A stretch of DNA of 46,447 nucleotides from an uncultured Negativicutes bacterium (lineage in GTDB: Bacteria > Bacillota > Negativicutes > JBAXTZ01): positions 1-46,447 of the forward strand of contig CAVRJL010000011.1 of assembly GCA_963721525.1 (NCBI GenBank). The letters run 5' to 3'. The position numbers were made by a program, and so were the translations under genes. Of the stretch, positions 1 through 46,447 are shown in pieces; position 1 is the first letter of the stretch, and every line of letters begins with the position of its first letter. Under the pieces are notes generated by a model, which saw only the letters and a list, made by a program, of their open reading frames with translations, had not been told where the DNA came from and did no database searches.

Positions 1-23
1 AACATATTGAAACAACCTTTATA

Positions 24-1394
24 TTAATTTTTCTTATTAAAAATCGATAAAATATTTTCCATATGCATCCCTCGTGAACCTTTTATTAATAGTATATCTC
101 CCATACGTAAATATCCCTTTAAGAAACTTTTAATTTCATCATAAGAATTGAAGCCCATAGCTTTCTTTATTCCCTTCGTTTTAGCTCCATTAATCATGTT
201 CTTAGATAAAATACCATATGTGATAAGGGTATCTATACCAAATACAGCTATTTTAACTCCAATTTTAAAATGAATATCAATCGCTTTTTCCCCAAGGTCT
301 AACATATCTCCTAATACTGCTATTTTTCGTCCCTCAAATAGCTTTAAAGTATCAAAAGCAGCTTCTATAGACAAAGGATTTGAATTATAATAATCTTTAA
401 GGACAACTATTCCATTAATATTTTGTATCTCCATTCTCATATTTTCTGCTTTATATTTACTTAAACCCAATTTTATTAATTCAATATCCATTTTCAAAGA
501 TAAACAAACTGCTATAGCAGCTAAGGCGTTATAAACATTGTGTTTGCCAATAATATTAATCCGGATAGGAAAAACATCTTCTTTATTATATAAAACATCA
601 AATTTTATTCCTAATTTTGTCATATATATGTTTCTAGCCCTTATATCAGCATATTTCGACAAACCATAAGTTATTACTTTAGCTTTTGTGTTATAAGTCA
701 TATTTTTTACATTTGCATCATCAATATTTAATACTATTAAATCGTTCTTACATAAAGCTTTCGGCAACTCAGTTTTTGCCTTAATAATATTTTGTATTGT
801 TCTAAGTTTGCTAAGATGCGCTTCTCCTACGTTTGTAATAACCCCTATATTAGGTTTAGAAATATTGCATAATTGCTTTATTTGTCCTAACCCCCGCATT
901 CCCATTTCAATTATTGCACAATCATGCTCTTTTCTTAGATTAAATAAAGTCAAAGGTAAACCAAATTCGTTATTAAAATTACCTTCATTTTTCAATACAT
1001 TAAATTGTTCTTTTAATATTATTGCAACTAATTCTTTAGTGCTGGTCTTCCCGTTTGAACCCGTTATAGCTATAACAGGTATATTATATTGCATTCTTGC
1101 ATAATGCGCTATTTTATGTAAAGCTTGTATAGTATTTTGTACATATATACATGGAATATTAGAACTTATTTTATTGTTCCTATTACAAATTACCGCCGAA
1201 GCTCCTCTTTGTGCAGCTTGTTGTATATACATATGTCCATCAAAGTTTTCTCCATTAATCGCTATAAATAACTGTTTAGGAATAATTGTTCTACTATCAA
1301 TAGAAATTCCAATAAACCTCTTTGAAAAAAATAATTCATTATTTAATATTCCATTAGTAATATTAGCGATTTTTCCTAACGAATCCGTTACCAT
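24..1394 (-). CDS. murF: UDP-N-acetylmuramoyl-tripeptide--D-Ala-D-Ala ligase
   Basis: DSR, ITGSNGKTSTKE P-loop, NNEFGLP, EMGM, DYYNSNP, LGDMLDLG and KGSRG motifs; directly after murE. Confidence 0.96.
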   Translation of the reverse strand: MVTDSLGKIANITNGILNNELFFSKRFIGISIDSRTIIPKQLFIAINGENFDGHMYIQQAAQRGASAVICNRNNKISSNIPCIYVQNTIQALHKIAHYARMQYNIPVIAITGSNGKTSTKELVAIILKEQFNVLKNEGNFNNEFGLPLTLFNLRKEHDCAIIEMGMRGLGQIKQLCNISKPNIGVITNVGEAHLSKLRTIQNIIKAKTELPKALCKNDLIVLNIDDANVKNMTYNTKAKVITYGLSKYADIRARNIYMTKLGIKFDVLYNKEDVFPIRINIIGKHNVYNALAAIAVCLSLKMDIELIKLGLSKYKAENMRMEIQNINGIVVLKDYYNSNPLSIEAAFDTLKLFEGRKIAVLGDMLDLGEKAIDIHFKIGVKIAVFGIDTLITYGILSKNMINGAKTKGIKKAMGFNSYDEIKSFLKGYLRMGDILLIKGSRGMHMENILSIFNKKN

Positions 1395-2871
1395 TTTTCC
1401 CTAAATTCTCCAATGCTTCACAGACAATTTCTTTTTCATTAAAATAAATTCTACCTTCAGGTAAAAGCTGGTAAGTTTCATGTCCTTTACCTGCAAGTAC
1501 AACAAAATCATTTTTTTTAGCCATTTCTAAACTTTTGTAAATTGCTTTTTTTCTATCTTGTAATTTTATATAATTCTGTTTTATCCCTTTATTTTGTTTA
1601 ATGATTCCCAATTCAATTTCGTTAGCAATTTTATTTGCATCTTCGCAACGTGGATTATCATTTGTGATAATAATAAAATCCGAATATTTAGCTGCAACAG
1701 CTCCCATAAGCGGACGTTTTGATTTATCGCGTTCCCCACCGCACCCAAATATTGTAAGAATATTTCCTTGTGCTAGCTCGCGTACTGTTTTTAACAAATT
1801 TTCTAAACTATCAGGGCTATGTGCATAATCAATAATTATAAAAAAATCTTGTCCTATATCTACAAAATCAAAGCGTCCAGTAACACCCAAAAAATATTTT
1901 AAAGCCTTTTTAATTATTTTTATACAAATACCTTCCTCTTGAGCTATAGTAATAGCAGCTAAAATATTATATATATTAAATAACCCTGTTAAACGAGAAT
2001 TTATCTTAATATTTACATTATTGTTAATTTTTAATATAAACCCACATCCTTTATCTTTGATAGAAATTGAATTAGCTGTATAGTTGGCCTTACAATTTAT
2101 ACCATAAAACAGTTTTTTTACAGTGACAAGATCTGACATATATTTGGTGGATAACTCATCCGCATTAAAAACAGCATAACTTTTATCTTTTAAAGATAAA
2201 AATAGTTGAGTTTTTGTTTGCCTATATTCTTCCATTGTTTTATGAAAATCAAGATGATCTTGCGTAAGATTTGAAAATAAAGCAGCTTTAAATTCGCACC
2301 CATAAATTCTTCCCAAGGCAATAGCATGAGATGAAACTTCCATAAATACATACTCTATCTTATTAGATAGCATTTTAGCCAAAATATATTGAAGTTGCGC
2401 ATTATCAGGAGTAGTATTCTTTACTGAAATAATTTCATTATTAATTAAAGATTGTATAGTTCCTATTAATCCGCATTTATACCCTGCTTGTTCAAAAATA
2501 GCTTTTAATAAATATGTTATTGTTGTTTTACCATTTGTTCCTGTTATTCCAATCAACTTTAATCTTTTCGAAGGATAATCATAAATTTCAGGTGCTAAAA
2601 TACGCATTGCTGCACGTGTATTTTTAACTTGTATTACAGCAATATTTTTAATATTTACCTTTTTCTCTACTAGTAAAGCTACCGCCCCTTTTTGCACTAC
2701 GTCTAAAATAAAATCATGTCCATCTGTTTTTTGGCCAGGAATACAAACAAAAATGCTATTTGTCTTTATATCATTAGAATTTAAATCTATATTATCAATA
2801 TTAATTTTTAAATTTCCACTATACTGCGCATCCGGTAAAAGAGTAACTAAATCTCGTAATAATTTAGACAT
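1363..2871 (-). CDS. murE: UDP-N-acetylmuramoyl-L-alanyl-D-glutamate--2,6-diaminopimelate ligase
   Basis: GITGTNGKTT, MEVSSH, NLTQDHLDFH, DYAHSPD, FGCGG and GKGHE motifs; the DNPR motif indicates meso-DAP specificity. Confidence 0.97.
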   Translation of the reverse strand: MSKLLRDLVTLLPDAQYSGNLKINIDNIDLNSNDIKTNSIFVCIPGQKTDGHDFILDVVQKGAVALLVEKKVNIKNIAVIQVKNTRAAMRILAPEIYDYPSKRLKLIGITGTNGKTTITYLLKAIFEQAGYKCGLIGTIQSLINNEIISVKNTTPDNAQLQYILAKMLSNKIEYVFMEVSSHAIALGRIYGCEFKAALFSNLTQDHLDFHKTMEEYRQTKTQLFLSLKDKSYAVFNADELSTKYMSDLVTVKKLFYGINCKANYTANSISIKDKGCGFILKINNNVNIKINSRLTGLFNIYNILAAITIAQEEGICIKIIKKALKYFLGVTGRFDFVDIGQDFFIIIDYAHSPDSLENLLKTVRELAQGNILTIFGCGGERDKSKRPLMGAVAAKYSDFIIITNDNPRCEDANKIANEIELGIIKQNKGIKQNYIKLQDRKKAIYKSLEMAKKNDFVVLAGKGHETYQLLPEGRIYFNEKEIVCEALENLGKNGNGFVRKNR

Positions 2872-2888
2872 CGACCCTCAAAAAACAT

Positions 2889-3170
2889 TTAATTTGTTTT
2901 TTCTATTTTTGCAGCAACAACTTTTGCAGCATCAACTATTTTATTTTCATTTTTAGAAGCAATCTCATGTATTCTTTTTAAAGCTTCTAATTTAGCCACC
3001 TCTATACTTATTTCTTTGTTATTTTTCTCGATTTCTAGCCAATGCTGTTTCAATGTCCATAATTCATATTCGTTTTTCATTAACCATTGGCTTTGTAAGG
3101 AACATAAACTGATTAAAAATGCAAAAAATATAATTAAAAAAATAATTTTAAATTTATTTTTTTTAAACAT
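2889..3170 (-). CDS. ftsL: cell division protein FtsL-like (N-terminal TM helix plus coiled coil)
   Basis: 93 aa with one hydrophobic helix, then a coiled coil ending EVAKLEALKRIHEIA; canonical position after rsmH. Confidence 0.75.
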   Translation of the reverse strand: MFKKNKFKIIFLIIFFAFLISLCSLQSQWLMKNEYELWTLKQHWLEIEKNNKEISIEVAKLEALKRIHEIASKNENKIVDAAKVVAAKIEKTN

Positions 3171-3238
3171 TAGTATTAATTAGTTGATAACTTTGGATTA
3201 TTCTTGTTCTATCCCTCACTATATATGCTCCTTTGTAA

Positions 3239-4174
3239 CTATATTTTTTCTGCAATCCTTAATTTTGCACTTCTCGATCGTGGATTATTGGTAAGTTCTA
3301 CTTTTGTCGGTACAATAAATTTCCCTATTATTTTAAGCAAAGCTTCTTTATTACATATGCAAAAAGGAATTTCTTTAGAGCAAATACATTTTTTTTGTGC
3401 TTTAATAAATACATTTTTAACAATGCGATCTTCTAAAGAATGAAACGTTACAACACATATTCTGCCACCTTGTTTTAAAGTATTTATTGCTTGATTTAAA
3501 GAACTCTCTAGTATTTCAAGCTCGGAATTAACTTCTATCCTTAAAGCCTGAAAAACACGTTTTGCTGGATGAGACCCATTTTGTCTTGCTTTAATTGGAA
3601 TCGCATTTTTTATTATTCCTACCAATTCAAAAGTCGTTTCTATTTTTTTTATTTTACGAGCTTTAACTATAAAATTAGCTATCCTTGCTGCCCATTTTTC
3701 TTCTCCATATTTCTTTATAATTAAATATAACTTTTTTTCAGAATATAGATTGATTATTTCTTTAGCCGTTATTTTCTTATCTTTGTTCATCCTCATATCT
3801 AAAGGTCCGTTTTTTGTATAAGAAAAACCTCTAGTTACCTGTTCAAGTTGATATGAAGATACACCTAAATCAAATACAATTCCATCTATTTTTTTTATAC
3901 CTAAATTTAACAAAACTTTATATAAATTATGGAAATTTTCTTTAACAATTATTAATTTACATAAAATATTTTTTAATTTTTCTTTGGCAATATTTATAGC
4001 TATCTCATCATGATCTATTCCAATTAATATTCCTCTTTCATTTAGCTTATTTGCTATGAATAATGAGTATCCCGCTCCTCCTAAAGTACAATCCATATAT
4101 GTTCCTGAAGGATTAATATTTAATCCTTTAATAGTTTCTTCTAGTAAAACGCTTATATGACGAAATTGTGCCAT
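3239..4174 (-). CDS. rsmH: 16S rRNA m4C1402 methyltransferase RsmH (MraW)
   Basis: HISVLLEE, DCTLGGAG, DLGVSSYQ, RGFSY, PLDMRM, FQALRIEVN, FHSLEDRIVK and NPRSRSAKLR motifs. Confidence 0.97.
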   Translation of the reverse strand: MAQFRHISVLLEETIKGLNINPSGTYMDCTLGGAGYSLFIANKLNERGILIGIDHDEIAINIAKEKLKNILCKLIIVKENFHNLYKVLLNLGIKKIDGIVFDLGVSSYQLEQVTRGFSYTKNGPLDMRMNKDKKITAKEIINLYSEKKLYLIIKKYGEEKWAARIANFIVKARKIKKIETTFELVGIIKNAIPIKARQNGSHPAKRVFQALRIEVNSELEILESSLNQAINTLKQGGRICVVTFHSLEDRIVKNVFIKAQKKCICSKEIPFCICNKEALLKIIGKFIVPTKVELTNNPRSRSAKLRIAEKI

Positions 4175-4175
4175 T

Positions 4176-4618
4176 CTAAAAACCTAACCCTATAAATTTT
4201 CCGACAATTTCAGTAATATTTATTTTACATTGTCACAAGTTTGCTATTTTTCTTTATTTTAAACTTTTATGTGATCGATGTTATCTATATCAACACTTTT
4301 TAAAAAAATATATCTCCATTAGTAATAATCCCTATTTATTTCCTTTAAATTCCTGAAATATAACTTTTATAAAATATATTATACTATTTTGTGTGAAATC
4401 TCGAAAATGCCTCTGTTTTTAATGTTTTTTATATTTTTGTACTATGTTTTCTAATGTTTCACTTTTGTTTCTATATTTTCTGTTAAAGTATAAAAATTTC
4501 TGCTTTATTCTGTTGAGGATGCAATAAATAGGAAATAAATTTATAAGTTAAAATTAAGTCATCATTGCCTAAATATTTAGATTCTTCCGTTAAAGTGTAA
4601 TAAGCGTATACTTACAAA
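4176..4618 (-). pseudogene. mraZ: heavily eroded mraZ remnant
   Basis: Manual minus-strand translation gives collinear MraZ-like fragments: NGRI*IFRQ, EAFSRF, NK*GLLL (cf. DKQGRILI), HIKV*NKEK* (cf. RIEIWSKEKW) and ITEIVGKFIGLGF* ending 1 nt before the rsmH ATG; canonical mraZ position. The 5' boundary is approximate. Confidence 0.75.
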
Positions 4619-4642
4619 TAAAAAACACTGTATTTTTATTCT

Positions 4643-6259
4643 TTAGTACAATTTTTTCTGTTTTCCAAGCACAGCTTCTATAAAATTTTTAAATAGAGGA
4701 TGAGGTTTATTCGGTCGGGACTTGAATTCAGGATGAAATTGTGTTCCCAAAAACCAAGGATGATTTTTAAGCTCCACTATTTCGATAAGTCTTTCATTCG
4801 GAGATACTCCAGAAAAAGATAACCCGGCAGTTGAAAACATATCTTTATAGATATTATTAAATTCATATCTATGACGGTGGCGTTCATAAATTATTTTTTC
4901 TTTATAAGATTTGTATGCATTAGTTCCTTCAACTAATTTACAAGGATATATTCCTAACCTCATAGTCCCGCCTTTATGTTCAATCGTTTGTTGCTCAGCC
5001 ATTAAATCTATTACTTGGTTATTACTTTTTTTGTCAAATTCACTTGAATTTGCATCAACTAAATTACATACATTGCGAGCAAATTCTATAACCATACATT
5101 GCATACCTAAACATAAACCTAGAATCGGAATTTTATTAATACGTGCATACTCAATTGCTTTTATTTTTCCTTCTATTCCTCTATCTCCAAACCCACCTGG
5201 AATAACAATTCCGCCTATATTACCAATAATTTTATCTATATTTGCATCTCTATCTTCTAAAAGTTCGGCATTTATCCATTTTATTTCCACTTTTACATTA
5301 TTATAAAGCCCACCATGGCATAAAGCTTCATTGACACTTATATAAGCATCGTGTAAGTCAACATACTTACCAATAAGTGCTACTTTAACTATTGAAGATA
5401 AATTTAATATATTGTTAACTAATTCCTCCCATTCTATCATGTTAGGCTTTTGCACTGTTATATTCAATTTTTTTAAAACAATACGATCTAAACCTTCTTT
5501 ATGTAACACTATCGGCAATTGATATATACTTGGCATTGTTTTATTTGTAATTACAGCATCAGTATCAATATCACAAAATAAAGCTAATTTTTCTTTTACT
5601 CCATTTGAAATATTTTCCTCGCTACGACAAACAATAATATCCGCCGTGATTCCAATCGATCTTAACTCTTTTATGCTATGTTGAGTAGGTTTTGTTTTTA
5701 ATTCTCCAGCGGTGCCCAAATAAGGTACTAAAGTAACATGAATATATAATACATTCATCTTTTCCTACTTCCTTTTTTATTTGTCTTATTGCTTCTAAGA
5801 AAGGGAGACCTTCAATATCGCCTACTGTCCCACCAATTTCAGTTATAACAATATCAGCATATCTGCTTTTCCAACACGATAAATACGTTCTTTAATTTCA
5901 TTTGTAATATGAGGAATAACTTGTACTGTACTACCTAAATAATCTCCTCTACGCTCTTTAGAAATTACAGACCAATAAATTTCTCCTGCAGTTACATTTG
6001 AGTTTTGTCTTAAATTTTCATCTATAAATCTTTCATAATGGCCTAAATCAAGATCTGTTTCGGCTCCATCATCAGTAACAAAAACTTCTCCATGTTGATA
6101 TGGGCTCATCGTACCGGGATCTACATTAATATACGGATCAAATTTTTGAACTGTAACTTTTAATCCACGATTCTTTAATAATCTCCCCAACGATGCTGCA
6201 GTTATTCCTTTACCTAAAGAAGAACTAACTCCTCCAGTAATAAAAATATATTTTGTCAT
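4643..6259 (-). pseudogene. pyrG: CTP synthase interrupted by two compensating frameshifts (pseudogene, recoded gene or sequence error)
   Basis: ORFs 5843..6259 and 4643..5758 share one frame. The conserved [34 protein letters not shown] lies intact in a shifted frame at 5757..5858. The repaired gene is 538 aa, with intact GLCLGMQ and HPE glutaminase motifs. Confidence 0.92.
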
Positions 6260-6285
6260 TATATCTTCATATCCTTTTTTACATC

Positions 6286-6804
6286 TTATACAACTTCTTC
6301 TTCACTTTCAGGGTCAATATAAATTGAGGGTTTAATGTTCTCTTCTATTTTTTCTTGTATAGTTTCAAAAACCATTTCACGACGCTTTCTTTCAAAAAGA
6401 TGCTGACTTGCTTCAAATTGCCTTAAAACTTTCATATCGTTTTGTGCAATCCATTCAGCTAACCCCCAAATACCTTTTCCGTAATAATAAAATCTGCTAT
6501 CCATATTTATTTGAGTATATAACTCAGCCATAATATGCGCCCAGTTATAATTATCTATTTCAATCCGCCCTTCGACAGCCTTCCTTAACAGTTCACGAAA
6601 ATGCAACGATTTATTCTCATAAATAAGGATTTGATAAAATGTTTCCAAATTACTTAAATTTGGAGTCCTTAAAAAATCTTTTTTGTCATCTATAGTTTCT
6701 TTAATTTTTGGAATAGTTAATCCTATTTTTTTTTCTTTTTTTATTATTTTTCTTTCTTCCTTTTTTTTATTATTTATATCTTTTTTTTTAACTTCTTTAT
6801 TCAT
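6286..6804 (-). CDS. rpoE: DNA-directed RNA polymerase subunit delta
   Basis: HARE-HTH core LHFRELL...[13 protein letters not shown]...GIWGLAEW; conserved argS-rpoE-pyrG synteny; AAGGAG RBS. Confidence 0.88.
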
Positions 6805-6814
6805 TTTTCTCCTT

Positions 6815-8512
6815 TCACATACTCTCCAGTGCTCTTATACCAAGTATATTTAAACTATGCTTCAAACAATTTTTAACTACTTTTATCAAAATTATTCTAC
6901 TATTACATTCTTGTTTGGTATTTGCTCCAATTATTCTACATTGATTATAAAATGCATGAAATAATTCTGCAAGTTCTAAAACATATTTAGCTATATAATG
7001 CGGTGCACGAAAATCAGCAGCTTTACTTATTTTATTAGGATAATCGTAAATTTTTTTTATAATATCAATTTCTATAGGCAAACTTAAACTAGATAAATCT
7101 ACTTTTTCGATATCAGGAATTGATATCTTCTCTATTTCAAGCTGTCTAAAAATACTACAAATTCTTGCATAAGCGTATTGTATGTAATAAACAGGATTTT
7201 CATTCGATTGTTTAATAGCTAAATCGATATCAAAATCTAATTGACTATCTATTGACCTCATAATAAAAAAATATCGTGCCGCGTCTTTTCCAACTTCATC
7301 AATTAATTCTTTTAAAGTAATAATATTTCCAATTCTTTTTGATAGTTTTACTAGTTCTTTTCCTTTAAAAAGCCTTACCATCTGTAAAAGTAATATTTCT
7401 AATCGTGAAGTATCAAAGCCCAAAGCTGCCATAGCCGCCTTCATACGTGTAACGTACCCATGATGGTCTGCACCTAAAATATTTATTAACCTATCAAAAC
7501 CTCGCTCAAATTTATTGCAATGATACGAAATATCAGGTGTAATATATGTAGGATTTCCATCTGAACGAATTAACACTCTATCCTTATCATCTCCAAAAGT
7601 TGAAGACCTTATCCATTTTGCTCCATCCTGTTCATATAAATTACCGCTTTTTTTCAATTTTTCTAAAATATCTTTAATTTTATTTTTCTTGTATAATTCT
7701 TTTTCGCTAAACCAATTATCAAAAGTTACCCCAAATTCTTTTAAGTCCTTTTCCAAAAGCGCAAGTTTTTCTTTGTAAGCAATTTTTTTAAAAATTTGTA
7801 TTCTTTGGCTTTCTTCAAACCCTAAATATTTATCTCCGTCTTTTTCTATAATTTTATGCGCTGTAGCATAAATATCTTCTCCATAATAACCATCTTTAGG
7901 AAAAACAAAAGGTTGTCTTAATAATTCCAAGTACCTTGCATTGACTGAAAGTGCTAAGTTATCTATCTGTTGGCCTGCGTCATTAATATAGTATTCAGTA
8001 CTTACCTTATTACCAGCAGCTTTTAAAATATTTACTAAAACGCTTCCCACAGCTGCACCTCTTCCATGCCCTATATGTAATGGTCCTGTTGGATTAGCGC
8101 TTACAAATTCTATTTGGATATATTCTTTACTATTTGGTATAGCCTCTCCATAAGTTTCCCCAGTTTTATAAATTTCTTTCAATCCAGTATAGATCCACTG
8201 TTTATTTAAATAAAAATTTATAAAACCTGGCCCTGCGACTTCCACTTTTTCTATAAAATTAGTATTAGGTGAAATATACGCAATAATTTTTCTTGCTGTT
8301 TCAAACGGGTTAATTTTTAAATCTTTAGCTATTTTCATCGCAAAATTAGTGGAAAAATCTCCAAATTCTTTTTTAGGAGGTTGTAAAAGCTCTATTTCTC
8401 TATTTCCAATATATTGGGCTGCCGATTTTTCATTTTTTGAAAAAATCCTCAGTGCGGCAATTTTTAATATATCACGTATACTTTGTTCTATTTTTTGATT
8501 CTTATTTCCCAT
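6815..8512 (-). CDS. argS: arginine--tRNA ligase
   Basis: VAGPGFINF, EFVSANPTGPLHIGHGR, GADHHGY and NPVYYIQYA motifs. Confidence 0.98.
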   Translation of the reverse strand: MGNKNQKIEQSIRDILKIAALRIFSKNEKSAAQYIGNREIELLQPPKKEFGDFSTNFAMKIAKDLKINPFETARKIIAYISPNTNFIEKVEVAGPGFINFYLNKQWIYTGLKEIYKTGETYGEAIPNSKEYIQIEFVSANPTGPLHIGHGRGAAVGSVLVNILKAAGNKVSTEYYINDAGQQIDNLALSVNARYLELLRQPFVFPKDGYYGEDIYATAHKIIEKDGDKYLGFEESQRIQIFKKIAYKEKLALLEKDLKEFGVTFDNWFSEKELYKKNKIKDILEKLKKSGNLYEQDGAKWIRSSTFGDDKDRVLIRSDGNPTYITPDISYHCNKFERGFDRLINILGADHHGYVTRMKAAMAALGFDTSRLEILLLQMVRLFKGKELVKLSKRIGNIITLKELIDEVGKDAARYFFIMRSIDSQLDFDIDLAIKQSNENPVYYIQYAYARICSIFRQLEIEKISIPDIEKVDLSSLSLPIEIDIIKKIYDYPNKISKAADFRAPHYIAKYVLELAELFHAFYNQCRIIGANTKQECNSRIILIKVVKNCLKHSLNILGIRALESM

Positions 8513-8714
8513 TAATTTACCTTTAAATTTATAAATGTTATTTCAAATTTTATTTTATTTATCAATTATTTAGTATACCAATATATAACGCATAAAACCA
8601 CTATACACTCTATATGTTGTTTTCATTTACACAGCTATTGAGTTAATATCGCTTTAAGACGCATATGGATTTTAGCGTATTCCCAGATAGTTTTTCAGCT
8701 AAAATATTAATTTT

Positions 8715-10070
8715 TTATATCGGTTTTACATAATTTCCTTTTTTTAATTTTTTCAATTCGTTCCAAACCATAATTCCTGTAAAAAACCCTGCTAATAAAT
8801 CAGATAAACTTCCTGATAACCATATTCCATCCAACCCTAAAAATTGGGGTAAAAAATAGATTATGGGAAATAAAAAAACTGTCTGTCTAAGTAAATGCAA
8901 AGACATGCTCAAATTAGGTTTACCTATTGCCTGAAAAAAACTTGCGGCAATAATTTGACAAGCCATTATAGGAATAAGTAGTAGATGTAAAAATAAACCT
9001 CTACCTCCTAACTCTATTATTAGTTTTTCCGAAGAAAAAATCTTTATAAGTTCTCTTGGATATAAATGACTTACAATAAAACAAAATAAAGCTAATATGG
9101 TTCCAATAATTAATGCTCTATTCAAAGTTTCAATAACTCTGTTATATTTTTTTGCTCCAAAATTATATCCTATAATAGATTGTGCTCCCTGAGTTATTCC
9201 GATTATAGGAGTTAAAAACAAGAAGGTAATTCTATTAATAATTCCCACCGAAGCTACAGCAGGAGGACCGCCATAAATAAGTAAAATTTTATTATAAACT
9301 ATAATTATTAAACCTGTAATACCTTGGACAATAAATTGAGGCATTCCGTTTTTCAAAACTTGTATGTTTAAAGACAAATCAAGTTTAAAATATCTTCTTT
9401 TTATTTTTAATAAACTTTTCTTAGATGAAAAATAATACAAATTATATAATGAAAATAAAATTTGCGTTATAATGGTAGCTAAAGCCGATCCTTTTATACC
9501 TAAATTGAAATATAAAATAAACAAAGGATTAAGGCAGGCATTGAGAATAGAAGAAATAAGCATAAGATACATTGAACGTTTAAAGTTTCCTTGGACTCTC
9601 ATAACAGCATTTAAGAGAAAACTTATAAACATGAATACAGTTCCGTAAATTATTATTTCTATAAATTCAGAACTTATTTTAATATAATCGTGCCTTGCAC
9701 CTAAAATAAATAAAATCTTATAAAGAAAATTATTTACACTAAACGCTAAAATTAATCCTAAAATAATTGCTAAAACAATAGAAGAATTTAAAATTTTCTC
9801 AGCATATTCATATTGTTTTCTCCCTAAAGCAATAGAAATTAATGTGATGGAGCCAATACCAACCATAAGTGAAATTGCTGTTTGTACTACCACAAAAGGA
9901 AACGTTAAACTTACCGCATACAATCCTTCCTGTCCAAGAAAATTACCGATAAAAAAACTATCGATAAGATTATAAGTAGCCATAACAAGCATTCCTATAA
10001 ATGCAGGGAAAGACAATTCTATTAATAACTTACTTATTTTTTCAGTTTCAAAAAATTTAACGTTTCTCAT
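8715..10070 (-). CDS. MATE family efflux transporter (MepA-like)
   Basis: About 12 TM helices; YNLIDSFFIG, LNPLFI, GIKGSALAT, GYNFGAKKY and GLDGIW MATE motifs. Confidence 0.9.
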   Translation of the reverse strand: MRNVKFFETEKISKLLIELSFPAFIGMLVMATYNLIDSFFIGNFLGQEGLYAVSLTFPFVVVQTAISLMVGIGSITLISIALGRKQYEYAEKILNSSIVLAIILGLILAFSVNNFLYKILFILGARHDYIKISSEFIEIIIYGTVFMFISFLLNAVMRVQGNFKRSMYLMLISSILNACLNPLFILYFNLGIKGSALATIITQILFSLYNLYYFSSKKSLLKIKRRYFKLDLSLNIQVLKNGMPQFIVQGITGLIIIVYNKILLIYGGPPAVASVGIINRITFLFLTPIIGITQGAQSIIGYNFGAKKYNRVIETLNRALIIGTILALFCFIVSHLYPRELIKIFSSEKLIIELGGRGLFLHLLLIPIMACQIIAASFFQAIGKPNLSMSLHLLRQTVFLFPIIYFLPQFLGLDGIWLSGSLSDLLAGFFTGIMVWNELKKLKKGNYVKPI

Positions 10071-10117
10071 TTCAATTCAATAAAAATTCTTCTTAATTTC
10101 CTAATAAAAACTTAAAT

Positions 10118-10155
10118 AAAAAATACCACCCAAAATTTTGAGTGGTTGATTTTTA
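10118..10155 (-). terminator. intrinsic terminator after the tRNA operon
   Basis: Minus strand ACCACTCAAA-AT-TTTGGGTGGT hairpin followed by ATTTTTTATTT directly after tRNA-Val. Confidence 0.65.
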
Positions 10156-10156
10156 T

Positions 10157-10232
10157 TGGTGGGCGATGACGGGATCGAACCGCCGACATCTTGCTTGTAA
10201 GGCAAGCGCTCTCCCAGCTGAGCTAATCGCCC
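10157..10232 (-). tRNA. tRNA-Val(TAC)
   Basis: GGGCGAT acceptor stem, CTTGC-CT-TAC-AA-GCAAG anticodon arm, GTTCGATC T-loop, encoded CCA. Confidence 0.97.
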
Positions 10233-10237
10233 AAAAG

Positions 10238-10313
10238 TGGTGACCCGTAGGGGATTTGAACCCCTGTTACCGCCGTGAAAGGGCGATGTCTTAGACCACT
10301 TGACCAACGGGCC
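10238..10313 (-). tRNA. tRNA-Glu(TTC)
   Basis: GGCCCGT acceptor stem, TCGCC-CT-TTC-AC-GGCGG anticodon arm, GTTCAAATC, encoded CCA. Confidence 0.97.
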
Positions 10314-10319
10314 TAGTAA

Positions 10320-10394
10320 TGGCTCCTCGAGTAGGATTCGAACCTACAGCCACTCGGTTAACAGCCGAATGCTCTACCGTTGAGCTATCGAGGA
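10320..10394 (-). tRNA. tRNA-Asn(GTT)
   Basis: TCCTCGA acceptor stem, TTCGG-CT-GTT-AA-CCGAG anticodon arm, GTTCGAATC, encoded CCA. Confidence 0.97.
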
Positions 10395-10406
10395 ATAACA
10401 GCCGTT

Positions 10407-10435
10407 ATTATATACTATTTAATATTTTATAGCAA
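10407..10435 (-). promoter_or_regulatory. sigma-A promoter of the tRNA Asn-Glu-Val operon
   Basis: TTGCTA-N17-TATAAT ending 12 nt upstream of tRNA-Asn. Confidence 0.75.
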
Positions 10436-10564
10436 GTAATTTTATAAAAACTTTCAAAGTTTACCAAGTGTTTTGTATTTAACGGCGTTACAATTGTACG
10501 CATTTTTGATTCAATATATATAAAGAATATTGTAGGTATTATTTTATCATATAACATAGAAAAA

Positions 10565-10960
10565 TTGATAATAATACTGATAAGACATATCACGATATCT
10601 TTACAATATTATGCATTGTGTTTTTTTATCTTAACTTGCCATAAAAACAACAATGTAAGCATATTAGTAAATGTACAAGATGATACTAAACTTCCAGTAG
10701 AAAAATTATTTTCTTTGTCTAAATATTTTAGAAATGTGACAAAATTACTTACTCCATTAAAAGAAACAAACTTACCTACTAGATATTAAATAATTATCAA
10801 AATAAATACCAAAAATTAGTGTCGATACAGAAAATTAACCTATTATACTCTTACAAACCAAATATTCGGAACTATTACAACATTTTATATTTCTATAGTC
10901 TATTTTAAATACCAACTAAAATAATTTCGTAATCTTATATTAAGTATATATAGTAAGAAT
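10565..10960 (+). pseudogene. possible eroded polysaccharide deacetylase gene
   Basis: ILTCHKNNNVSILVNVQDD from 10628 resembles the (V/I)LxYHK..SLSV.PED N-terminal motif; a later frame-shifted EN*PIIL resembles LPENPVLITFDDG. Similarity is weak and recalled from memory; boundaries are approximate. Confidence 0.3.
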
Positions 10961-11199
10961 TATGCACATGTATCAAAAAATAGTAAAAAAGATATAAAAA
11001 TCTTTGAATGAATGGCATTTTATCTTATTCTCTTTTTAAGAAATAGCTTTTAATTATTTAGAAAATATAAATAACTTATATATTAAAATAAAAATTTTAA
11101 AGCATAACACGTAATTTATTATTAATAACAGTATTGTTTGTAAACTATATCATGCTATAATTAAGAAATATATGCTGATCAATAAAATCGATTTTAAAA

Positions 11200-11580
11200 T
11201 CTAAATATTCTAATAAATTATAAATTTACGCAATGGTGAAAAAATCATTACTCCTAGAAATACACATAAAATTTTTATTTAGAGGGTAATTTTATCAGAA
11301 TTTATTTTCGTATTCATTTATACTAGATATCCTCGAAAATTCGGGCTAGACTTAAATGCGTATAGTTTTTTAAATTGCTATAAAATAACTACAATTCTGT
11401 TTGTGTTTATTGTAATCTTCAATGTTTATTGTTAATTCTAAATTAATATATAAAATATTAGTTTTTTATCTATCTAGGCGAAATAATTAATGAAGAAATT
11501 ATTTCATATTTTTAAAGGGTACAAACTTATAGTTCATAATCTGATTGTGAAATTATCAATAAATTTAGTAAAATTAAAAC
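11200..11580 (+). pseudogene. Orn/Lys/Arg decarboxylase (YaaO-like) remnant with a large internal deletion
   Basis: From 11223, NLRNGEKIITPRNTHKIFI*RVILSEFIFVFIYTRYPRKFGLDLNA (cf. PGDKILVPRNAHKSV...ILSGA.PV...). From 11468, IYLGEIINEEIISYF (cf. C-terminal PGE.ITEEII.Y). Canonical position upstream of tmk. Confidence 0.8.
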
Positions 11581-11589
11581 GGTGAAATA

Positions 11590-12231
11590 ATGCAACGCGG
11601 AATATTTATTTCTTTTGAGGGTGCTGACGGAACAGGAAAAACAACACAAAGTATGTTGTTAGCCGAATTTTTACGTAGTAAACAGTACAAAATAATACTA
11701 ACTCGTGAACCTGGGGGCACACTTATTAGTGATAAGATACGACAAATTATTTTGGATAATAATAATTATCGTATGACTACTCGTACAGAATTGCTTTTAT
11801 ATGCTGCTGCTCGTGCTCAACATGTAGAAGAAAAAATTAGACCTTTACTTTTTCGCGGCGAAATTGTCATTACAGATCGTTTCTGCGATTCCACTTATGT
11901 ATACCAAGGATTAGCTGGTAAGATAGATATAAGAGAAGTGAATTATATAATAAATTTTGCTACTTTAGGCTTAAAACCTGATATAACAATAATTTTAGAA
12001 TGTGATTCTTCTATAAGCGAACAGCGTATACAAAAACGTAAACAAAATAAAAATAGATTAGAATCTGTTTCTACTGATTTTATAAAAAACGTTCACGAAG
12101 GATTTAAAAAATTAGTAAAAATAGATCCTAAAAGATTTAAATTGATTAATACCAATAATAGCGCACAAAATACTCAAAAAGAAATTCAAAAAATCATAAA
12201 AAAATTTTTTAAAAAAGTTAATTTAAAATGA
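11590..12231 (+). CDS. tmk: thymidylate kinase
   Basis: FISFEGADGTGKTTQ, TREPGGT, ELLLYAAARAQH, DRF and YQG motifs. Confidence 0.97.
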   Translation: MQRGIFISFEGADGTGKTTQSMLLAEFLRSKQYKIILTREPGGTLISDKIRQIILDNNNYRMTTRTELLLYAAARAQHVEEKIRPLLFRGEIVITDRFCDSTYVYQGLAGKIDIREVNYIINFATLGLKPDITIILECDSSISEQRIQKRKQNKNRLESVSTDFIKNVHEGFKKLVKIDPKRFKLINTNNSAQNTQKEIQKIIKKFFKKVNLK

Positions 12232-13238
12232 ATTTATTTAATACTATATACGGTCATGAAAGACAAATTAAGCTTCTACAAAAAATGCACACAATAAATA
12301 ATATACCTCATACAATATTATTTCAAGGATCGAAAGGTATAGGTAAATTTAAAATAGCTGTTACTTTTGCTTGCACTTTATTATGCTCTAAAAAAAATAA
12401 GCCATGCGGTAATTGTACTGACTGCCTGACTATAATCAAAAAACAAAATTTAAATACGATAATTATAAAACCAGAAGACGCTTCCATTAAAATTAAAATC
12501 AAACAGATACGGTCTTTGAAAAAAGAAGCTAATTTTACATCTTTCAATAATAAACCTAAAATTGTCATTATAGATGAGGCTGAAAAACTAAATATTGAAT
12601 CAATAAATAGTCTTTTAAAATTACTTGAAGAACCTCCCCTTAATTTTTATTTTATTATAATTTGTAGTAATAAAGACATTCTGCCTTTAACTGTTTATTC
12701 TCGCGCTTTCAAAGTAAATTTTTTCAACCTTTCTGTGAAAGAAATAAAAAACTTTCTTAAAGACAGAAATATTGATAGGGATATGGTTGAAGTTTTGTCT
12801 AGACTTTCTTCAGGTATAATAAATATAGCTATTTCAATAACAAAACAAGAATTAGATTTTAGAAATAAGGTATTAGAATGGTTAATAAATTTAGGAGATA
12901 AAACTTTCGAAACTATTTATCATATTTGTGAAGAATTAGAAAAAATAAATAAAAATGACAAAAAGCGGTTAAAATTGATTTTATGGTTTCTACAAACCAT
13001 TATATACGATATATTAATAATAAAAACTTCTACTCTTGAAAATGTTTTTTATAATGTGGATATGTTAGAGAAACTAAAAAAAATAAATTATATAAATATA
13101 GAAAAACTTGTCGATATAATTATATTAATCGAGAAGTTTTTTGTAACTTTAAATACGAATATTAACTTTCGTTTAGCTAGCGAACGTATGTTTATCCAAA
13201 TACAAGAAAAGCTTTATATGGAGGGAAAATGGAAATAA
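12228..13238 (+). CDS. holB: DNA polymerase III subunit delta'
   Basis: GSKGIGK, Zn module (C...PCGNCTDC), IIDEAEKL, NSLLKLLEEPP and LTVYSR; follows tmk with an ATGA overlap. Confidence 0.93.
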   Translation: MNLFNTIYGHERQIKLLQKMHTINNIPHTILFQGSKGIGKFKIAVTFACTLLCSKKNKPCGNCTDCLTIIKKQNLNTIIIKPEDASIKIKIKQIRSLKKEANFTSFNNKPKIVIIDEAEKLNIESINSLLKLLEEPPLNFYFIIICSNKDILPLTVYSRAFKVNFFNLSVKEIKNFLKDRNIDRDMVEVLSRLSSGIINIAISITKQELDFRNKVLEWLINLGDKTFETIYHICEELEKINKNDKKRLKLILWFLQTIIYDILIIKTSTLENVFYNVDMLEKLKKINYINIEKLVDIIILIEKFFVTLNTNINFRLASERMFIQIQEKLYMEGKWK

Positions 13239-13852
13239 CTGTAGGAGTAAAATTTAAAAAATTAGGGAAAATATATAATTTTTCTCCTAATAATATAGAT
13301 TTAAATATAGGGGACGGTGTTATTGTAGAAACAGTACGTGGCATTGAATACGGAATAATAGTTATAGGTCCTCGTGAACAACAAATACTTATTGATATTC
13401 CTCTAAAACCAATAATACGCAAAGCTACAAAAACAGACGAATCAATAGTTAAAAAAAATCGTATAAAAGAACAAGAAGCTTTTATAATTGCTTTAGAAAA
13501 AATAAAAAAGAATAATTTGCCTATGAATTTACTTGACGTTGACTTTGCATTTGACACAAAGAAAGTAACTTTTTTTTTCACTGCTGAAAGTAGAATAGAC
13601 TTTCGCGAACTTGTAAAAGAATTAGCAAGTGTTTTTCGTATTCGTATTGAAATGCGTCAAATAGGCAGCCGAGACGAAGCAAAAATAATAAAAGGTATGG
13701 GCTGTTGTGGAAGAGAAATTTGCTGTGCAACTTTTCTTAGTGAGTTTACCCCTATAACAATACGTATGGCAAAAGAACAAAAACTTTCTTTAAATGCTTC
13801 AAAATTATCAGGAATATGCGGACGATTTATGTGTTGTTTAAATTTTGAATGA
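13229..13852 (+). CDS. ricT: PSP1-domain protein RicT/YaaT, C-terminally shortened
   Basis: VIVETVRGIEYG, RIDFRELVKELA, RIEMRQIG, GCCGREICC, MAKEQ and SGICGRFMCCLNFE motifs; ends TGA TAA right after the Cys motif. Confidence 0.9.
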   Translation: MEITVGVKFKKLGKIYNFSPNNIDLNIGDGVIVETVRGIEYGIIVIGPREQQILIDIPLKPIIRKATKTDESIVKKNRIKEQEAFIIALEKIKKNNLPMNLLDVDFAFDTKKVTFFFTAESRIDFRELVKELASVFRIRIEMRQIGSRDEAKIIKGMGCCGREICCATFLSEFTPITIRMAKEQKLSLNASKLSGICGRFMCCLNFE

Positions 13853-14062
13853 TAAGATTGTATGGATAATAATATTAAATTTAAAATATTTTTTCTTTAA
13901 TTCATTTCTTCAAAATAAATAAAGAGGAAATAATAAACACTAATACAAATGGATAAATAGTCAAACTAAAATTGAATTATGGTAATACAATGGAAGTTCT
14001 GTGGGTAGATCTAATAACACTTAAAAATAGCTTTTGTAAAAACAAATAAAAAATGGATTGAT

Positions 14063-14914
14063 ATGACTAATTTCGGAAAATTATATTTAGTAGCAACTCC
14101 TATAGGAAATCTAGATGATATCACATTAAGAGCATTAAAAATTTTAACCTTTGTAGATATTGTAGCAGCTGAAGACACCCGTCAAACAGCTAACTTATTA
14201 AATCATTTTAAAATAAGAAAACCTTTAATAAGTTATTATGAACAAAATAAATTCAATAAGAGCAAAAAAATTATAGAGTTTATGAAGGAACGTAAAAATG
14301 TAGCTTTAGTAAGTGATGCTGGTATGCCAACAATAGCTGATCCAGGAATAGAATTAGTTAGATTAGCACATAAGCATAATATTAAAATAGAACCTATTCC
14401 AGGAGCAAATGCGGCTTTATCGGCCCTTATTTGTTCAAGTTTTGAAACAACTAGATTTTCTTTTCAAGGATTTTTGCCACGCACAAAAAAAAGAAGTGAA
14501 GAAGTATTAAAACAAATTTCCCGTTATCCTGAAACCATTATATTTTATGAAGCTCCTCATAGATTGGCAAAAACACTTGAAATAATAAAAATTTTTTTAG
14601 GAAACCGCAGAACTTGCATCTCCAGAGAAATAACAAAAAAATTCGAAGAATTCCGCTTAAACACCATCGAAGAACATATAATGTACTATAAAGAAAATAA
14701 ATCTCGCGGCGAATTTGTCATAGTAATCGAAGGGTATATAGATGACCGACAAATTCAAAAAGAACAAATAAGCGTAACTGAAATAATAGCTAAATTCAAT
14801 AGCTTAATAAATACAGGAAAAACAAAAAATGAATCCTTACGTTTATTAGCTAGAGAATATGGCATATCAAGAAAAGAAATTTACATAAAAATATTTATTG
14901 GCAATAAAATATAG
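14063..14914 (+). CDS. rsmI: 16S rRNA Cm1402 2'-O-methyltransferase RsmI
   Basis: LYLVATPIGNLDDITLRA, AEDTR, VSDAGMPTIADPG, YEAPHRL and REITKKFEE motifs. Confidence 0.97.
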   Translation: MTNFGKLYLVATPIGNLDDITLRALKILTFVDIVAAEDTRQTANLLNHFKIRKPLISYYEQNKFNKSKKIIEFMKERKNVALVSDAGMPTIADPGIELVRLAHKHNIKIEPIPGANAALSALICSSFETTRFSFQGFLPRTKKRSEEVLKQISRYPETIIFYEAPHRLAKTLEIIKIFLGNRRTCISREITKKFEEFRLNTIEEHIMYYKENKSRGEFVIVIEGYIDDRQIQKEQISVTEIIAKFNSLINTGKTKNESLRLLAREYGISRKEIYIKIFIGNKI

Positions 14915-14956
14915 CCTAAGTTTTTATGACGAAATTTTAAGGAGAAAAACAACTTT

Positions 14957-16495
14957 ATGAAAAAAAAAACATTCTATATAACTACTCCAATTTATTATCC
15001 AAACAATAATTTACATTTAGGACATGCTTACTGCACGGTAATAGCAGATGTAATCGCCCGTTATCATCGTTTAAAAGAACGTAATGTTTATTTTTTAACA
15101 GGAACTGACGAACATGGACAAAAAATACAACGCCAAGCTGAAGCGGCCGGTATACAAGTAAAAAAATTTATCGATAATATTGTTGAAAAAATACAAAAGT
15201 TATGGCAATTAATGAACATCTCAAATAACGATTTTATAAGAACAACAGAAGAACGACATAAAAAATCTGTGCAATATATATTCAAAAAAATTTTTGACAA
15301 TAATAATATATATAAATCTAAATACAAAGGACTATATTGCACTCCGTGCGAGGCTTTTTGGTCAAATAGACAAATAATTAATAATAAATGTCCTGATTGT
15401 GGTAAAGAAGTAGAATTTGCAGAAGAAGAAAGCTATTTTTTTAAGTTATCTAACTATCAAGATAGGCTTTTACGGCATATAGATCAAAATCCTCATTTCA
15501 TTTCTCCAATTACTCGTCGAAATGAAATAATAAGTTTTATAAAACAAGGTCTAGAAGACTTATGTGTTAGCCGTACAACTTTTAGTTGGGGAATACCTGT
15601 TCCAATTGATATGAAACACATTATTTATGTATGGTTTGACGCTCTAAGTAATTATATAACAGCGCTTGGTTATCCTGAAGATAACAATGATTTAATGAAA
15701 AATTTTTGGCCGGCAAATATTCATTTAGTAGGAAAAGAAATAACTAGATTTCATTGCATTATTTGGCCTTGCTTGCTAATGGCTCTTGGCTTGCCTTTAC
15801 CAAAACAAATCTACGGACATGGATGGATTCTTTTTAATAATGACAAAATGTCTAAATCAAAAGAAAATGTTGTGGACCCTTACTTATTGATAGAAAAATA
15901 CGGTTGTGATTCATTAAGATATTTCCTGTGCCGTGAAATACAATTAGGTCAGGATGGAACTTTTTCTGAAGAATCCCTTATACATCGTATTAATGCCGAT
16001 TTGGCTAACGATCTTGGCAATTTACTTTATCGTACTTTAAATATGATTGAAAAATTCAATAATAATGAAATTATTTTTAAAACTATTGAAGAAACGACAG
16101 ATAAAGATCTTATTAAATTAATTGATAATACTTGTGTAAATTACGAACAACTAATGGATAAAATAGATATTAACAATGCATTAAAAACTATTTGGAATTT
16201 AATAAATAAGGCAAATAAATATATCGACGAAACCAGGCCTTGGAAATTAAAAAAAAATAATGAAGAATATTTAAATACAGTGTTATATAATCTTGCTGAA
16301 TCTTTAAGAGTAATTTCTATACTAATAGAACCATTTATGCCACAAACTGCTTCAAAAATTCGCAAGCAATTAGGATTAAGCTCTCGTCATATAGTATTTA
16401 AAGATATCCAAAATATGACATTTTTACCTGGAACAAAAATAAATAAAGCAACTCAGTTATTTCCAAGGATAGAGATAATTGATAAAAGGAGTTAA
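14957..16495 (+). CDS. metG: methionine--tRNA ligase (short form, no C-terminal tRNA-binding appendage)
   Basis: FYITTPIYYPN, HLGH, TGTDEHG, CxxC..CxxC knuckle, YVWFDAL, KMSKS; ends at LFPRIE plus a short tail. Confidence 0.97.
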   Translation: MKKKTFYITTPIYYPNNNLHLGHAYCTVIADVIARYHRLKERNVYFLTGTDEHGQKIQRQAEAAGIQVKKFIDNIVEKIQKLWQLMNISNNDFIRTTEERHKKSVQYIFKKIFDNNNIYKSKYKGLYCTPCEAFWSNRQIINNKCPDCGKEVEFAEEESYFFKLSNYQDRLLRHIDQNPHFISPITRRNEIISFIKQGLEDLCVSRTTFSWGIPVPIDMKHIIYVWFDALSNYITALGYPEDNNDLMKNFWPANIHLVGKEITRFHCIIWPCLLMALGLPLPKQIYGHGWILFNNDKMSKSKENVVDPYLLIEKYGCDSLRYFLCREIQLGQDGTFSEESLIHRINADLANDLGNLLYRTLNMIEKFNNNEIIFKTIEETTDKDLIKLIDNTCVNYEQLMDKIDINNALKTIWNLINKANKYIDETRPWKLKKNNEEYLNTVLYNLAESLRVISILIEPFMPQTASKIRKQLGLSSRHIVFKDIQNMTFLPGTKINKATQLFPRIEIIDKRS

Positions 16496-16509
16496 TAGAG
16501 AAATTAGGA

Positions 16510-17289
16510 ATGGATAGATATTTTGGATTATTTGATAGTCATGCCCACATTGATGACAAACGTTTTAATAATGATAGAAAATTAATAATAGACTGTGCAA
16601 TTAAAAATAAAATGTCGGGTATTATAAATGTAGGTACTGATATAATTTCAAGCCAACGCAGTATATACTTAGCAAATCAATATGCCCTTATTTACGCAGC
16701 TATAGGAATACATCCCCACAACGCCAAAAACGCTTTAAAAGCAGATTTTGAACAATTACAACAATGGTCTACACTAGAACCTAAAGTTATCGCTATTGGC
16801 GAAATAGGGCTTGATTACCATTATAATTTTTCTCCTGTAGACGTTCAAAAAAAAATTTTTATTACTCAATTAGAAATAGCAAAATCGGCAAATATACCTA
16901 TAATTATTCATAATCGAGAATCAACTGTCGATATGATGAATATTGTAAAACAATATTCTAAAAATTTAAAAGGGGTTTTTCATTGTTATACAGGTAGCAT
17001 AGAAATTCTTAAAGAATTATTGAAAATGGATTTCTATGTTTCAATAGGAGGACCTATAACTTTTAAAAATGCTTATAAATTAAAGGAACTCATAAAATAT
17101 ATCCCCATTAATAAGTTACTAATTGAAACTGATTGTCCTTATTTAACGCCTGAACCTTATAGAGGTAAACGTAACGAACCAATTTATGTAAAATATGTTT
17201 GTGAAACTGTGGCAACTTTGCTTGAATTGCCGCTAGAACAATTAATTAAATCAACGACTAATAATGCGCGTGAACTATTTATGATTTAA
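16510..17289 (+). CDS. tatD: TatD family deoxyribonuclease
   Basis: DSHAH, GIHPH, IGEIGLDY, HNRE, HCY and ETDCPYLTP motifs; follows metG. Confidence 0.95.
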   Translation: MDRYFGLFDSHAHIDDKRFNNDRKLIIDCAIKNKMSGIINVGTDIISSQRSIYLANQYALIYAAIGIHPHNAKNALKADFEQLQQWSTLEPKVIAIGEIGLDYHYNFSPVDVQKKIFITQLEIAKSANIPIIIHNRESTVDMMNIVKQYSKNLKGVFHCYTGSIEILKELLKMDFYVSIGGPITFKNAYKLKELIKYIPINKLLIETDCPYLTPEPYRGKRNEPIYVKYVCETVATLLELPLEQLIKSTTNNARELFMI

Positions 17290-17318
17290 TAAAACAACTT
17301 AAATTGATCATCTTCTTT

Positions 17319-19997
17319 TCAACTGAAAGATATCTGAGGTAAAATAATTATCACAGATGTGCCACCTTTTGTACGAGATTCAATCGTTAATGAACCATTG
17401 TGAGCTTCAATAATAGTTTTACATATTGCCAATCCTAATCCTGAGCCTGCTACTTGGTAAGGAGTTTTTGCACGATAAAACTTTTCAAATACTTGGTTCT
17501 TATCGCTTACAGAAATGCCCCAACCACGATCGGAAATTTTTATTTTTATTTTTTCTTTTTCCTTAGTAACAAAAATTTCTATTTTACTGTCTTTTTTAGA
17601 ATATTGAATAGCGTTATCAATAATATTTGTTAAAACTTGTTCCATAAGAGCAGGATCCACTATTATTTTATTAACTTTTTTGTCTATATGAAGATTGAAC
17701 TTATATTCTGTTAATTCTTCTTCTAATTTTTTTTTGACTTTTTCAAATATTCCTTTTATAAAGACGTACTCTTTATTTAATTTAACAGTTTTACTTTCTA
17801 AACGAGCTGTTTCAGAAATATTACTTACAATGTGTTCCATTCTTTTTGAGCTTCTTTTTACTATGCTTAAATTTGCATTCAAATCCTCAACACCGTCAGC
17901 TATTTTATTTTCTATTATTTTTGTTATGGTAGCCGTAACGTCTGCCAACGGTTTACTTAACTCGTAAGATAAAGAATTAAGTAGAGCAATACGCAATTCA
18001 TTGATATTTGTATCGAATTCTATCTGAGTACTTTGTTCTGTTAATTGCACTCGTTCTATAGCTATTGTCGCTAATCTAGCCCATGATTCAATCTGTCGTT
18101 GTTCTTCAGAATTAATTTTTTCTTCTGATACATCAATACTTAATACTCCAATTCTTTTCTCTCCAGATATCATTGGAATATGTAAACACTTCGACATAGG
18201 TAAAGTTTCTGTAGTTCGTCCTACTTTTTGTCCGTGTTGATATGCCCAAACGGCCACAGCATATTCTTGTTCGTCTATTTTAATGTAGTTAGCTTTTTTA
18301 GTTTCATCTTTATCCCAATATCCAATTACTTTTAGTTTTGTATTTTCTTTAGGAATCAAAACAAATGTTTTTCGACTTAAAGTGTCTCCACATTGAGCTG
18401 CTAATCTTTGTGCTATTACTTTCACATCGAATAAAGAAGCTATATCTCTACTAAATTCAAATAAATAGCGAGTGCTTTTTTCCCGACGACGTGCAGCATA
18501 CGCTTCGTCTTTAAGTCGTTCTGTTCTTTCCCCAACTAAATATATTAGTATAAAGGCTATTACTGATACGATTATATTATTAAAACCTTTTATGTGTGAA
18601 GTAAAAAAAATAGAATAAACGAAAACACCGAAAAATATTGCTTTATAAATAAACCAACGATTATTACCAAAAGCTACAAATATGGTTCCTAAAAAATATA
18701 ATATCCCTAAATTAAAAATATCAGTAGAATTTTTAATTAATATTCCTAATGATAAGCTAGTACCTACAAAAAATAGGCAAAAAATAATGTCTTTACCTAA
18801 CTTATTTTTGTTTAATCTCTTTTTACTTAAAGTTTTATTATTATTATTATTTTTTGCCTTTTCTTGTATAACATAAAAGTTTATATCACCACAATACCTT
18901 TGAGCTTTATCAACTATTGTTTCCTTAAATAAATTTTGCAACCTACTAATTATTGGTTTTCCCATTACTATAGTATTTACATTATTACGACGAGCAAATT
19001 CTACTATTTCTTTTGCTCGATCATACCCTATCAATGTAGTTGTTTTTCCACCTAAATCTTCAACTAATTTTAAATTTTTTTGTAAACGGTCTTCTTCTTT
19101 TTCTGAAGCAAATGTTGTCTTTTTTTGAGATATTACATGAACAGCTATTAACTCTGCTTTAAATCCTTCGGCTAACCTTTTTGCTGCTCTAATAAGTTGG
19201 GCAGCAAAAGGGCTTGAAGTTACGCATACAAGAACTTTACCTGATGCAGGCCAAGGTCCTTCTATTCGATTATTGCGCATATAATCAGCAATTTCTTCAT
19301 CTACTCGCTTTGCTGCAAAACGCATTGCTAATTCTCTAAGCGCATTTATATTTCCTTCACGAAAAAAATTTTTTAATGCATGCTTAGCTTGTTGCGGTAT
19401 ATATACTTTCCCTTCATTAAGTCGTTTAACTAACTCATCTGGCGTTATATCTATAAGTTTTATACTATCTGCATTTTGGAAAATAGAGTCTGGCACGGTT
19501 TCTCTTACTATTACCCCTGTTATTTTTGCAACTATATCATTCAAACTTTCTATATGTTGTATATTTAATGTGGTAAAAACATCTATCCCAGCATCAATTA
19601 ACTCTTGTACATCTTGATAACGTCTTACATGTCTTGACCCATCCACATTAGTATGCGCTAACTCATCTACTAAAACTAACTGTGGTTTTCTCTCTAATAT
19701 CGCATCAATATCCATTTCTTCTAATAATTTATTCCGATATTTTATTTTTTTTAAAGGAATTATAGGTAATCCTTTTACTAAAGCTTCTGTTTCATTCCTT
19801 TTATGAGTAACTACTACTCCTACGATTACATCTAATCTATCTATTAATTTATCATGAGCAGCTGATAGCATAGCATAAGTTTTTCCAACTCCTGCCATTC
19901 CTCCTAAAAATATTGTTAACTTTCCTTTAATTTCTCGTTGCGCTTTTAATAAAAGTTCATCAGGATTTGGACGAAATTCATATTCGTTTTTTTTCAT
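17319..19997 (-). CDS. kdpD: KdpD sensor kinase homologue with degenerate H-box (His to Tyr)
   Basis: N-terminal KdpD domain (GVGKTYAML, LVDELAHTN, TTLNIQHIESLND), USP, TM and GAF regions, HATPase N/G1/F/G2 boxes; the H-box reads SLSYELSKPL. Confidence 0.95.
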   Translation of the reverse strand: MKKNEYEFRPNPDELLLKAQREIKGKLTIFLGGMAGVGKTYAMLSAAHDKLIDRLDVIVGVVVTHKRNETEALVKGLPIIPLKKIKYRNKLLEEMDIDAILERKPQLVLVDELAHTNVDGSRHVRRYQDVQELIDAGIDVFTTLNIQHIESLNDIVAKITGVIVRETVPDSIFQNADSIKLIDITPDELVKRLNEGKVYIPQQAKHALKNFFREGNINALRELAMRFAAKRVDEEIADYMRNNRIEGPWPASGKVLVCVTSSPFAAQLIRAAKRLAEGFKAELIAVHVISQKKTTFASEKEEDRLQKNLKLVEDLGGKTTTLIGYDRAKEIVEFARRNNVNTIVMGKPIISRLQNLFKETIVDKAQRYCGDINFYVIQEKAKNNNNNKTLSKKRLNKNKLGKDIIFCLFFVGTSLSLGILIKNSTDIFNLGILYFLGTIFVAFGNNRWFIYKAIFFGVFVYSIFFTSHIKGFNNIIVSVIAFILIYLVGERTERLKDEAYAARRREKSTRYLFEFSRDIASLFDVKVIAQRLAAQCGDTLSRKTFVLIPKENTKLKVIGYWDKDETKKANYIKIDEQEYAVAVWAYQHGQKVGRTTETLPMSKCLHIPMISGEKRIGVLSIDVSEEKINSEEQRQIESWARLATIAIERVQLTEQSTQIEFDTNINELRIALLNSLSYELSKPLADVTATITKIIENKIADGVEDLNANLSIVKRSSKRMEHIVSNISETARLESKTVKLNKEYVFIKGIFEKVKKKLEEELTEYKFNLHIDKKVNKIIVDPALMEQVLTNIIDNAIQYSKKDSKIEIFVTKEKEKIKIKISDRGWGISVSDKNQVFEKFYRAKTPYQVAGSGLGLAICKTIIEAHNGSLTIESRTKGGTSVIIILPQISFS

Positions 19998-20058
19998 TAT
20001 CTTATAATATCCCGTTTTATCCTACATTTTCATATTTTGTAATATCATCTTTGTAATA

Positions 20059-20640
20059 TCATCGTAATTTATCTAATTTTATATTTAGTTTTAATACATT
20101 TATTCTATCTACTCCTAAAACACCAAATTGCCTTTTTTCAATATTATTTTGGATAAGTTTTTTTATAACTTTTTCATCTATATGTCTCTCTTGTGCTATA
20201 CGTATTACCTGCGCAAACGCCGTTGAGGGGAGTATATGTGCATCTAAGCCACTTGCCGATGATAAAATTAAATCTGTAGGAACTAATTCTCTACGAAGTT
20301 CTGGATTTTCTTGCCTAAATTGTTTTATTCGTTTTAAAATAGTATTTTTTAACATGACATTTGTTGGGCCTAGATTAGAAGCTCCAGATTTTGTTGCATT
20401 GTATCCTTCTCCTGCATAAGATGGTCTGGAATGAAAATATTTTTTAGAAAAAAACTGTTGACCTATTAACTCAGAACCAACTATTTTATTATGCTCTTTA
20501 ATAAGAGAACCATTTGATTGCTTTGGAAATATGTAGTTAACAGCACTAGTAAAACTTAAAGGATATATAATACCCGTTAATAAAGTAAATATTACTAGCA
20601 TACGAAAAGAATTTAAAATACTTTGTATAAGACTATGCAT
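20059..20640 (-). CDS. kdpC: K+-transporting ATPase subunit C
   Basis: GSELIGQ, YFHSRPS, SGASNLGP, SASGLD and INVLKLN motifs. Confidence 0.96.
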   Translation of the reverse strand: MHSLIQSILNSFRMLVIFTLLTGIIYPLSFTSAVNYIFPKQSNGSLIKEHNKIVGSELIGQQFFSKKYFHSRPSYAGEGYNATKSGASNLGPTNVMLKNTILKRIKQFRQENPELRRELVPTDLILSSASGLDAHILPSTAFAQVIRIAQERHIDEKVIKKLIQNNIEKRQFGVLGVDRINVLKLNIKLDKLR

Positions 20641-20653
20641 ATTAATTTCACCT

Positions 20654-22684
20654 TTATATTAATTTTAGGAAAATCAAAATTATATCTATAATTTTTATAC
20701 TAATAAAAGGCACCAATAATCCACTCAATCCATATAATAAAAGATTACGCTTTAATAGAGCCTGAGCTCCTATAGGCCTATACTGTATTCCCTTTAAGGC
20801 CAAAGGAATTAATCCTACTATTATCAGAGCATTAAATATTACTGCACTTAAAATAGCGCTTTGAGATGTAGATAAATTCATTATATTCAAAAATTTCATT
20901 TGTGGATAAGTATTCATAAACATAGCAGGTAATATAGCAAAATATTTTGCTATATCATTTGCTATGCTAAATGTTGTTAAAGCTCCTCTTGTCATTAAAA
21001 GCTGCTTCCCTATTTCTACTATTTCGATGAGTTTTGTAGGATTAGAGTCTAAATCTATCATATTGCCTGCTTCTTTTGCAGATTGGGTGCCGGTGTTCAT
21101 AGAAACCCCTACATCTGCCTGGGCAAGAGCAGGAGCATCGTTAGTACCATCTCCTGTCATTGCAACCAATAATCCTTTCGCTTGGTATTCTCTAATCATT
21201 TTTAATTTAGCTTCAGGTGTAGCTTCTGATAAAAAGTCATCTACTCCTGCTTCTGCAGCTATGGCTGCTGCTGTTAAAGGATTATCTCCAGTTATCATTA
21301 CAGTTTTTATTCCCATTTTTCTGAGTTCCCGAAACCTTTCTCTAATTCCACCTTTTACTATATCTTTTAAGCAAGTTGCTCCAAACACTTTATTATCTTT
21401 TGCCACTACTAACGGAGTTGCTCCAGTTTTTGCTATCTCCTCACAAGCATGTTCTATTTCTTCTGGGAATATACCTCCTTTTTCAATAACATATTTTTTC
21501 ATGATATCAACCGCACCCTTACGAATTTCGCTCTCCCTAATATTTACTCCACTCATACGAGTATGTGCTGTAAAAGGTATAAATTGCGCTCCAAGAGCAT
21601 GCAAATCTCTTTCTCTTAAATCGTATAGTTGTTTAGCAAGAACTACTATACTTCTTCCTTCAGGAGTTTCATCAGCAATTGATGATAACTGAGTAATATC
21701 GGCCATTTCTTCTTCACTAACTCCAGGAGCAGATATGAATTCAGTAGCCATACGATTTCCTAATGTAATTGTTCCAGTTTTATCTAGTAATAAAACATTT
21801 ACATCTCCTGCCGCTTCTACCGCTCTTCCAGACATTGCTAAAACATTTCTTTTTAGCAATCTATCCATACCAGCTATACCTATTGCTGATAATAACCCTC
21901 CTATCGTAGTAGGAATTAAACAAACCAACAATGCTGTTAAAACAGTAATTGGTTGTATTATCCCAGAATATATAGCAAAAGGTTCTAATGTCACTACTGT
22001 AACTATAAAACTAATTGTTAAACCTGTTAATAATATAGATAAAGCAACTTCGTTAGGCGTTTTTTTTCTTTTTGCTCCTTCTACTAAGGATATCATGCGA
22101 TCAAGAAAAGTTTCTCCGGGATTTGCCGTAATTTCTATTTTTATCCAATCAGATAAAACTCTTGTACCCCCTGTGACAGAAGATTTATCTCCTCCAGATT
22201 CGCGAATAACAGGAGCCGATTCTCCTGTTATTGCACTTTCATCAACTGTTGCCATTCCTTCTATTATTTCTCCATCACTAGGAATAATATCTCCTGCTTC
22301 AATTAATAAAATATCTCCTTTACATAGCTCAGACGAATCAACTATGAAAGTTTTTTCGGCAGTAATTTTTTTTGTTTTAATCTGTGCACGTGTCATTTTT
22401 AAGGCTTGTGCTTGAGCTTTACCACGACCTTCGGCTATAGCTTCAGAAAAATTGGCAAATAATAAAGTAAACCATAGCCATATATTTACCTGAAATTGAA
22501 AATTTAATAATCGTACTCTATCATAAATAATATCTTTAACCATAATCAAGGTTGTAAATATAACTCCTATATATACAACAAACATTACTGGATTTTTCAA
22601 CTGTACTTTAATATTTAATTTATATACTGATTCTTTTAAAGCATTTATAATAAATTTTTTATCAAAATTGTCTTTTTTATGCAT
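20654..22684 (-). CDS. kdpB: K+-transporting P-type ATPase subunit B
   Basis: [24 protein letters not shown] and [13 protein letters not shown] motifs. Confidence 0.98.
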
Positions 22685-22699
22685 CTTATTCTCCCTTCA

Positions 22700-24403
22700 T
22701 TAACTAGTAGCCTGCAACATTTGTAAATGTTCTATAATAGGTCCAAGAGTTAAAGCTGGCAAAAACGTCAAAGCACCAACAACAATAACGCTTCCTGCTA
22801 ATAACACTGCAAATAACATACCATTTGTTAGAAAAGTACCTGGTCCTGTAGGAGTTTTTTTCTTTTTAATCAATTCTCCAGCAATAACCATAGCAGATAT
22901 AATAATTATAAATCTGCCAATAAGCATACTTACCCCAATGGTCATATTAAAGAATAGAGTATTTACATTTAACCCAGCAAAAGCGCTTCCATTATTTCCA
23001 GTACCTGATGCAAACGCATATAATATTTCGCTTAAACCATGCGGACCACTATTTTTTAAAGATAGTAAATTAAAAGGCATCATAACAGCTATTGCAGAAA
23101 AAGACAATAATGTTATCGATGGAATTAAGATAGCTAAAATTGCCATTTTTATCTCTTTTGATTCAATTTTCTTTCCTAAAAATTCAGGACTTCTACCTAC
23201 CATAAGCCCAACGATAAAGACGGTTATCAAAATATACATAAACATTCCATATAAACCAGACCCAATGCCACCAAAAATAACTTCTCCAACCATAATTTGT
23301 AACAATGCTACAAACCCGCCTATCGGTGTCAAGCTATCATGCATGGTATTAACTGCTCCGCATGATGACGCTGTAGTAACTGTTGTAAATAAGGATGAGC
23401 CCCCTAGACCAAATCTTATTTCTTTACCTTCAAAATTATTCGGTGAAGAAACGCCAAACTTAGTCATTAAAGGATTGCCATAATATTCACTTGCATAATT
23501 TAAAGTAAGCATTAAAAGAAACAACATTAACATCGTTATAAATATAGTAATGCCTTGTTCTTTATCTTTTATCATGAATCCAAAACCAAATACTAATCCA
23601 GCTGGAATTAAAAAAATAGCAAAAGCTTCTAAAAAATTTGTAAGCGGTGTTGGATTTTCAAAAGGATGAGCTGAATTTGCATTAAAAAACCCTCCTCCAT
23701 TTGTTCCAAGTAACTTTATTGCTTCCTGCGATGCAACTGGTCCCATAGCTATTTGTTGAATTTTATTTTCTAAAGTAGTTATAGTTACATATGGAGATAA
23801 GTTTTGTATTACTCCTTGTTGTACAAAAATAAACGCAAATAAAATTGATAAAGGCAATAATAATCTAATTATACCTCTTGTTAAATCAACCCAAAAGTTG
23901 CCCAGATATTCAGTTTCTTTTTTAATAAATGATCTTATAAAAACAATTGCAACGCTTAAACCTGTAGCAGCCGATAAAAAATTTTGTACAGTTAATCCTG
24001 CTATTTGTACAAAATAACTTAGCGCAGTTTCCCCATTATAAGCTTGCCAATCGGTATTTGTCATATAACTAATAGCCGTGTTAAGTGCTAAATGTACTGA
24101 TGTTACATTCGGTAAATGTCTCAAATTTAAAGGTAAATAACTTTGTAATGTTTGCAATATATAAAGAAATAACATTCCGAAACTATTAAAAATAATTAGA
24201 TTTGTAACATAATTTTTCCAATTCATATTTTTTTTTGTATTTATATTCCCAAACTTATATATCAATTTTTCTATAGGTAAATATATTTTATCCACCCAAG
24301 TATTTTTTTCAGAAAAAATTAGCTTTATATATTTACCTAAAAAATATCCAAAAAAAATAAGTAATACCACAAATAAAATAAATTGTATAATATCAATATA
24401 CAT
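22700..24403 (-). CDS. kdpA: K+-transporting ATPase subunit A
   Basis: TNTDWQ, LGTNGGGFF, SCGAVN and NNGSAFAG pore motifs; start placed at the ATG at 24403 behind GGAGG. Confidence 0.97.
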   Translation of the reverse strand: MYIDIIQFILFVVLLIFFGYFLGKYIKLIFSEKNTWVDKIYLPIEKLIYKFGNINTKKNMNWKNYVTNLIIFNSFGMLFLYILQTLQSYLPLNLRHLPNVTSVHLALNTAISYMTNTDWQAYNGETALSYFVQIAGLTVQNFLSAATGLSVAIVFIRSFIKKETEYLGNFWVDLTRGIIRLLLPLSILFAFIFVQQGVIQNLSPYVTITTLENKIQQIAMGPVASQEAIKLLGTNGGGFFNANSAHPFENPTPLTNFLEAFAIFLIPAGLVFGFGFMIKDKEQGITIFITMLMLFLLMLTLNYASEYYGNPLMTKFGVSSPNNFEGKEIRFGLGGSSLFTTVTTASSCGAVNTMHDSLTPIGGFVALLQIMVGEVIFGGIGSGLYGMFMYILITVFIVGLMVGRSPEFLGKKIESKEIKMAILAILIPSITLLSFSAIAVMMPFNLLSLKNSGPHGLSEILYAFASGTGNNGSAFAGLNVNTLFFNMTIGVSMLIGRFIIIISAMVIAGELIKKKKTPTGPGTFLTNGMLFAVLLAGSVIVVGALTFLPALTLGPIIEHLQMLQATS

Positions 24404-24455
24404 CAAAAGACCTCCGGATCTAATAAAATTTACCTCTAAACGCTAATTTTACCAT
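24403..24455 (-). pseudogene. kdpF: kdpF remnant (internal deletion plus frameshift)
   Basis: AAGAGG RBS and ATG at 24455 (MVKLAFRGKFY*); another frame reads LLDPEVF* (cf. KdpF C-terminal LLxPE(K/R)F*), whose TGA overlaps the kdpA ATG (TGATG); only 53 nt, no TM helix. Confidence 0.65.
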
Positions 24456-24497
24456 TTTAAATTCCTCTTTTCTATAAAAATATATCTATATTTTGAT

Positions 24498-24527
24498 ATA
24501 GTATTTTGTTACGTTTCCATAGCAAAA
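24498..24527 (-). promoter_or_regulatory. candidate kdp promoter overlapped by an inverted repeat
   Basis: Minus strand TTGCTA-N16-TACTAT; imperfect inverted repeat TTTTGTTA-N8-TAGCAAAA at 24504..24527. Confidence 0.4.
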
Positions 24528-24596
24528 CATGAAGACAAGGGTGTTTATTGACTAAATTTAATATAATATGTTAATATGACTAATGTGTTATTATGC

Positions 24597-24680
24597 GCGG
24601 TTGTGGCGAAATGGTAGACGCACCATTCTGAGGGGGTGGCGCCTAAAAGCGTGTGGGTTCGAATCTCACCAACCGCACCA
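24597..24680 (+). tRNA. tRNA-Leu(GAG)
   Basis: GCGGTTG/CAACCGC acceptor stem, CCATT-CT-GAG-GG-GGTGG anticodon arm, long variable arm, GTTCGAATC, encoded CCA; upstream TTGACT-N18-TAATAT. Confidence 0.95.
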
Positions 24681-24759
24681 TTTTTTATAATAACTATTAA
24701 GTGGAGACTGTAATCCATATCAATCGAATATACAGATATGGGTAGTTTCATGCTACTAT

Positions 24760-25554
24760 TTAAATGTTTTCAGTTAAATTGAATAATATTATCGCTGAAG
24801 AAATGGCCACATTCAAAGATTCAATATCATTTTTTAAGGGTATTGATATTTCCCTATCAATAATTTTTAATATTTCTTTATTTATTCCTCGACCTTCATT
24901 TCCAAAAATTATACATAAATTATTAGGATTAGTAATTTTTTGAAAATTTTCACCATATCGCTTAGATGTAGTTCCTATAATAGTATATTTATTTTTTTTT
25001 AAGAACTCTAAATCTTTGCTTATATTTTTCGTCTTAAAAAAATTTGCTTTGAAAATGGCACCTGCAGAAGAACGTATAACTTTTGCAGAATATGGGTCAG
25101 AGCAATTTTCATCGTACATAACATATTTAAACCCTGCGGCAATAGCAGTACGTATAATTGCACCAATATTTCCTGGATCTTGTATACTGTTAAAACAAAT
25201 TATTTTATTTGTTAAAAATTTTTGAAGCCCATATTTATGAATAGACATTTTACCAAGTGCTATTAATGATGGGGGCGTTTTTATTGTTGATAATTTCTTT
25301 AAAATATGTTTCGTTGTTTCTATTTTTTCTACATTATTTTTCTCTAAAATATAAATCAACTCTTTTTCTGGGATAGATAGATTTTGTTCACTACATACTA
25401 ATACAGTCTCTAAAGTTAATCCGTTTTTATAAGCTTCATATATGATTTTTTGCCCTTCTGCTAAAAAAAAACCATATTTATCTCTATTCTTTTTTTTATG
25501 CAAAGAAAACATAAATTTTATAAATTTATTATCACTATTTCTTATGGCAAACAT
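24760..25554 (-). CDS. TrmH/SpoU family RNA 2'-O-methyltransferase
   Basis: IQDPGNIGAIIRTA, GNEGRGI and IESLNVAIS SPOUT motifs; usual position after rplT. Confidence 0.92.
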   Translation of the reverse strand: MFAIRNSDNKFIKFMFSLHKKKNRDKYGFFLAEGQKIIYEAYKNGLTLETVLVCSEQNLSIPEKELIYILEKNNVEKIETTKHILKKLSTIKTPPSLIALGKMSIHKYGLQKFLTNKIICFNSIQDPGNIGAIIRTAIAAGFKYVMYDENCSDPYSAKVIRSSAGAIFKANFFKTKNISKDLEFLKKNKYTIIGTTSKRYGENFQKITNPNNLCIIFGNEGRGINKEILKIIDREISIPLKNDIESLNVAISSAIILFNLTENI

Positions 25555-25584
25555 ATAATTCTTTCCTTATTATTTGCTTCTAAA

Positions 25585-25619
25585 TAAATAAAAATTCCGG
25601 CTTAAAAGTCGGAATTTTT
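25585..25619 (-). terminator. terminator-like hairpin after rplT
   Basis: AAAAATTCCGGCTT-AA-AAGTCGGAATTTTT inverted repeat (one mismatch) with T-runs. Confidence 0.65.
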
Positions 25620-25976
25620 TTACTTAAAAATATCTTTGACAGATTCAACAAGTTTAGAAAAAGCTGTCGGATCATTTACTGCCATTTCAGCAAGAACTTT
25701 TCTATTTAGTATAATTCCTGCTATCCTTAAACCATTAATAAATTTGCTATAAGAAATGTCGTTCAATCGAGTAGCAGCATTTATTCTAGTAATCCATAAA
25801 GAACGAAATTCCCCTTTTTTAGCTCTGCGGTCACGCCTTGCATAATAAAGAGCCTTCATGACTGTTTCATTAGCTTTTCTAAATAATTTACTTCTTGTTC
25901 CTCTAAATCCTTTAGCTAATTTTAATATTTTTTTATGTTTAATACGACTAATAGTACCACCTTTTACTCTTGACAT
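25620..25976 (-). CDS. rplT: 50S ribosomal protein L20
   Basis: [30 protein letters not shown] and [10 protein letters not shown] motifs. Confidence 0.98.
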
Positions 25977-26000
25977 TCTGATAACCTCCTTGGGATCAAA

Positions 26001-26201
26001 TTAATTAGCATATGGCAACATTTTTTCTACATTTTTTTGATCTGCAATTGATATAATTTCAATTTTGCGCAAATTACGCTTATGTCCGGGAGATTTTTTT
26101 TCCAATATATGGCGCTTATTGGCTTGCGCATATGTAAATTTACCAGTACCTGTAATTTTAAAACGCTTTGCAGCAGCTCTTCGAGTTTTCATTTTTGGCA
26201 T
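26001..26201 (-). CDS. rpmI: 50S ribosomal protein L35
   Basis: [21 protein letters not shown]...HILEKK...MLPY. Confidence 0.98.
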
Positions 26202-26247
26202 GTTGTAATTCTCCTTATAAACAATATATATATTCTCTATAAAATAC

Positions 26248-26772
26248 CTATTTTAAGGGGAAAGGAATTAAAATTATTATCATATTACGTCCTTCTAATT
26301 TCGGTTCTTTTTCAACTTTTGCTATATCTTTCATTAATTCAACAATTCGATATAAAATTGCTCGTCCTAATTCTGGGTGACTTAATTGTCTGCCTCGAAA
26401 CATTATAGTACACTTTACTTTATCTCCATTTTGAAGAAATTCTCTTACGTGTCTTGTTTTTGTCTCAAGATCATGTTTCTCTATTCCGGGTCTCATTTTA
26501 ATTTCTTTAACCGTAATAATTTTTTGTTTTTTACGAGTATCTTTTTCTTTTTTTTGCTGTTCATATTTATATTTGCCATAATCCATAATTTTACAAACAG
26601 GTGGCATAGCATTAGCTACTATTTCTACTAAATCTAGGGTTTGCACATTAGCTAATCTAAGGGCCTCTTTAATATTCATAAGACCAAGTTGATCTCCATT
26701 CGAGTTTATTAATCGAATTTCTTGAGCTCGTATTTGCCCATTGATTTTTAATTCTTCATTATTACTATTAAT
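26248..26772 (-). CDS. infC: translation initiation factor IF-3 (ATT start)
   Basis: The frame extends 31 codons upstream of the listed ATG ([13 protein letters not shown]...GDQLG) to an ATT codon 9 nt behind GGAGG; [14 protein letters not shown] and FRGR motifs. Confidence 0.96.
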
Positions 26773-26794
26773 AGTTTATTTCCTCCATTTCTTT

Positions 26795-26915
26795 TAAACA
26801 AAAAGCGAACAACAACGTTGTCCGCTCCCGTAAATAGTCAAAAAATTATATTAACCCTAATATTATAAACTATAATTTATAATTAAGGTGAGAAGCGGAC
26901 CGCTTCCACTTTATT
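26795..26915 (-). ncRNA. ribosomal protein L20 leader (cis-regulatory RNA)
   Basis: AGTGGAAGCGGTCCGCTTCTCACCT 5' signature, then an AGCGGACAAC-GTT-GTTGTTCGCT hairpin and TTTT, upstream of infC-rpmI-rplT; boundaries approximate. Confidence 0.85.
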
Positions 26916-26924
26916 TTATATAAA

Positions 26925-26953
26925 ATGTTATAACTTATATTCTAACTTGTCAA
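26925..26953 (-). promoter_or_regulatory. sigma-A promoter of the infC operon
   Basis: TTGACA-N17-TAACAT just upstream of the L20 leader. Confidence 0.75.
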
Positions 26954-27354
26954 TATTAATTAAATATTTATTTAATATCTCCTATCTTCTATCTCCTATC
27001 TAATATTCTACAACACAATGCTTTTATGCATTTGAAATTTAAATCCTATTTTTACTTATAATTATTGGTAATGGAGAAATCCACAATGATTGCGATATAC
27101 CCAAACTCTAATAATGGTAATGTAAATTATTATAGGAATATCTACACATATTTTTTCCCAATTATAATAAGTTATTTTATTCATAATATTATAATCTTTA
27201 AAAACTCTGCAACTTTAACATTATTCCCCACTGTAACAGTTTTAAAATTTTAAGAAGGAAATCAAAATAAGGTACTTGTATATAAAGTTATACTATAATT
27301 ATGATCACATATAAATTTATTTGGTTTACTTAAAATATTATTTATTTTATATTT

Positions 27355-28047
27355 TTATTTGTTTCCTTTATAAGTTTTCTCTTTTTTCAACAAGAAAACT
27401 ATATAACAAAAAACAACGATTAAAATTAAAGCAATTGCACTTTTAACTCCGTTTTCTTTCACGTTTATTATATCGTAACCTAATACTACTTTTATAATTA
27501 TAGGTGGTAACTTTCCTAAAGTAGTAGCTATTAGGAAATCCCTATTACTTATTTTACTGATAGCCGCAACACTAGTAATGATACCTGTAGGAACTAAAGG
27601 AAAGACTCTAGCATAAAATAATATTCGAAAACCATGTTGTGATGAATAATCGTCTGCTTGCTTTAAATACCTACTTTTCTCTAGCCAAGAAGTAATTTTC
27701 CCCCGAAAAAAAAATCGCGCAAAAACAAACATAAAAATTGCTCCACTTACTTCACCAACCCAACTTATTATAACTCCCCAAAAAACACCATAAATCATAG
27801 CTACAGCGCCTTCTAAAAGAATAAAAGGAAAAAATAAGTCAAAAGTAAGCACTACAAACAATAATAATAAAAGACTTAACGTCCAATTACCAAAACTTTT
27901 CAAGTAAAATGCCAAAGATTTTATATCGCCTATCGCTAAACATATGAATATTTTTTTGAAAAATTCAGGGTACGAATAATAAATTAATAAAGAAAAAAAA
28001 ATAATTACCAGCCATATTAAAATTTTATTTTTATATTTTATAATCAT
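27355..28047 (-). CDS. TVP38/TMEM64 (VTT/DedA superfamily) membrane protein
   Basis: YGVFWGVIISWVGEVSGA, FARFFFR, ARVFPLVP and DFLIATTLGKLP motifs. Confidence 0.88.
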   Translation of the reverse strand: MIIKYKNKILIWLVIIFFSLLIYYSYPEFFKKIFICLAIGDIKSLAFYLKSFGNWTLSLLLLLFVVLTFDLFFPFILLEGAVAMIYGVFWGVIISWVGEVSGAIFMFVFARFFFRGKITSWLEKSRYLKQADDYSSQHGFRILFYARVFPLVPTGIITSVAAISKISNRDFLIATTLGKLPPIIIKVVLGYDIINVKENGVKSAIALILIVVFCYIVFLLKKEKTYKGNK

Positions 28048-28092
28048 TATCGATTATTTTACCAATATATTTTATAAAGCGCAATTAGGAAA

Positions 28093-30120
28093 TTACGTTT
28101 CTAAAATTTGTGGTAGATTGCTAGTTGAAAACTTTTTTTTTATATACTCTTTTATCAAATTTTGATTTCTCTGTTCAAAAATATTTTTTACCCGTAACAT
28201 TATTCGGCAATCTGATACTAAATCACCAATTTTTAAATCATTCACCCCATGTTGTTTAAATCCAAAAAATTGCCCACTTTTTCTTATTTTTAAATCCTCT
28301 TCTGCAATAAAAAATCCATCTGTATTATTTACAAAAGTATTCAATCTTTCTTTTGTTTGATAGTTATTAACATCATCAATTAAAATACAATACGATTGAT
28401 AATTGCTTCTTCCAACACGTCCACGTAATTGATGCAATTGAGCTAAACCAAACCTGGATGCTCCTTCTATAATAATTAGCGAAACATTAGGAATATCCAC
28501 TCCTACTTCTATAACAGTTGTCGTTATCATGACATCAGCCTGTTTTTTTATAAACTCATTCATTATTTTTATTTTTTCATCTTGTTTTAATTGACTATGC
28601 ATTAAAACACATTTTACTTTATTAAAATAAGTTTTTGTTAATTCATAAAATAGATTAACCGCTGATATTGTTCGTAATTTTTTTGATTCCTTAACTAAAG
28701 GGCAAACTATATAAATTTGTCTACCTTTTTTTATTTCATTAATAGCAAAAGTATATATTAAGTCCCTTTTAGATCTATCTCTTAAAAACGTTTTTACTTT
28801 AAGTCTGCCAGGAGGAATTTCATTAATTATACTTATATCTAGGCCTCCATATATTGTTAAAGCCAAAGTTCTAGGTATAGGTGTAGCGGTTGTTATCAAC
28901 ATATGAGGATTTTGACCTTTAGCCTTTAACATTGATCTTTGCTTAATTCCAAAACGATGTTGTTCATCTGTAACTACTAAACTTAAACTATTAAATTCCA
29001 CATTTTCTTGCAATAAAGAATGAGTTCCAATAACTACTTTTATCTTATTATTTTTAATATCTTCTATTATTTGGTTTTTTCTTTTTTTTGGAATTTTTCT
29101 TCGAAGTAATTCACATTTTATACCTAAAGAAAGAAAATATTTATTTATTGTTTCATAATGTTGTATAGCAAGTATTTCAGTTGGCACCATTAAAGCGCTT
29201 TGATAGTTATTTTCAGCAGTCCTTAGAATAGCCATAGTAATAATTGCCGTTTTTCCTGAACCAACATCTCCCTGCAATAACCTTTTCATCGGCTTTGAAG
29301 AATTTAAGTCGTTTTCAATCTCTCTCCAAACAAAATTTTGCGCATTTGTTAATTTAAAAGGAAATTGTGCTAACAATTTTTTAACTTTACCTTTATCAGC
29401 CAAAATAAATTTTGTTCTTTTTTGTTGATAAATTTCTCGCTCTTGCATGATTAAAGTTTGTAAAGTAAAAAATTCCTCAAATACTAATCTATATCTCGCT
29501 TTATATAATAAATCAAAATTTTTAGGAAAGTGGATATAATTTAATGCCTCTTTATAATCCATTAATTTTTCGTTTCTAACTATTGTCATAGGCAAATAAG
29601 AATTCAACACAGTATTTTTCAAAGTATTAGATATCAAAAATCGTATTTGTTTTTGCTTGATTTCTCCTGTTAAACGATATACAGGTGTTATAATAAAAAT
29701 TGAGTTATCCTGATCGTCGTCAATAATTTCAAACTCTGGACTATGTATACTCAAGCCAAATCTATTAATTTCTATTTTCCCATATATAGCTAAAACCTGA
29801 TTAGGTTTTAACTGTTTTTCTCTAAACGATTGATTAAACCAAATTAAATTGATATAGCCATTACCATCTGAAACTACTACTTTAGTTATTTGCATTTTTG
29901 GTTTAATATTAATAGTTTTTATAGAAAATACTTTACCCAAAAAAGATTGCATTTTATACGGTTCTAAATCTTTTATTTCTTTTTTTTCTCTACGATCTTC
30001 ATATCGTATAGGAAAATATTCAAGTAAATCTAAAATAGTAAAAATATTGAGTTTGTTAAAAATTGAGGCACATTTTTCACCAACTCCACTAAGGTAACGT
30101 ATCGAATCATTAATAACCAA
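28093..30120 (-). CDS. recG: ATP-dependent DNA helicase RecG
   Basis: RLLQGDVGSGKT, PTEILA, DEQHRFG, TATPIPRTLA and QLHQLRGRVGR motifs; N-terminal wedge domain. Confidence 0.97.
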   Translation of the reverse strand: MVINDSIRYLSGVGEKCASIFNKLNIFTILDLLEYFPIRYEDRREKKEIKDLEPYKMQSFLGKVFSIKTINIKPKMQITKVVVSDGNGYINLIWFNQSFREKQLKPNQVLAIYGKIEINRFGLSIHSPEFEIIDDDQDNSIFIITPVYRLTGEIKQKQIRFLISNTLKNTVLNSYLPMTIVRNEKLMDYKEALNYIHFPKNFDLLYKARYRLVFEEFFTLQTLIMQEREIYQQKRTKFILADKGKVKKLLAQFPFKLTNAQNFVWREIENDLNSSKPMKRLLQGDVGSGKTAIITMAILRTAENNYQSALMVPTEILAIQHYETINKYFLSLGIKCELLRRKIPKKRKNQIIEDIKNNKIKVVIGTHSLLQENVEFNSLSLVVTDEQHRFGIKQRSMLKAKGQNPHMLITTATPIPRTLALTIYGGLDISIINEIPPGRLKVKTFLRDRSKRDLIYTFAINEIKKGRQIYIVCPLVKESKKLRTISAVNLFYELTKTYFNKVKCVLMHSQLKQDEKIKIMNEFIKKQADVMITTTVIEVGVDIPNVSLIIIEGASRFGLAQLHQLRGRVGRSNYQSYCILIDDVNNYQTKERLNTFVNNTDGFFIAEEDLKIRKSGQFFGFKQHGVNDLKIGDLVSDCRIMLRVKNIFEQRNQNLIKEYIKKKFSTSNLPQILET

Positions 30121-30271
30121 TTATTGTTTATTTCTCCTTTTATGATACACTCTACAACAACTATAATAATATTATTAAATATTTGTTGTGAATACAAATA
30201 TTTAATAATATAATAACTATATTGTGATTTTTTTAAATTTTTCAATTATAAATTAATAGGAGGATATATAA

Positions 30272-30460
30272 ATGCCTAATATTTGTGAAATATGTGGCAA
30301 AGGGATTTTATGCGGTAATAATGTAAGCCATTCTCATCTAAAAACAAAAAAACAATGGAAACCAAATATTCAACAAGCAAAAACAATTATCAATGGGAAA
30401 ATAACTCGCATCAATACATGTACTCGTTGCTTACGTTCTGGTAAAATTAATAAAGTATAA
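30272..30460 (+). CDS. rpmB: 50S ribosomal protein L28
   Basis: CEICGK...GNNVSHSH..TK..WKPNIQ...CTRCLRSGK; AGGAGG RBS; divergent from recG. Confidence 0.97.
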   Translation: MPNICEICGKGILCGNNVSHSHLKTKKQWKPNIQQAKTIINGKITRINTCTRCLRSGKINKV

Positions 30461-30585
30461 ATTCTAGCTCATATTCATAATAAATAAAATTGAAAGCCTA
30501 AATTTACAGATTTTTTATTTTTCTAGGTATCCGATTGGCTAAAATAAGTGAACAGTGAACATAATATTACTTTGTCAGTATTAAT

Positions 30586-31182
30586 CTACATTTTTTGATG
30601 AATTGAAGCTATCAATTCATTGCGCCCTACTCCATTTGCTGCTGAATATAAAATAACATTATTTATATTGAAGTTATCTTTAAATTTACCGATAAGATTT
30701 CCTGTTTTTCCTCGCGAAATTTTATCAATTTTTGTAACGACAATATAAATATCTTTTTTTAATTCTTTTAACCAATGTATAGCTTCTAAATCTAATATTT
30801 GTGGTTCAAGCCTAGAATCAACTAACAAAAAAACCGAGCGTAATTGTTGCGAATTTACTATAAAATCATTTATATAAAAGGACCATATTTTTTTGTTAGT
30901 TTTTGATGTTTTTGAATAACCATAACCAGGTAAATCTATTAAAAACAATTCTTGACATTTTAACTCAGTTATTTTTAAGAGTACACGAAAATAGTTAATT
31001 AAACTCGTTTTACCGGGAGTGCAACTTACTTTTGCTAAATTACGCCTACGGCACAACGAATTTATTAAAGAAGATTTTCCAACATTCGAGCGACCAATGA
31101 AAGCAAATTCAGCTAATTTACCATTTGGTTTTTGTGACAGGTTAGTAGTAGATTTTATAAATCTAGCCTTAACAATATCCAT
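30586..31182 (-). CDS. engB: ribosome biogenesis GTPase EngB (YsxC/YihA)
   Basis: GRSNVGKSSLIN, TPGKT, DLPGYGY and TKIDK motifs; follows lon. Confidence 0.96.
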   Translation of the reverse strand: MDIVKARFIKSTTNLSQKPNGKLAEFAFIGRSNVGKSSLINSLCRRRNLAKVSCTPGKTSLINYFRVLLKITELKCQELFLIDLPGYGYSKTSKTNKKIWSFYINDFIVNSQQLRSVFLLVDSRLEPQILDLEAIHWLKELKKDIYIVVTKIDKISRGKTGNLIGKFKDNFNINNVILYSAANGVGRNELIASIHQKM

Positions 31183-31190
31183 TATTTCGC

Positions 31191-33500
31191 CTAATTAATA
31201 AAAGCATTGTTTAAAACGTCATCCATATGTTCCACTAAAACTATCTCTAAATCATTACGTATTTCTTCCGGTATTTCTTCAATGTCTTTATTATTATCAT
31301 GAGGCAAGAGAACTGTTTTTATACCATTATAATGCGCTGCTAAAACTTTTTCTTTTATTCCTCCTACAGGCAAGATTCTTCCACGTAAGGTAATTTCCCC
31401 TGTCATGGCTAAGTCTGAACGTATAAATTTACCAGTAAGAGCTGAAGCCATAGCAGTAGCCATAGTTATTCCTGCTGAAGGACCGTCTTTAGGAATTGCT
31501 CCTTCAGGACAATGGATATGTATGTCATCTTTTTCATAAAAATCATTTTTTATTCCAAGCTTCGTTGCTCTCGTTCTTATGTAAGTAAACCCTGCTTTTG
31601 CAGACTCTTGCATAATTTCACCTAAATGACCTGTAAGCATCAAAGCGCCCTTACCATTCATTACGGATGCTTCTATAGGTAAAACATCTCCACCAGCTTC
31701 TGTCCAAGCTAATCCTGTAGCTACTCCTATCTGAGGCTTTTCAATATCATGTTTATCCAAATATTTAGGTGGACCGAAAAAGTTTTTAAGATTTTCTTGT
31801 GAAATAATAGGTATTTCAATATTGCTTAATTTTATTAAAGCAAGTTTTCTAAATAATTTAGCTAAGTTACGCTCTAAATTTCGTACTCCAGCTTCTTTTG
31901 TGTATTGAGTAATTAATTTACACAACACATTGTCACTTAAATTAATTTCAATATCTGCTAACCCATTTTCTTTTTGCTGCTTGTTTGTTAAAAATTTTTT
32001 AGCAATATGTATTTTTTCTTCGAACGTATAGCCTGATAAAGTTATTATCTCCATTCTATCCAATAAAGGATGAGGAATATTATCAAAATTATTTGCCGTT
32101 GCTATCCAAAAAACTTTGCTTAAATCAAAAGGAATTTCTAAATAATGATCAATAAAGCTATTATTTTGCTCAGGATCTAAAACCTCAAGCATTGCTGAAG
32201 CTGGGTCCCCCCTATAATCAGAACTTAACTTATCAATTTCATCCAGCAAAAATACCGGATTTCCAGTACTTGCTTTTCTTATACCATTAATAATTTTACC
32301 AGGCAATGCACTTACATAAGTACGTCTATGTCCTCTTATCTCAGCTTCATCTTTTATTCCGCCGAGCGAAATACGAACAAAATTTTTTGAAAGCGCTCTT
32401 GCTATTGATTTGGCCAAAGATGTTTTTCCTACTCCTGGAGGGCCAACAAAACATATTATTACACCCTTTGCATTTTTATTTAATTTCCTTACGGCTAAAT
32501 ATTCTACAATACGTTCTTTAATTTTTATTAACCCATAATGGTCTTCATTTAAAATATTTCGTACTTTCTTAATGTCTAAATCATCTTCTGATTCTTCAAT
32601 CCAAGGCAAATTGACAATCCAATCTAAATAATTTCTTATGACTGCGCCTTCGGGCATTATAGAAGGCATTTTTTCAAAACGTTCAATTTCTTTTAATACT
32701 TTTTGTAATACTTTTTCAGGCAACTTTTTATCTTTTAACTTTTTTCTAATTTCTTCTGCTTCTGCCCCATTGCCTTCTTTTTCATCTAATTCTTTTTGAA
32801 TTGCTTTAATTTGTTCTCGAAGATAATATTCTTTTTGATTACGATCAATTTGGTCTCTCACCCGGGTATGTATTTTATTTTCCAACTCAGCTATTTCTAA
32901 TTCAGTAATTAGTTTTTCGCAAATTTTGACTAATCTTTCTTTGACATCTAACATTTCTAATAACTCTTGCTTTTCTTCAAAAGAAAAAGGTAATGCATTC
33001 GTTATAATATCCGCAAAACGGTGGATTTCTTTAATCGCAATAATGTTTTCAATACTTTCTGGTGCTATTTTTTTACTCAATCTAGCCCATCTATTAAATT
33101 GATAAATTAAGGTCTTTATTAACGCTTCAACTTCTATATTTTTATTTAAGATTTCTTCGCGCTCAAATATTTCTGCTTCCAGCAAATTCGAGTTCTCAGT
33201 AATATTAGATATCTTTGCACGTTTTATTCCTTCTAATACTATACGAATATTTCCATTAGGTAATTTTACTGATTGACGAATTTCGGCTATTACTCCTATT
33301 AAATAGATATTATCAATTCTCACCTCTTCTTCACTTATCTGTTTTTGAGCTGTAACAAATAATTGTTTATTGTTGTCTATAGCATATTGAACTGTGGCAA
33401 TAGACTTTTGTCTGCCAATCTCAAAATTAGTTATATTATTGGGCAACAATACTATTCCCCGTAAAGGTAAAATAGGTAATACATTACATATTGATATCAA
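31191..33500 (-). CDS. lon: ATP-dependent protease Lon
   Basis: [21 protein letters not shown] and PKDGPSAG (catalytic Ser); TTG start behind GGGGGA. Confidence 0.98.
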
Positions 33501-33779
33501 ACTTATCCCCCCAATTATTTTCTTAAGTTATATTTTTCAATAAATTTACCATATAAGTTTATCTGAAATTATAAAATTAAGCAATACTGTTGGTTCAAGA
33601 ATAAGTGTACAAAAATTATACGTAACTTAAGAATAACTAATTTAAAATAAATGCACACAAACTTGTGTAAAGAAACTATTTCGAAAGTTAATAAATAAAT
33701 GTATTTTTATTTATATAAATTATTATTCTTATATGATTTTTTCAATTATAATTAAGATAAAAATTTCTAGGAGAATTTT

Positions 33780-34379
33780 ATGAAAAGCCTTTTTTTTGAT
33801 GCTATTAAGACTCGTCATTCATATTATGATATTTCCAATGAACCGGTAATTTCTATAGAGGAAATACAACAAATAATAGAAATAGCAGTAGACAATTGCC
33901 CTAGTGCTTTTAATTCTCAAACTTCAAGAACTGTATTGTTACTTAATAAACATCATAGTAATTTTTGGGAAATTGTAGAAAGCGAGTTAAAAAAAAGAAT
34001 ACATCCGAAAAAATTCCCTGCTACAAAAATAAAAATAAATTCATTTTCCAAAGGATTTGCCACAATTCTTTTTTTTGAAGATATGAGTATTATAGAAAAA
34101 TTACAGGTAAAATATCCTAAATATAAACAAAAATGGAACGATTGGTCAAATCATGCTTCAGGTATGCTTCAGCTTGTTATTTGGACACAATTGGAGCTTG
34201 AAGGTTTTGGGGCTTCGCTTCAGCATTATAATCCTATAATCGATAATGAAGTAAAAGAAAAGTGGAATATTCCACAAAAATGGGAACTTATTGCTCAAAT
34301 GCCATTTGGCAAACCAAAATCTCCACCTGAAATAAAAAAATTAGTACCAATTTCCGAAAAATTCTTAATTTATTTATAA
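33780..34379 (+). CDS. nitroreductase family protein (Frm2/Hbn1-like)
   Basis: PSAFNSQTSR, GASLQHYNP and W.LIAQMPFG motifs; AGGAG RBS. Confidence 0.9.
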   Translation: MKSLFFDAIKTRHSYYDISNEPVISIEEIQQIIEIAVDNCPSAFNSQTSRTVLLLNKHHSNFWEIVESELKKRIHPKKFPATKIKINSFSKGFATILFFEDMSIIEKLQVKYPKYKQKWNDWSNHASGMLQLVIWTQLELEGFGASLQHYNPIIDNEVKEKWNIPQKWELIAQMPFGKPKSPPEIKKLVPISEKFLIYL

Positions 34380-34389
34380 ACTTTTCACT

Positions 34390-35649
34390 TTAGTGTCCAT
34401 GAAAATGCTCTAATTCAGCTCGATTATGCTTATGTTTAAATATTATTACAAAAATAATCGCTACTATTAAAGAATATAATGAAAATATACTCCAAATACC
34501 AGTCCAATCATAGGCCAAAGTTCCTGATACTCTAAAATAATTATCGATCATCCAACCACTGGTCAAACTACCAACTATTGATCCTATTCCATTACTCATT
34601 GACATAAGCATTCCCTGAGCGCTAGCTCGTATGGACGGGACTACTTGAGTTTCAATAAATAATGAGCTTGATATATTAAAAAAGTCAAATGCCATTCCAT
34701 AAATTATACAAGAAAAAAGTATCATCCATAAGCCGTCCCCCGGATTACCATATGCGAATAACCCAAATCTTAAAACCCAAGCTAGCATACTGATAGTCAT
34801 TATTTTTTTTATGCCTAAATGACGCATAAAAACTGGAATTGTAATAATAAATATAGCTTCAGATATTTGAGATATTGACATAAATAATAGGGAATGAGTA
34901 ACAACCATAGAATCTTTATATTGAGGAATGTTGGCAAAATTTTTTAAAAAAGTAGCTCCATATGCATTGGATAGTTGTAAACATACGCCTAAACATAAAT
35001 GAAAGAAAAAAAATAGGGCCATTTTGCGGTTTTTAAGTAATTTAAAAGCATTTAACCCAAGTGCATTTATAATTGAATTACCTTTACTTTTATTTAGAGG
35101 GGGACACTTAGGAAGAGTAAAAGCCATTATTCCAAGTAGTGTTGCTGTGATTGAAGCAATATAAAATTGTCCCTCGCTAGCTTCTAAGTTTTTCCAGCTT
35201 ATTAACCACATTGCAATAATAAACCCAACTGTTCCAAATGATCTAAGCATAGGAAAATATTTTATTATATTCAATTGTGCTCTTTCCATAACGGCATACG
35301 ATATTGTGTAAGAAAGAGACAATGTAGGCATATAAAAAAGCATATTTAATAGCATAACATTAATCATTGTGTCTGGATTATTAATTAACGGCAACATAGC
35401 GAAAATTATCGCGCTAGCCAAGTGAAAATATCCATAAAGACGTTCCGCATTTACCCAACGGTCTGCAATTATACCAGCTATAGTTGGCATAAATAATCCA
35501 GCTACTCCCATTGTCGAAAAAACTTCACCAAAATTAGTAGCGGACCAATGTTTAGTATTTAGCCAATAAACGCTAAGTGATATTAGCCAACTTCCCCAAA
35601 TAAAAAATTGCAGGAATTGCAAAATAGCGATGCGAATTTTAATATTCAT
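34390..35649 (-). CDS. nupG: MFS nucleoside:H+ symporter (NupG/XapB family)
   Basis: FLQFFIWGSW, GIIADRW, YMPT, GTVGFI, SISQISE, LRFGLF, YGMAFDFFNIS and RASAQG motifs. Confidence 0.9.
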   Translation of the reverse strand: MNIKIRIAILQFLQFFIWGSWLISLSVYWLNTKHWSATNFGEVFSTMGVAGLFMPTIAGIIADRWVNAERLYGYFHLASAIIFAMLPLINNPDTMINVMLLNMLFYMPTLSLSYTISYAVMERAQLNIIKYFPMLRSFGTVGFIIAMWLISWKNLEASEGQFYIASITATLLGIMAFTLPKCPPLNKSKGNSIINALGLNAFKLLKNRKMALFFFFHLCLGVCLQLSNAYGATFLKNFANIPQYKDSMVVTHSLLFMSISQISEAIFIITIPVFMRHLGIKKIMTISMLAWVLRFGLFAYGNPGDGLWMILFSCIIYGMAFDFFNISSSLFIETQVVPSIRASAQGMLMSMSNGIGSIVGSLTSGWMIDNYFRVSGTLAYDWTGIWSIFSLYSLIVAIIFVIIFKHKHNRAELEHFHGH

Positions 35650-35664
35650 AACTATATTCCTTGT

Positions 35665-37056
35665 TTAACTAAGGTCAGTTCCAAGCTCTAATAGCTGTAT
35701 AGTTTTATCAAATTCTTCTTCAGTAATAGTATTTAACTTTAAAGCAGCTTCTTTTAAAGATAAATCATAGTCATATGCGTACTTTACTAGTTTTGCTGCT
35801 TGATCATAGCCTATTGTAGGTGTAAACGCCATAGCAATCATTAACGAATTTTTAACATAGTAATTTATTTTTTTTATATTTGGTTGCATGCCTTTTACTG
35901 TATATTTCAAAAAACACCATATAGTATCGGACAATATTTTTATTGATTCAAGGATATTAAAAATAATTAAAGGTTTATAGACATTCATTTCCAATAATCC
36001 GCCTGATGTTCCTATTGTAACAGCAAAATCATTTGCTATAACTTGCGCACAAACCATAGTAAGCACTTCACATTGTGTAGGATTAACCTTGCCAGGCATT
36101 ATAGACGATCCAGGCTCATTTTCAGGTAAACATAATTCAGCAAACCCAGCACGTGGCCCACAAGCAAGTAAACGAATATCATTTCCTATCTTATATAAAG
36201 AGTTTGCCAAAGTCTTTATTGTAGCAGATAATTGTCCTAAACTATCATGTGCTCCTTGAACGGCAAATTTATTTTTTGCACTATTAAAAGGAAGTTTTGT
36301 TAAATAAGCTATCTCTTGTGCAATTAACTCGGAAAATTTATCTGGAGAATTCATTCCAGTTCCTACTACCGTTCCTCCCATTGTTATTTTATAAACATCT
36401 TGTAATGTTTCGTTAATCCTTTTATAATTGTCATCGAGCATTGCAACATAACCAGAAAATTCTTGCCCTAAAGTCAAAGGAATTGCATCTTGCATATGTG
36501 TTCTACCTATTTTGACAATATTCATCCATTCTTTAGATTTTTCTTTCAATCCTGCGCTTAATGCAGATAAAGCTGTTAATAGTTTGTGTTTAACAGCAAA
36601 AATACATGCTATATGCATAGCAGTAGGAAAAGTATCATTTGTAGATTGCGACATATTTATATCATCGTTAGGATGAATAATATGTTTACTACCTAAAGGT
36701 TTATTTAAAAGTTGACAAATTCTATTAGCTATAACTTCATTTACATTCATATTAAATTGAGTACCGCTACCACTCATCCATATTTTTAAAGGAAACATAT
36801 CTAAATGTTGGTTTGCAAGTATTTCATCACATACATGGACGATTAAATTCTTTTTTTCTTTTTTAAGCCTAGAAGTTTTAAAATTAATAATTGCAGCAGC
36901 CTTTTTTACTATAGCATAAGCTTCAATCATTTCTGTAGGCATTAAATTATTGCCAATGGGAAAAAACTTTAATGCTCTTTGTGTTTGTGCTCCCCATAAT
37001 TTATTGTTGGGAATTTTTATGTATCCTAAACTATCTTCTTCTATCCTGTAATCCAT
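35665..37056 (-). CDS. fumC: class II fumarate hydratase
   Basis: [38 protein letters not shown] and [15 protein letters not shown] motifs. Confidence 0.95.
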
Positions 37057-37105
37057 TATATAAACCTCAAATTAACTATAAAAAATTTATTAAATATTAA
37101 AAATA

Positions 37106-37960
37106 TTAATTTAATAAATTTTTTATAGGTTTACAATTAAAACCTTGTCCTTGAAATTTTTTTTCAAGTATTTTTATCAAACTTTTATCAATAATATTAT
37201 CGGGTTCAAATATTCCAAATACTGCAGTGCCACTTCCCGACATTAAAGCAGTAAGTGCACCGTTCTTTATCATTGTTCGTTTTATTTCATAAATCTGCGG
37301 GTACTTTTCACCTATTAAATCTTCAAATATGTTTCCCATTACAAAAGATATTGACTTAATATCTTTTGTAATGGGAAACATATTTGGATGTTTTAAATTG
37401 CTTTTCTTTTTAATAAATTGCTTATATGCCCATTGAGTAGAAATGCCAATATTCGGTTTAAAAACAAGTATATTGCAATTAGGAATATTATCTAATTGTT
37501 CAAGTAACTCCCCACGTCCAAAAGCTCTCGCGGTTCCCCCATTTATGCAGAAGGGAACATCAGAGCCAATATACGAACCTATTTCTTGCAATTCTTTTAT
37601 TGATAAATCCAATTCCCATAAACTATTTAAGCCTCGTAAAACAGCAGCTGCATCGGTACTACCCCCCCCTAACCCAGCCTCGATAGGAATATTTTTTACC
37701 AGAATTATTTTCGCACCGAAATTTATATGTAATTTTTTTTTTAAAATATAAGCTGCTCTGTATGCTAAATTTTTTTTATCTGCGTCTAATATTCTGTTAT
37801 TTTGTAGTGATAAAGATAAATTATCTGCTTTATTTAATAGTATTTCATCGCATAAATCGATTGATTGTAATATAGTTTCTATTTCATGGTAATTATCAGA
37901 CCTTTTATTAAGAATATTAAGCGCTAAATTAATTTTAGCGAAAGCTTTTTCTTTAATCAT
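37106..37960 (-). CDS. ispE: 4-diphosphocytidyl-2-C-methyl-D-erythritol kinase
   Basis: AKINLAL, YHEIET, KNIPIEAGLGGGSTDAAA, GSDVPF and MSGSG motifs. Confidence 0.96.
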   Translation of the reverse strand: MIKEKAFAKINLALNILNKRSDNYHEIETILQSIDLCDEILLNKADNLSLSLQNNRILDADKKNLAYRAAYILKKKLHINFGAKIILVKNIPIEAGLGGGSTDAAAVLRGLNSLWELDLSIKELQEIGSYIGSDVPFCINGGTARAFGRGELLEQLDNIPNCNILVFKPNIGISTQWAYKQFIKKKSNLKHPNMFPITKDIKSISFVMGNIFEDLIGEKYPQIYEIKRTMIKNGALTALMSGSGTAVFGIFEPDNIIDKSLIKILEKKFQGQGFNCKPIKNLLN

Positions 37961-38066
37961 ACTATCTCATTAAAATTCTTTTTTAAATTTATGTTATACT
38001 TTTTTTATTTTGCTTAAGAATATAAAAAATATCTATACTATCTTTTATGTGGAGAATATCTTCTTA

Positions 38067-38921
38067 ATGCTTTTTTTAAAACAATATATTAAACAATTAT
38101 TAATGATTGCTATTGGGTGCTGTTTTTTTGGCGTTGGGATTAATGTATTTCTAATTCCATTTAAACTATTAAGCGGCGGTTTAAGCGGAATAGCTATTAT
38201 ACTTAATATTTTACTTGGAGCTCCTTTAGGTATTACAAATATATTATTAAATATTCCTCTTTTTATTTCAGCTTATTTTTTTTTAAAAAAAGAAGATATT
38301 ATAATTGGATTATTTGGAATGTTATTTTTTTCTAGCGCAATACAATATTTTAGTTTTTTAGCTCATCATTGTGTTTTAAATAACTACGATATCATGCTCG
38401 CCTCAATATACGGTGGGGTTGTTTGCGGTATAGGGGGCGGAATCATTTTCCGTTCAGGTGGACAAGCTGGTGGTATAGATATAATAGGTTTAATAATACG
38501 TAAATATTACGGATTAAGTATAGGAACTACTTCATTTTCTATTAATGTTGTTATTATGTTTTTATCAAGCTTTTCTTTCGGAATGAAATCAGCTATGTAT
38601 ACGCTTATCGCTATGTATATAAGTTCTAATGTAACCGATTTAATAATAAATGGTTTTGCCCGCAAAAAAATACTTATTATCATTTCAGATTATGCTGAAG
38701 ATATATCCAAAATAATAATAAAAGAAATAGAAAGAGGCGTTACTTTTATTCGAGGAGAAGGTGGATTTTCCGGAAAAGAAAAAAAGATAATGCTGATTGC
38801 GATAAGTAAATTACAAATTTCCAAGGCACATCAATTAATTCATGACATTGATCCACACGCATTTATTATTATACAAGATGCAACAGAAGTTCAAGGGCAA
38901 GGATTTACTTTTGGAAAATAA
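38067..38921 (+). CDS. YitT family membrane protein (DUF161 plus DUF2179)
   Basis: LSGGLSGIA, LNIPLF, GGIDII, RGVTFI.GEGG and DPHAFIII motifs; start moved to the ATG behind GGAG (the track starts at 38010). Confidence 0.88.
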   Translation: MLFLKQYIKQLLMIAIGCCFFGVGINVFLIPFKLLSGGLSGIAIILNILLGAPLGITNILLNIPLFISAYFFLKKEDIIIGLFGMLFFSSAIQYFSFLAHHCVLNNYDIMLASIYGGVVCGIGGGIIFRSGGQAGGIDIIGLIIRKYYGLSIGTTSFSINVVIMFLSSFSFGMKSAMYTLIAMYISSNVTDLIINGFARKKILIIISDYAEDISKIIIKEIERGVTFIRGEGGFSGKEKKIMLIAISKLQISKAHQLIHDIDPHAFIIIQDATEVQGQGFTFGK

Positions 38922-38953
38922 AAAAATTTTGTTTGTTTGAATATTTATAGTTA

Positions 38954-40240
38954 TCAATTTATAATTTTAGCAAATACATATTTACCACGATATTTTGCAA
39001 TATCGTTAAGTTCTTCTTCTATCCTAATTAATTGGTTATATTTTGCTACTCTATCAGTTCGTGCAGGTGCTCCTGTTTTAATTTGACCTGAATTAACTGC
39101 TACAGCTATATCTGATATAATTGAATCTTCTGTTTCACCCGAACGATGAGATATAACACAATTATATCCTGCTCTTTTGGCTACTTCAATTGCTGTAAAA
39201 GTTTCACTAAGCGTACCTATTTGATTTAATTTTATCAATATAGAATTAGCAACTCTTTCTTTAATTCCTCGTTTTAAGCGTTTTGCATTTGTTGCAAATA
39301 AATCATCGCCTACTAACTGTATTTTTTTACCTAATCTCTCTGTTAAAATTTTCCATCCCCCCCAATCGTCTTCACTCATTCCGTCTTCTATTGATATTAT
39401 CGGGTATTTTTTAACAAGCTCACTGTAATAATTAACAAGCTCCTCTGAAGTTAATACTCTCCCTTCACCTGCTAAATAATATTTTCCTTTTTTATATAAT
39501 TCTGTTGCTGCAACATCTATTGCAAGAACTATTTCTTCATCTAATTTATATCCAGCTATTTCAATAGCTTCAATTATAACTTGCAAAGCTTCCTCATTTG
39601 ATTTCAAATTTGGAGAAAATCCTCCTTCGTCTCCAATAGCTATACTTAATTTTCTTTTTTTTAAGACTATTTTCAACGTATGATATATTTCAACACACAT
39701 TTGCAATGCTCCGCTTAAATTTGTCACTCCTATAGGGACTATCATAAATTCCTGTATATCTACATTATTATCCGCATGTTTACCTCCATTTAATATATTC
39801 ATCATAGGTACAGGTAATTCTTTCGCCGTAAATCCACCTAAATAAGTATATAAAGGTAAACTACAATATTTTGCTGCTGCTTTTGCTATCGCCATCGATA
39901 CTCCAAGTATTGCATTTGCTCCAAGCTTACTTTTATTTTTACTTCCATCTAAATCAATCATTGTTTTATCAATTTTTTCCTGTAAACGGCAATCCATGCC
40001 CATCAATTCGGGTGCTATTATTTCTTTTACATTATTTACTGCTTGTAATACTCCTTTACCAAAATAAAAATTTGTATTATTATCTCTAAGTTCAACTACT
40101 TCATACGCACCCGTGGAAGTACCACTTGGAACTGACGCTCTACCTATAATCCCACTTTCTAGGCAAGCATCTACTTCTATTGTAGGATTACCACGAGAAT
40201 CTAAAATTTGTCTTGCTTTTATTTCAGTTATAATACTCAC
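38954..40240 (-). CDS. eno: enolase
   Basis: [38 protein letters not shown] and RTDRVAKYN motifs; true start is GTG at 40240 behind AAGGAG. Confidence 0.98.
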
Positions 40241-40273
40241 TAATTTTCTCCTTATAAAGTTTATATTATTATT

Positions 40274-40337
40274 TTTAAAATAATTTCCATTTAAAATAAT
40301 TTCCATTTAAAATAATTTCCATTTAAAATAATTTCCA
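40274..40337. repeat. tandem repeat, four exact copies of 16 bp (TTTAAAATAATTTCCA)
   Basis: Directly visible in the gpmI-eno spacer. Confidence 0.97.
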
Positions 40338-40348
40338 ATTGTTTTAAT

Positions 40349-41893
40349 TTAAAGTATTAAACTATTTCCAGTCATTTCAGTAGGCTTAATTATATTGGCA
40401 GTAGCAAGCATTGTTGGTGCTATATCTGCTAATATCCCATTTGGGCGTAAGTTTTTTCCTATTAACTTATCGTCTACTATTATAAAAGGTACTTTATTTG
40501 ACGTATGAGCTGTATACAAACAATCATTTTTTTCATCCCACATTTGCTCGGCATTACCATGGTCTGCACTTAAAAAGGCTATCCCATTAACCAAAGTTAA
40601 TTCTCTAATTATTTTATAAATACACACATCTAATATTTTGACTGCTTTAACAGTAGCCTCAAAGTTACCAGTATGTCCGATAATATCACAATTTGCGAAG
40701 TTAACTATTATGAAGTCATATTGTTTAGCTCTTATTGCAGCTATTAGTTTTTCAGTGATTTCGAATGCACTCAATGCAGGGACCAAATCATACGTATAAC
40801 TTTTAGGAGATGGCACAAATATTCTAGTTTCACCTTTTTTTATTGTCTCTTTTCTACCATCAAAAAAGAATGTCACATGAGCATATTTCTCTGTTTCTGC
40901 TATTCTCAATTGGCTATAACCTAAATTTGATATATATTCTCCTAATGTATTTTTTAAAACTTGTGATAAAAAAGCTACAGTTACGTCTAAATTTTTATCA
41001 TATTTTGTAAAGCAAACAAATAATAATTTTATCCTACCTTTTTCGCGTTTAAAGCCATTAAAATCCTCTTGTACAAATGCCCATGTCAATTCACGAGCTC
41101 TATCCGGTCGGAAATTAAAAAATATTAAACCATCATTTTCTTTGACTATTCCTTTTTCTTTATCTCCAATAATTGTTGGTGATATAAATTCATCAAAAAT
41201 ATTGTTACCATAGGATTCAATTATAGCTTCTTTAGTATTATTCGCTAATTTCCCTTCTCTATAAACTAAAACATTATAAGCTTTTTCTATTCTATCCCAC
41301 CTCATATCTCTATCCATAGCATAATGACGACCGCAAATAGTAACTATTTTACCTATACCTATTTCTTTTATTTTTTTTTCTAGCTGTTCAATATATTTTA
41401 AAGCTGATTTCGGTAATGCATCTCTTCCGTCTAGAAAAGCATGAATATATATTTCTTTGAGCCCCAACCTTTTCGCCATTTCTAATAGAGCAAATAAATG
41501 ATTTATATGACTATGTACTCCACCATCGGATAACAGTCCGCATATATGTAGAGCATTACCTCTTTTTATTATTTTTTTCATTATCGAAATTAAGGCAATA
41601 TTTTTAAAAAATTCACCAGTTGAAATTTCTTTATTAATACGACCTAGTTCTTGACATACCACTCTCCCTGTGCCTATGTTTAAGTGCCCAACTTCACTAT
41701 TACCAACTTGTCCTTTAGGTAGCCCTACAGCACTTCCTGAACAGGTAAGCAAAGTATTAGGATATTTATCTTTTAGTTCTAAAATATTTTTTGGCTGAGC
41801 TTTATTTATAGCATTTATCTTCTTATCACTTACAGTAGTATAACCAAACCCATCCATAATTATTAACATTTGAGGTCGTTGCAATCTTATCAT
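40349..41893 (-). CDS. gpmI: 2,3-bisphosphoglycerate-independent phosphoglycerate mutase
   Basis: IMDGFG, GNSEVGH, SDGGVHSH, FNFRPDRARE, AETEKYAHVTFF and ADHGNAE motifs. Confidence 0.97.
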   Translation of the reverse strand: MIRLQRPQMLIIMDGFGYTTVSDKKINAINKAQPKNILELKDKYPNTLLTCSGSAVGLPKGQVGNSEVGHLNIGTGRVVCQELGRINKEISTGEFFKNIALISIMKKIIKRGNALHICGLLSDGGVHSHINHLFALLEMAKRLGLKEIYIHAFLDGRDALPKSALKYIEQLEKKIKEIGIGKIVTICGRHYAMDRDMRWDRIEKAYNVLVYREGKLANNTKEAIIESYGNNIFDEFISPTIIGDKEKGIVKENDGLIFFNFRPDRARELTWAFVQEDFNGFKREKGRIKLLFVCFTKYDKNLDVTVAFLSQVLKNTLGEYISNLGYSQLRIAETEKYAHVTFFFDGRKETIKKGETRIFVPSPKSYTYDLVPALSAFEITEKLIAAIRAKQYDFIIVNFANCDIIGHTGNFEATVKAVKILDVCIYKIIRELTLVNGIAFLSADHGNAEQMWDEKNDCLYTAHTSNKVPFIIVDDKLIGKNLRPNGILADIAPTMLATANIIKPTEMTGNSLIL

Positions 41894-42651
41894 TAGTTCT
41901 CCGACAATTTAATAATTTTGCTAAATTCATTAGCATTTAAACTTGCTTTACCTACCAATACTCCGTTAATATCTCTCATTTTCATTATTTCAAAATAATT
42001 ATTAGAGTTGACACTTCCTCCATATAAAATACGAATATTTTCAGCTACTTTTTCACTAAACATTTTTGCTATTTCTTTTCTAATGCTTACACATACATTA
42101 TTAGTATCCTGACTTGTTGCTGTTTTTCCTGTACCAATAGCCCATATTGGCTCATATGCTATAACGATTTTTATCGCATCTTGTGTAGAAATCCCAATCA
42201 GCCCTTTATTTAGTTGTTCGGAGCATTTTTTTTCTGTACCTATACTTTCTTTTTCTTGTAAAGTTTCACCAATGCATATTATAGAAACAATATTTTCTTT
42301 TAACGACGCTTTAACTTTTTTATTAATCATTTCATTTGTTTCGTTAAAATGATGACGTCTTTCACTATGTCCAATTAGAGCGTATTTGCAGCCCATTTTT
42401 TTTAGCATATAGGCAGAAATTTCTCCCGTAAAAGCCCCTTCTTTTTCCCAAAATAAATTTTGTGCACCTATTTGAATATTAGTTTCTTTAACCTCTTCCA
42501 ATGCTGTTTGTATAGAAATCAAAGGAGGAAAGATTATAATATCGGTATTATTTTTATCCTTAACTAACTCAATTAAATTTTTTATTACATTCCTTGTTTG
42601 TGCTGTAGTTTTATACATTTTCCAATTACCTGCAACAATTTTTTTACTCAT
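41893..42651 (-). CDS. tpiA: triosephosphate isomerase
   Basis: AGNWKM, GHSERR, AYEPIWAIGTG and LYGGSV motifs; start set at the ATG at 42651 just after the pgk stop. Confidence 0.97.
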   Translation of the reverse strand: MSKKIVAGNWKMYKTTAQTRNVIKNLIELVKDKNNTDIIIFPPLISIQTALEEVKETNIQIGAQNLFWEKEGAFTGEISAYMLKKMGCKYALIGHSERRHHFNETNEMINKKVKASLKENIVSIICIGETLQEKESIGTEKKCSEQLNKGLIGISTQDAIKIVIAYEPIWAIGTGKTATSQDTNNVCVSIRKEIAKMFSEKVAENIRILYGGSVNSNNYFEIMKMRDINGVLVGKASLNANEFSKIIKLSEN

Positions 42652-42652
42652 T

Positions 42653-43831
42653 TTATTTTTTTTCAATAACAGCAATTCCAGGTAGAAGTTTACCTTCTAA
42701 AAATTCTAGACTTGCTCCCCCTCCTGTAGAAATATGATACATTTTATCTGTTAATCCCACCTTTTTTATAGCAGATATTGAATCTCCACCCCCAATAATT
42801 GTTATTCCTTTATTATTGGCTACAGCTTTAGCCAATTCTATTGTTCCTGTTGCAAAATTACTAAATTCAAATACCCCCATAGATCCATTCCACACTATTA
42901 ATTTTGCTTCTGTCAAAGCATCAATATATTGTTTTACCGTCTCTATACCAATATCAAGTATCATCCAATTATTTGGTATTTGCTCAATTTTAACTGTTTC
43001 GTAATTGCTTTCATTAGAAAATTTATCACTAACGACAACATCAATAGGTAATAATAACTTTACATTTTTTTCTTGTGCATCGTTAATTATTTCTTTTGCT
43101 AACTCTATTGTATCCTTTTCTATCAGCGATTTGCCTATATTGTAATCTTTTGCCGCTAAAAAAACATTTGCCATACCACCACCTATAATTAAAATATCTA
43201 TTTTATCTATTAAATTTTTTATCGCACCTATTTTATCGGATATTTTAGCTCCTCCTATAATAGCAGCATAAGGATGAATACGCTTATTCATTATTTTGGA
43301 TAAAATTTTAATTTCTTTTCCCATTAATAAACCGGTAACTATAGGAATAAATTTCCCTATTCCTTCAACTGAAGCATGCGTTCGATGAGATACACTAAAT
43401 GCATCATTCACAGCAACCTCCGCAATTTTTGCCAATTTTTCACTAAATTTATCATCATTTTTTTCTTCATGTTCATAAAATCTTAAATTTTCTAATAATA
43501 TAATATCACCATAATTCATGATATTTATTGCCTGATGTATTTTCTCCCCTACACAATCGTCAACAAACTTTACTTTTTTATTTAATAAGTTACTTAACCT
43601 TTCAGCTATAGGTTTTAAAGTATAGTTAAAGTTACGTATTCCTTTAGGTCGGCCTAAATGAGAAACAATAATAATTTTACTTTTTTGTTTTATAAGGAAT
43701 TCAAGTGTGGGTAAATTTGCTTTTATTCTCGTGTCATCTGCAATGATCCCATTTATCATCGGCACATTATAATCTGCTCGTACCAATACACGCTTATTTT
43801 TCATATCAATATCATATATTGATTTTTTCAA
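42653..43831 (-). CDS. pgk: phosphoglycerate kinase
   Basis: RADYNVP, SHLGRPKG, LLENLRF, GGAKISDKI, GGGDS and HISTGGGASLEFLEG motifs. Confidence 0.98.
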   Translation of the reverse strand: MKKSIYDIDMKNKRVLVRADYNVPMINGIIADDTRIKANLPTLEFLIKQKSKIIIVSHLGRPKGIRNFNYTLKPIAERLSNLLNKKVKFVDDCVGEKIHQAINIMNYGDIILLENLRFYEHEEKNDDKFSEKLAKIAEVAVNDAFSVSHRTHASVEGIGKFIPIVTGLLMGKEIKILSKIMNKRIHPYAAIIGGAKISDKIGAIKNLIDKIDILIIGGGMANVFLAAKDYNIGKSLIEKDTIELAKEIINDAQEKNVKLLLPIDVVVSDKFSNESNYETVKIEQIPNNWMILDIGIETVKQYIDALTEAKLIVWNGSMGVFEFSNFATGTIELAKAVANNKGITIIGGGDSISAIKKVGLTDKMYHISTGGGASLEFLEGKLLPGIAVIEKK

Positions 43832-43846
43832 ATTCTCTCCTATTAT

Positions 43847-43894
43847 AAAAAAAGAGCATAAAGATGAAATACGTTGATTTCAAGTTTTGCTCCC
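43847..43894 (-). terminator. stem-loop plus U-tract between gap and pgk
   Basis: Minus strand GAGCA..TGAAAT-caacgt-ATTTCA..TGCTC followed by TTTTTTT. Confidence 0.6.
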
Positions 43895-43912
43895 TGAAAA
43901 TTTTGTATTTTA

Positions 43913-44998
<1,086 letters not shown>

Positions 44999-45006
44999 CT
45001 AAAAAT

Positions 45007-45035
45007 ATTATACTGTATGGTCTCTATACAGTCAA
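45007..45035 (-). promoter_or_regulatory. sigma-A promoter of the gap operon with an embedded palindrome (candidate operator)
   Basis: TTGACT-N17-TATAAT; the inverted repeat ACTGTAT-N7-ATACAGT (45012..45032) fills the spacer and touches both boxes. Confidence 0.8.
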
Positions 45036-45057
45036 AACTGTTTTTTCTATTTGTATA

Positions 45058-46197
45058 TTATATGATTTTATCTTCTAAATATAAAACTTTATGTAAAGGT
45101 AAAGTAGCTGCTCCAATAATTGTTGCTTTATCTTCAATATCGACAAATTTTATTTTTTTTGCATTTTCCCCTAAATAATTTGTAATTTCCCTAAATAACT
45201 TATCCGCATATTTTGAAATTATTCCTTCGACCAAAATTATTTCTGGCGCATATGCTAGACATAAATTATAAATACCGACGCAAAAATATTTTATATATCT
45301 TTCACATATTTTCACAGCAACATCATCTTTTTTAAGATATAAATCATAAACTTCTTTCGCATTTTCAACCACTTTTTTTGCAACTTTATTATACTCTTCT
45401 AACAATGCTTTATTTGATATCGCTTTATTCCAACAGCCTTTTTCTCCACATTCACATTCTTTACCACCAACCTCCACAACCATATGTCCTAAAGATTTAT
45501 TAGTAGAAGAACGGCTATGAAACACATTCCCGTGCAATACAATTCCTACATCTATTTCGTCACTTATTGAAATATAAAGAGCATTTTTCCCTTCATTATC
45601 TGTAGACTGTATTTCAGCTAACGCGGCCACATTTGTACAGTTTTCAAACATTATGGGAATTGATACCCCCTCTATATTAACTTTATTATTTATTATTATC
45701 GTTTGTTCTAAATCAATAAATTTATCAACCAAAGCCCAAGAAATTCCTACTCCGATACCAATTATATTTGTAGTTATAATATTTGCTTCTTTTATCGTTT
45801 TACTAATTTTTCTTACTAATTCTTGATCGCAATAATTAGTAAGAATACAATCGATTGGATATTCTTTATTGTAAACTACTTTTAAATCTAAATCAATAAC
45901 AGCTATTTCCAACATTCCTTGACAAATACTTATACCAATAGAATGCAGGGAATTAGGTATAAAATCATAAACACTCGGTTTCCTACCAGCTGTTTTTAAT
46001 TCTCCTTGTCCAATAATTTTAACAATACCTTTTTGTACAAATTCATCTGTAACTTTTGAAACGGTAGTCATACTAACTCCTGAATGACGTACTAAATCAT
46101 TTTTTGTAAATCTCCTTATCTGCATTGCAGTATGCAAAATGCGCTTTTCATTTGCTTCTTTTATTGTACTATGCACTACAGTTTCTAAATTTGACAT
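45058..46197 (-). CDS. ROK family transcriptional regulator (XylR/NagC-like) with degenerate sugar-binding motifs
   Basis: N-terminal HTH (KNDLVRHSGVSMTTVSKVTDEF), GRKP linker, GHM...CECGEKGCW Zn motif; ATG at 46197 behind GGAGG. Confidence 0.9.
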   Translation of the reverse strand: MSNLETVVHSTIKEANEKRILHTAMQIRRFTKNDLVRHSGVSMTTVSKVTDEFVQKGIVKIIGQGELKTAGRKPSVYDFIPNSLHSIGISICQGMLEIAVIDLDLKVVYNKEYPIDCILTNYCDQELVRKISKTIKEANIITTNIIGIGVGISWALVDKFIDLEQTIIINNKVNIEGVSIPIMFENCTNVAALAEIQSTDNEGKNALYISISDEIDVGIVLHGNVFHSRSSTNKSLGHMVVEVGGKECECGEKGCWNKAISNKALLEEYNKVAKKVVENAKEVYDLYLKKDDVAVKICERYIKYFCVGIYNLCLAYAPEIILVEGIISKYADKLFREITNYLGENAKKIKFVDIEDKATIIGAATLPLHKVLYLEDKII

Positions 46198-46241
46198 AAT
46201 TACCTCCAAATATTTTTATAACTATATAAAACAAAAAATTG

Positions 46242-46301
46242 ATAAATTATAATATATTTATAATTTATATTAATTATACTTCATTTTTTTTATTATGTTA
46301 A
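46242..46301 (-). promoter_or_regulatory. candidate promoter and operator of the ROK gene
   Basis: TTAACA(46301-46296)-N17-TATAAT(46278-46273), followed by a perfect 11-bp inverted repeat ATAAATTATAA-N5-TTATAATTTAT (46242..46268); very AT-rich, so chance matches are possible. Confidence 0.5.
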
Positions 46302-46447
46302 ATAAATATCAAATTATTATGTTAAATAAATATCAAATTATTATGTTAAATAAATATCAAATTATTATGTTAAATAAATATCAAATTATTATGTTAAATA
46401 AATATCAAATTATTATGTTAAATAAATATCAAATTATTATGTTAAAT
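46290..46447. repeat. tandem repeat of at least 6.5 exact copies of 24 bp (TTATTATGTTAAATAAATATCAAA), running off the window end
   Basis: Directly visible; no spacers between units. Confidence 0.98.

Follow-up and report, generated by a model that had tools for sequence, protein, structure and literature searches.

The window analysed here, a stretch of 46,447 nucleotides, is the entire contig C11 (positions 1-46447) of genome bin G000 and falls within the core (~550 kb) of a reduced Negativicutes genome. Its GC content is 28.8% overall and ranges from 24.6 to 34.3% across 2-kb bins. Of its 39 proteins, 35 fall in a housekeeping NCBIfam family, three have a Pfam family and the remaining one matches its positional counterpart in G001, an uncultured relative of the same family. 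All proteins being accounted for, the absence of insertion sequences (IS) and phage genes noted in an earlier sequence-only reading was confirmed.

The left end carries, on the reverse strand, the start of a cell-wall and division cluster (24-4174: rsmH, a gene at the ftsL position, murE and murF). It is followed on the same strand by pyrG, encoding CTP synthase (4643-6259), the RNA polymerase delta subunit gene rpoE (6286-6804), whose product has a short tail as in G001 (151 aa), argS (6815-8512), a MATE efflux transporter gene assigned by its NCBIfam family (8715-10070) and the genes of tRNA-Asn, tRNA-Glu and tRNA-Val (10157-10394). The pyrG gene lies in two pieces, with opposing single-base indels near 5859 and 5755. 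These fall outside long homopolymers and the N-terminal piece is 90% identical to G001, and the split is probably a consensus error. Family assignment and comparison with G001 identified tmk, holB, ricT, rsmI, metG and tatD on the forward strand (11590-17289), followed by kdpA, kdpB, kdpC and a full-length kdpD sensor kinase gene on the reverse strand (17319-24403) and tRNA-Leu(GAG) on the forward strand (24597-24680). Two further reverse-strand groups comprise infC (with an ATT start at 26772), rpmI, rplT and an rRNA methylase gene (24760-26772), and genes for a VTT-domain protein, recG, engB and lon (27355-33500), among which rpmB is encoded on the forward strand (30272-30460). The region 33780-38921 contains genes for a nitroreductase (+), a fumarase/aspartase-family lyase (-), ispE (-) and a YitT protein (+), as well as a nucleoside permease (34390-35649, -). 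A ROK-family regulator gene and gap, pgk, tpi, gpmI and eno occupy 38954-46197 on the reverse strand, leaving lower glycolysis intact. The contig ends in 6.6 perfect copies of a 24-nt unit (46290-46447), which is also found on contig C12, immediately after the 5S rRNA.

Spacers of the window had been read as still translating into remnants of genes. Twelve targeted comparisons of a spacer with the gene expected there supported this weakly, yielding two faint traces at the expected place and strand. The reverse-strand spacer 4175-4642 retains a borderline trace of what in G001 is a 143-aa gene ahead of rsmH, presumably mraZ (score 40, z 3.9; the best of 200 shuffles scored 39). The forward-strand spacer 10395-11589 (1.2 kb, 21% GC) retains one of the 477-aa gene that precedes tmk, which we take to be a Lys/Orn/Arg decarboxylase (score 48, z 4.1; the best of 200 shuffles scored 45). 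In nine other comparisons no score rose above the shuffles. The sole strong match (26680-26772, z 14) was discarded as a remnant, being the intact N-terminus of IF3 read from its ATT start. The proposal that usual operon members had been deleted was borne out in part. Compared with G001, no trace is left of a 255-aa gene that lay between ricT and rsmI, and a 285-aa gene between rplT and the rRNA methylase gene is deleted, the spacer there measuring 101 nt versus 1022. MetG has lost its C-terminal tRNA-binding domain (512 versus 645 aa) and RicT its tail (207 versus 287 aa). However, this 2.4-Mb relative likewise has no penicillin-binding-protein gene between ftsL and murE and no kdpE next to kdpD, and mraY-murD-murG-murC-ftsZ would be expected just past the left end of the contig.

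In a tree of ArgS (LG+C20+F+G4), G000 grouped with G001 and the second relative, G002 (support 100/99), inside a Negativicutes clade of 20 rows (95/92); the trees represent this one gene, and the composition of the G000 ArgS fails the homogeneity test. The AU test rejected a grouping with Bacilli rows (p-AU 0.03). RpoB is 76% identical to those of G001 and G002, the named best matches of MetG and L20 belong to Negativicutes, Bacillota or Selenomonadales, and 38 of the 39 named window proteins match G001 DNA at E<=1e-8. The earlier assignment to Negativicutes is thus supported. The likeness then drawn to Selenomonadales and Sporomusales found no support: both quoted motifs are present in ArgS and RpoE, but a clade of G000 with the three Selenomonadaceae rows was rejected (p-AU 1.2e-5) and Sporomusaceae rows did not join G000. 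Trees and synteny support G000 as a member of Negativicutes apart from Selenomonadaceae, in an order of its own that contains three genomes only, all of one family. The ArgS branch of G000 from the shared node is long (1.06, versus ~0.6 for the relatives). No RpoE relative exceeded 54% identity, and one L20, on a 1-kb contig, reached 80% and has derived residues in common with G000.

The bin as a whole (769,348 nt, completeness 81.22%) was rejected as a single genome, its non-core part consisting of phage, likely contamination and chimeric ends. GC-rich foreign patches occur at contig ends, and a chimeric tail of 51-55% GC carries IS200/605-like genes. The coherent core comprises 549,751 nt (29.3% GC, 85.2% genic), from which the complete genome is estimated at ~0.7 Mb. 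G000 is much smaller than its relatives (G001, 2.4 Mb; G002, 3.4 Mb), and the smallest of the 396 other Negativicutes genomes listed measures 1.3 Mb. Its AT bias, apparent from the letters alone, was confirmed: third codon positions have a GC content of 17.7% in the window versus 44.7% in G001 (44.3% GC, 92.5% coding). The enrichment in Ile, Lys and Asn was confirmed as well: across 29 reciprocal-best pairs from the window their share was 27.9% versus 18.2%, and across 343 core pairs 27.5% versus 18.4%. Spacers longer than 300 nt account for 94 of 476 in G000 versus 93 of 1,976 in G001, and the median spacer is 59 versus 32 nt, a pattern of drift and not of streamlining.

Gene order gave clues regarding what was lost. 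G000 and G001 conserve 183 adjacent gene pairs and, with our own ORF caller and thresholds, 98 G001 genes within 70 syntenic intervals were missing from the bin, 20 of them leaving a trace; 12 genes were found elsewhere. Some of the 20 traces may be short surviving genes. Lost genes include those we take, from their sequences, to be fabF, fabG, tyrA, pheA, proAB, xerC, dacA and ftsE. Genes of fatty-acid synthesis have either decayed at their original positions or disappeared from them. No dnaA match was found in G000, whereas 377 of 401 genomes of the class have one; the gene has decayed in place, a remnant persisting between rpmH and dnaN, where the GC skew still flips. Both relatives, of which about 2.2 of 2.4 Mb (G001) and one locus (G002) were read, share with G000 gene order, lysine 2,3-aminomutase and the lack of flagellin and spo0A matches. 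Unlike G000, both have dnaA, fabD, purF, Rnf and uvrB. In the bin, no fabD, purF, rnfC, uvrB or POR_N domain was found, all of them present in both relatives. Genes whose absence has no synteny anchor (purF, rnfC, uvrB, the large pyruvate oxidoreductase and kdpE) may lie in assembly gaps. The core has no response regulator, the single match of the bin being in a chimeric tail, versus 18 and 41 matches in the relatives. Neither ftsZ, groEL nor lpxA was found in the incomplete bin, lpxA being present in both relatives, and 14 of 19 expected aminoacyl-tRNA synthetases were seen. Biosynthesis, regulators and replication or repair genes have thus been lost, as in reduced symbionts. Against this, G000 has kept recA, mutSL, addAB, ruvABC, a MazF-type toxin, the cell wall and KdpABC, which cells living outside a host cell need as well. 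Size, syntenic losses and composition together support the strong, AT-drifted reduction relative to larger-genome kin that had been suspected.

The idea of a genome caught in the middle of erosion is overstated. The core is 85% genic and about four fifths of the lost genes left no trace; neither IS proliferation nor many recent pseudogenes were seen, and scans of core families detected no transposase or integrase. Erosion is late and not midway, because the core lacks insertion sequences and the remnants in the window are faint. Many apparently fresh pseudogenes are consensus errors. Frameshifts in essential genes were considered as erosion and rejected for most. Where contigs C5 and C6 overlap, their two versions of a 1653-nt stretch are separated by six indels and two substitutions, and a gene that is intact in one version is disrupted in the other; between the two tuf copies there are 12 gap bases and 38 substitutions. 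Breaks in secA, prfB, dnaE, clpB, atpA and tlyA lie within A-runs of 7-10 and could be errors, slippage-corrected or real.

The retained metabolism is predicted to be strictly anaerobic. G000 encodes a lysine fermentation pathway with Bcd-EtfAB and acetate and butyrate kinases, a multi-subunit NADH-linked [FeFe]-hydrogenase with maturases, nucleobase-degrading enzymes, a radical-SAM aminomutase and an anaerobic ribonucleotide reductase. Energy genes include PPi-dependent glycolysis (gap, pgk, tpi, gpmI, eno, pyk, PPDK and PPi-PFK), a Na+-pyrophosphatase and an F1Fo ATPase. Uptake is covered by amino-acid, peptide, nucleoside, nucleobase, sugar and thiamine transporters and, for lipid salvage, by an Aas/LplT pair. 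Omp85/BamA, heptose-pathway-like genes and a GT9 heptosyltransferase occur alongside PolC, DnaE and the delta subunit. Pfam scans of the core detected no secretion system or eukaryote-like repeat family, and the ATP/ADP translocase family PF03219 had no match in the incomplete bin, the same search being silent in all 14 control genomes.

We propose that G000 is a strongly reduced, AT-drifted member of Negativicutes, likely host-restricted, which most likely lives inside an anaerobic protist as a scavenging fermenter, and we give this reading slightly better than even odds (roughly 0.55). Host dependence is likely because the genome is far smaller than those of its relatives and has lost dnaA and core fatty-acid synthesis. 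The lysine fermentation, hydrogenase, nucleobase breakdown and uptake it has kept fit a hydrogen-producing scavenger of such a host. The symbiont would import lysine, nucleosides and lipids, make its own ATP through substrate-level phosphorylation and release acetate, butyrate, ammonia and H2, and would need a hydrogen sink nearby, e.g., a methanogen. Drift in small populations within the host would account for the AT bias, long branch, longer spacers and loss of dnaA and response regulators. KdpABC and the cell-wall and outer-membrane genes hint at a vacuole or the cell surface rather than the free cytosol. A commensal or mild parasite is more likely than a nutritional mutualist, because G000 has little left to provide. 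One study reports Clostridia and Negativicutes as prevalent in a cluster enriched for anaerobic ciliate classes (PMC11127453). A search of sequencing runs matched one metatranscriptome, which shares 0.11 of the words and contains at least eight contigs, 191-360 nt long, that are identical to the window; the strain therefore exists outside this assembly. Two more runs of the same study had next to no shared words; the matching run is labelled only "metagenome", and an RNA library can contain DNA.

It is unlikely that G000 instead lives extracellularly, host-restricted in an animal gut or attached to a protist surface, reduced by drift and fed lysine, nucleobases and lipids by its host or community. 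The kept cell wall, BamA, heptose genes, KdpABC and DNA repair would suit such a life, as would the failure to find translocase or effector machinery, and most cultured Negativicutes are gut bacteria. A 2025 preprint also describes small, AT-rich, low-GC Bacillota clades from animal guts without proven intracellular life (10.1101/2025.07.29.667580). However, dnaA decay and core response-regulator loss are typical of intracellular symbionts (PMC10579323, for dnaA) and, although the collections searched sample guts heavily, no homolog exceeded 68% identity for MetG (the best 120 of 3,651 matches listed) or, among metagenome contigs, 71% identity for enolase (the best 80 of 580 matches). A streamlined syntroph of anoxic sediment or sludge, free-living or attached to prokaryotes and turning lysine and nucleobases into H2 for methanogens, is less probable again. 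Its energy metabolism would be self-sufficient, the K+ pump is of high affinity and the foreign contig-end patches point to a complex community, but short spacers and scarce remnants are the mark of streamlined genomes, whereas the spacers of G000 are longer than its relative's and remnants persist; it also needs ready-made fatty acids and has lost dnaA. That G000 lives inside the cells of an invertebrate animal instead of a protist is, in our view, decidedly improbable: size, GC content and dnaA loss match insect endosymbionts (PMC10579323, for dnaA), but the retained core is strictly anaerobic by its gene content and offers few amino-acid pathways of the kind insect symbionts usually supply. 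Least credible, and already largely refuted, is that reduction is an artefact of an error-rich bin of an ordinary low-GC bacterium: the bin is ~81% complete and contains a phage contig, likely contaminants, chimeric ends and indel errors, yet the losses lie within unbroken contigs and are flanked by conserved genes, scaling the entire bin by its completeness gives ~0.95 Mb, still below every other listed genome of the class, and binning cannot produce composition shifts.

If G000 is indeed a protist symbiont, host restriction arose independently in a class for which we found no precedent: the open-licence PMC and bioRxiv literature yielded no Negativicutes endosymbiont, and supplementary genome tables of termite and rumen studies could list one. 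The fuller claim is tentative, and we hold it a little short of even: a first intracellular symbiont among diderm Firmicutes, with the smallest Negativicutes genome (~0.7 Mb, DnaA-less), drawing its ATP in an anaerobic protist from host lysine and nucleobases fermented to acetate, butyrate, ammonia and H2. Beside the protist symbionts described to date, which steal ATP or supply nutrients, it would represent an alternative that burns amino acids. Its two non-reduced sister genomes, which keep good synteny with it, allow each loss to be traced gene by gene. Whether an outer membrane persists through reduction, how an origin at which the GC skew still flips is fired without DnaA, and why lysine and nucleobase fermentation was kept over biosynthesis become questions to ask. 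The full 16S gene of the bin (C12:156-1746) allows the host to be sought directly by FISH.

Several known systems resemble G000 in part. Ca. Vesiculincola pelomyxae, a member of Clostridia that inhabits vesicles of the anaerobic amoeba Pelomyxa schiedti, is described as a low-GC (33.1%) Bacillota parasite with many transporters, no de novo amino-acid or nucleotide synthesis and fermentative ATP production yielding acetate and H2 (PMC10579272). According to this account it is 1.4 Mb in size, monoderm, endospore-forming, sugar-based and assigned to its host by FISH, whereas G000 is about half that size, with outer-membrane genes, no spo0A match and lysine and nucleobase fermentation. Ca. Improbicoccus and Paraimprobicoccus, Acutalibacteraceae endosymbionts of termite flagellates, are reported to have small, low-GC genomes with little biosynthesis, one of them without dnaA (PMC10579323). 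They are presented as energy parasites of 1.0-1.3 Mb with an ATP/ADP translocase, broken glycolysis, eukaryote-like proteins and 94-248 pseudogenes. Unlike this clade, characterized by no net ATP-generating pathway, G000 has intact lower glycolysis, several ATP-yielding routes (glycolysis, lysine pathway, kinases) and no translocase match, the controls being silent as well. Acutalibacteraceae is the sole Bacillota family with demonstrated intracellular life known to the authors of the 2025 preprint (10.1101/2025.07.29.667580). TC1 is a further Firmicutes case. This symbiont of a free-living anaerobic protist lives beside methanogens and has a GC content of 32.8% and two rRNA operons; with 1.59 Mb and 35 complete and 147 partial IS-related ORFs it represents the true mid-erosion state, whereas the G000 core has no IS and less than half the size. 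Finally, Endomicrobiellum, termite-flagellate endosymbionts of another phylum (Elusimicrobiota), are described as fermentative, anaerobic, diderm and, like G000, reduced from free-living kin, from ~2.1 Mb and 38% GC to ~1.1 Mb and 32% GC; the protist symbionts there are reported mostly to keep biosynthetic pathways, most of which G000 has lost (PMC11257099).

The bin under study, G000, comprises 769,348 nt spread over 16 contigs, with completeness of 81.22% and contamination of 2.11%, and is not one clean genome. Contig C8 (83 kb) is a phage contig, as judged from its gp32, DnaB-like, intein and HNH matches. Further large-phage genes on C8 encode peptide deformylase and Hsp20, others bear inteins, and most of its ORFs are without an assigned family. 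Contigs C1, C2, C4, C7, C9, C10, C13 and C14, on which matches to the larger-genome relative G001 are rare or of low identity, are probably foreign. C7 carries a second, frameshifted F-type ATPase operon along with rplU, rpmA and parB-like genes, at low identity, and probably represents another AT-rich organism within the bin. The ends of C6, C15 and C16 shift to 45-62% GC and hold unrelated genes; since the hydA gene on C6 carries on at the beginning of C15, the C6 tail is chimeric. The coherent core (C3, C5, C6, C11, C12, C15 and C16, C11 being the window) amounts to 549,751 nt with 29.3% GC, 85.2% genic sequence and 486 ORFs. No ftsZ, groEL or lpxA was found in the bin, and scans of the core did not reveal 5 of 19 expected aminoacyl-tRNA synthetases. 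Because essential genes are absent from the assembly, the full genome is estimated above the 550-kb core, at 0.68-0.74 Mb (dividing the core by 0.81 or 0.74), with an upper limit near 0.95 Mb assuming that all contigs belong. The smallest of the other class genomes listed (396, with 4 more unlisted) measures 1.3 Mb.

The order of G000 holds three genomes: G000, G001 (2.4 Mb, 97% complete) and G002 (3.4 Mb, 98%). An ArgS tree of 26 rows (LG+C20+F+G4; 25 of the 89 fetched loci were hand-picked) united the three (100/99) inside Negativicutes (95/92), and a 40-row quick tree agreed. G000 was not drawn to an AT-rich Bacilli row, and AU tests rejected grouping it with Bacilli (p 0.03) or with Selenomonadaceae (p 1.2e-5). 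Its RpoB is 76% identical to those of G001 and G002 and 64-71% identical to those of 27 other class members; reciprocal best hits with G001 (n=420; 2.2 Mb of G001 compared) average 55.5% identity. Tree, rejected Bacilli grouping and RpoB identities thus bear out the class proposed in the sequence-only reading, while the separate three-genome order and the rejected Selenomonadaceae grouping argue against its likening to Selenomonadales/Sporomusales. An L20 protein on a 1-kb contig is 80% identical to that of G000 and has derived residues in common with it, hinting at a closer, unsampled sister lineage.

Of the 481 G000 loci with a G001 protein match, 376 proved intact, 66 were flagged as broken and 39 were partial. 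The broken set includes rplB, rplX, rplE, rpsH, fusA, dnaE, secA and atpA, names that we in part assume. Duplicates within the assembly disagree with each other: 6 indels separate the overlapping copies on C5 and C6 over 1653 nt, and an alignment of the tuf copies contains 12 gap bases. On this basis the frameshifts are mostly assembly error, and they are not countable as erosion on the assembly sequence alone. Where breaks coincide with A-runs of 7-10, as some do, they may be genuine or may be corrected by slippage. In the window, two single-base indels of opposite sign, separated by about 100 nt, split pyrG. MutS and MutL, encoded by separate adjacent genes in G001, form a single 1460-aa ORF (C15:84396-88778, minus strand), either through true fusion or through a stop lost to consensus error.

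The window, which is contig C11 in its entirety (46,447 nt), has 28.8% GC and a coding fraction of 89.7% by our in-house ORF caller. NCBIfam named 35 of its 39 proteins and Pfam 3 more; the named genes all concern housekeeping, transport or glycolysis, and four tRNAs are also present. No mobile-element gene was found in the window. The AT bias and Ile/Lys/Asn richness remarked on earlier are confirmed against G001, the nearest relative, with an Ile+Lys+Asn share of 27.9% vs 18.2% (29 ortholog pairs) and a third-position GC of 17.7% vs 44.7%. At the gpmI-eno junction (40274-40337), a 16-nt unit repeated perfectly four times lengthens the eno ORF upstream, and an imperfect 83-nt inverted repeat lies within ispE (37315-37396). 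A perfect 24-nt tandem repeat closes the window (46290-46447) and recurs on C12 near 5560-5710, downstream of 5S rRNA, which suggests a second, collapsed rRNA operon. The 16S rRNA gene of the bin lies on the same contig, C12, at 156-1746.

Gene ghosts in several spacers and cleanly deleted operon members had also been read from the window. Twelve spacer-gene pairs picked by G001 synteny, with 200 shuffles each, yielded two faint traces at the expected place and strand, at 4175-4642 (z 3.9; presumably mraZ) and 10395-11589 (z 4.1; a gene we take to be a decarboxylase). The sole strong hit, which precedes the infC call, was rejected as a ghost, being the intact IF3 N-terminus with an ATT start at 26772. 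The deletions hold for a 255-aa G001 gene between ricT and rsmI and a 285-aa G001 gene after rplT, both cleanly lost, for the C-terminal domain of MetG (512 aa vs 558-670 aa in the 119 other homologs among the best 120 of 3651) and for the tail of RicT, 80 residues shorter than in G001. The remaining gaps have ancestral or technical causes: in G001, too, murE comes straight after the ftsL-position gene and kdpD lacks an adjacent kdpE, so both arrangements are counted as ancestral, and the missing mraY-to-ftsZ block, which follows murF in G001, is counted as technical because the contig ends after murF.

Genome reduction across the bin is genuine and at a late stage. In 70 intervals flanked by conserved neighbours, G000 lacks 98 G001 genes, 20 of which leave a trace; 12 other G001 genes are located elsewhere in G000, some owing to merging of loci in the analysis. 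Since relocated genes would show in about four-fifths of cases in a bin 81% complete, we infer that true loss accounts for most of the 98. A dnaA match was obtained in 377 of the 401 class genomes but not in G000; a remnant persists between rpmH and dnaN (C3:11506-12249), at a site where the GC skew still changes sign and three motifs resembling DnaA boxes are preserved. In a genus of another family label (g72, f12), at least 7 listed genomes (93-100% complete) were also without a dnaA match (E<=1e-30), through loss, divergence or search miss, and one other member matched. The loss of fatty-acid synthesis likewise took place in situ, with the acyl carrier protein gene kept between two fatty-acid gene remnants, presumably fabF and fabG; fabD was not found in the bin. 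Nor were purF, rnfC, uvrB and POR_N, present in both relatives, found in the bin (81% complete). The core holds no response regulator, vs 18 and 41 matches in the two relatives, so the window KdpD is without a partner unless this falls in an assembly gap. KdpD itself (17319-19997) is full-length at 892 aa with its kinase domain; the G001 ORF has 661 aa. Shikimate-pathway genes (C15:43.2-48.4 kb) and chorismate mutase (C6:6397-6774) are kept, two neighbours, which we take to be pheA and tyrA, being deleted in place. Also kept is a toxin gene of the MazF/PemK type, preceded by a small ORF (C15:106496-107052). With RNA genes and frameshift fragments left in, the median spacer is 59 nt vs 32 nt in G001, and spacers above 300 nt number 94 of 476 vs 93 of 1976. 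The core contains no IS and about four-fifths of the losses are traceless, so G000 is past the stage of TC1, a Firmicutes symbiont of a free-living anaerobic protist with 182 IS-related ORFs in 1.59 Mb (PMC5034148), and not in mid-erosion as first supposed.

What is retained concerns uptake and fermentation. Several amino-acid permeases, a peptide transporter, nucleobase permeases, a sugar transporter, a thiamine transporter and an ECF module are encoded, with a nucleoside permease in the window (34390-35649); Aas- and LplT-like lipid-salvage genes score below curated cut-offs. For lysine fermentation, KamA, KamB, Kdd and Kal exceed their cut-offs, KamD/E, Kce and CoA-transferase were recognized by Pfam, and Bcd-EtfAB and PduL are present too. 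Acetate and butyrate kinases, a HydC/HydB/HydA-type hydrogenase with HydEFG, dihydropyrimidinase, guanine deaminase, diaminopropionate ammonia-lyase, an XDH-family enzyme, PPi-dependent PFK, PPDK, Na+-pyrophosphatase and F1Fo ATPase are also encoded. An operon at C15:183.9-193.3 kb combines an XDH-family molybdoenzyme, C-N hydrolase, cyclase, AllG/FdrA/AllH and a permease, several of these genes having no match in the 2.2 Mb of G001 compared. As these pathways are established to work, lysine fermentation yields acetate, butyrate, ammonia and ATP, Bcd-Etf supplies ferredoxin in reduced form, and the hydrogenase would dispose of electrons as H2, for which H2 pressure must stay low. G000 would then live by scavenging, with host lysine and nucleobases as its fuel and preformed lipids taken up, within an anoxic host that houses a hydrogen consumer or has one nearby. 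These predicted needs point to anaerobic-protist ecology, and from gene content we give residence inside an anaerobic protist a probability of roughly 0.55. An extracellular, host-bound life appears less likely, and other readings share the remaining probability. The single run in which the strain was found is labelled only 'metagenome'.

The nearest parallels on record are protist-dwelling Clostridia or other Firmicutes, namely TC1, Vesiculincola (1.4 Mb; PMC10579272) and Improbicoccus (1.0-1.3 Mb, with an ATP/ADP translocase; PMC10579323). The word Negativicutes is absent from these last two papers and from a rumen-ciliate preprint, and the literature searched, mostly open-access main texts, yielded no Negativicutes endosymbiont. 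PMC11127453 places Negativicutes among the bacteria of a cluster enriched for anaerobic ciliates. The reduction process in G000 is of an already-known kind; what would set it apart is its lineage, a probably diderm background among the Firmicutes and a predicted reliance on amino-acid fermentation for energy.

Follow-up and report, generated by a model that had tools for sequence, protein, structure and literature searches.

The window, a 46,447-nt stretch of DNA from an uncultured Negativicutes bacterium, carries a pyrG gene whose reading frame is lost at one site and regained at a second. This arrangement raises the question of whether the organism really possesses a doubly frameshifted gene for CTP synthase. 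An earlier reading of the sequence alone had proposed very recent pseudogenisation, paired transcriptional slippage or recoding that gates the enzyme, or assembly error. Were the pair real and recoded, it would put an essential enzyme under an unusual form of two-step control. We find that the third of these options is the one supported by intact copies of the gene and by the noise of the assembly. The pyrG indels very probably arose as consensus errors in a metagenome assembly that is noisy and probably built from long reads: a near-identical protein is intact, the extra base is missing from a second DNA source, and indels in this assembly are clustered and often lie in essential genes. Thus, pyrG is most likely an ordinary single-frame CTP synthase gene and not a recoding switch.

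Frame structure of pyrG

The gene runs from 6259 to 4643 (1617 nt, 538 codons, net in frame; Table 1) and is the only pyrG of the assembly (G000). Its translation, stops included, scores 760.7 bits with the TIGR00337 profile against a cut-off of 462.75. The start frame follows CTP synthase up to residue 133, then meets six stops (three TAG and three TAA), and resumes as CTP synthase at residue 170. Between the two sites the conserved sequence is instead found in the shifted frame, where a run of 35 codons (A135-E169) includes a conserved ten-residue active-site motif and the segment is identical to two same-family genomes at 31/36 and 30/36 positions. Frame translation and profile match therefore bear out the claim of two compensating single-base frameshifts, together with the conserved middle segment, its motif and the flanking stops, although the conserved codons number 35 rather than the 34 originally counted. 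The indels lie 106 nt apart and there is no other lesion in the gene. Whereas a CTP synthase frame of about 535 amino acids with synthase and glutaminase domains is expected, the open frames of the window copy are 138 and 371 amino acids long; the near-identical protein P0121 has both domains in a single frame of 538 amino acids. The gap between pyrG and the upstream gene is 26 nt, and a search of 4200-8800 gave no terminator-like site.

Loss of the middle segment would remove a motif with residues proposed around ATP. In the available text of a study of the E. coli enzyme, Glu140 and Gly143 are the proposed ATP/Mg residues (PMC8325340); judged from the motif, these would correspond to E141 and G144 here.

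Table 1. Positions of pyrG and of the features discussed within it
Feature	Position	Strand	Evidence or comment
pyrG, CTP synthase	4643..6259	-	TIGR00337 score; intact near-identical P0121
Site 1, one base missing, codon 134 (Asn in intact protein)	5859..5861	-	P0121 GKADNADIV; best-scoring repair against 22 orthologues
Conserved codons A135-E169, shifted frame	5754..5858	-	Frame translation; identical to P0121 residues 135-169
Two substitutions relative to X1, GGT CTC versus GGG CTT	5805..5808	-	Synonymous, third positions of shifted frame
Site 2, extra T between codons E169 and V170	5753..5753	-	X1 gap; P0121 K-D-E-V
ATG in frame with C-terminal part solely via extra T	5756..5758	-	In the intact allele, not a genuine start
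D63 (P0121 N) and R84 (P0121 G)	6008..6073	-	R84 in 0/119 relatives, N63 in 1/119

The placement of site 1, with one base missing near 5860, agrees with the sequence-only reading. At site 2 the presence of one extra base stands, but the base is not G5756. It is T5753 (GAT GAA T GTA), because P0121 reads K-D-E-V across the site and sequencing run X1 has a gap at 5753. The 10-mer GT(T/A)GGAAAAG that precedes both sites, the two A4 runs (5870-5867 and 5763-5760) and the ATG at 5758 are all where they had been described, the indels being 6 to 7 nt downstream of the A4 runs. The repairs built on these elements fare less well. A common repair of both sites to GAT AAT G fails at site 2 because the extra base is T5753. 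Repairs within the A4 runs, which would give GKSRYAD and GKMNVL, rank 18th of 104 and 7th among the listed repairs when compared with 22 orthologues, and they contradict P0121. P0121 and the repair ranking, and X1 at site 2, place both indels outside the A4 runs. We also considered repair of site 2 by deletion of an A, which gives KDDV and ranks first with the profile, but P0121 and X1 both give KDEV, the repair of rank 2. A fragment containing the glutaminase domain, suggested to start at the ATG at 5758, depends on the extra T for its frame; once that base is removed, the same ATG opens a frame of nine codons.

The shared 10-mer encodes V-G-K in the preferred codons of the genome, and the chance of finding it at both sites, given the residues, is about 0.12. 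Aligned genes contain nine copies of it, and none of the other seven lies close to an indel; the same holds for the remaining 112 of 114 GGAAAAG sites. Among 50 indels in the assembly GGAAAAG precedes only the two in pyrG, and we rejected it as an indel motif in favour of codon bias.

Copies of pyrG in other sources

The pyrG indels are absent from other sources: P0121 reads through both sites, and X1 lacks base 5753. The 371-residue C-terminal fragment of the window gene belongs to a protein cluster of two members, the other of which is P0121, an intact PyrG of 538 amino acids encoded on a 6424-bp Logan contig. P0121 matches the start frame of the window gene at residues 1-133 and 170-538, save for D63N and R84G, and is identical to the shifted frame at residues 135-169; it reads GKADNADIV across site 1 and GKDEVLY across site 2. 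Since the RpoE and ArgS proteins of the window have letter-identical entries in Logan, P0121 comes from this organism or from a strain very close to it. Differing at two residues, P0121 may come from another strain; it may also derive from the same reads as G000, in which case it would not be an independent source.

Three sequencing runs, X1, X2 (an RNA run) and X3, each contain 5-6% of the sampled words. In X1 a contig of 151 nt (record 2) spans 5714-5858, where it skips one base, 5753, and carries two synonymous substitutions. Its alignment ends at 5858, at site 1, with seven letters unplaced, so it is informative for site 2 alone; it is a single contig of depth 2.7 and possibly represents one molecule. 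Other pieces show zero differences from the window, namely X1 record 1 (5562-5712, 151 nt), a piece of X3 (5501-5683, 183 nt) and a piece of X2 (6544-6717, 174 nt). The pieces of X2 listed as near-identical to the window cover neither indel site. An X2 joint at 5596-5720 was set aside: its short side is 27 long at 80% likeness, and it is probably from another organism.

All of the differences from X1 and P0121 fall in 5753-6073, whereas at protein level the final 369 residues of PyrG, and also ArgS and RpoE, show no difference from other sources. Because every difference in the region falls inside it, a short, poorly resolved patch at about 5750-6075, possibly with two haplotypes averaged, might be the local cause of the indels. 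Given the frequencies of R84 and N63 among relatives (Table 1), the window and P0121 may each hold one error. The living organism most likely makes a PyrG of 538 amino acids by normal translation.

Comparison with relatives points in the same direction for the frame. Full-length, stop-free pyrG is present in 36 of 40 relatives, the remaining four copies being partial or missing in fragmented assemblies. Internal stops occur in 0/40. We found no close relative of the same genus. A scan of genome contigs reached a best identity of 61%; a metagenome scan with RpoE gave no match, and one with the N-terminal piece of pyrG gave a best match of 88%, at loci that were not used.

Indels in the rest of the assembly

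We compared G000 with 2.23 Mb (2022 ORFs) of a genome of the same family, G001, using a frameshift-aware aligner. Events were found at 42 of the 398 matched loci, from which we dropped six artefacts (antisense, RNA-gene and start-codon ORF calls) and five loci below 39% identity. This leaves 31 broken genes among the 361 with at least 39% identity to G001 (about 9%), with 50 indels and five stops in 367 kb, or approximately one indel for every 7 kb of coding sequence aligned; the reverse control flagged 1/398. We retained in this count clpB, which first breaks where about 100 nt are deleted, and a penicillin-binding protein (PBP) gene whose apparent indel pair proved to be a degenerate tail. 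Deletions outnumber insertions (34 versus 16). Events cluster, as 11 genes have two or more indels where 3.9 are expected. Both pyrG sites are among the 33 of 50 indels that have no run of five or more within 9 nt.

The broken genes include rplB, rplX, rplE, rpsH, rpsK, rplU, murB, secA, prfB, atpA, atpF and dnaE, and the sole EF-G gene of the assembly is also broken. A search of cluster representatives found no intact near-identical EF-G, the best match being 80-84%. Adjacent compensating pairs occur in five further genes (RNase J, EF-G, rplE, rpsH and a ParB-family gene), and the pair in pyrG is therefore no more than chance would produce in this assembly.

To see how far breaks are private to G000, we looked up 20 fragments of other broken genes. 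Two were absent from the collection and ten had no second source; for miaB the Logan piece ends ahead of the break. A second source spans the break in eight genes, pyrG included; it reads through in four of them and shows the same break in the other four. The second source reads through in pyrG and in rplB (276 amino acids, with a substitution beside the indel), and is intact for a glycosyltransferase (373 amino acids) whose window break is at an A8 run. For wecB it passes the first two breaks and then leaves the frame at a different site of its own. The shared breaks are those of clpB (the deletion of about 100 nt), PBP (a shortened tail), atpA (A7) and dnaE (A8). As these four genes share their break with a second source, the genome carries some lesions that are real or systematically miscalled; pyrG belongs to the private class. 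With about 9% of comparable genes broken, and at least some of the breaks absent elsewhere, single frameshifts, stops and substitutions in G000 are not trustworthy without a second source.

The shared lesions are of two kinds. In clpB the missing sequence lies in the first ATPase domain (G000:C15 ~102814), and PBP lacks its C-terminal tail (G000:C15 ~99370); both truncated products are also in Logan, and the truncations are therefore probably real decay. In dnaE (G000:C15 ~134923) and atpA (G000:C5 ~4592) one base is missing in a coding A-run, and the truncated products are again listed from Logan. An ATG at the end of the dnaE run opens a C-terminal frame of 402 amino acids, and PolC is intact in G000. 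The dnaE and atpA breaks may be genuine frameshifts of the slippage type, or miscalls common to both sources. Single-base deletions occur at 13/668 coding-strand A runs of at least 7 and at 0/173 T runs, a weak difference for which about three would be expected; read errors are expected to be roughly symmetric between A and T runs.

G000 comprises 769 kb in 16 contigs, at 81% completeness and about 31% GC. Its same-family relatives have 2.4 and 3.4 Mb, and its best named matches are in Negativicutes. It represents a strongly reduced lineage that is likely to be host-associated, and we found no obvious description of a reduced-genome Negativicutes lineage at the level of literature listings. 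A small, AT-rich genome is the kind in which real gene decay occurs, which counts against a blanket reading of its lesions as artefacts. For contigs C1, C4, C8, C9, C13 and C14 and most of C2 and C7 (~100 kb) the 2.23 Mb of G001 offers no good match. DNA polymerase III-like matches occur on C8, and these unmatched contigs are possibly phage, mobile DNA or binning contamination. Within the window, the contig end (46210-46447) is a tandem repeat of very high AT content, whose translation is a repeated unit of nine residues. A region of about 1.2 kb at 10395-11590, with 21% GC and no convincing ORF, lies between divergent tRNA and tmk-like genes and is a candidate origin or eroded region.

The pyrG indels could also reflect a real null allele that arose very recently in a reduced-genome bacterium, in the strain or sub-population that was sampled, with the gene intact in other strains. 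This is what survives of the pseudogenisation proposal, as an unlikely minority possibility. The small size of the assembly at its level of completeness is consistent with it, the shared breaks in clpB, PBP, dnaE and atpA suggest some real decay, and P0121 and X1, a few substitutions away, could represent sister strains. The window also holds a putative nucleoside-permease-like gene (34390-35649), and cmk is present. However, a null allele would need two independent indels separated by such a short distance in a gene otherwise free of lesions, and uridine kinase (udk), which could bypass PyrG, gave 0 matches in this 81% complete genome. Moreover, no living cell could have the ribosomal-protein and EF-G breaks of the same assembly as real null alleles, and Logan has an intact rplB. 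A search for TLC nucleotide transporters was uninformative, as it matched no control genome.

Alternatively, different essential genes might be broken in co-resident symbiont lineages that complement each other, and the assembly would be a mosaic of these lineages. Many essential genes are broken, the breaks differ between assemblies and substitutions cluster with the indels, but noisy reads predict exactly the same pattern and the broken genes show no further decay. We regard this explanation as extremely unlikely. A specific form, in which the broken pyrG is a real haplotype among complementing lineages of sub-1-Mb Negativicutes and A-tract slippage rescues dnaE and atpA, is very unlikely.

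Finally, restoration of the frame by paired transcriptional slippage or ribosomal frameshifting, gating CTP synthase, is extremely improbable and already largely refuted by P0121 and X1. In its favour, each site comes after an A4 run within the shared 10-mer and the middle segment is conserved. Against it, the runs are only A4 with the indels downstream of them, shifts within the runs would give peptides that differ from GKADNAD and GKDEVL of the intact protein, each molecule would require two events in opposite directions, the arrangement is seen in none of the 40 relatives, and intact alleles exist.

Comparison with known systems

The closest named matches to the window PyrG (TIGR00337, NF003792) are from Sporomusa spp., with 64% identity over the C-terminal part, and 23 solved CTP synthase sequences match at E below 1e-100. 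The intact form does not differ from a standard CTP synthase; the window copy alone has the two indels.

We found no report of a programmed frameshift in pyrG in the literature searched. Programmed frameshifts have shift sites that are conserved in relatives, and the pyrG arrangement was seen in none of the 40. Polymerase slippage has been linked to pyrG in the form of reiterative transcription at its promoter, which, as described in the available text, acts at transcription initiation (PMC7039003), whereas the window indels lie inside the CDS. In the portion of the work consulted on E. coli RNA polymerase there is no detectable slippage at runs shorter than 7 T or 8 A (PMC6260861), a run-length threshold well above the A4 runs of pyrG.

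The slippage-rescued frameshifts of Blochmannia and Buchnera, as presented in the text available to us, are single indels in poly(A) or poly(T) tracts that are sometimes common to several species (PMC3017870). Like these symbionts, G000 has a small genome rich in AT, and its frameshifts affect essential genes that are otherwise intact. The pyrG pair, however, differs in consisting of two indels outside any long tract that are not shared, and the dnaE (A8) and atpA (A7) breaks fit this class better. Frameshifts of the slippage class lie in A or T runs of about 7-9 or more and are present in the DNA across populations; neither pyrG site lies in such a run, P0121 is intact and X1 is without base 5753.

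Low-coverage long-read metagenome-assembled genomes offer a different parallel. In the accessible part of one study these genomes have residual frameshifted gene calls while their completeness is still good, and bins under 40-fold need short-read polishing (PMC9262707). That text stresses homopolymers, whereas two-thirds of the G000 indels (33/50) are away from them by the run-length measure used above. In its frameshifted calls within a bin that scores well for completeness, G000 is like these low-coverage long-read genomes.

Follow-up and report, generated by a model that had tools for sequence, protein, structure and literature searches.

What keeps a full-length KdpD in a reduced genome after its phospho-accepting histidine has been replaced? 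The gene that poses this question, kdpD (17319..19997, minus strand), lies in a window of 46,447 nucleotides, which is the whole stretch of DNA analyzed here. It encodes 892 amino acids with full-length architecture and a dead histidine-kinase module, and it is the last gene of a kdpA-kdpB-kdpC-kdpD run on the minus strand (kdpA, 568 aa, 22700..24406; kdpB, 676 aa, 20654..22684, with DKTGT at 301; kdpC, 193 aa, 20059..20640). Where kdpE sits in relatives, there is a convergent tatD (16510..17289, plus strand), and the gap between the gene ends at 17319 and 17289 is 29 nt, as a first, sequence-only reading of this DNA had given it. The assembly (G000; 769 kb, 81% complete, ~30% GC) is Negativicutes-like, given that the named homologues matching it best come from Sporomusa and Pelosinus; the other two genomes of its family (G001 and G002) measure 2.4 and 3.4 Mb. 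The sequence-only reading had proposed that this KdpD is retained as a post-translational regulator of the KdpABC pump.

Loss of the phospho-accepting histidine

The H-box of this KdpD is ELRIALLNSLS-Y678-ELSKPL. The codon at the phospho-acceptor position (17964..17966, minus strand), read directly, is TAC, and the Arg and Thr (H+4) that follow the His in the family are Ser681 and Lys682; both the tyrosine and the change of RT to SK had been claimed before. Among the homologue matches listed, 119/119 have His in this column. A canonical histidine kinase has the His together with the H+4 Thr, a residue needed for phosphatase activity in HisKA kinases (PMC3510030), and here Tyr678 and Lys682 occupy these positions.

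The assembly does contain foreign contig ends as well as two 1-nt indels in pyrG, so a miscalled base has to be considered. We regard this explanation of Tyr678 as scarcely credible, and it is largely refuted by two observations. A 151-nt contig from a public run (X1), possibly from the same sample as the assembly, covers 17926-18076 at a depth of 2 with 0 differences; it flanks the codon by 38 and 110 bases and has TAC, not the CAC or CAT that would have undone the earlier claim. Pieces from a second public run (X2) match elsewhere, none of them over this codon, and carry no information on how strongly the gene is expressed. Moreover, 10 of the 23 DHp columns conserved among 102 full-length homologues are altered here, and a single base error therefore cannot explain the H-box. 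The loss of the phospho-accepting His is confirmed as real and multi-site. As for pyrG (CTP synthase; window 4643-6259, minus strand), two opposite 1-nt indels ~100 nt apart divide it into two ORFs, and it could be either an assembly error or a pseudogene.

The kdpD reading frame itself is intact, as had been stated, with zero stops and zero frameshifts over its 892 codons. An RNA-run contig is identical to kdpD over 128 nt, a weak sign of expression.

Domain-specific decay

Decay of this KdpD is domain specific. The protein has the canonical order KdpD-Usp-TM-GAF-DHp-CA within a kdpABC operon, and we estimated rates for each domain in this lineage relative to 10 His-bearing relatives (all coordinates that follow are on the minus strand). 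The KdpD or atypical serine kinase (ASK) domain (residues 24-232, 19302..19928) keeps 90 of 96 invariant columns at a relative rate of 1.55. Its Walker A motif, GxxxxxGKT plus an aromatic residue (G32-T40 and Y41, 19904-19875), its Walker B residues D111/E112 (19667-19662), and its adenine-binding R192 (19424-19422) are all present. Together with the Usp domain (residues 254-378, 18864..19238; rate, 1.75) and the GAF domain (residues 525-649, 18051..18425; 13/16 invariant columns kept; rate, 1.54), it evolves at the background rate of ~1.5-1.8x the relatives set by KdpA (1.65), KdpB (1.54), and KdpC (1.78), in keeping with the earlier statement that the N-terminal region is conserved. Rates of ~4x are found for the strongly diverged four-helix TM domain (residues 400-505, 18483..18800; 4/12 invariant columns kept; rate, 4.11) and for the degenerate DHp domain (residues 665-737, 17787..18005; 17/27 kept; rate, 4.24). 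The CA (ATP-binding) domain (residues 781-888, 17334..17657) is largely kept, with 31/35 invariant columns, a core relative rate of 2.09 (CI 1.57-2.88), and the N, G1, F, and G2 boxes as previously described. A second column count, based on the 102 full-length homologues, agrees with this per-domain picture.

Two features had been absent from the sequence-only reading. One is the N-box, where Lys has become Gln798. The other is the TM domain with its TM3-TM4 loop (about 18614-18582), which is as eroded as the DHp domain; the loop is shorter by 4-5 residues and no longer has the family motif P-P-x-F-T-F-x-V-x-D. This loop is said, in work attributed to Schramke et al. from 2016, to be the external K+ site of KdpD. 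According to a review, an external K+ site inhibits KdpD autokinase (PMC5936718). The joint erosion of DHp and TM, with ASK, Usp, and GAF at background, leads us to predict a serine kinase that takes its cue from the cytoplasmic side rather than from the outer K+ site.

An AlphaFold model of the protein has a mean pLDDT of 82, with every domain folded and four TM helices; the model rests on an alignment of His-bearing homologues. Its ASK domain superimposes on the KdpD N-terminal structure PDB 2r8r with an rmsd of 1.3-1.9, and its kinase core matches HK853-type kinase cores. We also considered c-di-AMP as a ligand of the Usp domain and rejected it. The consensus (A/G/C)-X-S-X-S-X2-N...(Y/F), taken from the motifs described in PMC4686210 and PMC8214093, is matched at 2/5 positions, the domain reading C-V-T-S-S-P-F-A with His at the consensus Tyr position. 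A diadenylate cyclase gene is present in the assembly.

The uneven rates bear on the possibility that the whole of kdpD is a relic left after the loss of kdpE, with an N-terminal half that is merely decaying later. The genome is reduced relative to its family, the TM and DHp domains are heavily eroded, and no relative close enough for a direct dN/dS of kdpD was found: the best homologues are ~47% identical over the whole protein, a metagenome scan gave at most ~34% identity over long C-terminal matches, and a genome scan for close relatives found nothing. Against this, ASK, Usp, and GAF evolve at the rate of the pump subunits while neighboring domains of the same ORF run at ~4x, no stop or frameshift has accumulated, and the exact RNA-run match hints at expression. 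We therefore judge general decay to be improbable.

No kdpE and no other potassium importer found in the assembly

The earlier claim that kdpE is missing holds both beside kdpD and in the 769-kb, 81%-complete assembly, where a KdpE model search gave no match at E <= 1e-48. A single gene of the assembly (C15:219193-219915) carries both the one receiver domain above the cut-off and the one OmpR-type DNA-binding domain that were found, and its product is 29-32% identical to six KdpEs. We rejected this response regulator as a partner of KdpD because it lies on foreign DNA: the tail of contig C15 that carries it has a GC3 of 0.52, versus <= 0.28 in 109 core ORFs, and a tetranucleotide r of 0.47, versus >= 0.94, and the Atlas clusters nearest to it belong mostly to Bacteroidota. 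High-GC segments occur at contig ends, namely, on C15 from about 209500 and at the ends of C6, C8, and C16.

KdpD provides the only histidine-kinase CA domain found in the assembly. Three HATPase matches were obtained, and the two others are presumably GyrB and MutL, judging from their sequences. A 1460-aa ORF (C15:84396-88778, minus strand) reads in frame as what we take to be MutS followed by MutL; it may be either a real fusion or the product of an indel joining overlapping genes.

No TrkH, TrkA, Kup, KimA-like gene, or K+-channel signature was found in the 81%-complete assembly. Control of the kdp operon by a riboswitch was rejected, as an Rfam scan of the window returned 4 tRNAs only and the sole c-di-AMP riboswitch of the assembly is on another contig, ahead of an unrelated gene. 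This riboswitch (C6:21063-21210, minus strand; locus L119) lies ahead of a 350-aa ORF whose start is signal-like, and in G001 and G002 the same riboswitch precedes a 221-aa gene resembling a cell-wall protein. A promoter scan performed at chance level (46 sites versus 39.5 +/- 6.7).

His-less KdpDs in other genomes

The sequence-only reading had suggested searching databases for similar loci. We scanned the DNA of 185,579 species genomes with a pattern for KdpD-type H-boxes with Y/N/D/E/K at the His position; the pattern would recover 78/119 known homologues and is blind to Q, R, L, and P. The scan returned 42 loci, which divided into 4 that were out of frame, 16 that were other kinases or lacked an ASK domain, and 22 ASK-bearing KdpDs, all additional to the one studied here. 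The CA domain is kept in 16 of these 22 (one cut by a contig end), and the other 6 end after DHp. A search of 301 genomes of the class for other replacements (second codon base not A) gave 0 matches, Gln lying outside its scope. K39, T40, D111, E112, and R192 are kept in 22/22.

The link with kdpE is strong locally. The gene lies directly downstream of kdpD at 20/20 His-bearing loci with room for it, versus 2/21 His-less loci (window included; L026, L136, L143, and L222, being split or cut, are left out of the count), and at both of the two exceptions the His alone is changed. Genome-wide, the link of His loss to kdpE loss is looser: 13/22 of the surveyed His-less genomes have a KdpE-like match somewhere, five of these 13 also having a second, His-bearing KdpD, and 9/22 have none. 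In G042 (L223 and L218), the His-less KdpD is in the kdpABC operon and a His-bearing kdpDE pair is on another contig, with no pump genes in the 8 kb upstream of the pair. In Acidimicrobiia (L141, L145, L171 [L236, L237]), the gene for a His-less full-length KdpD has, upstream of it, a gene for a His-bearing TM-GAF-kinase and a response regulator, possibly reflecting a division of labor.

Could phosphorylation signaling persist, either on Tyr678 or toward a regulator whose gene lies in the unassembled portion of the genome? In favor of this are the intact CA boxes, the fact that Tyr replaces the His more often than any other residue among the surveyed proteins (13/22), and the ~19% of the genome that is missing. 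Yet Asn (8) and Asp (1) also replace the His, the change to Tyr needs just one C-to-T step in the first codon position, our KdpD and 17/22 of the surveyed proteins have lost the H+4 Thr, and wild-type DivL of Caulobacter, which has Tyr at this position, is reported not to autophosphorylate (PMC4211667). We consider persistent phosphosignaling very improbable.

A FastTree phylogeny of the part preceding the H-box, with 61 scored rows and an uneven sample of His-bearing proteins, requires the state to have changed at least 7 times and nests the present KdpD among His-bearing Negativicutes. The KdpDs of G001 and G002 end after GAF, at 661 and 665 aa, and neither genome has a KdpE match; the trees are compatible both with and without a sister relation between these copies and ours. 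Six surveyed proteins (L136, L147, L148, L152, L155, and L168), from Elusimicrobiota, Planctomycetota, and Omnitrophota, form a clade; they are KdpDs of 725-730 aa that have Tyr in place of the His and end right after DHp, and their DHp has a dN/dS of about 0.03-0.07 in two pairs. The survey also outlines a stepwise exit from two-component signaling, in which His and Thr are lost first, CA is cut next, and DHp is cut last. The TM3-TM4 loop is also degenerate in L164 and L173 (His-less and kdpE-less), and it is kept in L156, in L170, and in the truncated clade. Among the surveyed pumps, KdpB and KdpC form one 869-aa ORF in G030 (L123), and in G057 (L229) a long open frame ending in KdpC overlaps kdpB.

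We also asked whether kinase loss follows Trk/Kup loss as a rule, and this was unsupported. TrkH was found in 2/12 kinase-dead, kdpE-less genomes versus 8/16 His-bearing genomes (p 0.11, with kin that are not independent), and Kup was found in 0/18 same-class genomes searched.

A probable serine-kinase brake on KdpABC

These results support the earlier proposal of a post-translational role for this KdpD, as a reading drawn from ASK residues and rates, the lack of a detected kdpE, and the published E. coli mutants. Specifically, we think it probable that the pump is expressed independently of KdpE and braked by serine phosphorylation, whichever function the DHp-CA tail has. With kdpE gone, kdpABCD would probably be transcribed free of two-component control, and when K+ is ample the N-terminal Walker A/B domain would phosphorylate Ser156 of KdpB and switch KdpABC off, the kinase likely taking its cue from the conserved GAF/Usp side rather than from the outer loop. 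A brake is the likely role because, in E. coli, KdpD H673A still phosphorylates KdpB, as reported by Silberberg et al. (PMC11018627), and every ASK residue named there is present here. The contrast between ASK, Usp, and GAF at the pump's own rate and DHp and TM at more than 4 points the same way, as does the lack of a detected KdpE or other K+ importer in the 81%-complete assembly, along with the family members whose KdpDs stop after GAF and that have no KdpE match. On the other side, kdpE or other importers could lie in the unassembled fraction, KdpE-like matches do occur in over half of the surveyed His-less genomes, and the absence of TrkH is unspecific, being frequent in His-bearing genomes too. 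The predicted serine target, the TGES of KdpB (residues 153-156, 22228-22217, minus strand), is retained as the sequence-only reading had said, but its retention is weak evidence for a kinase substrate, the motif being general to P-type ATPases (PMC7535926).

What, then, is the DHp-CA tail for? We lean somewhat toward the brake with the tail as a passenger, likely kept because it is folded and stabilizes the dimer, and because only cuts at domain borders would be tolerated. The six surveyed His-less KdpDs that end right after DHp indicate that CA can be lost. However, the N-box Asn, the G1 Asp, and the glycines are kept in 15/15 complete His-less proteins, and the dN/dS of DHp+CA in five pairs from three His-less clades (0.055-0.19, upper bounds < 0.3) overlaps that in three His-bearing pairs (0.085-0.135). 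Such retention of CA, with such low dN/dS, exceeds what a passenger obviously needs.

The same observations speak for another, less likely version of the brake, in which the N-terminal kinase would be gated by the dead DHp-CA through its binding of ATP/ADP or of a partner, so that a former output serves as an input, as it does in DivL. Decay of the tail at the DHp rate would be expected to produce 6-8 stops, of which none is seen, and to leave 20-22 of the 35 CA invariants, where 31 are kept; this estimate uses assumed mutation weights and treats DHp changes as neutral. DivL has the same His-to-Tyr change, keeps all boxes, and works as a sensor (PMC4211667). By contrast, CA is absent in the six truncated relatives and the whole DHp-CA in both family members, deletion of these domains in E. 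coli leaves inhibition of the pump in place (PMC11018627), the N-box Lys798 is Gln here, and selection for a stable fold alone can yield low dN/dS. In DivL, furthermore, the regulator-docking surface is reported as conserved, whereas here DHp has eroded and the search for a native regulator gave none. We hold it to be possible, but rather unlikely, that His-less KdpDs are repeatedly evolved tandem pseudokinase-kinases whose dead module is selected as a nucleotide-sensing or conformational input gating the serine kinase, with this genome as the extreme case. If so, a cell without a native two-component system would control the one K+ importer detected in it through serine phosphorylation alone and would have discarded the outer K+ site together with the His.

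Comparison with known systems

The core idea, a KdpD kept purely as a pump brake, is already published, which limits the surprise of our result. Silberberg et al. (2024, PMC11018627) report that the N-terminal domain of E. coli KdpD phosphorylates S162 of KdpB without H673, DHp-CA, or KdpE, the phosphorylation being intact both in H673A and after deletion of DHp-CA. The residues needed in E. coli match Walker A, Tyr41, Asp111/Glu112, and Arg192 here (offset, +2, with T40 and with Y41 for W39), and the domain order is the same, so that this KdpD is a natural counterpart of H673A. It differs from the E. coli protein in having no KdpE, in having lost the H+4 Thr and the TM3-TM4 loop, and in its N-box Gln. 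Since control of the serine-kinase activity is listed as an open question in that paper, the present protein may serve as a natural mutant, or dissection, for asking what controls it.

Supplementary Data 1 and 2 of the same paper contain a class named "Full length, Mutated catalytic His," with 8/5495 species, 7 of them without a KdpE accession. Our KdpD belongs to this class, being full length with Walker A/B present and the His replaced. The 8 species tabulated are 4 Chlamydiota and 4 Pseudomonadota, with none listed from Bacillota, and our protein adds a case from Negativicutes-like Bacillota. In that source the class is tabulated only, and the literature listings we searched, which leave most subscription journals outside their coverage, returned no paper analyzing a His-less KdpD or a KdpD pseudokinase. 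Annotation that relies on domains would take such proteins for functional histidine kinases.

The paper further states that kinase-less forms dominate among species without KdpE, with 61/5495 species in the "Truncated DHpCA domain" class and 922/5495 with KdpD/Usp only (see also NCBIfam NF038185). These forms share with ours the lack of histidine-kinase output, the retained ASK domain, and, mostly, the absence of KdpE, and the KdpDs of G001 and G002 are of the truncated kind. Our protein differs from them in retaining the whole of DHp-CA with its ATP-binding boxes intact.

In this respect it resembles DivL, which has Tyr for His, retains the N, G1, F, and G2 boxes, and is reported to have no kinase activity (PMC4211667); the CA of DivL is dispensable, as is that of E. 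coli KdpD for the serine-kinase role. DivL, however, receives PAS inputs and uses a conserved DHp to bind a phosphorylated regulator, while in the present KdpD the DHp is eroded (4.2x), no native regulator was found to dock on it, and a separate serine-kinase domain is predicted to provide the output.
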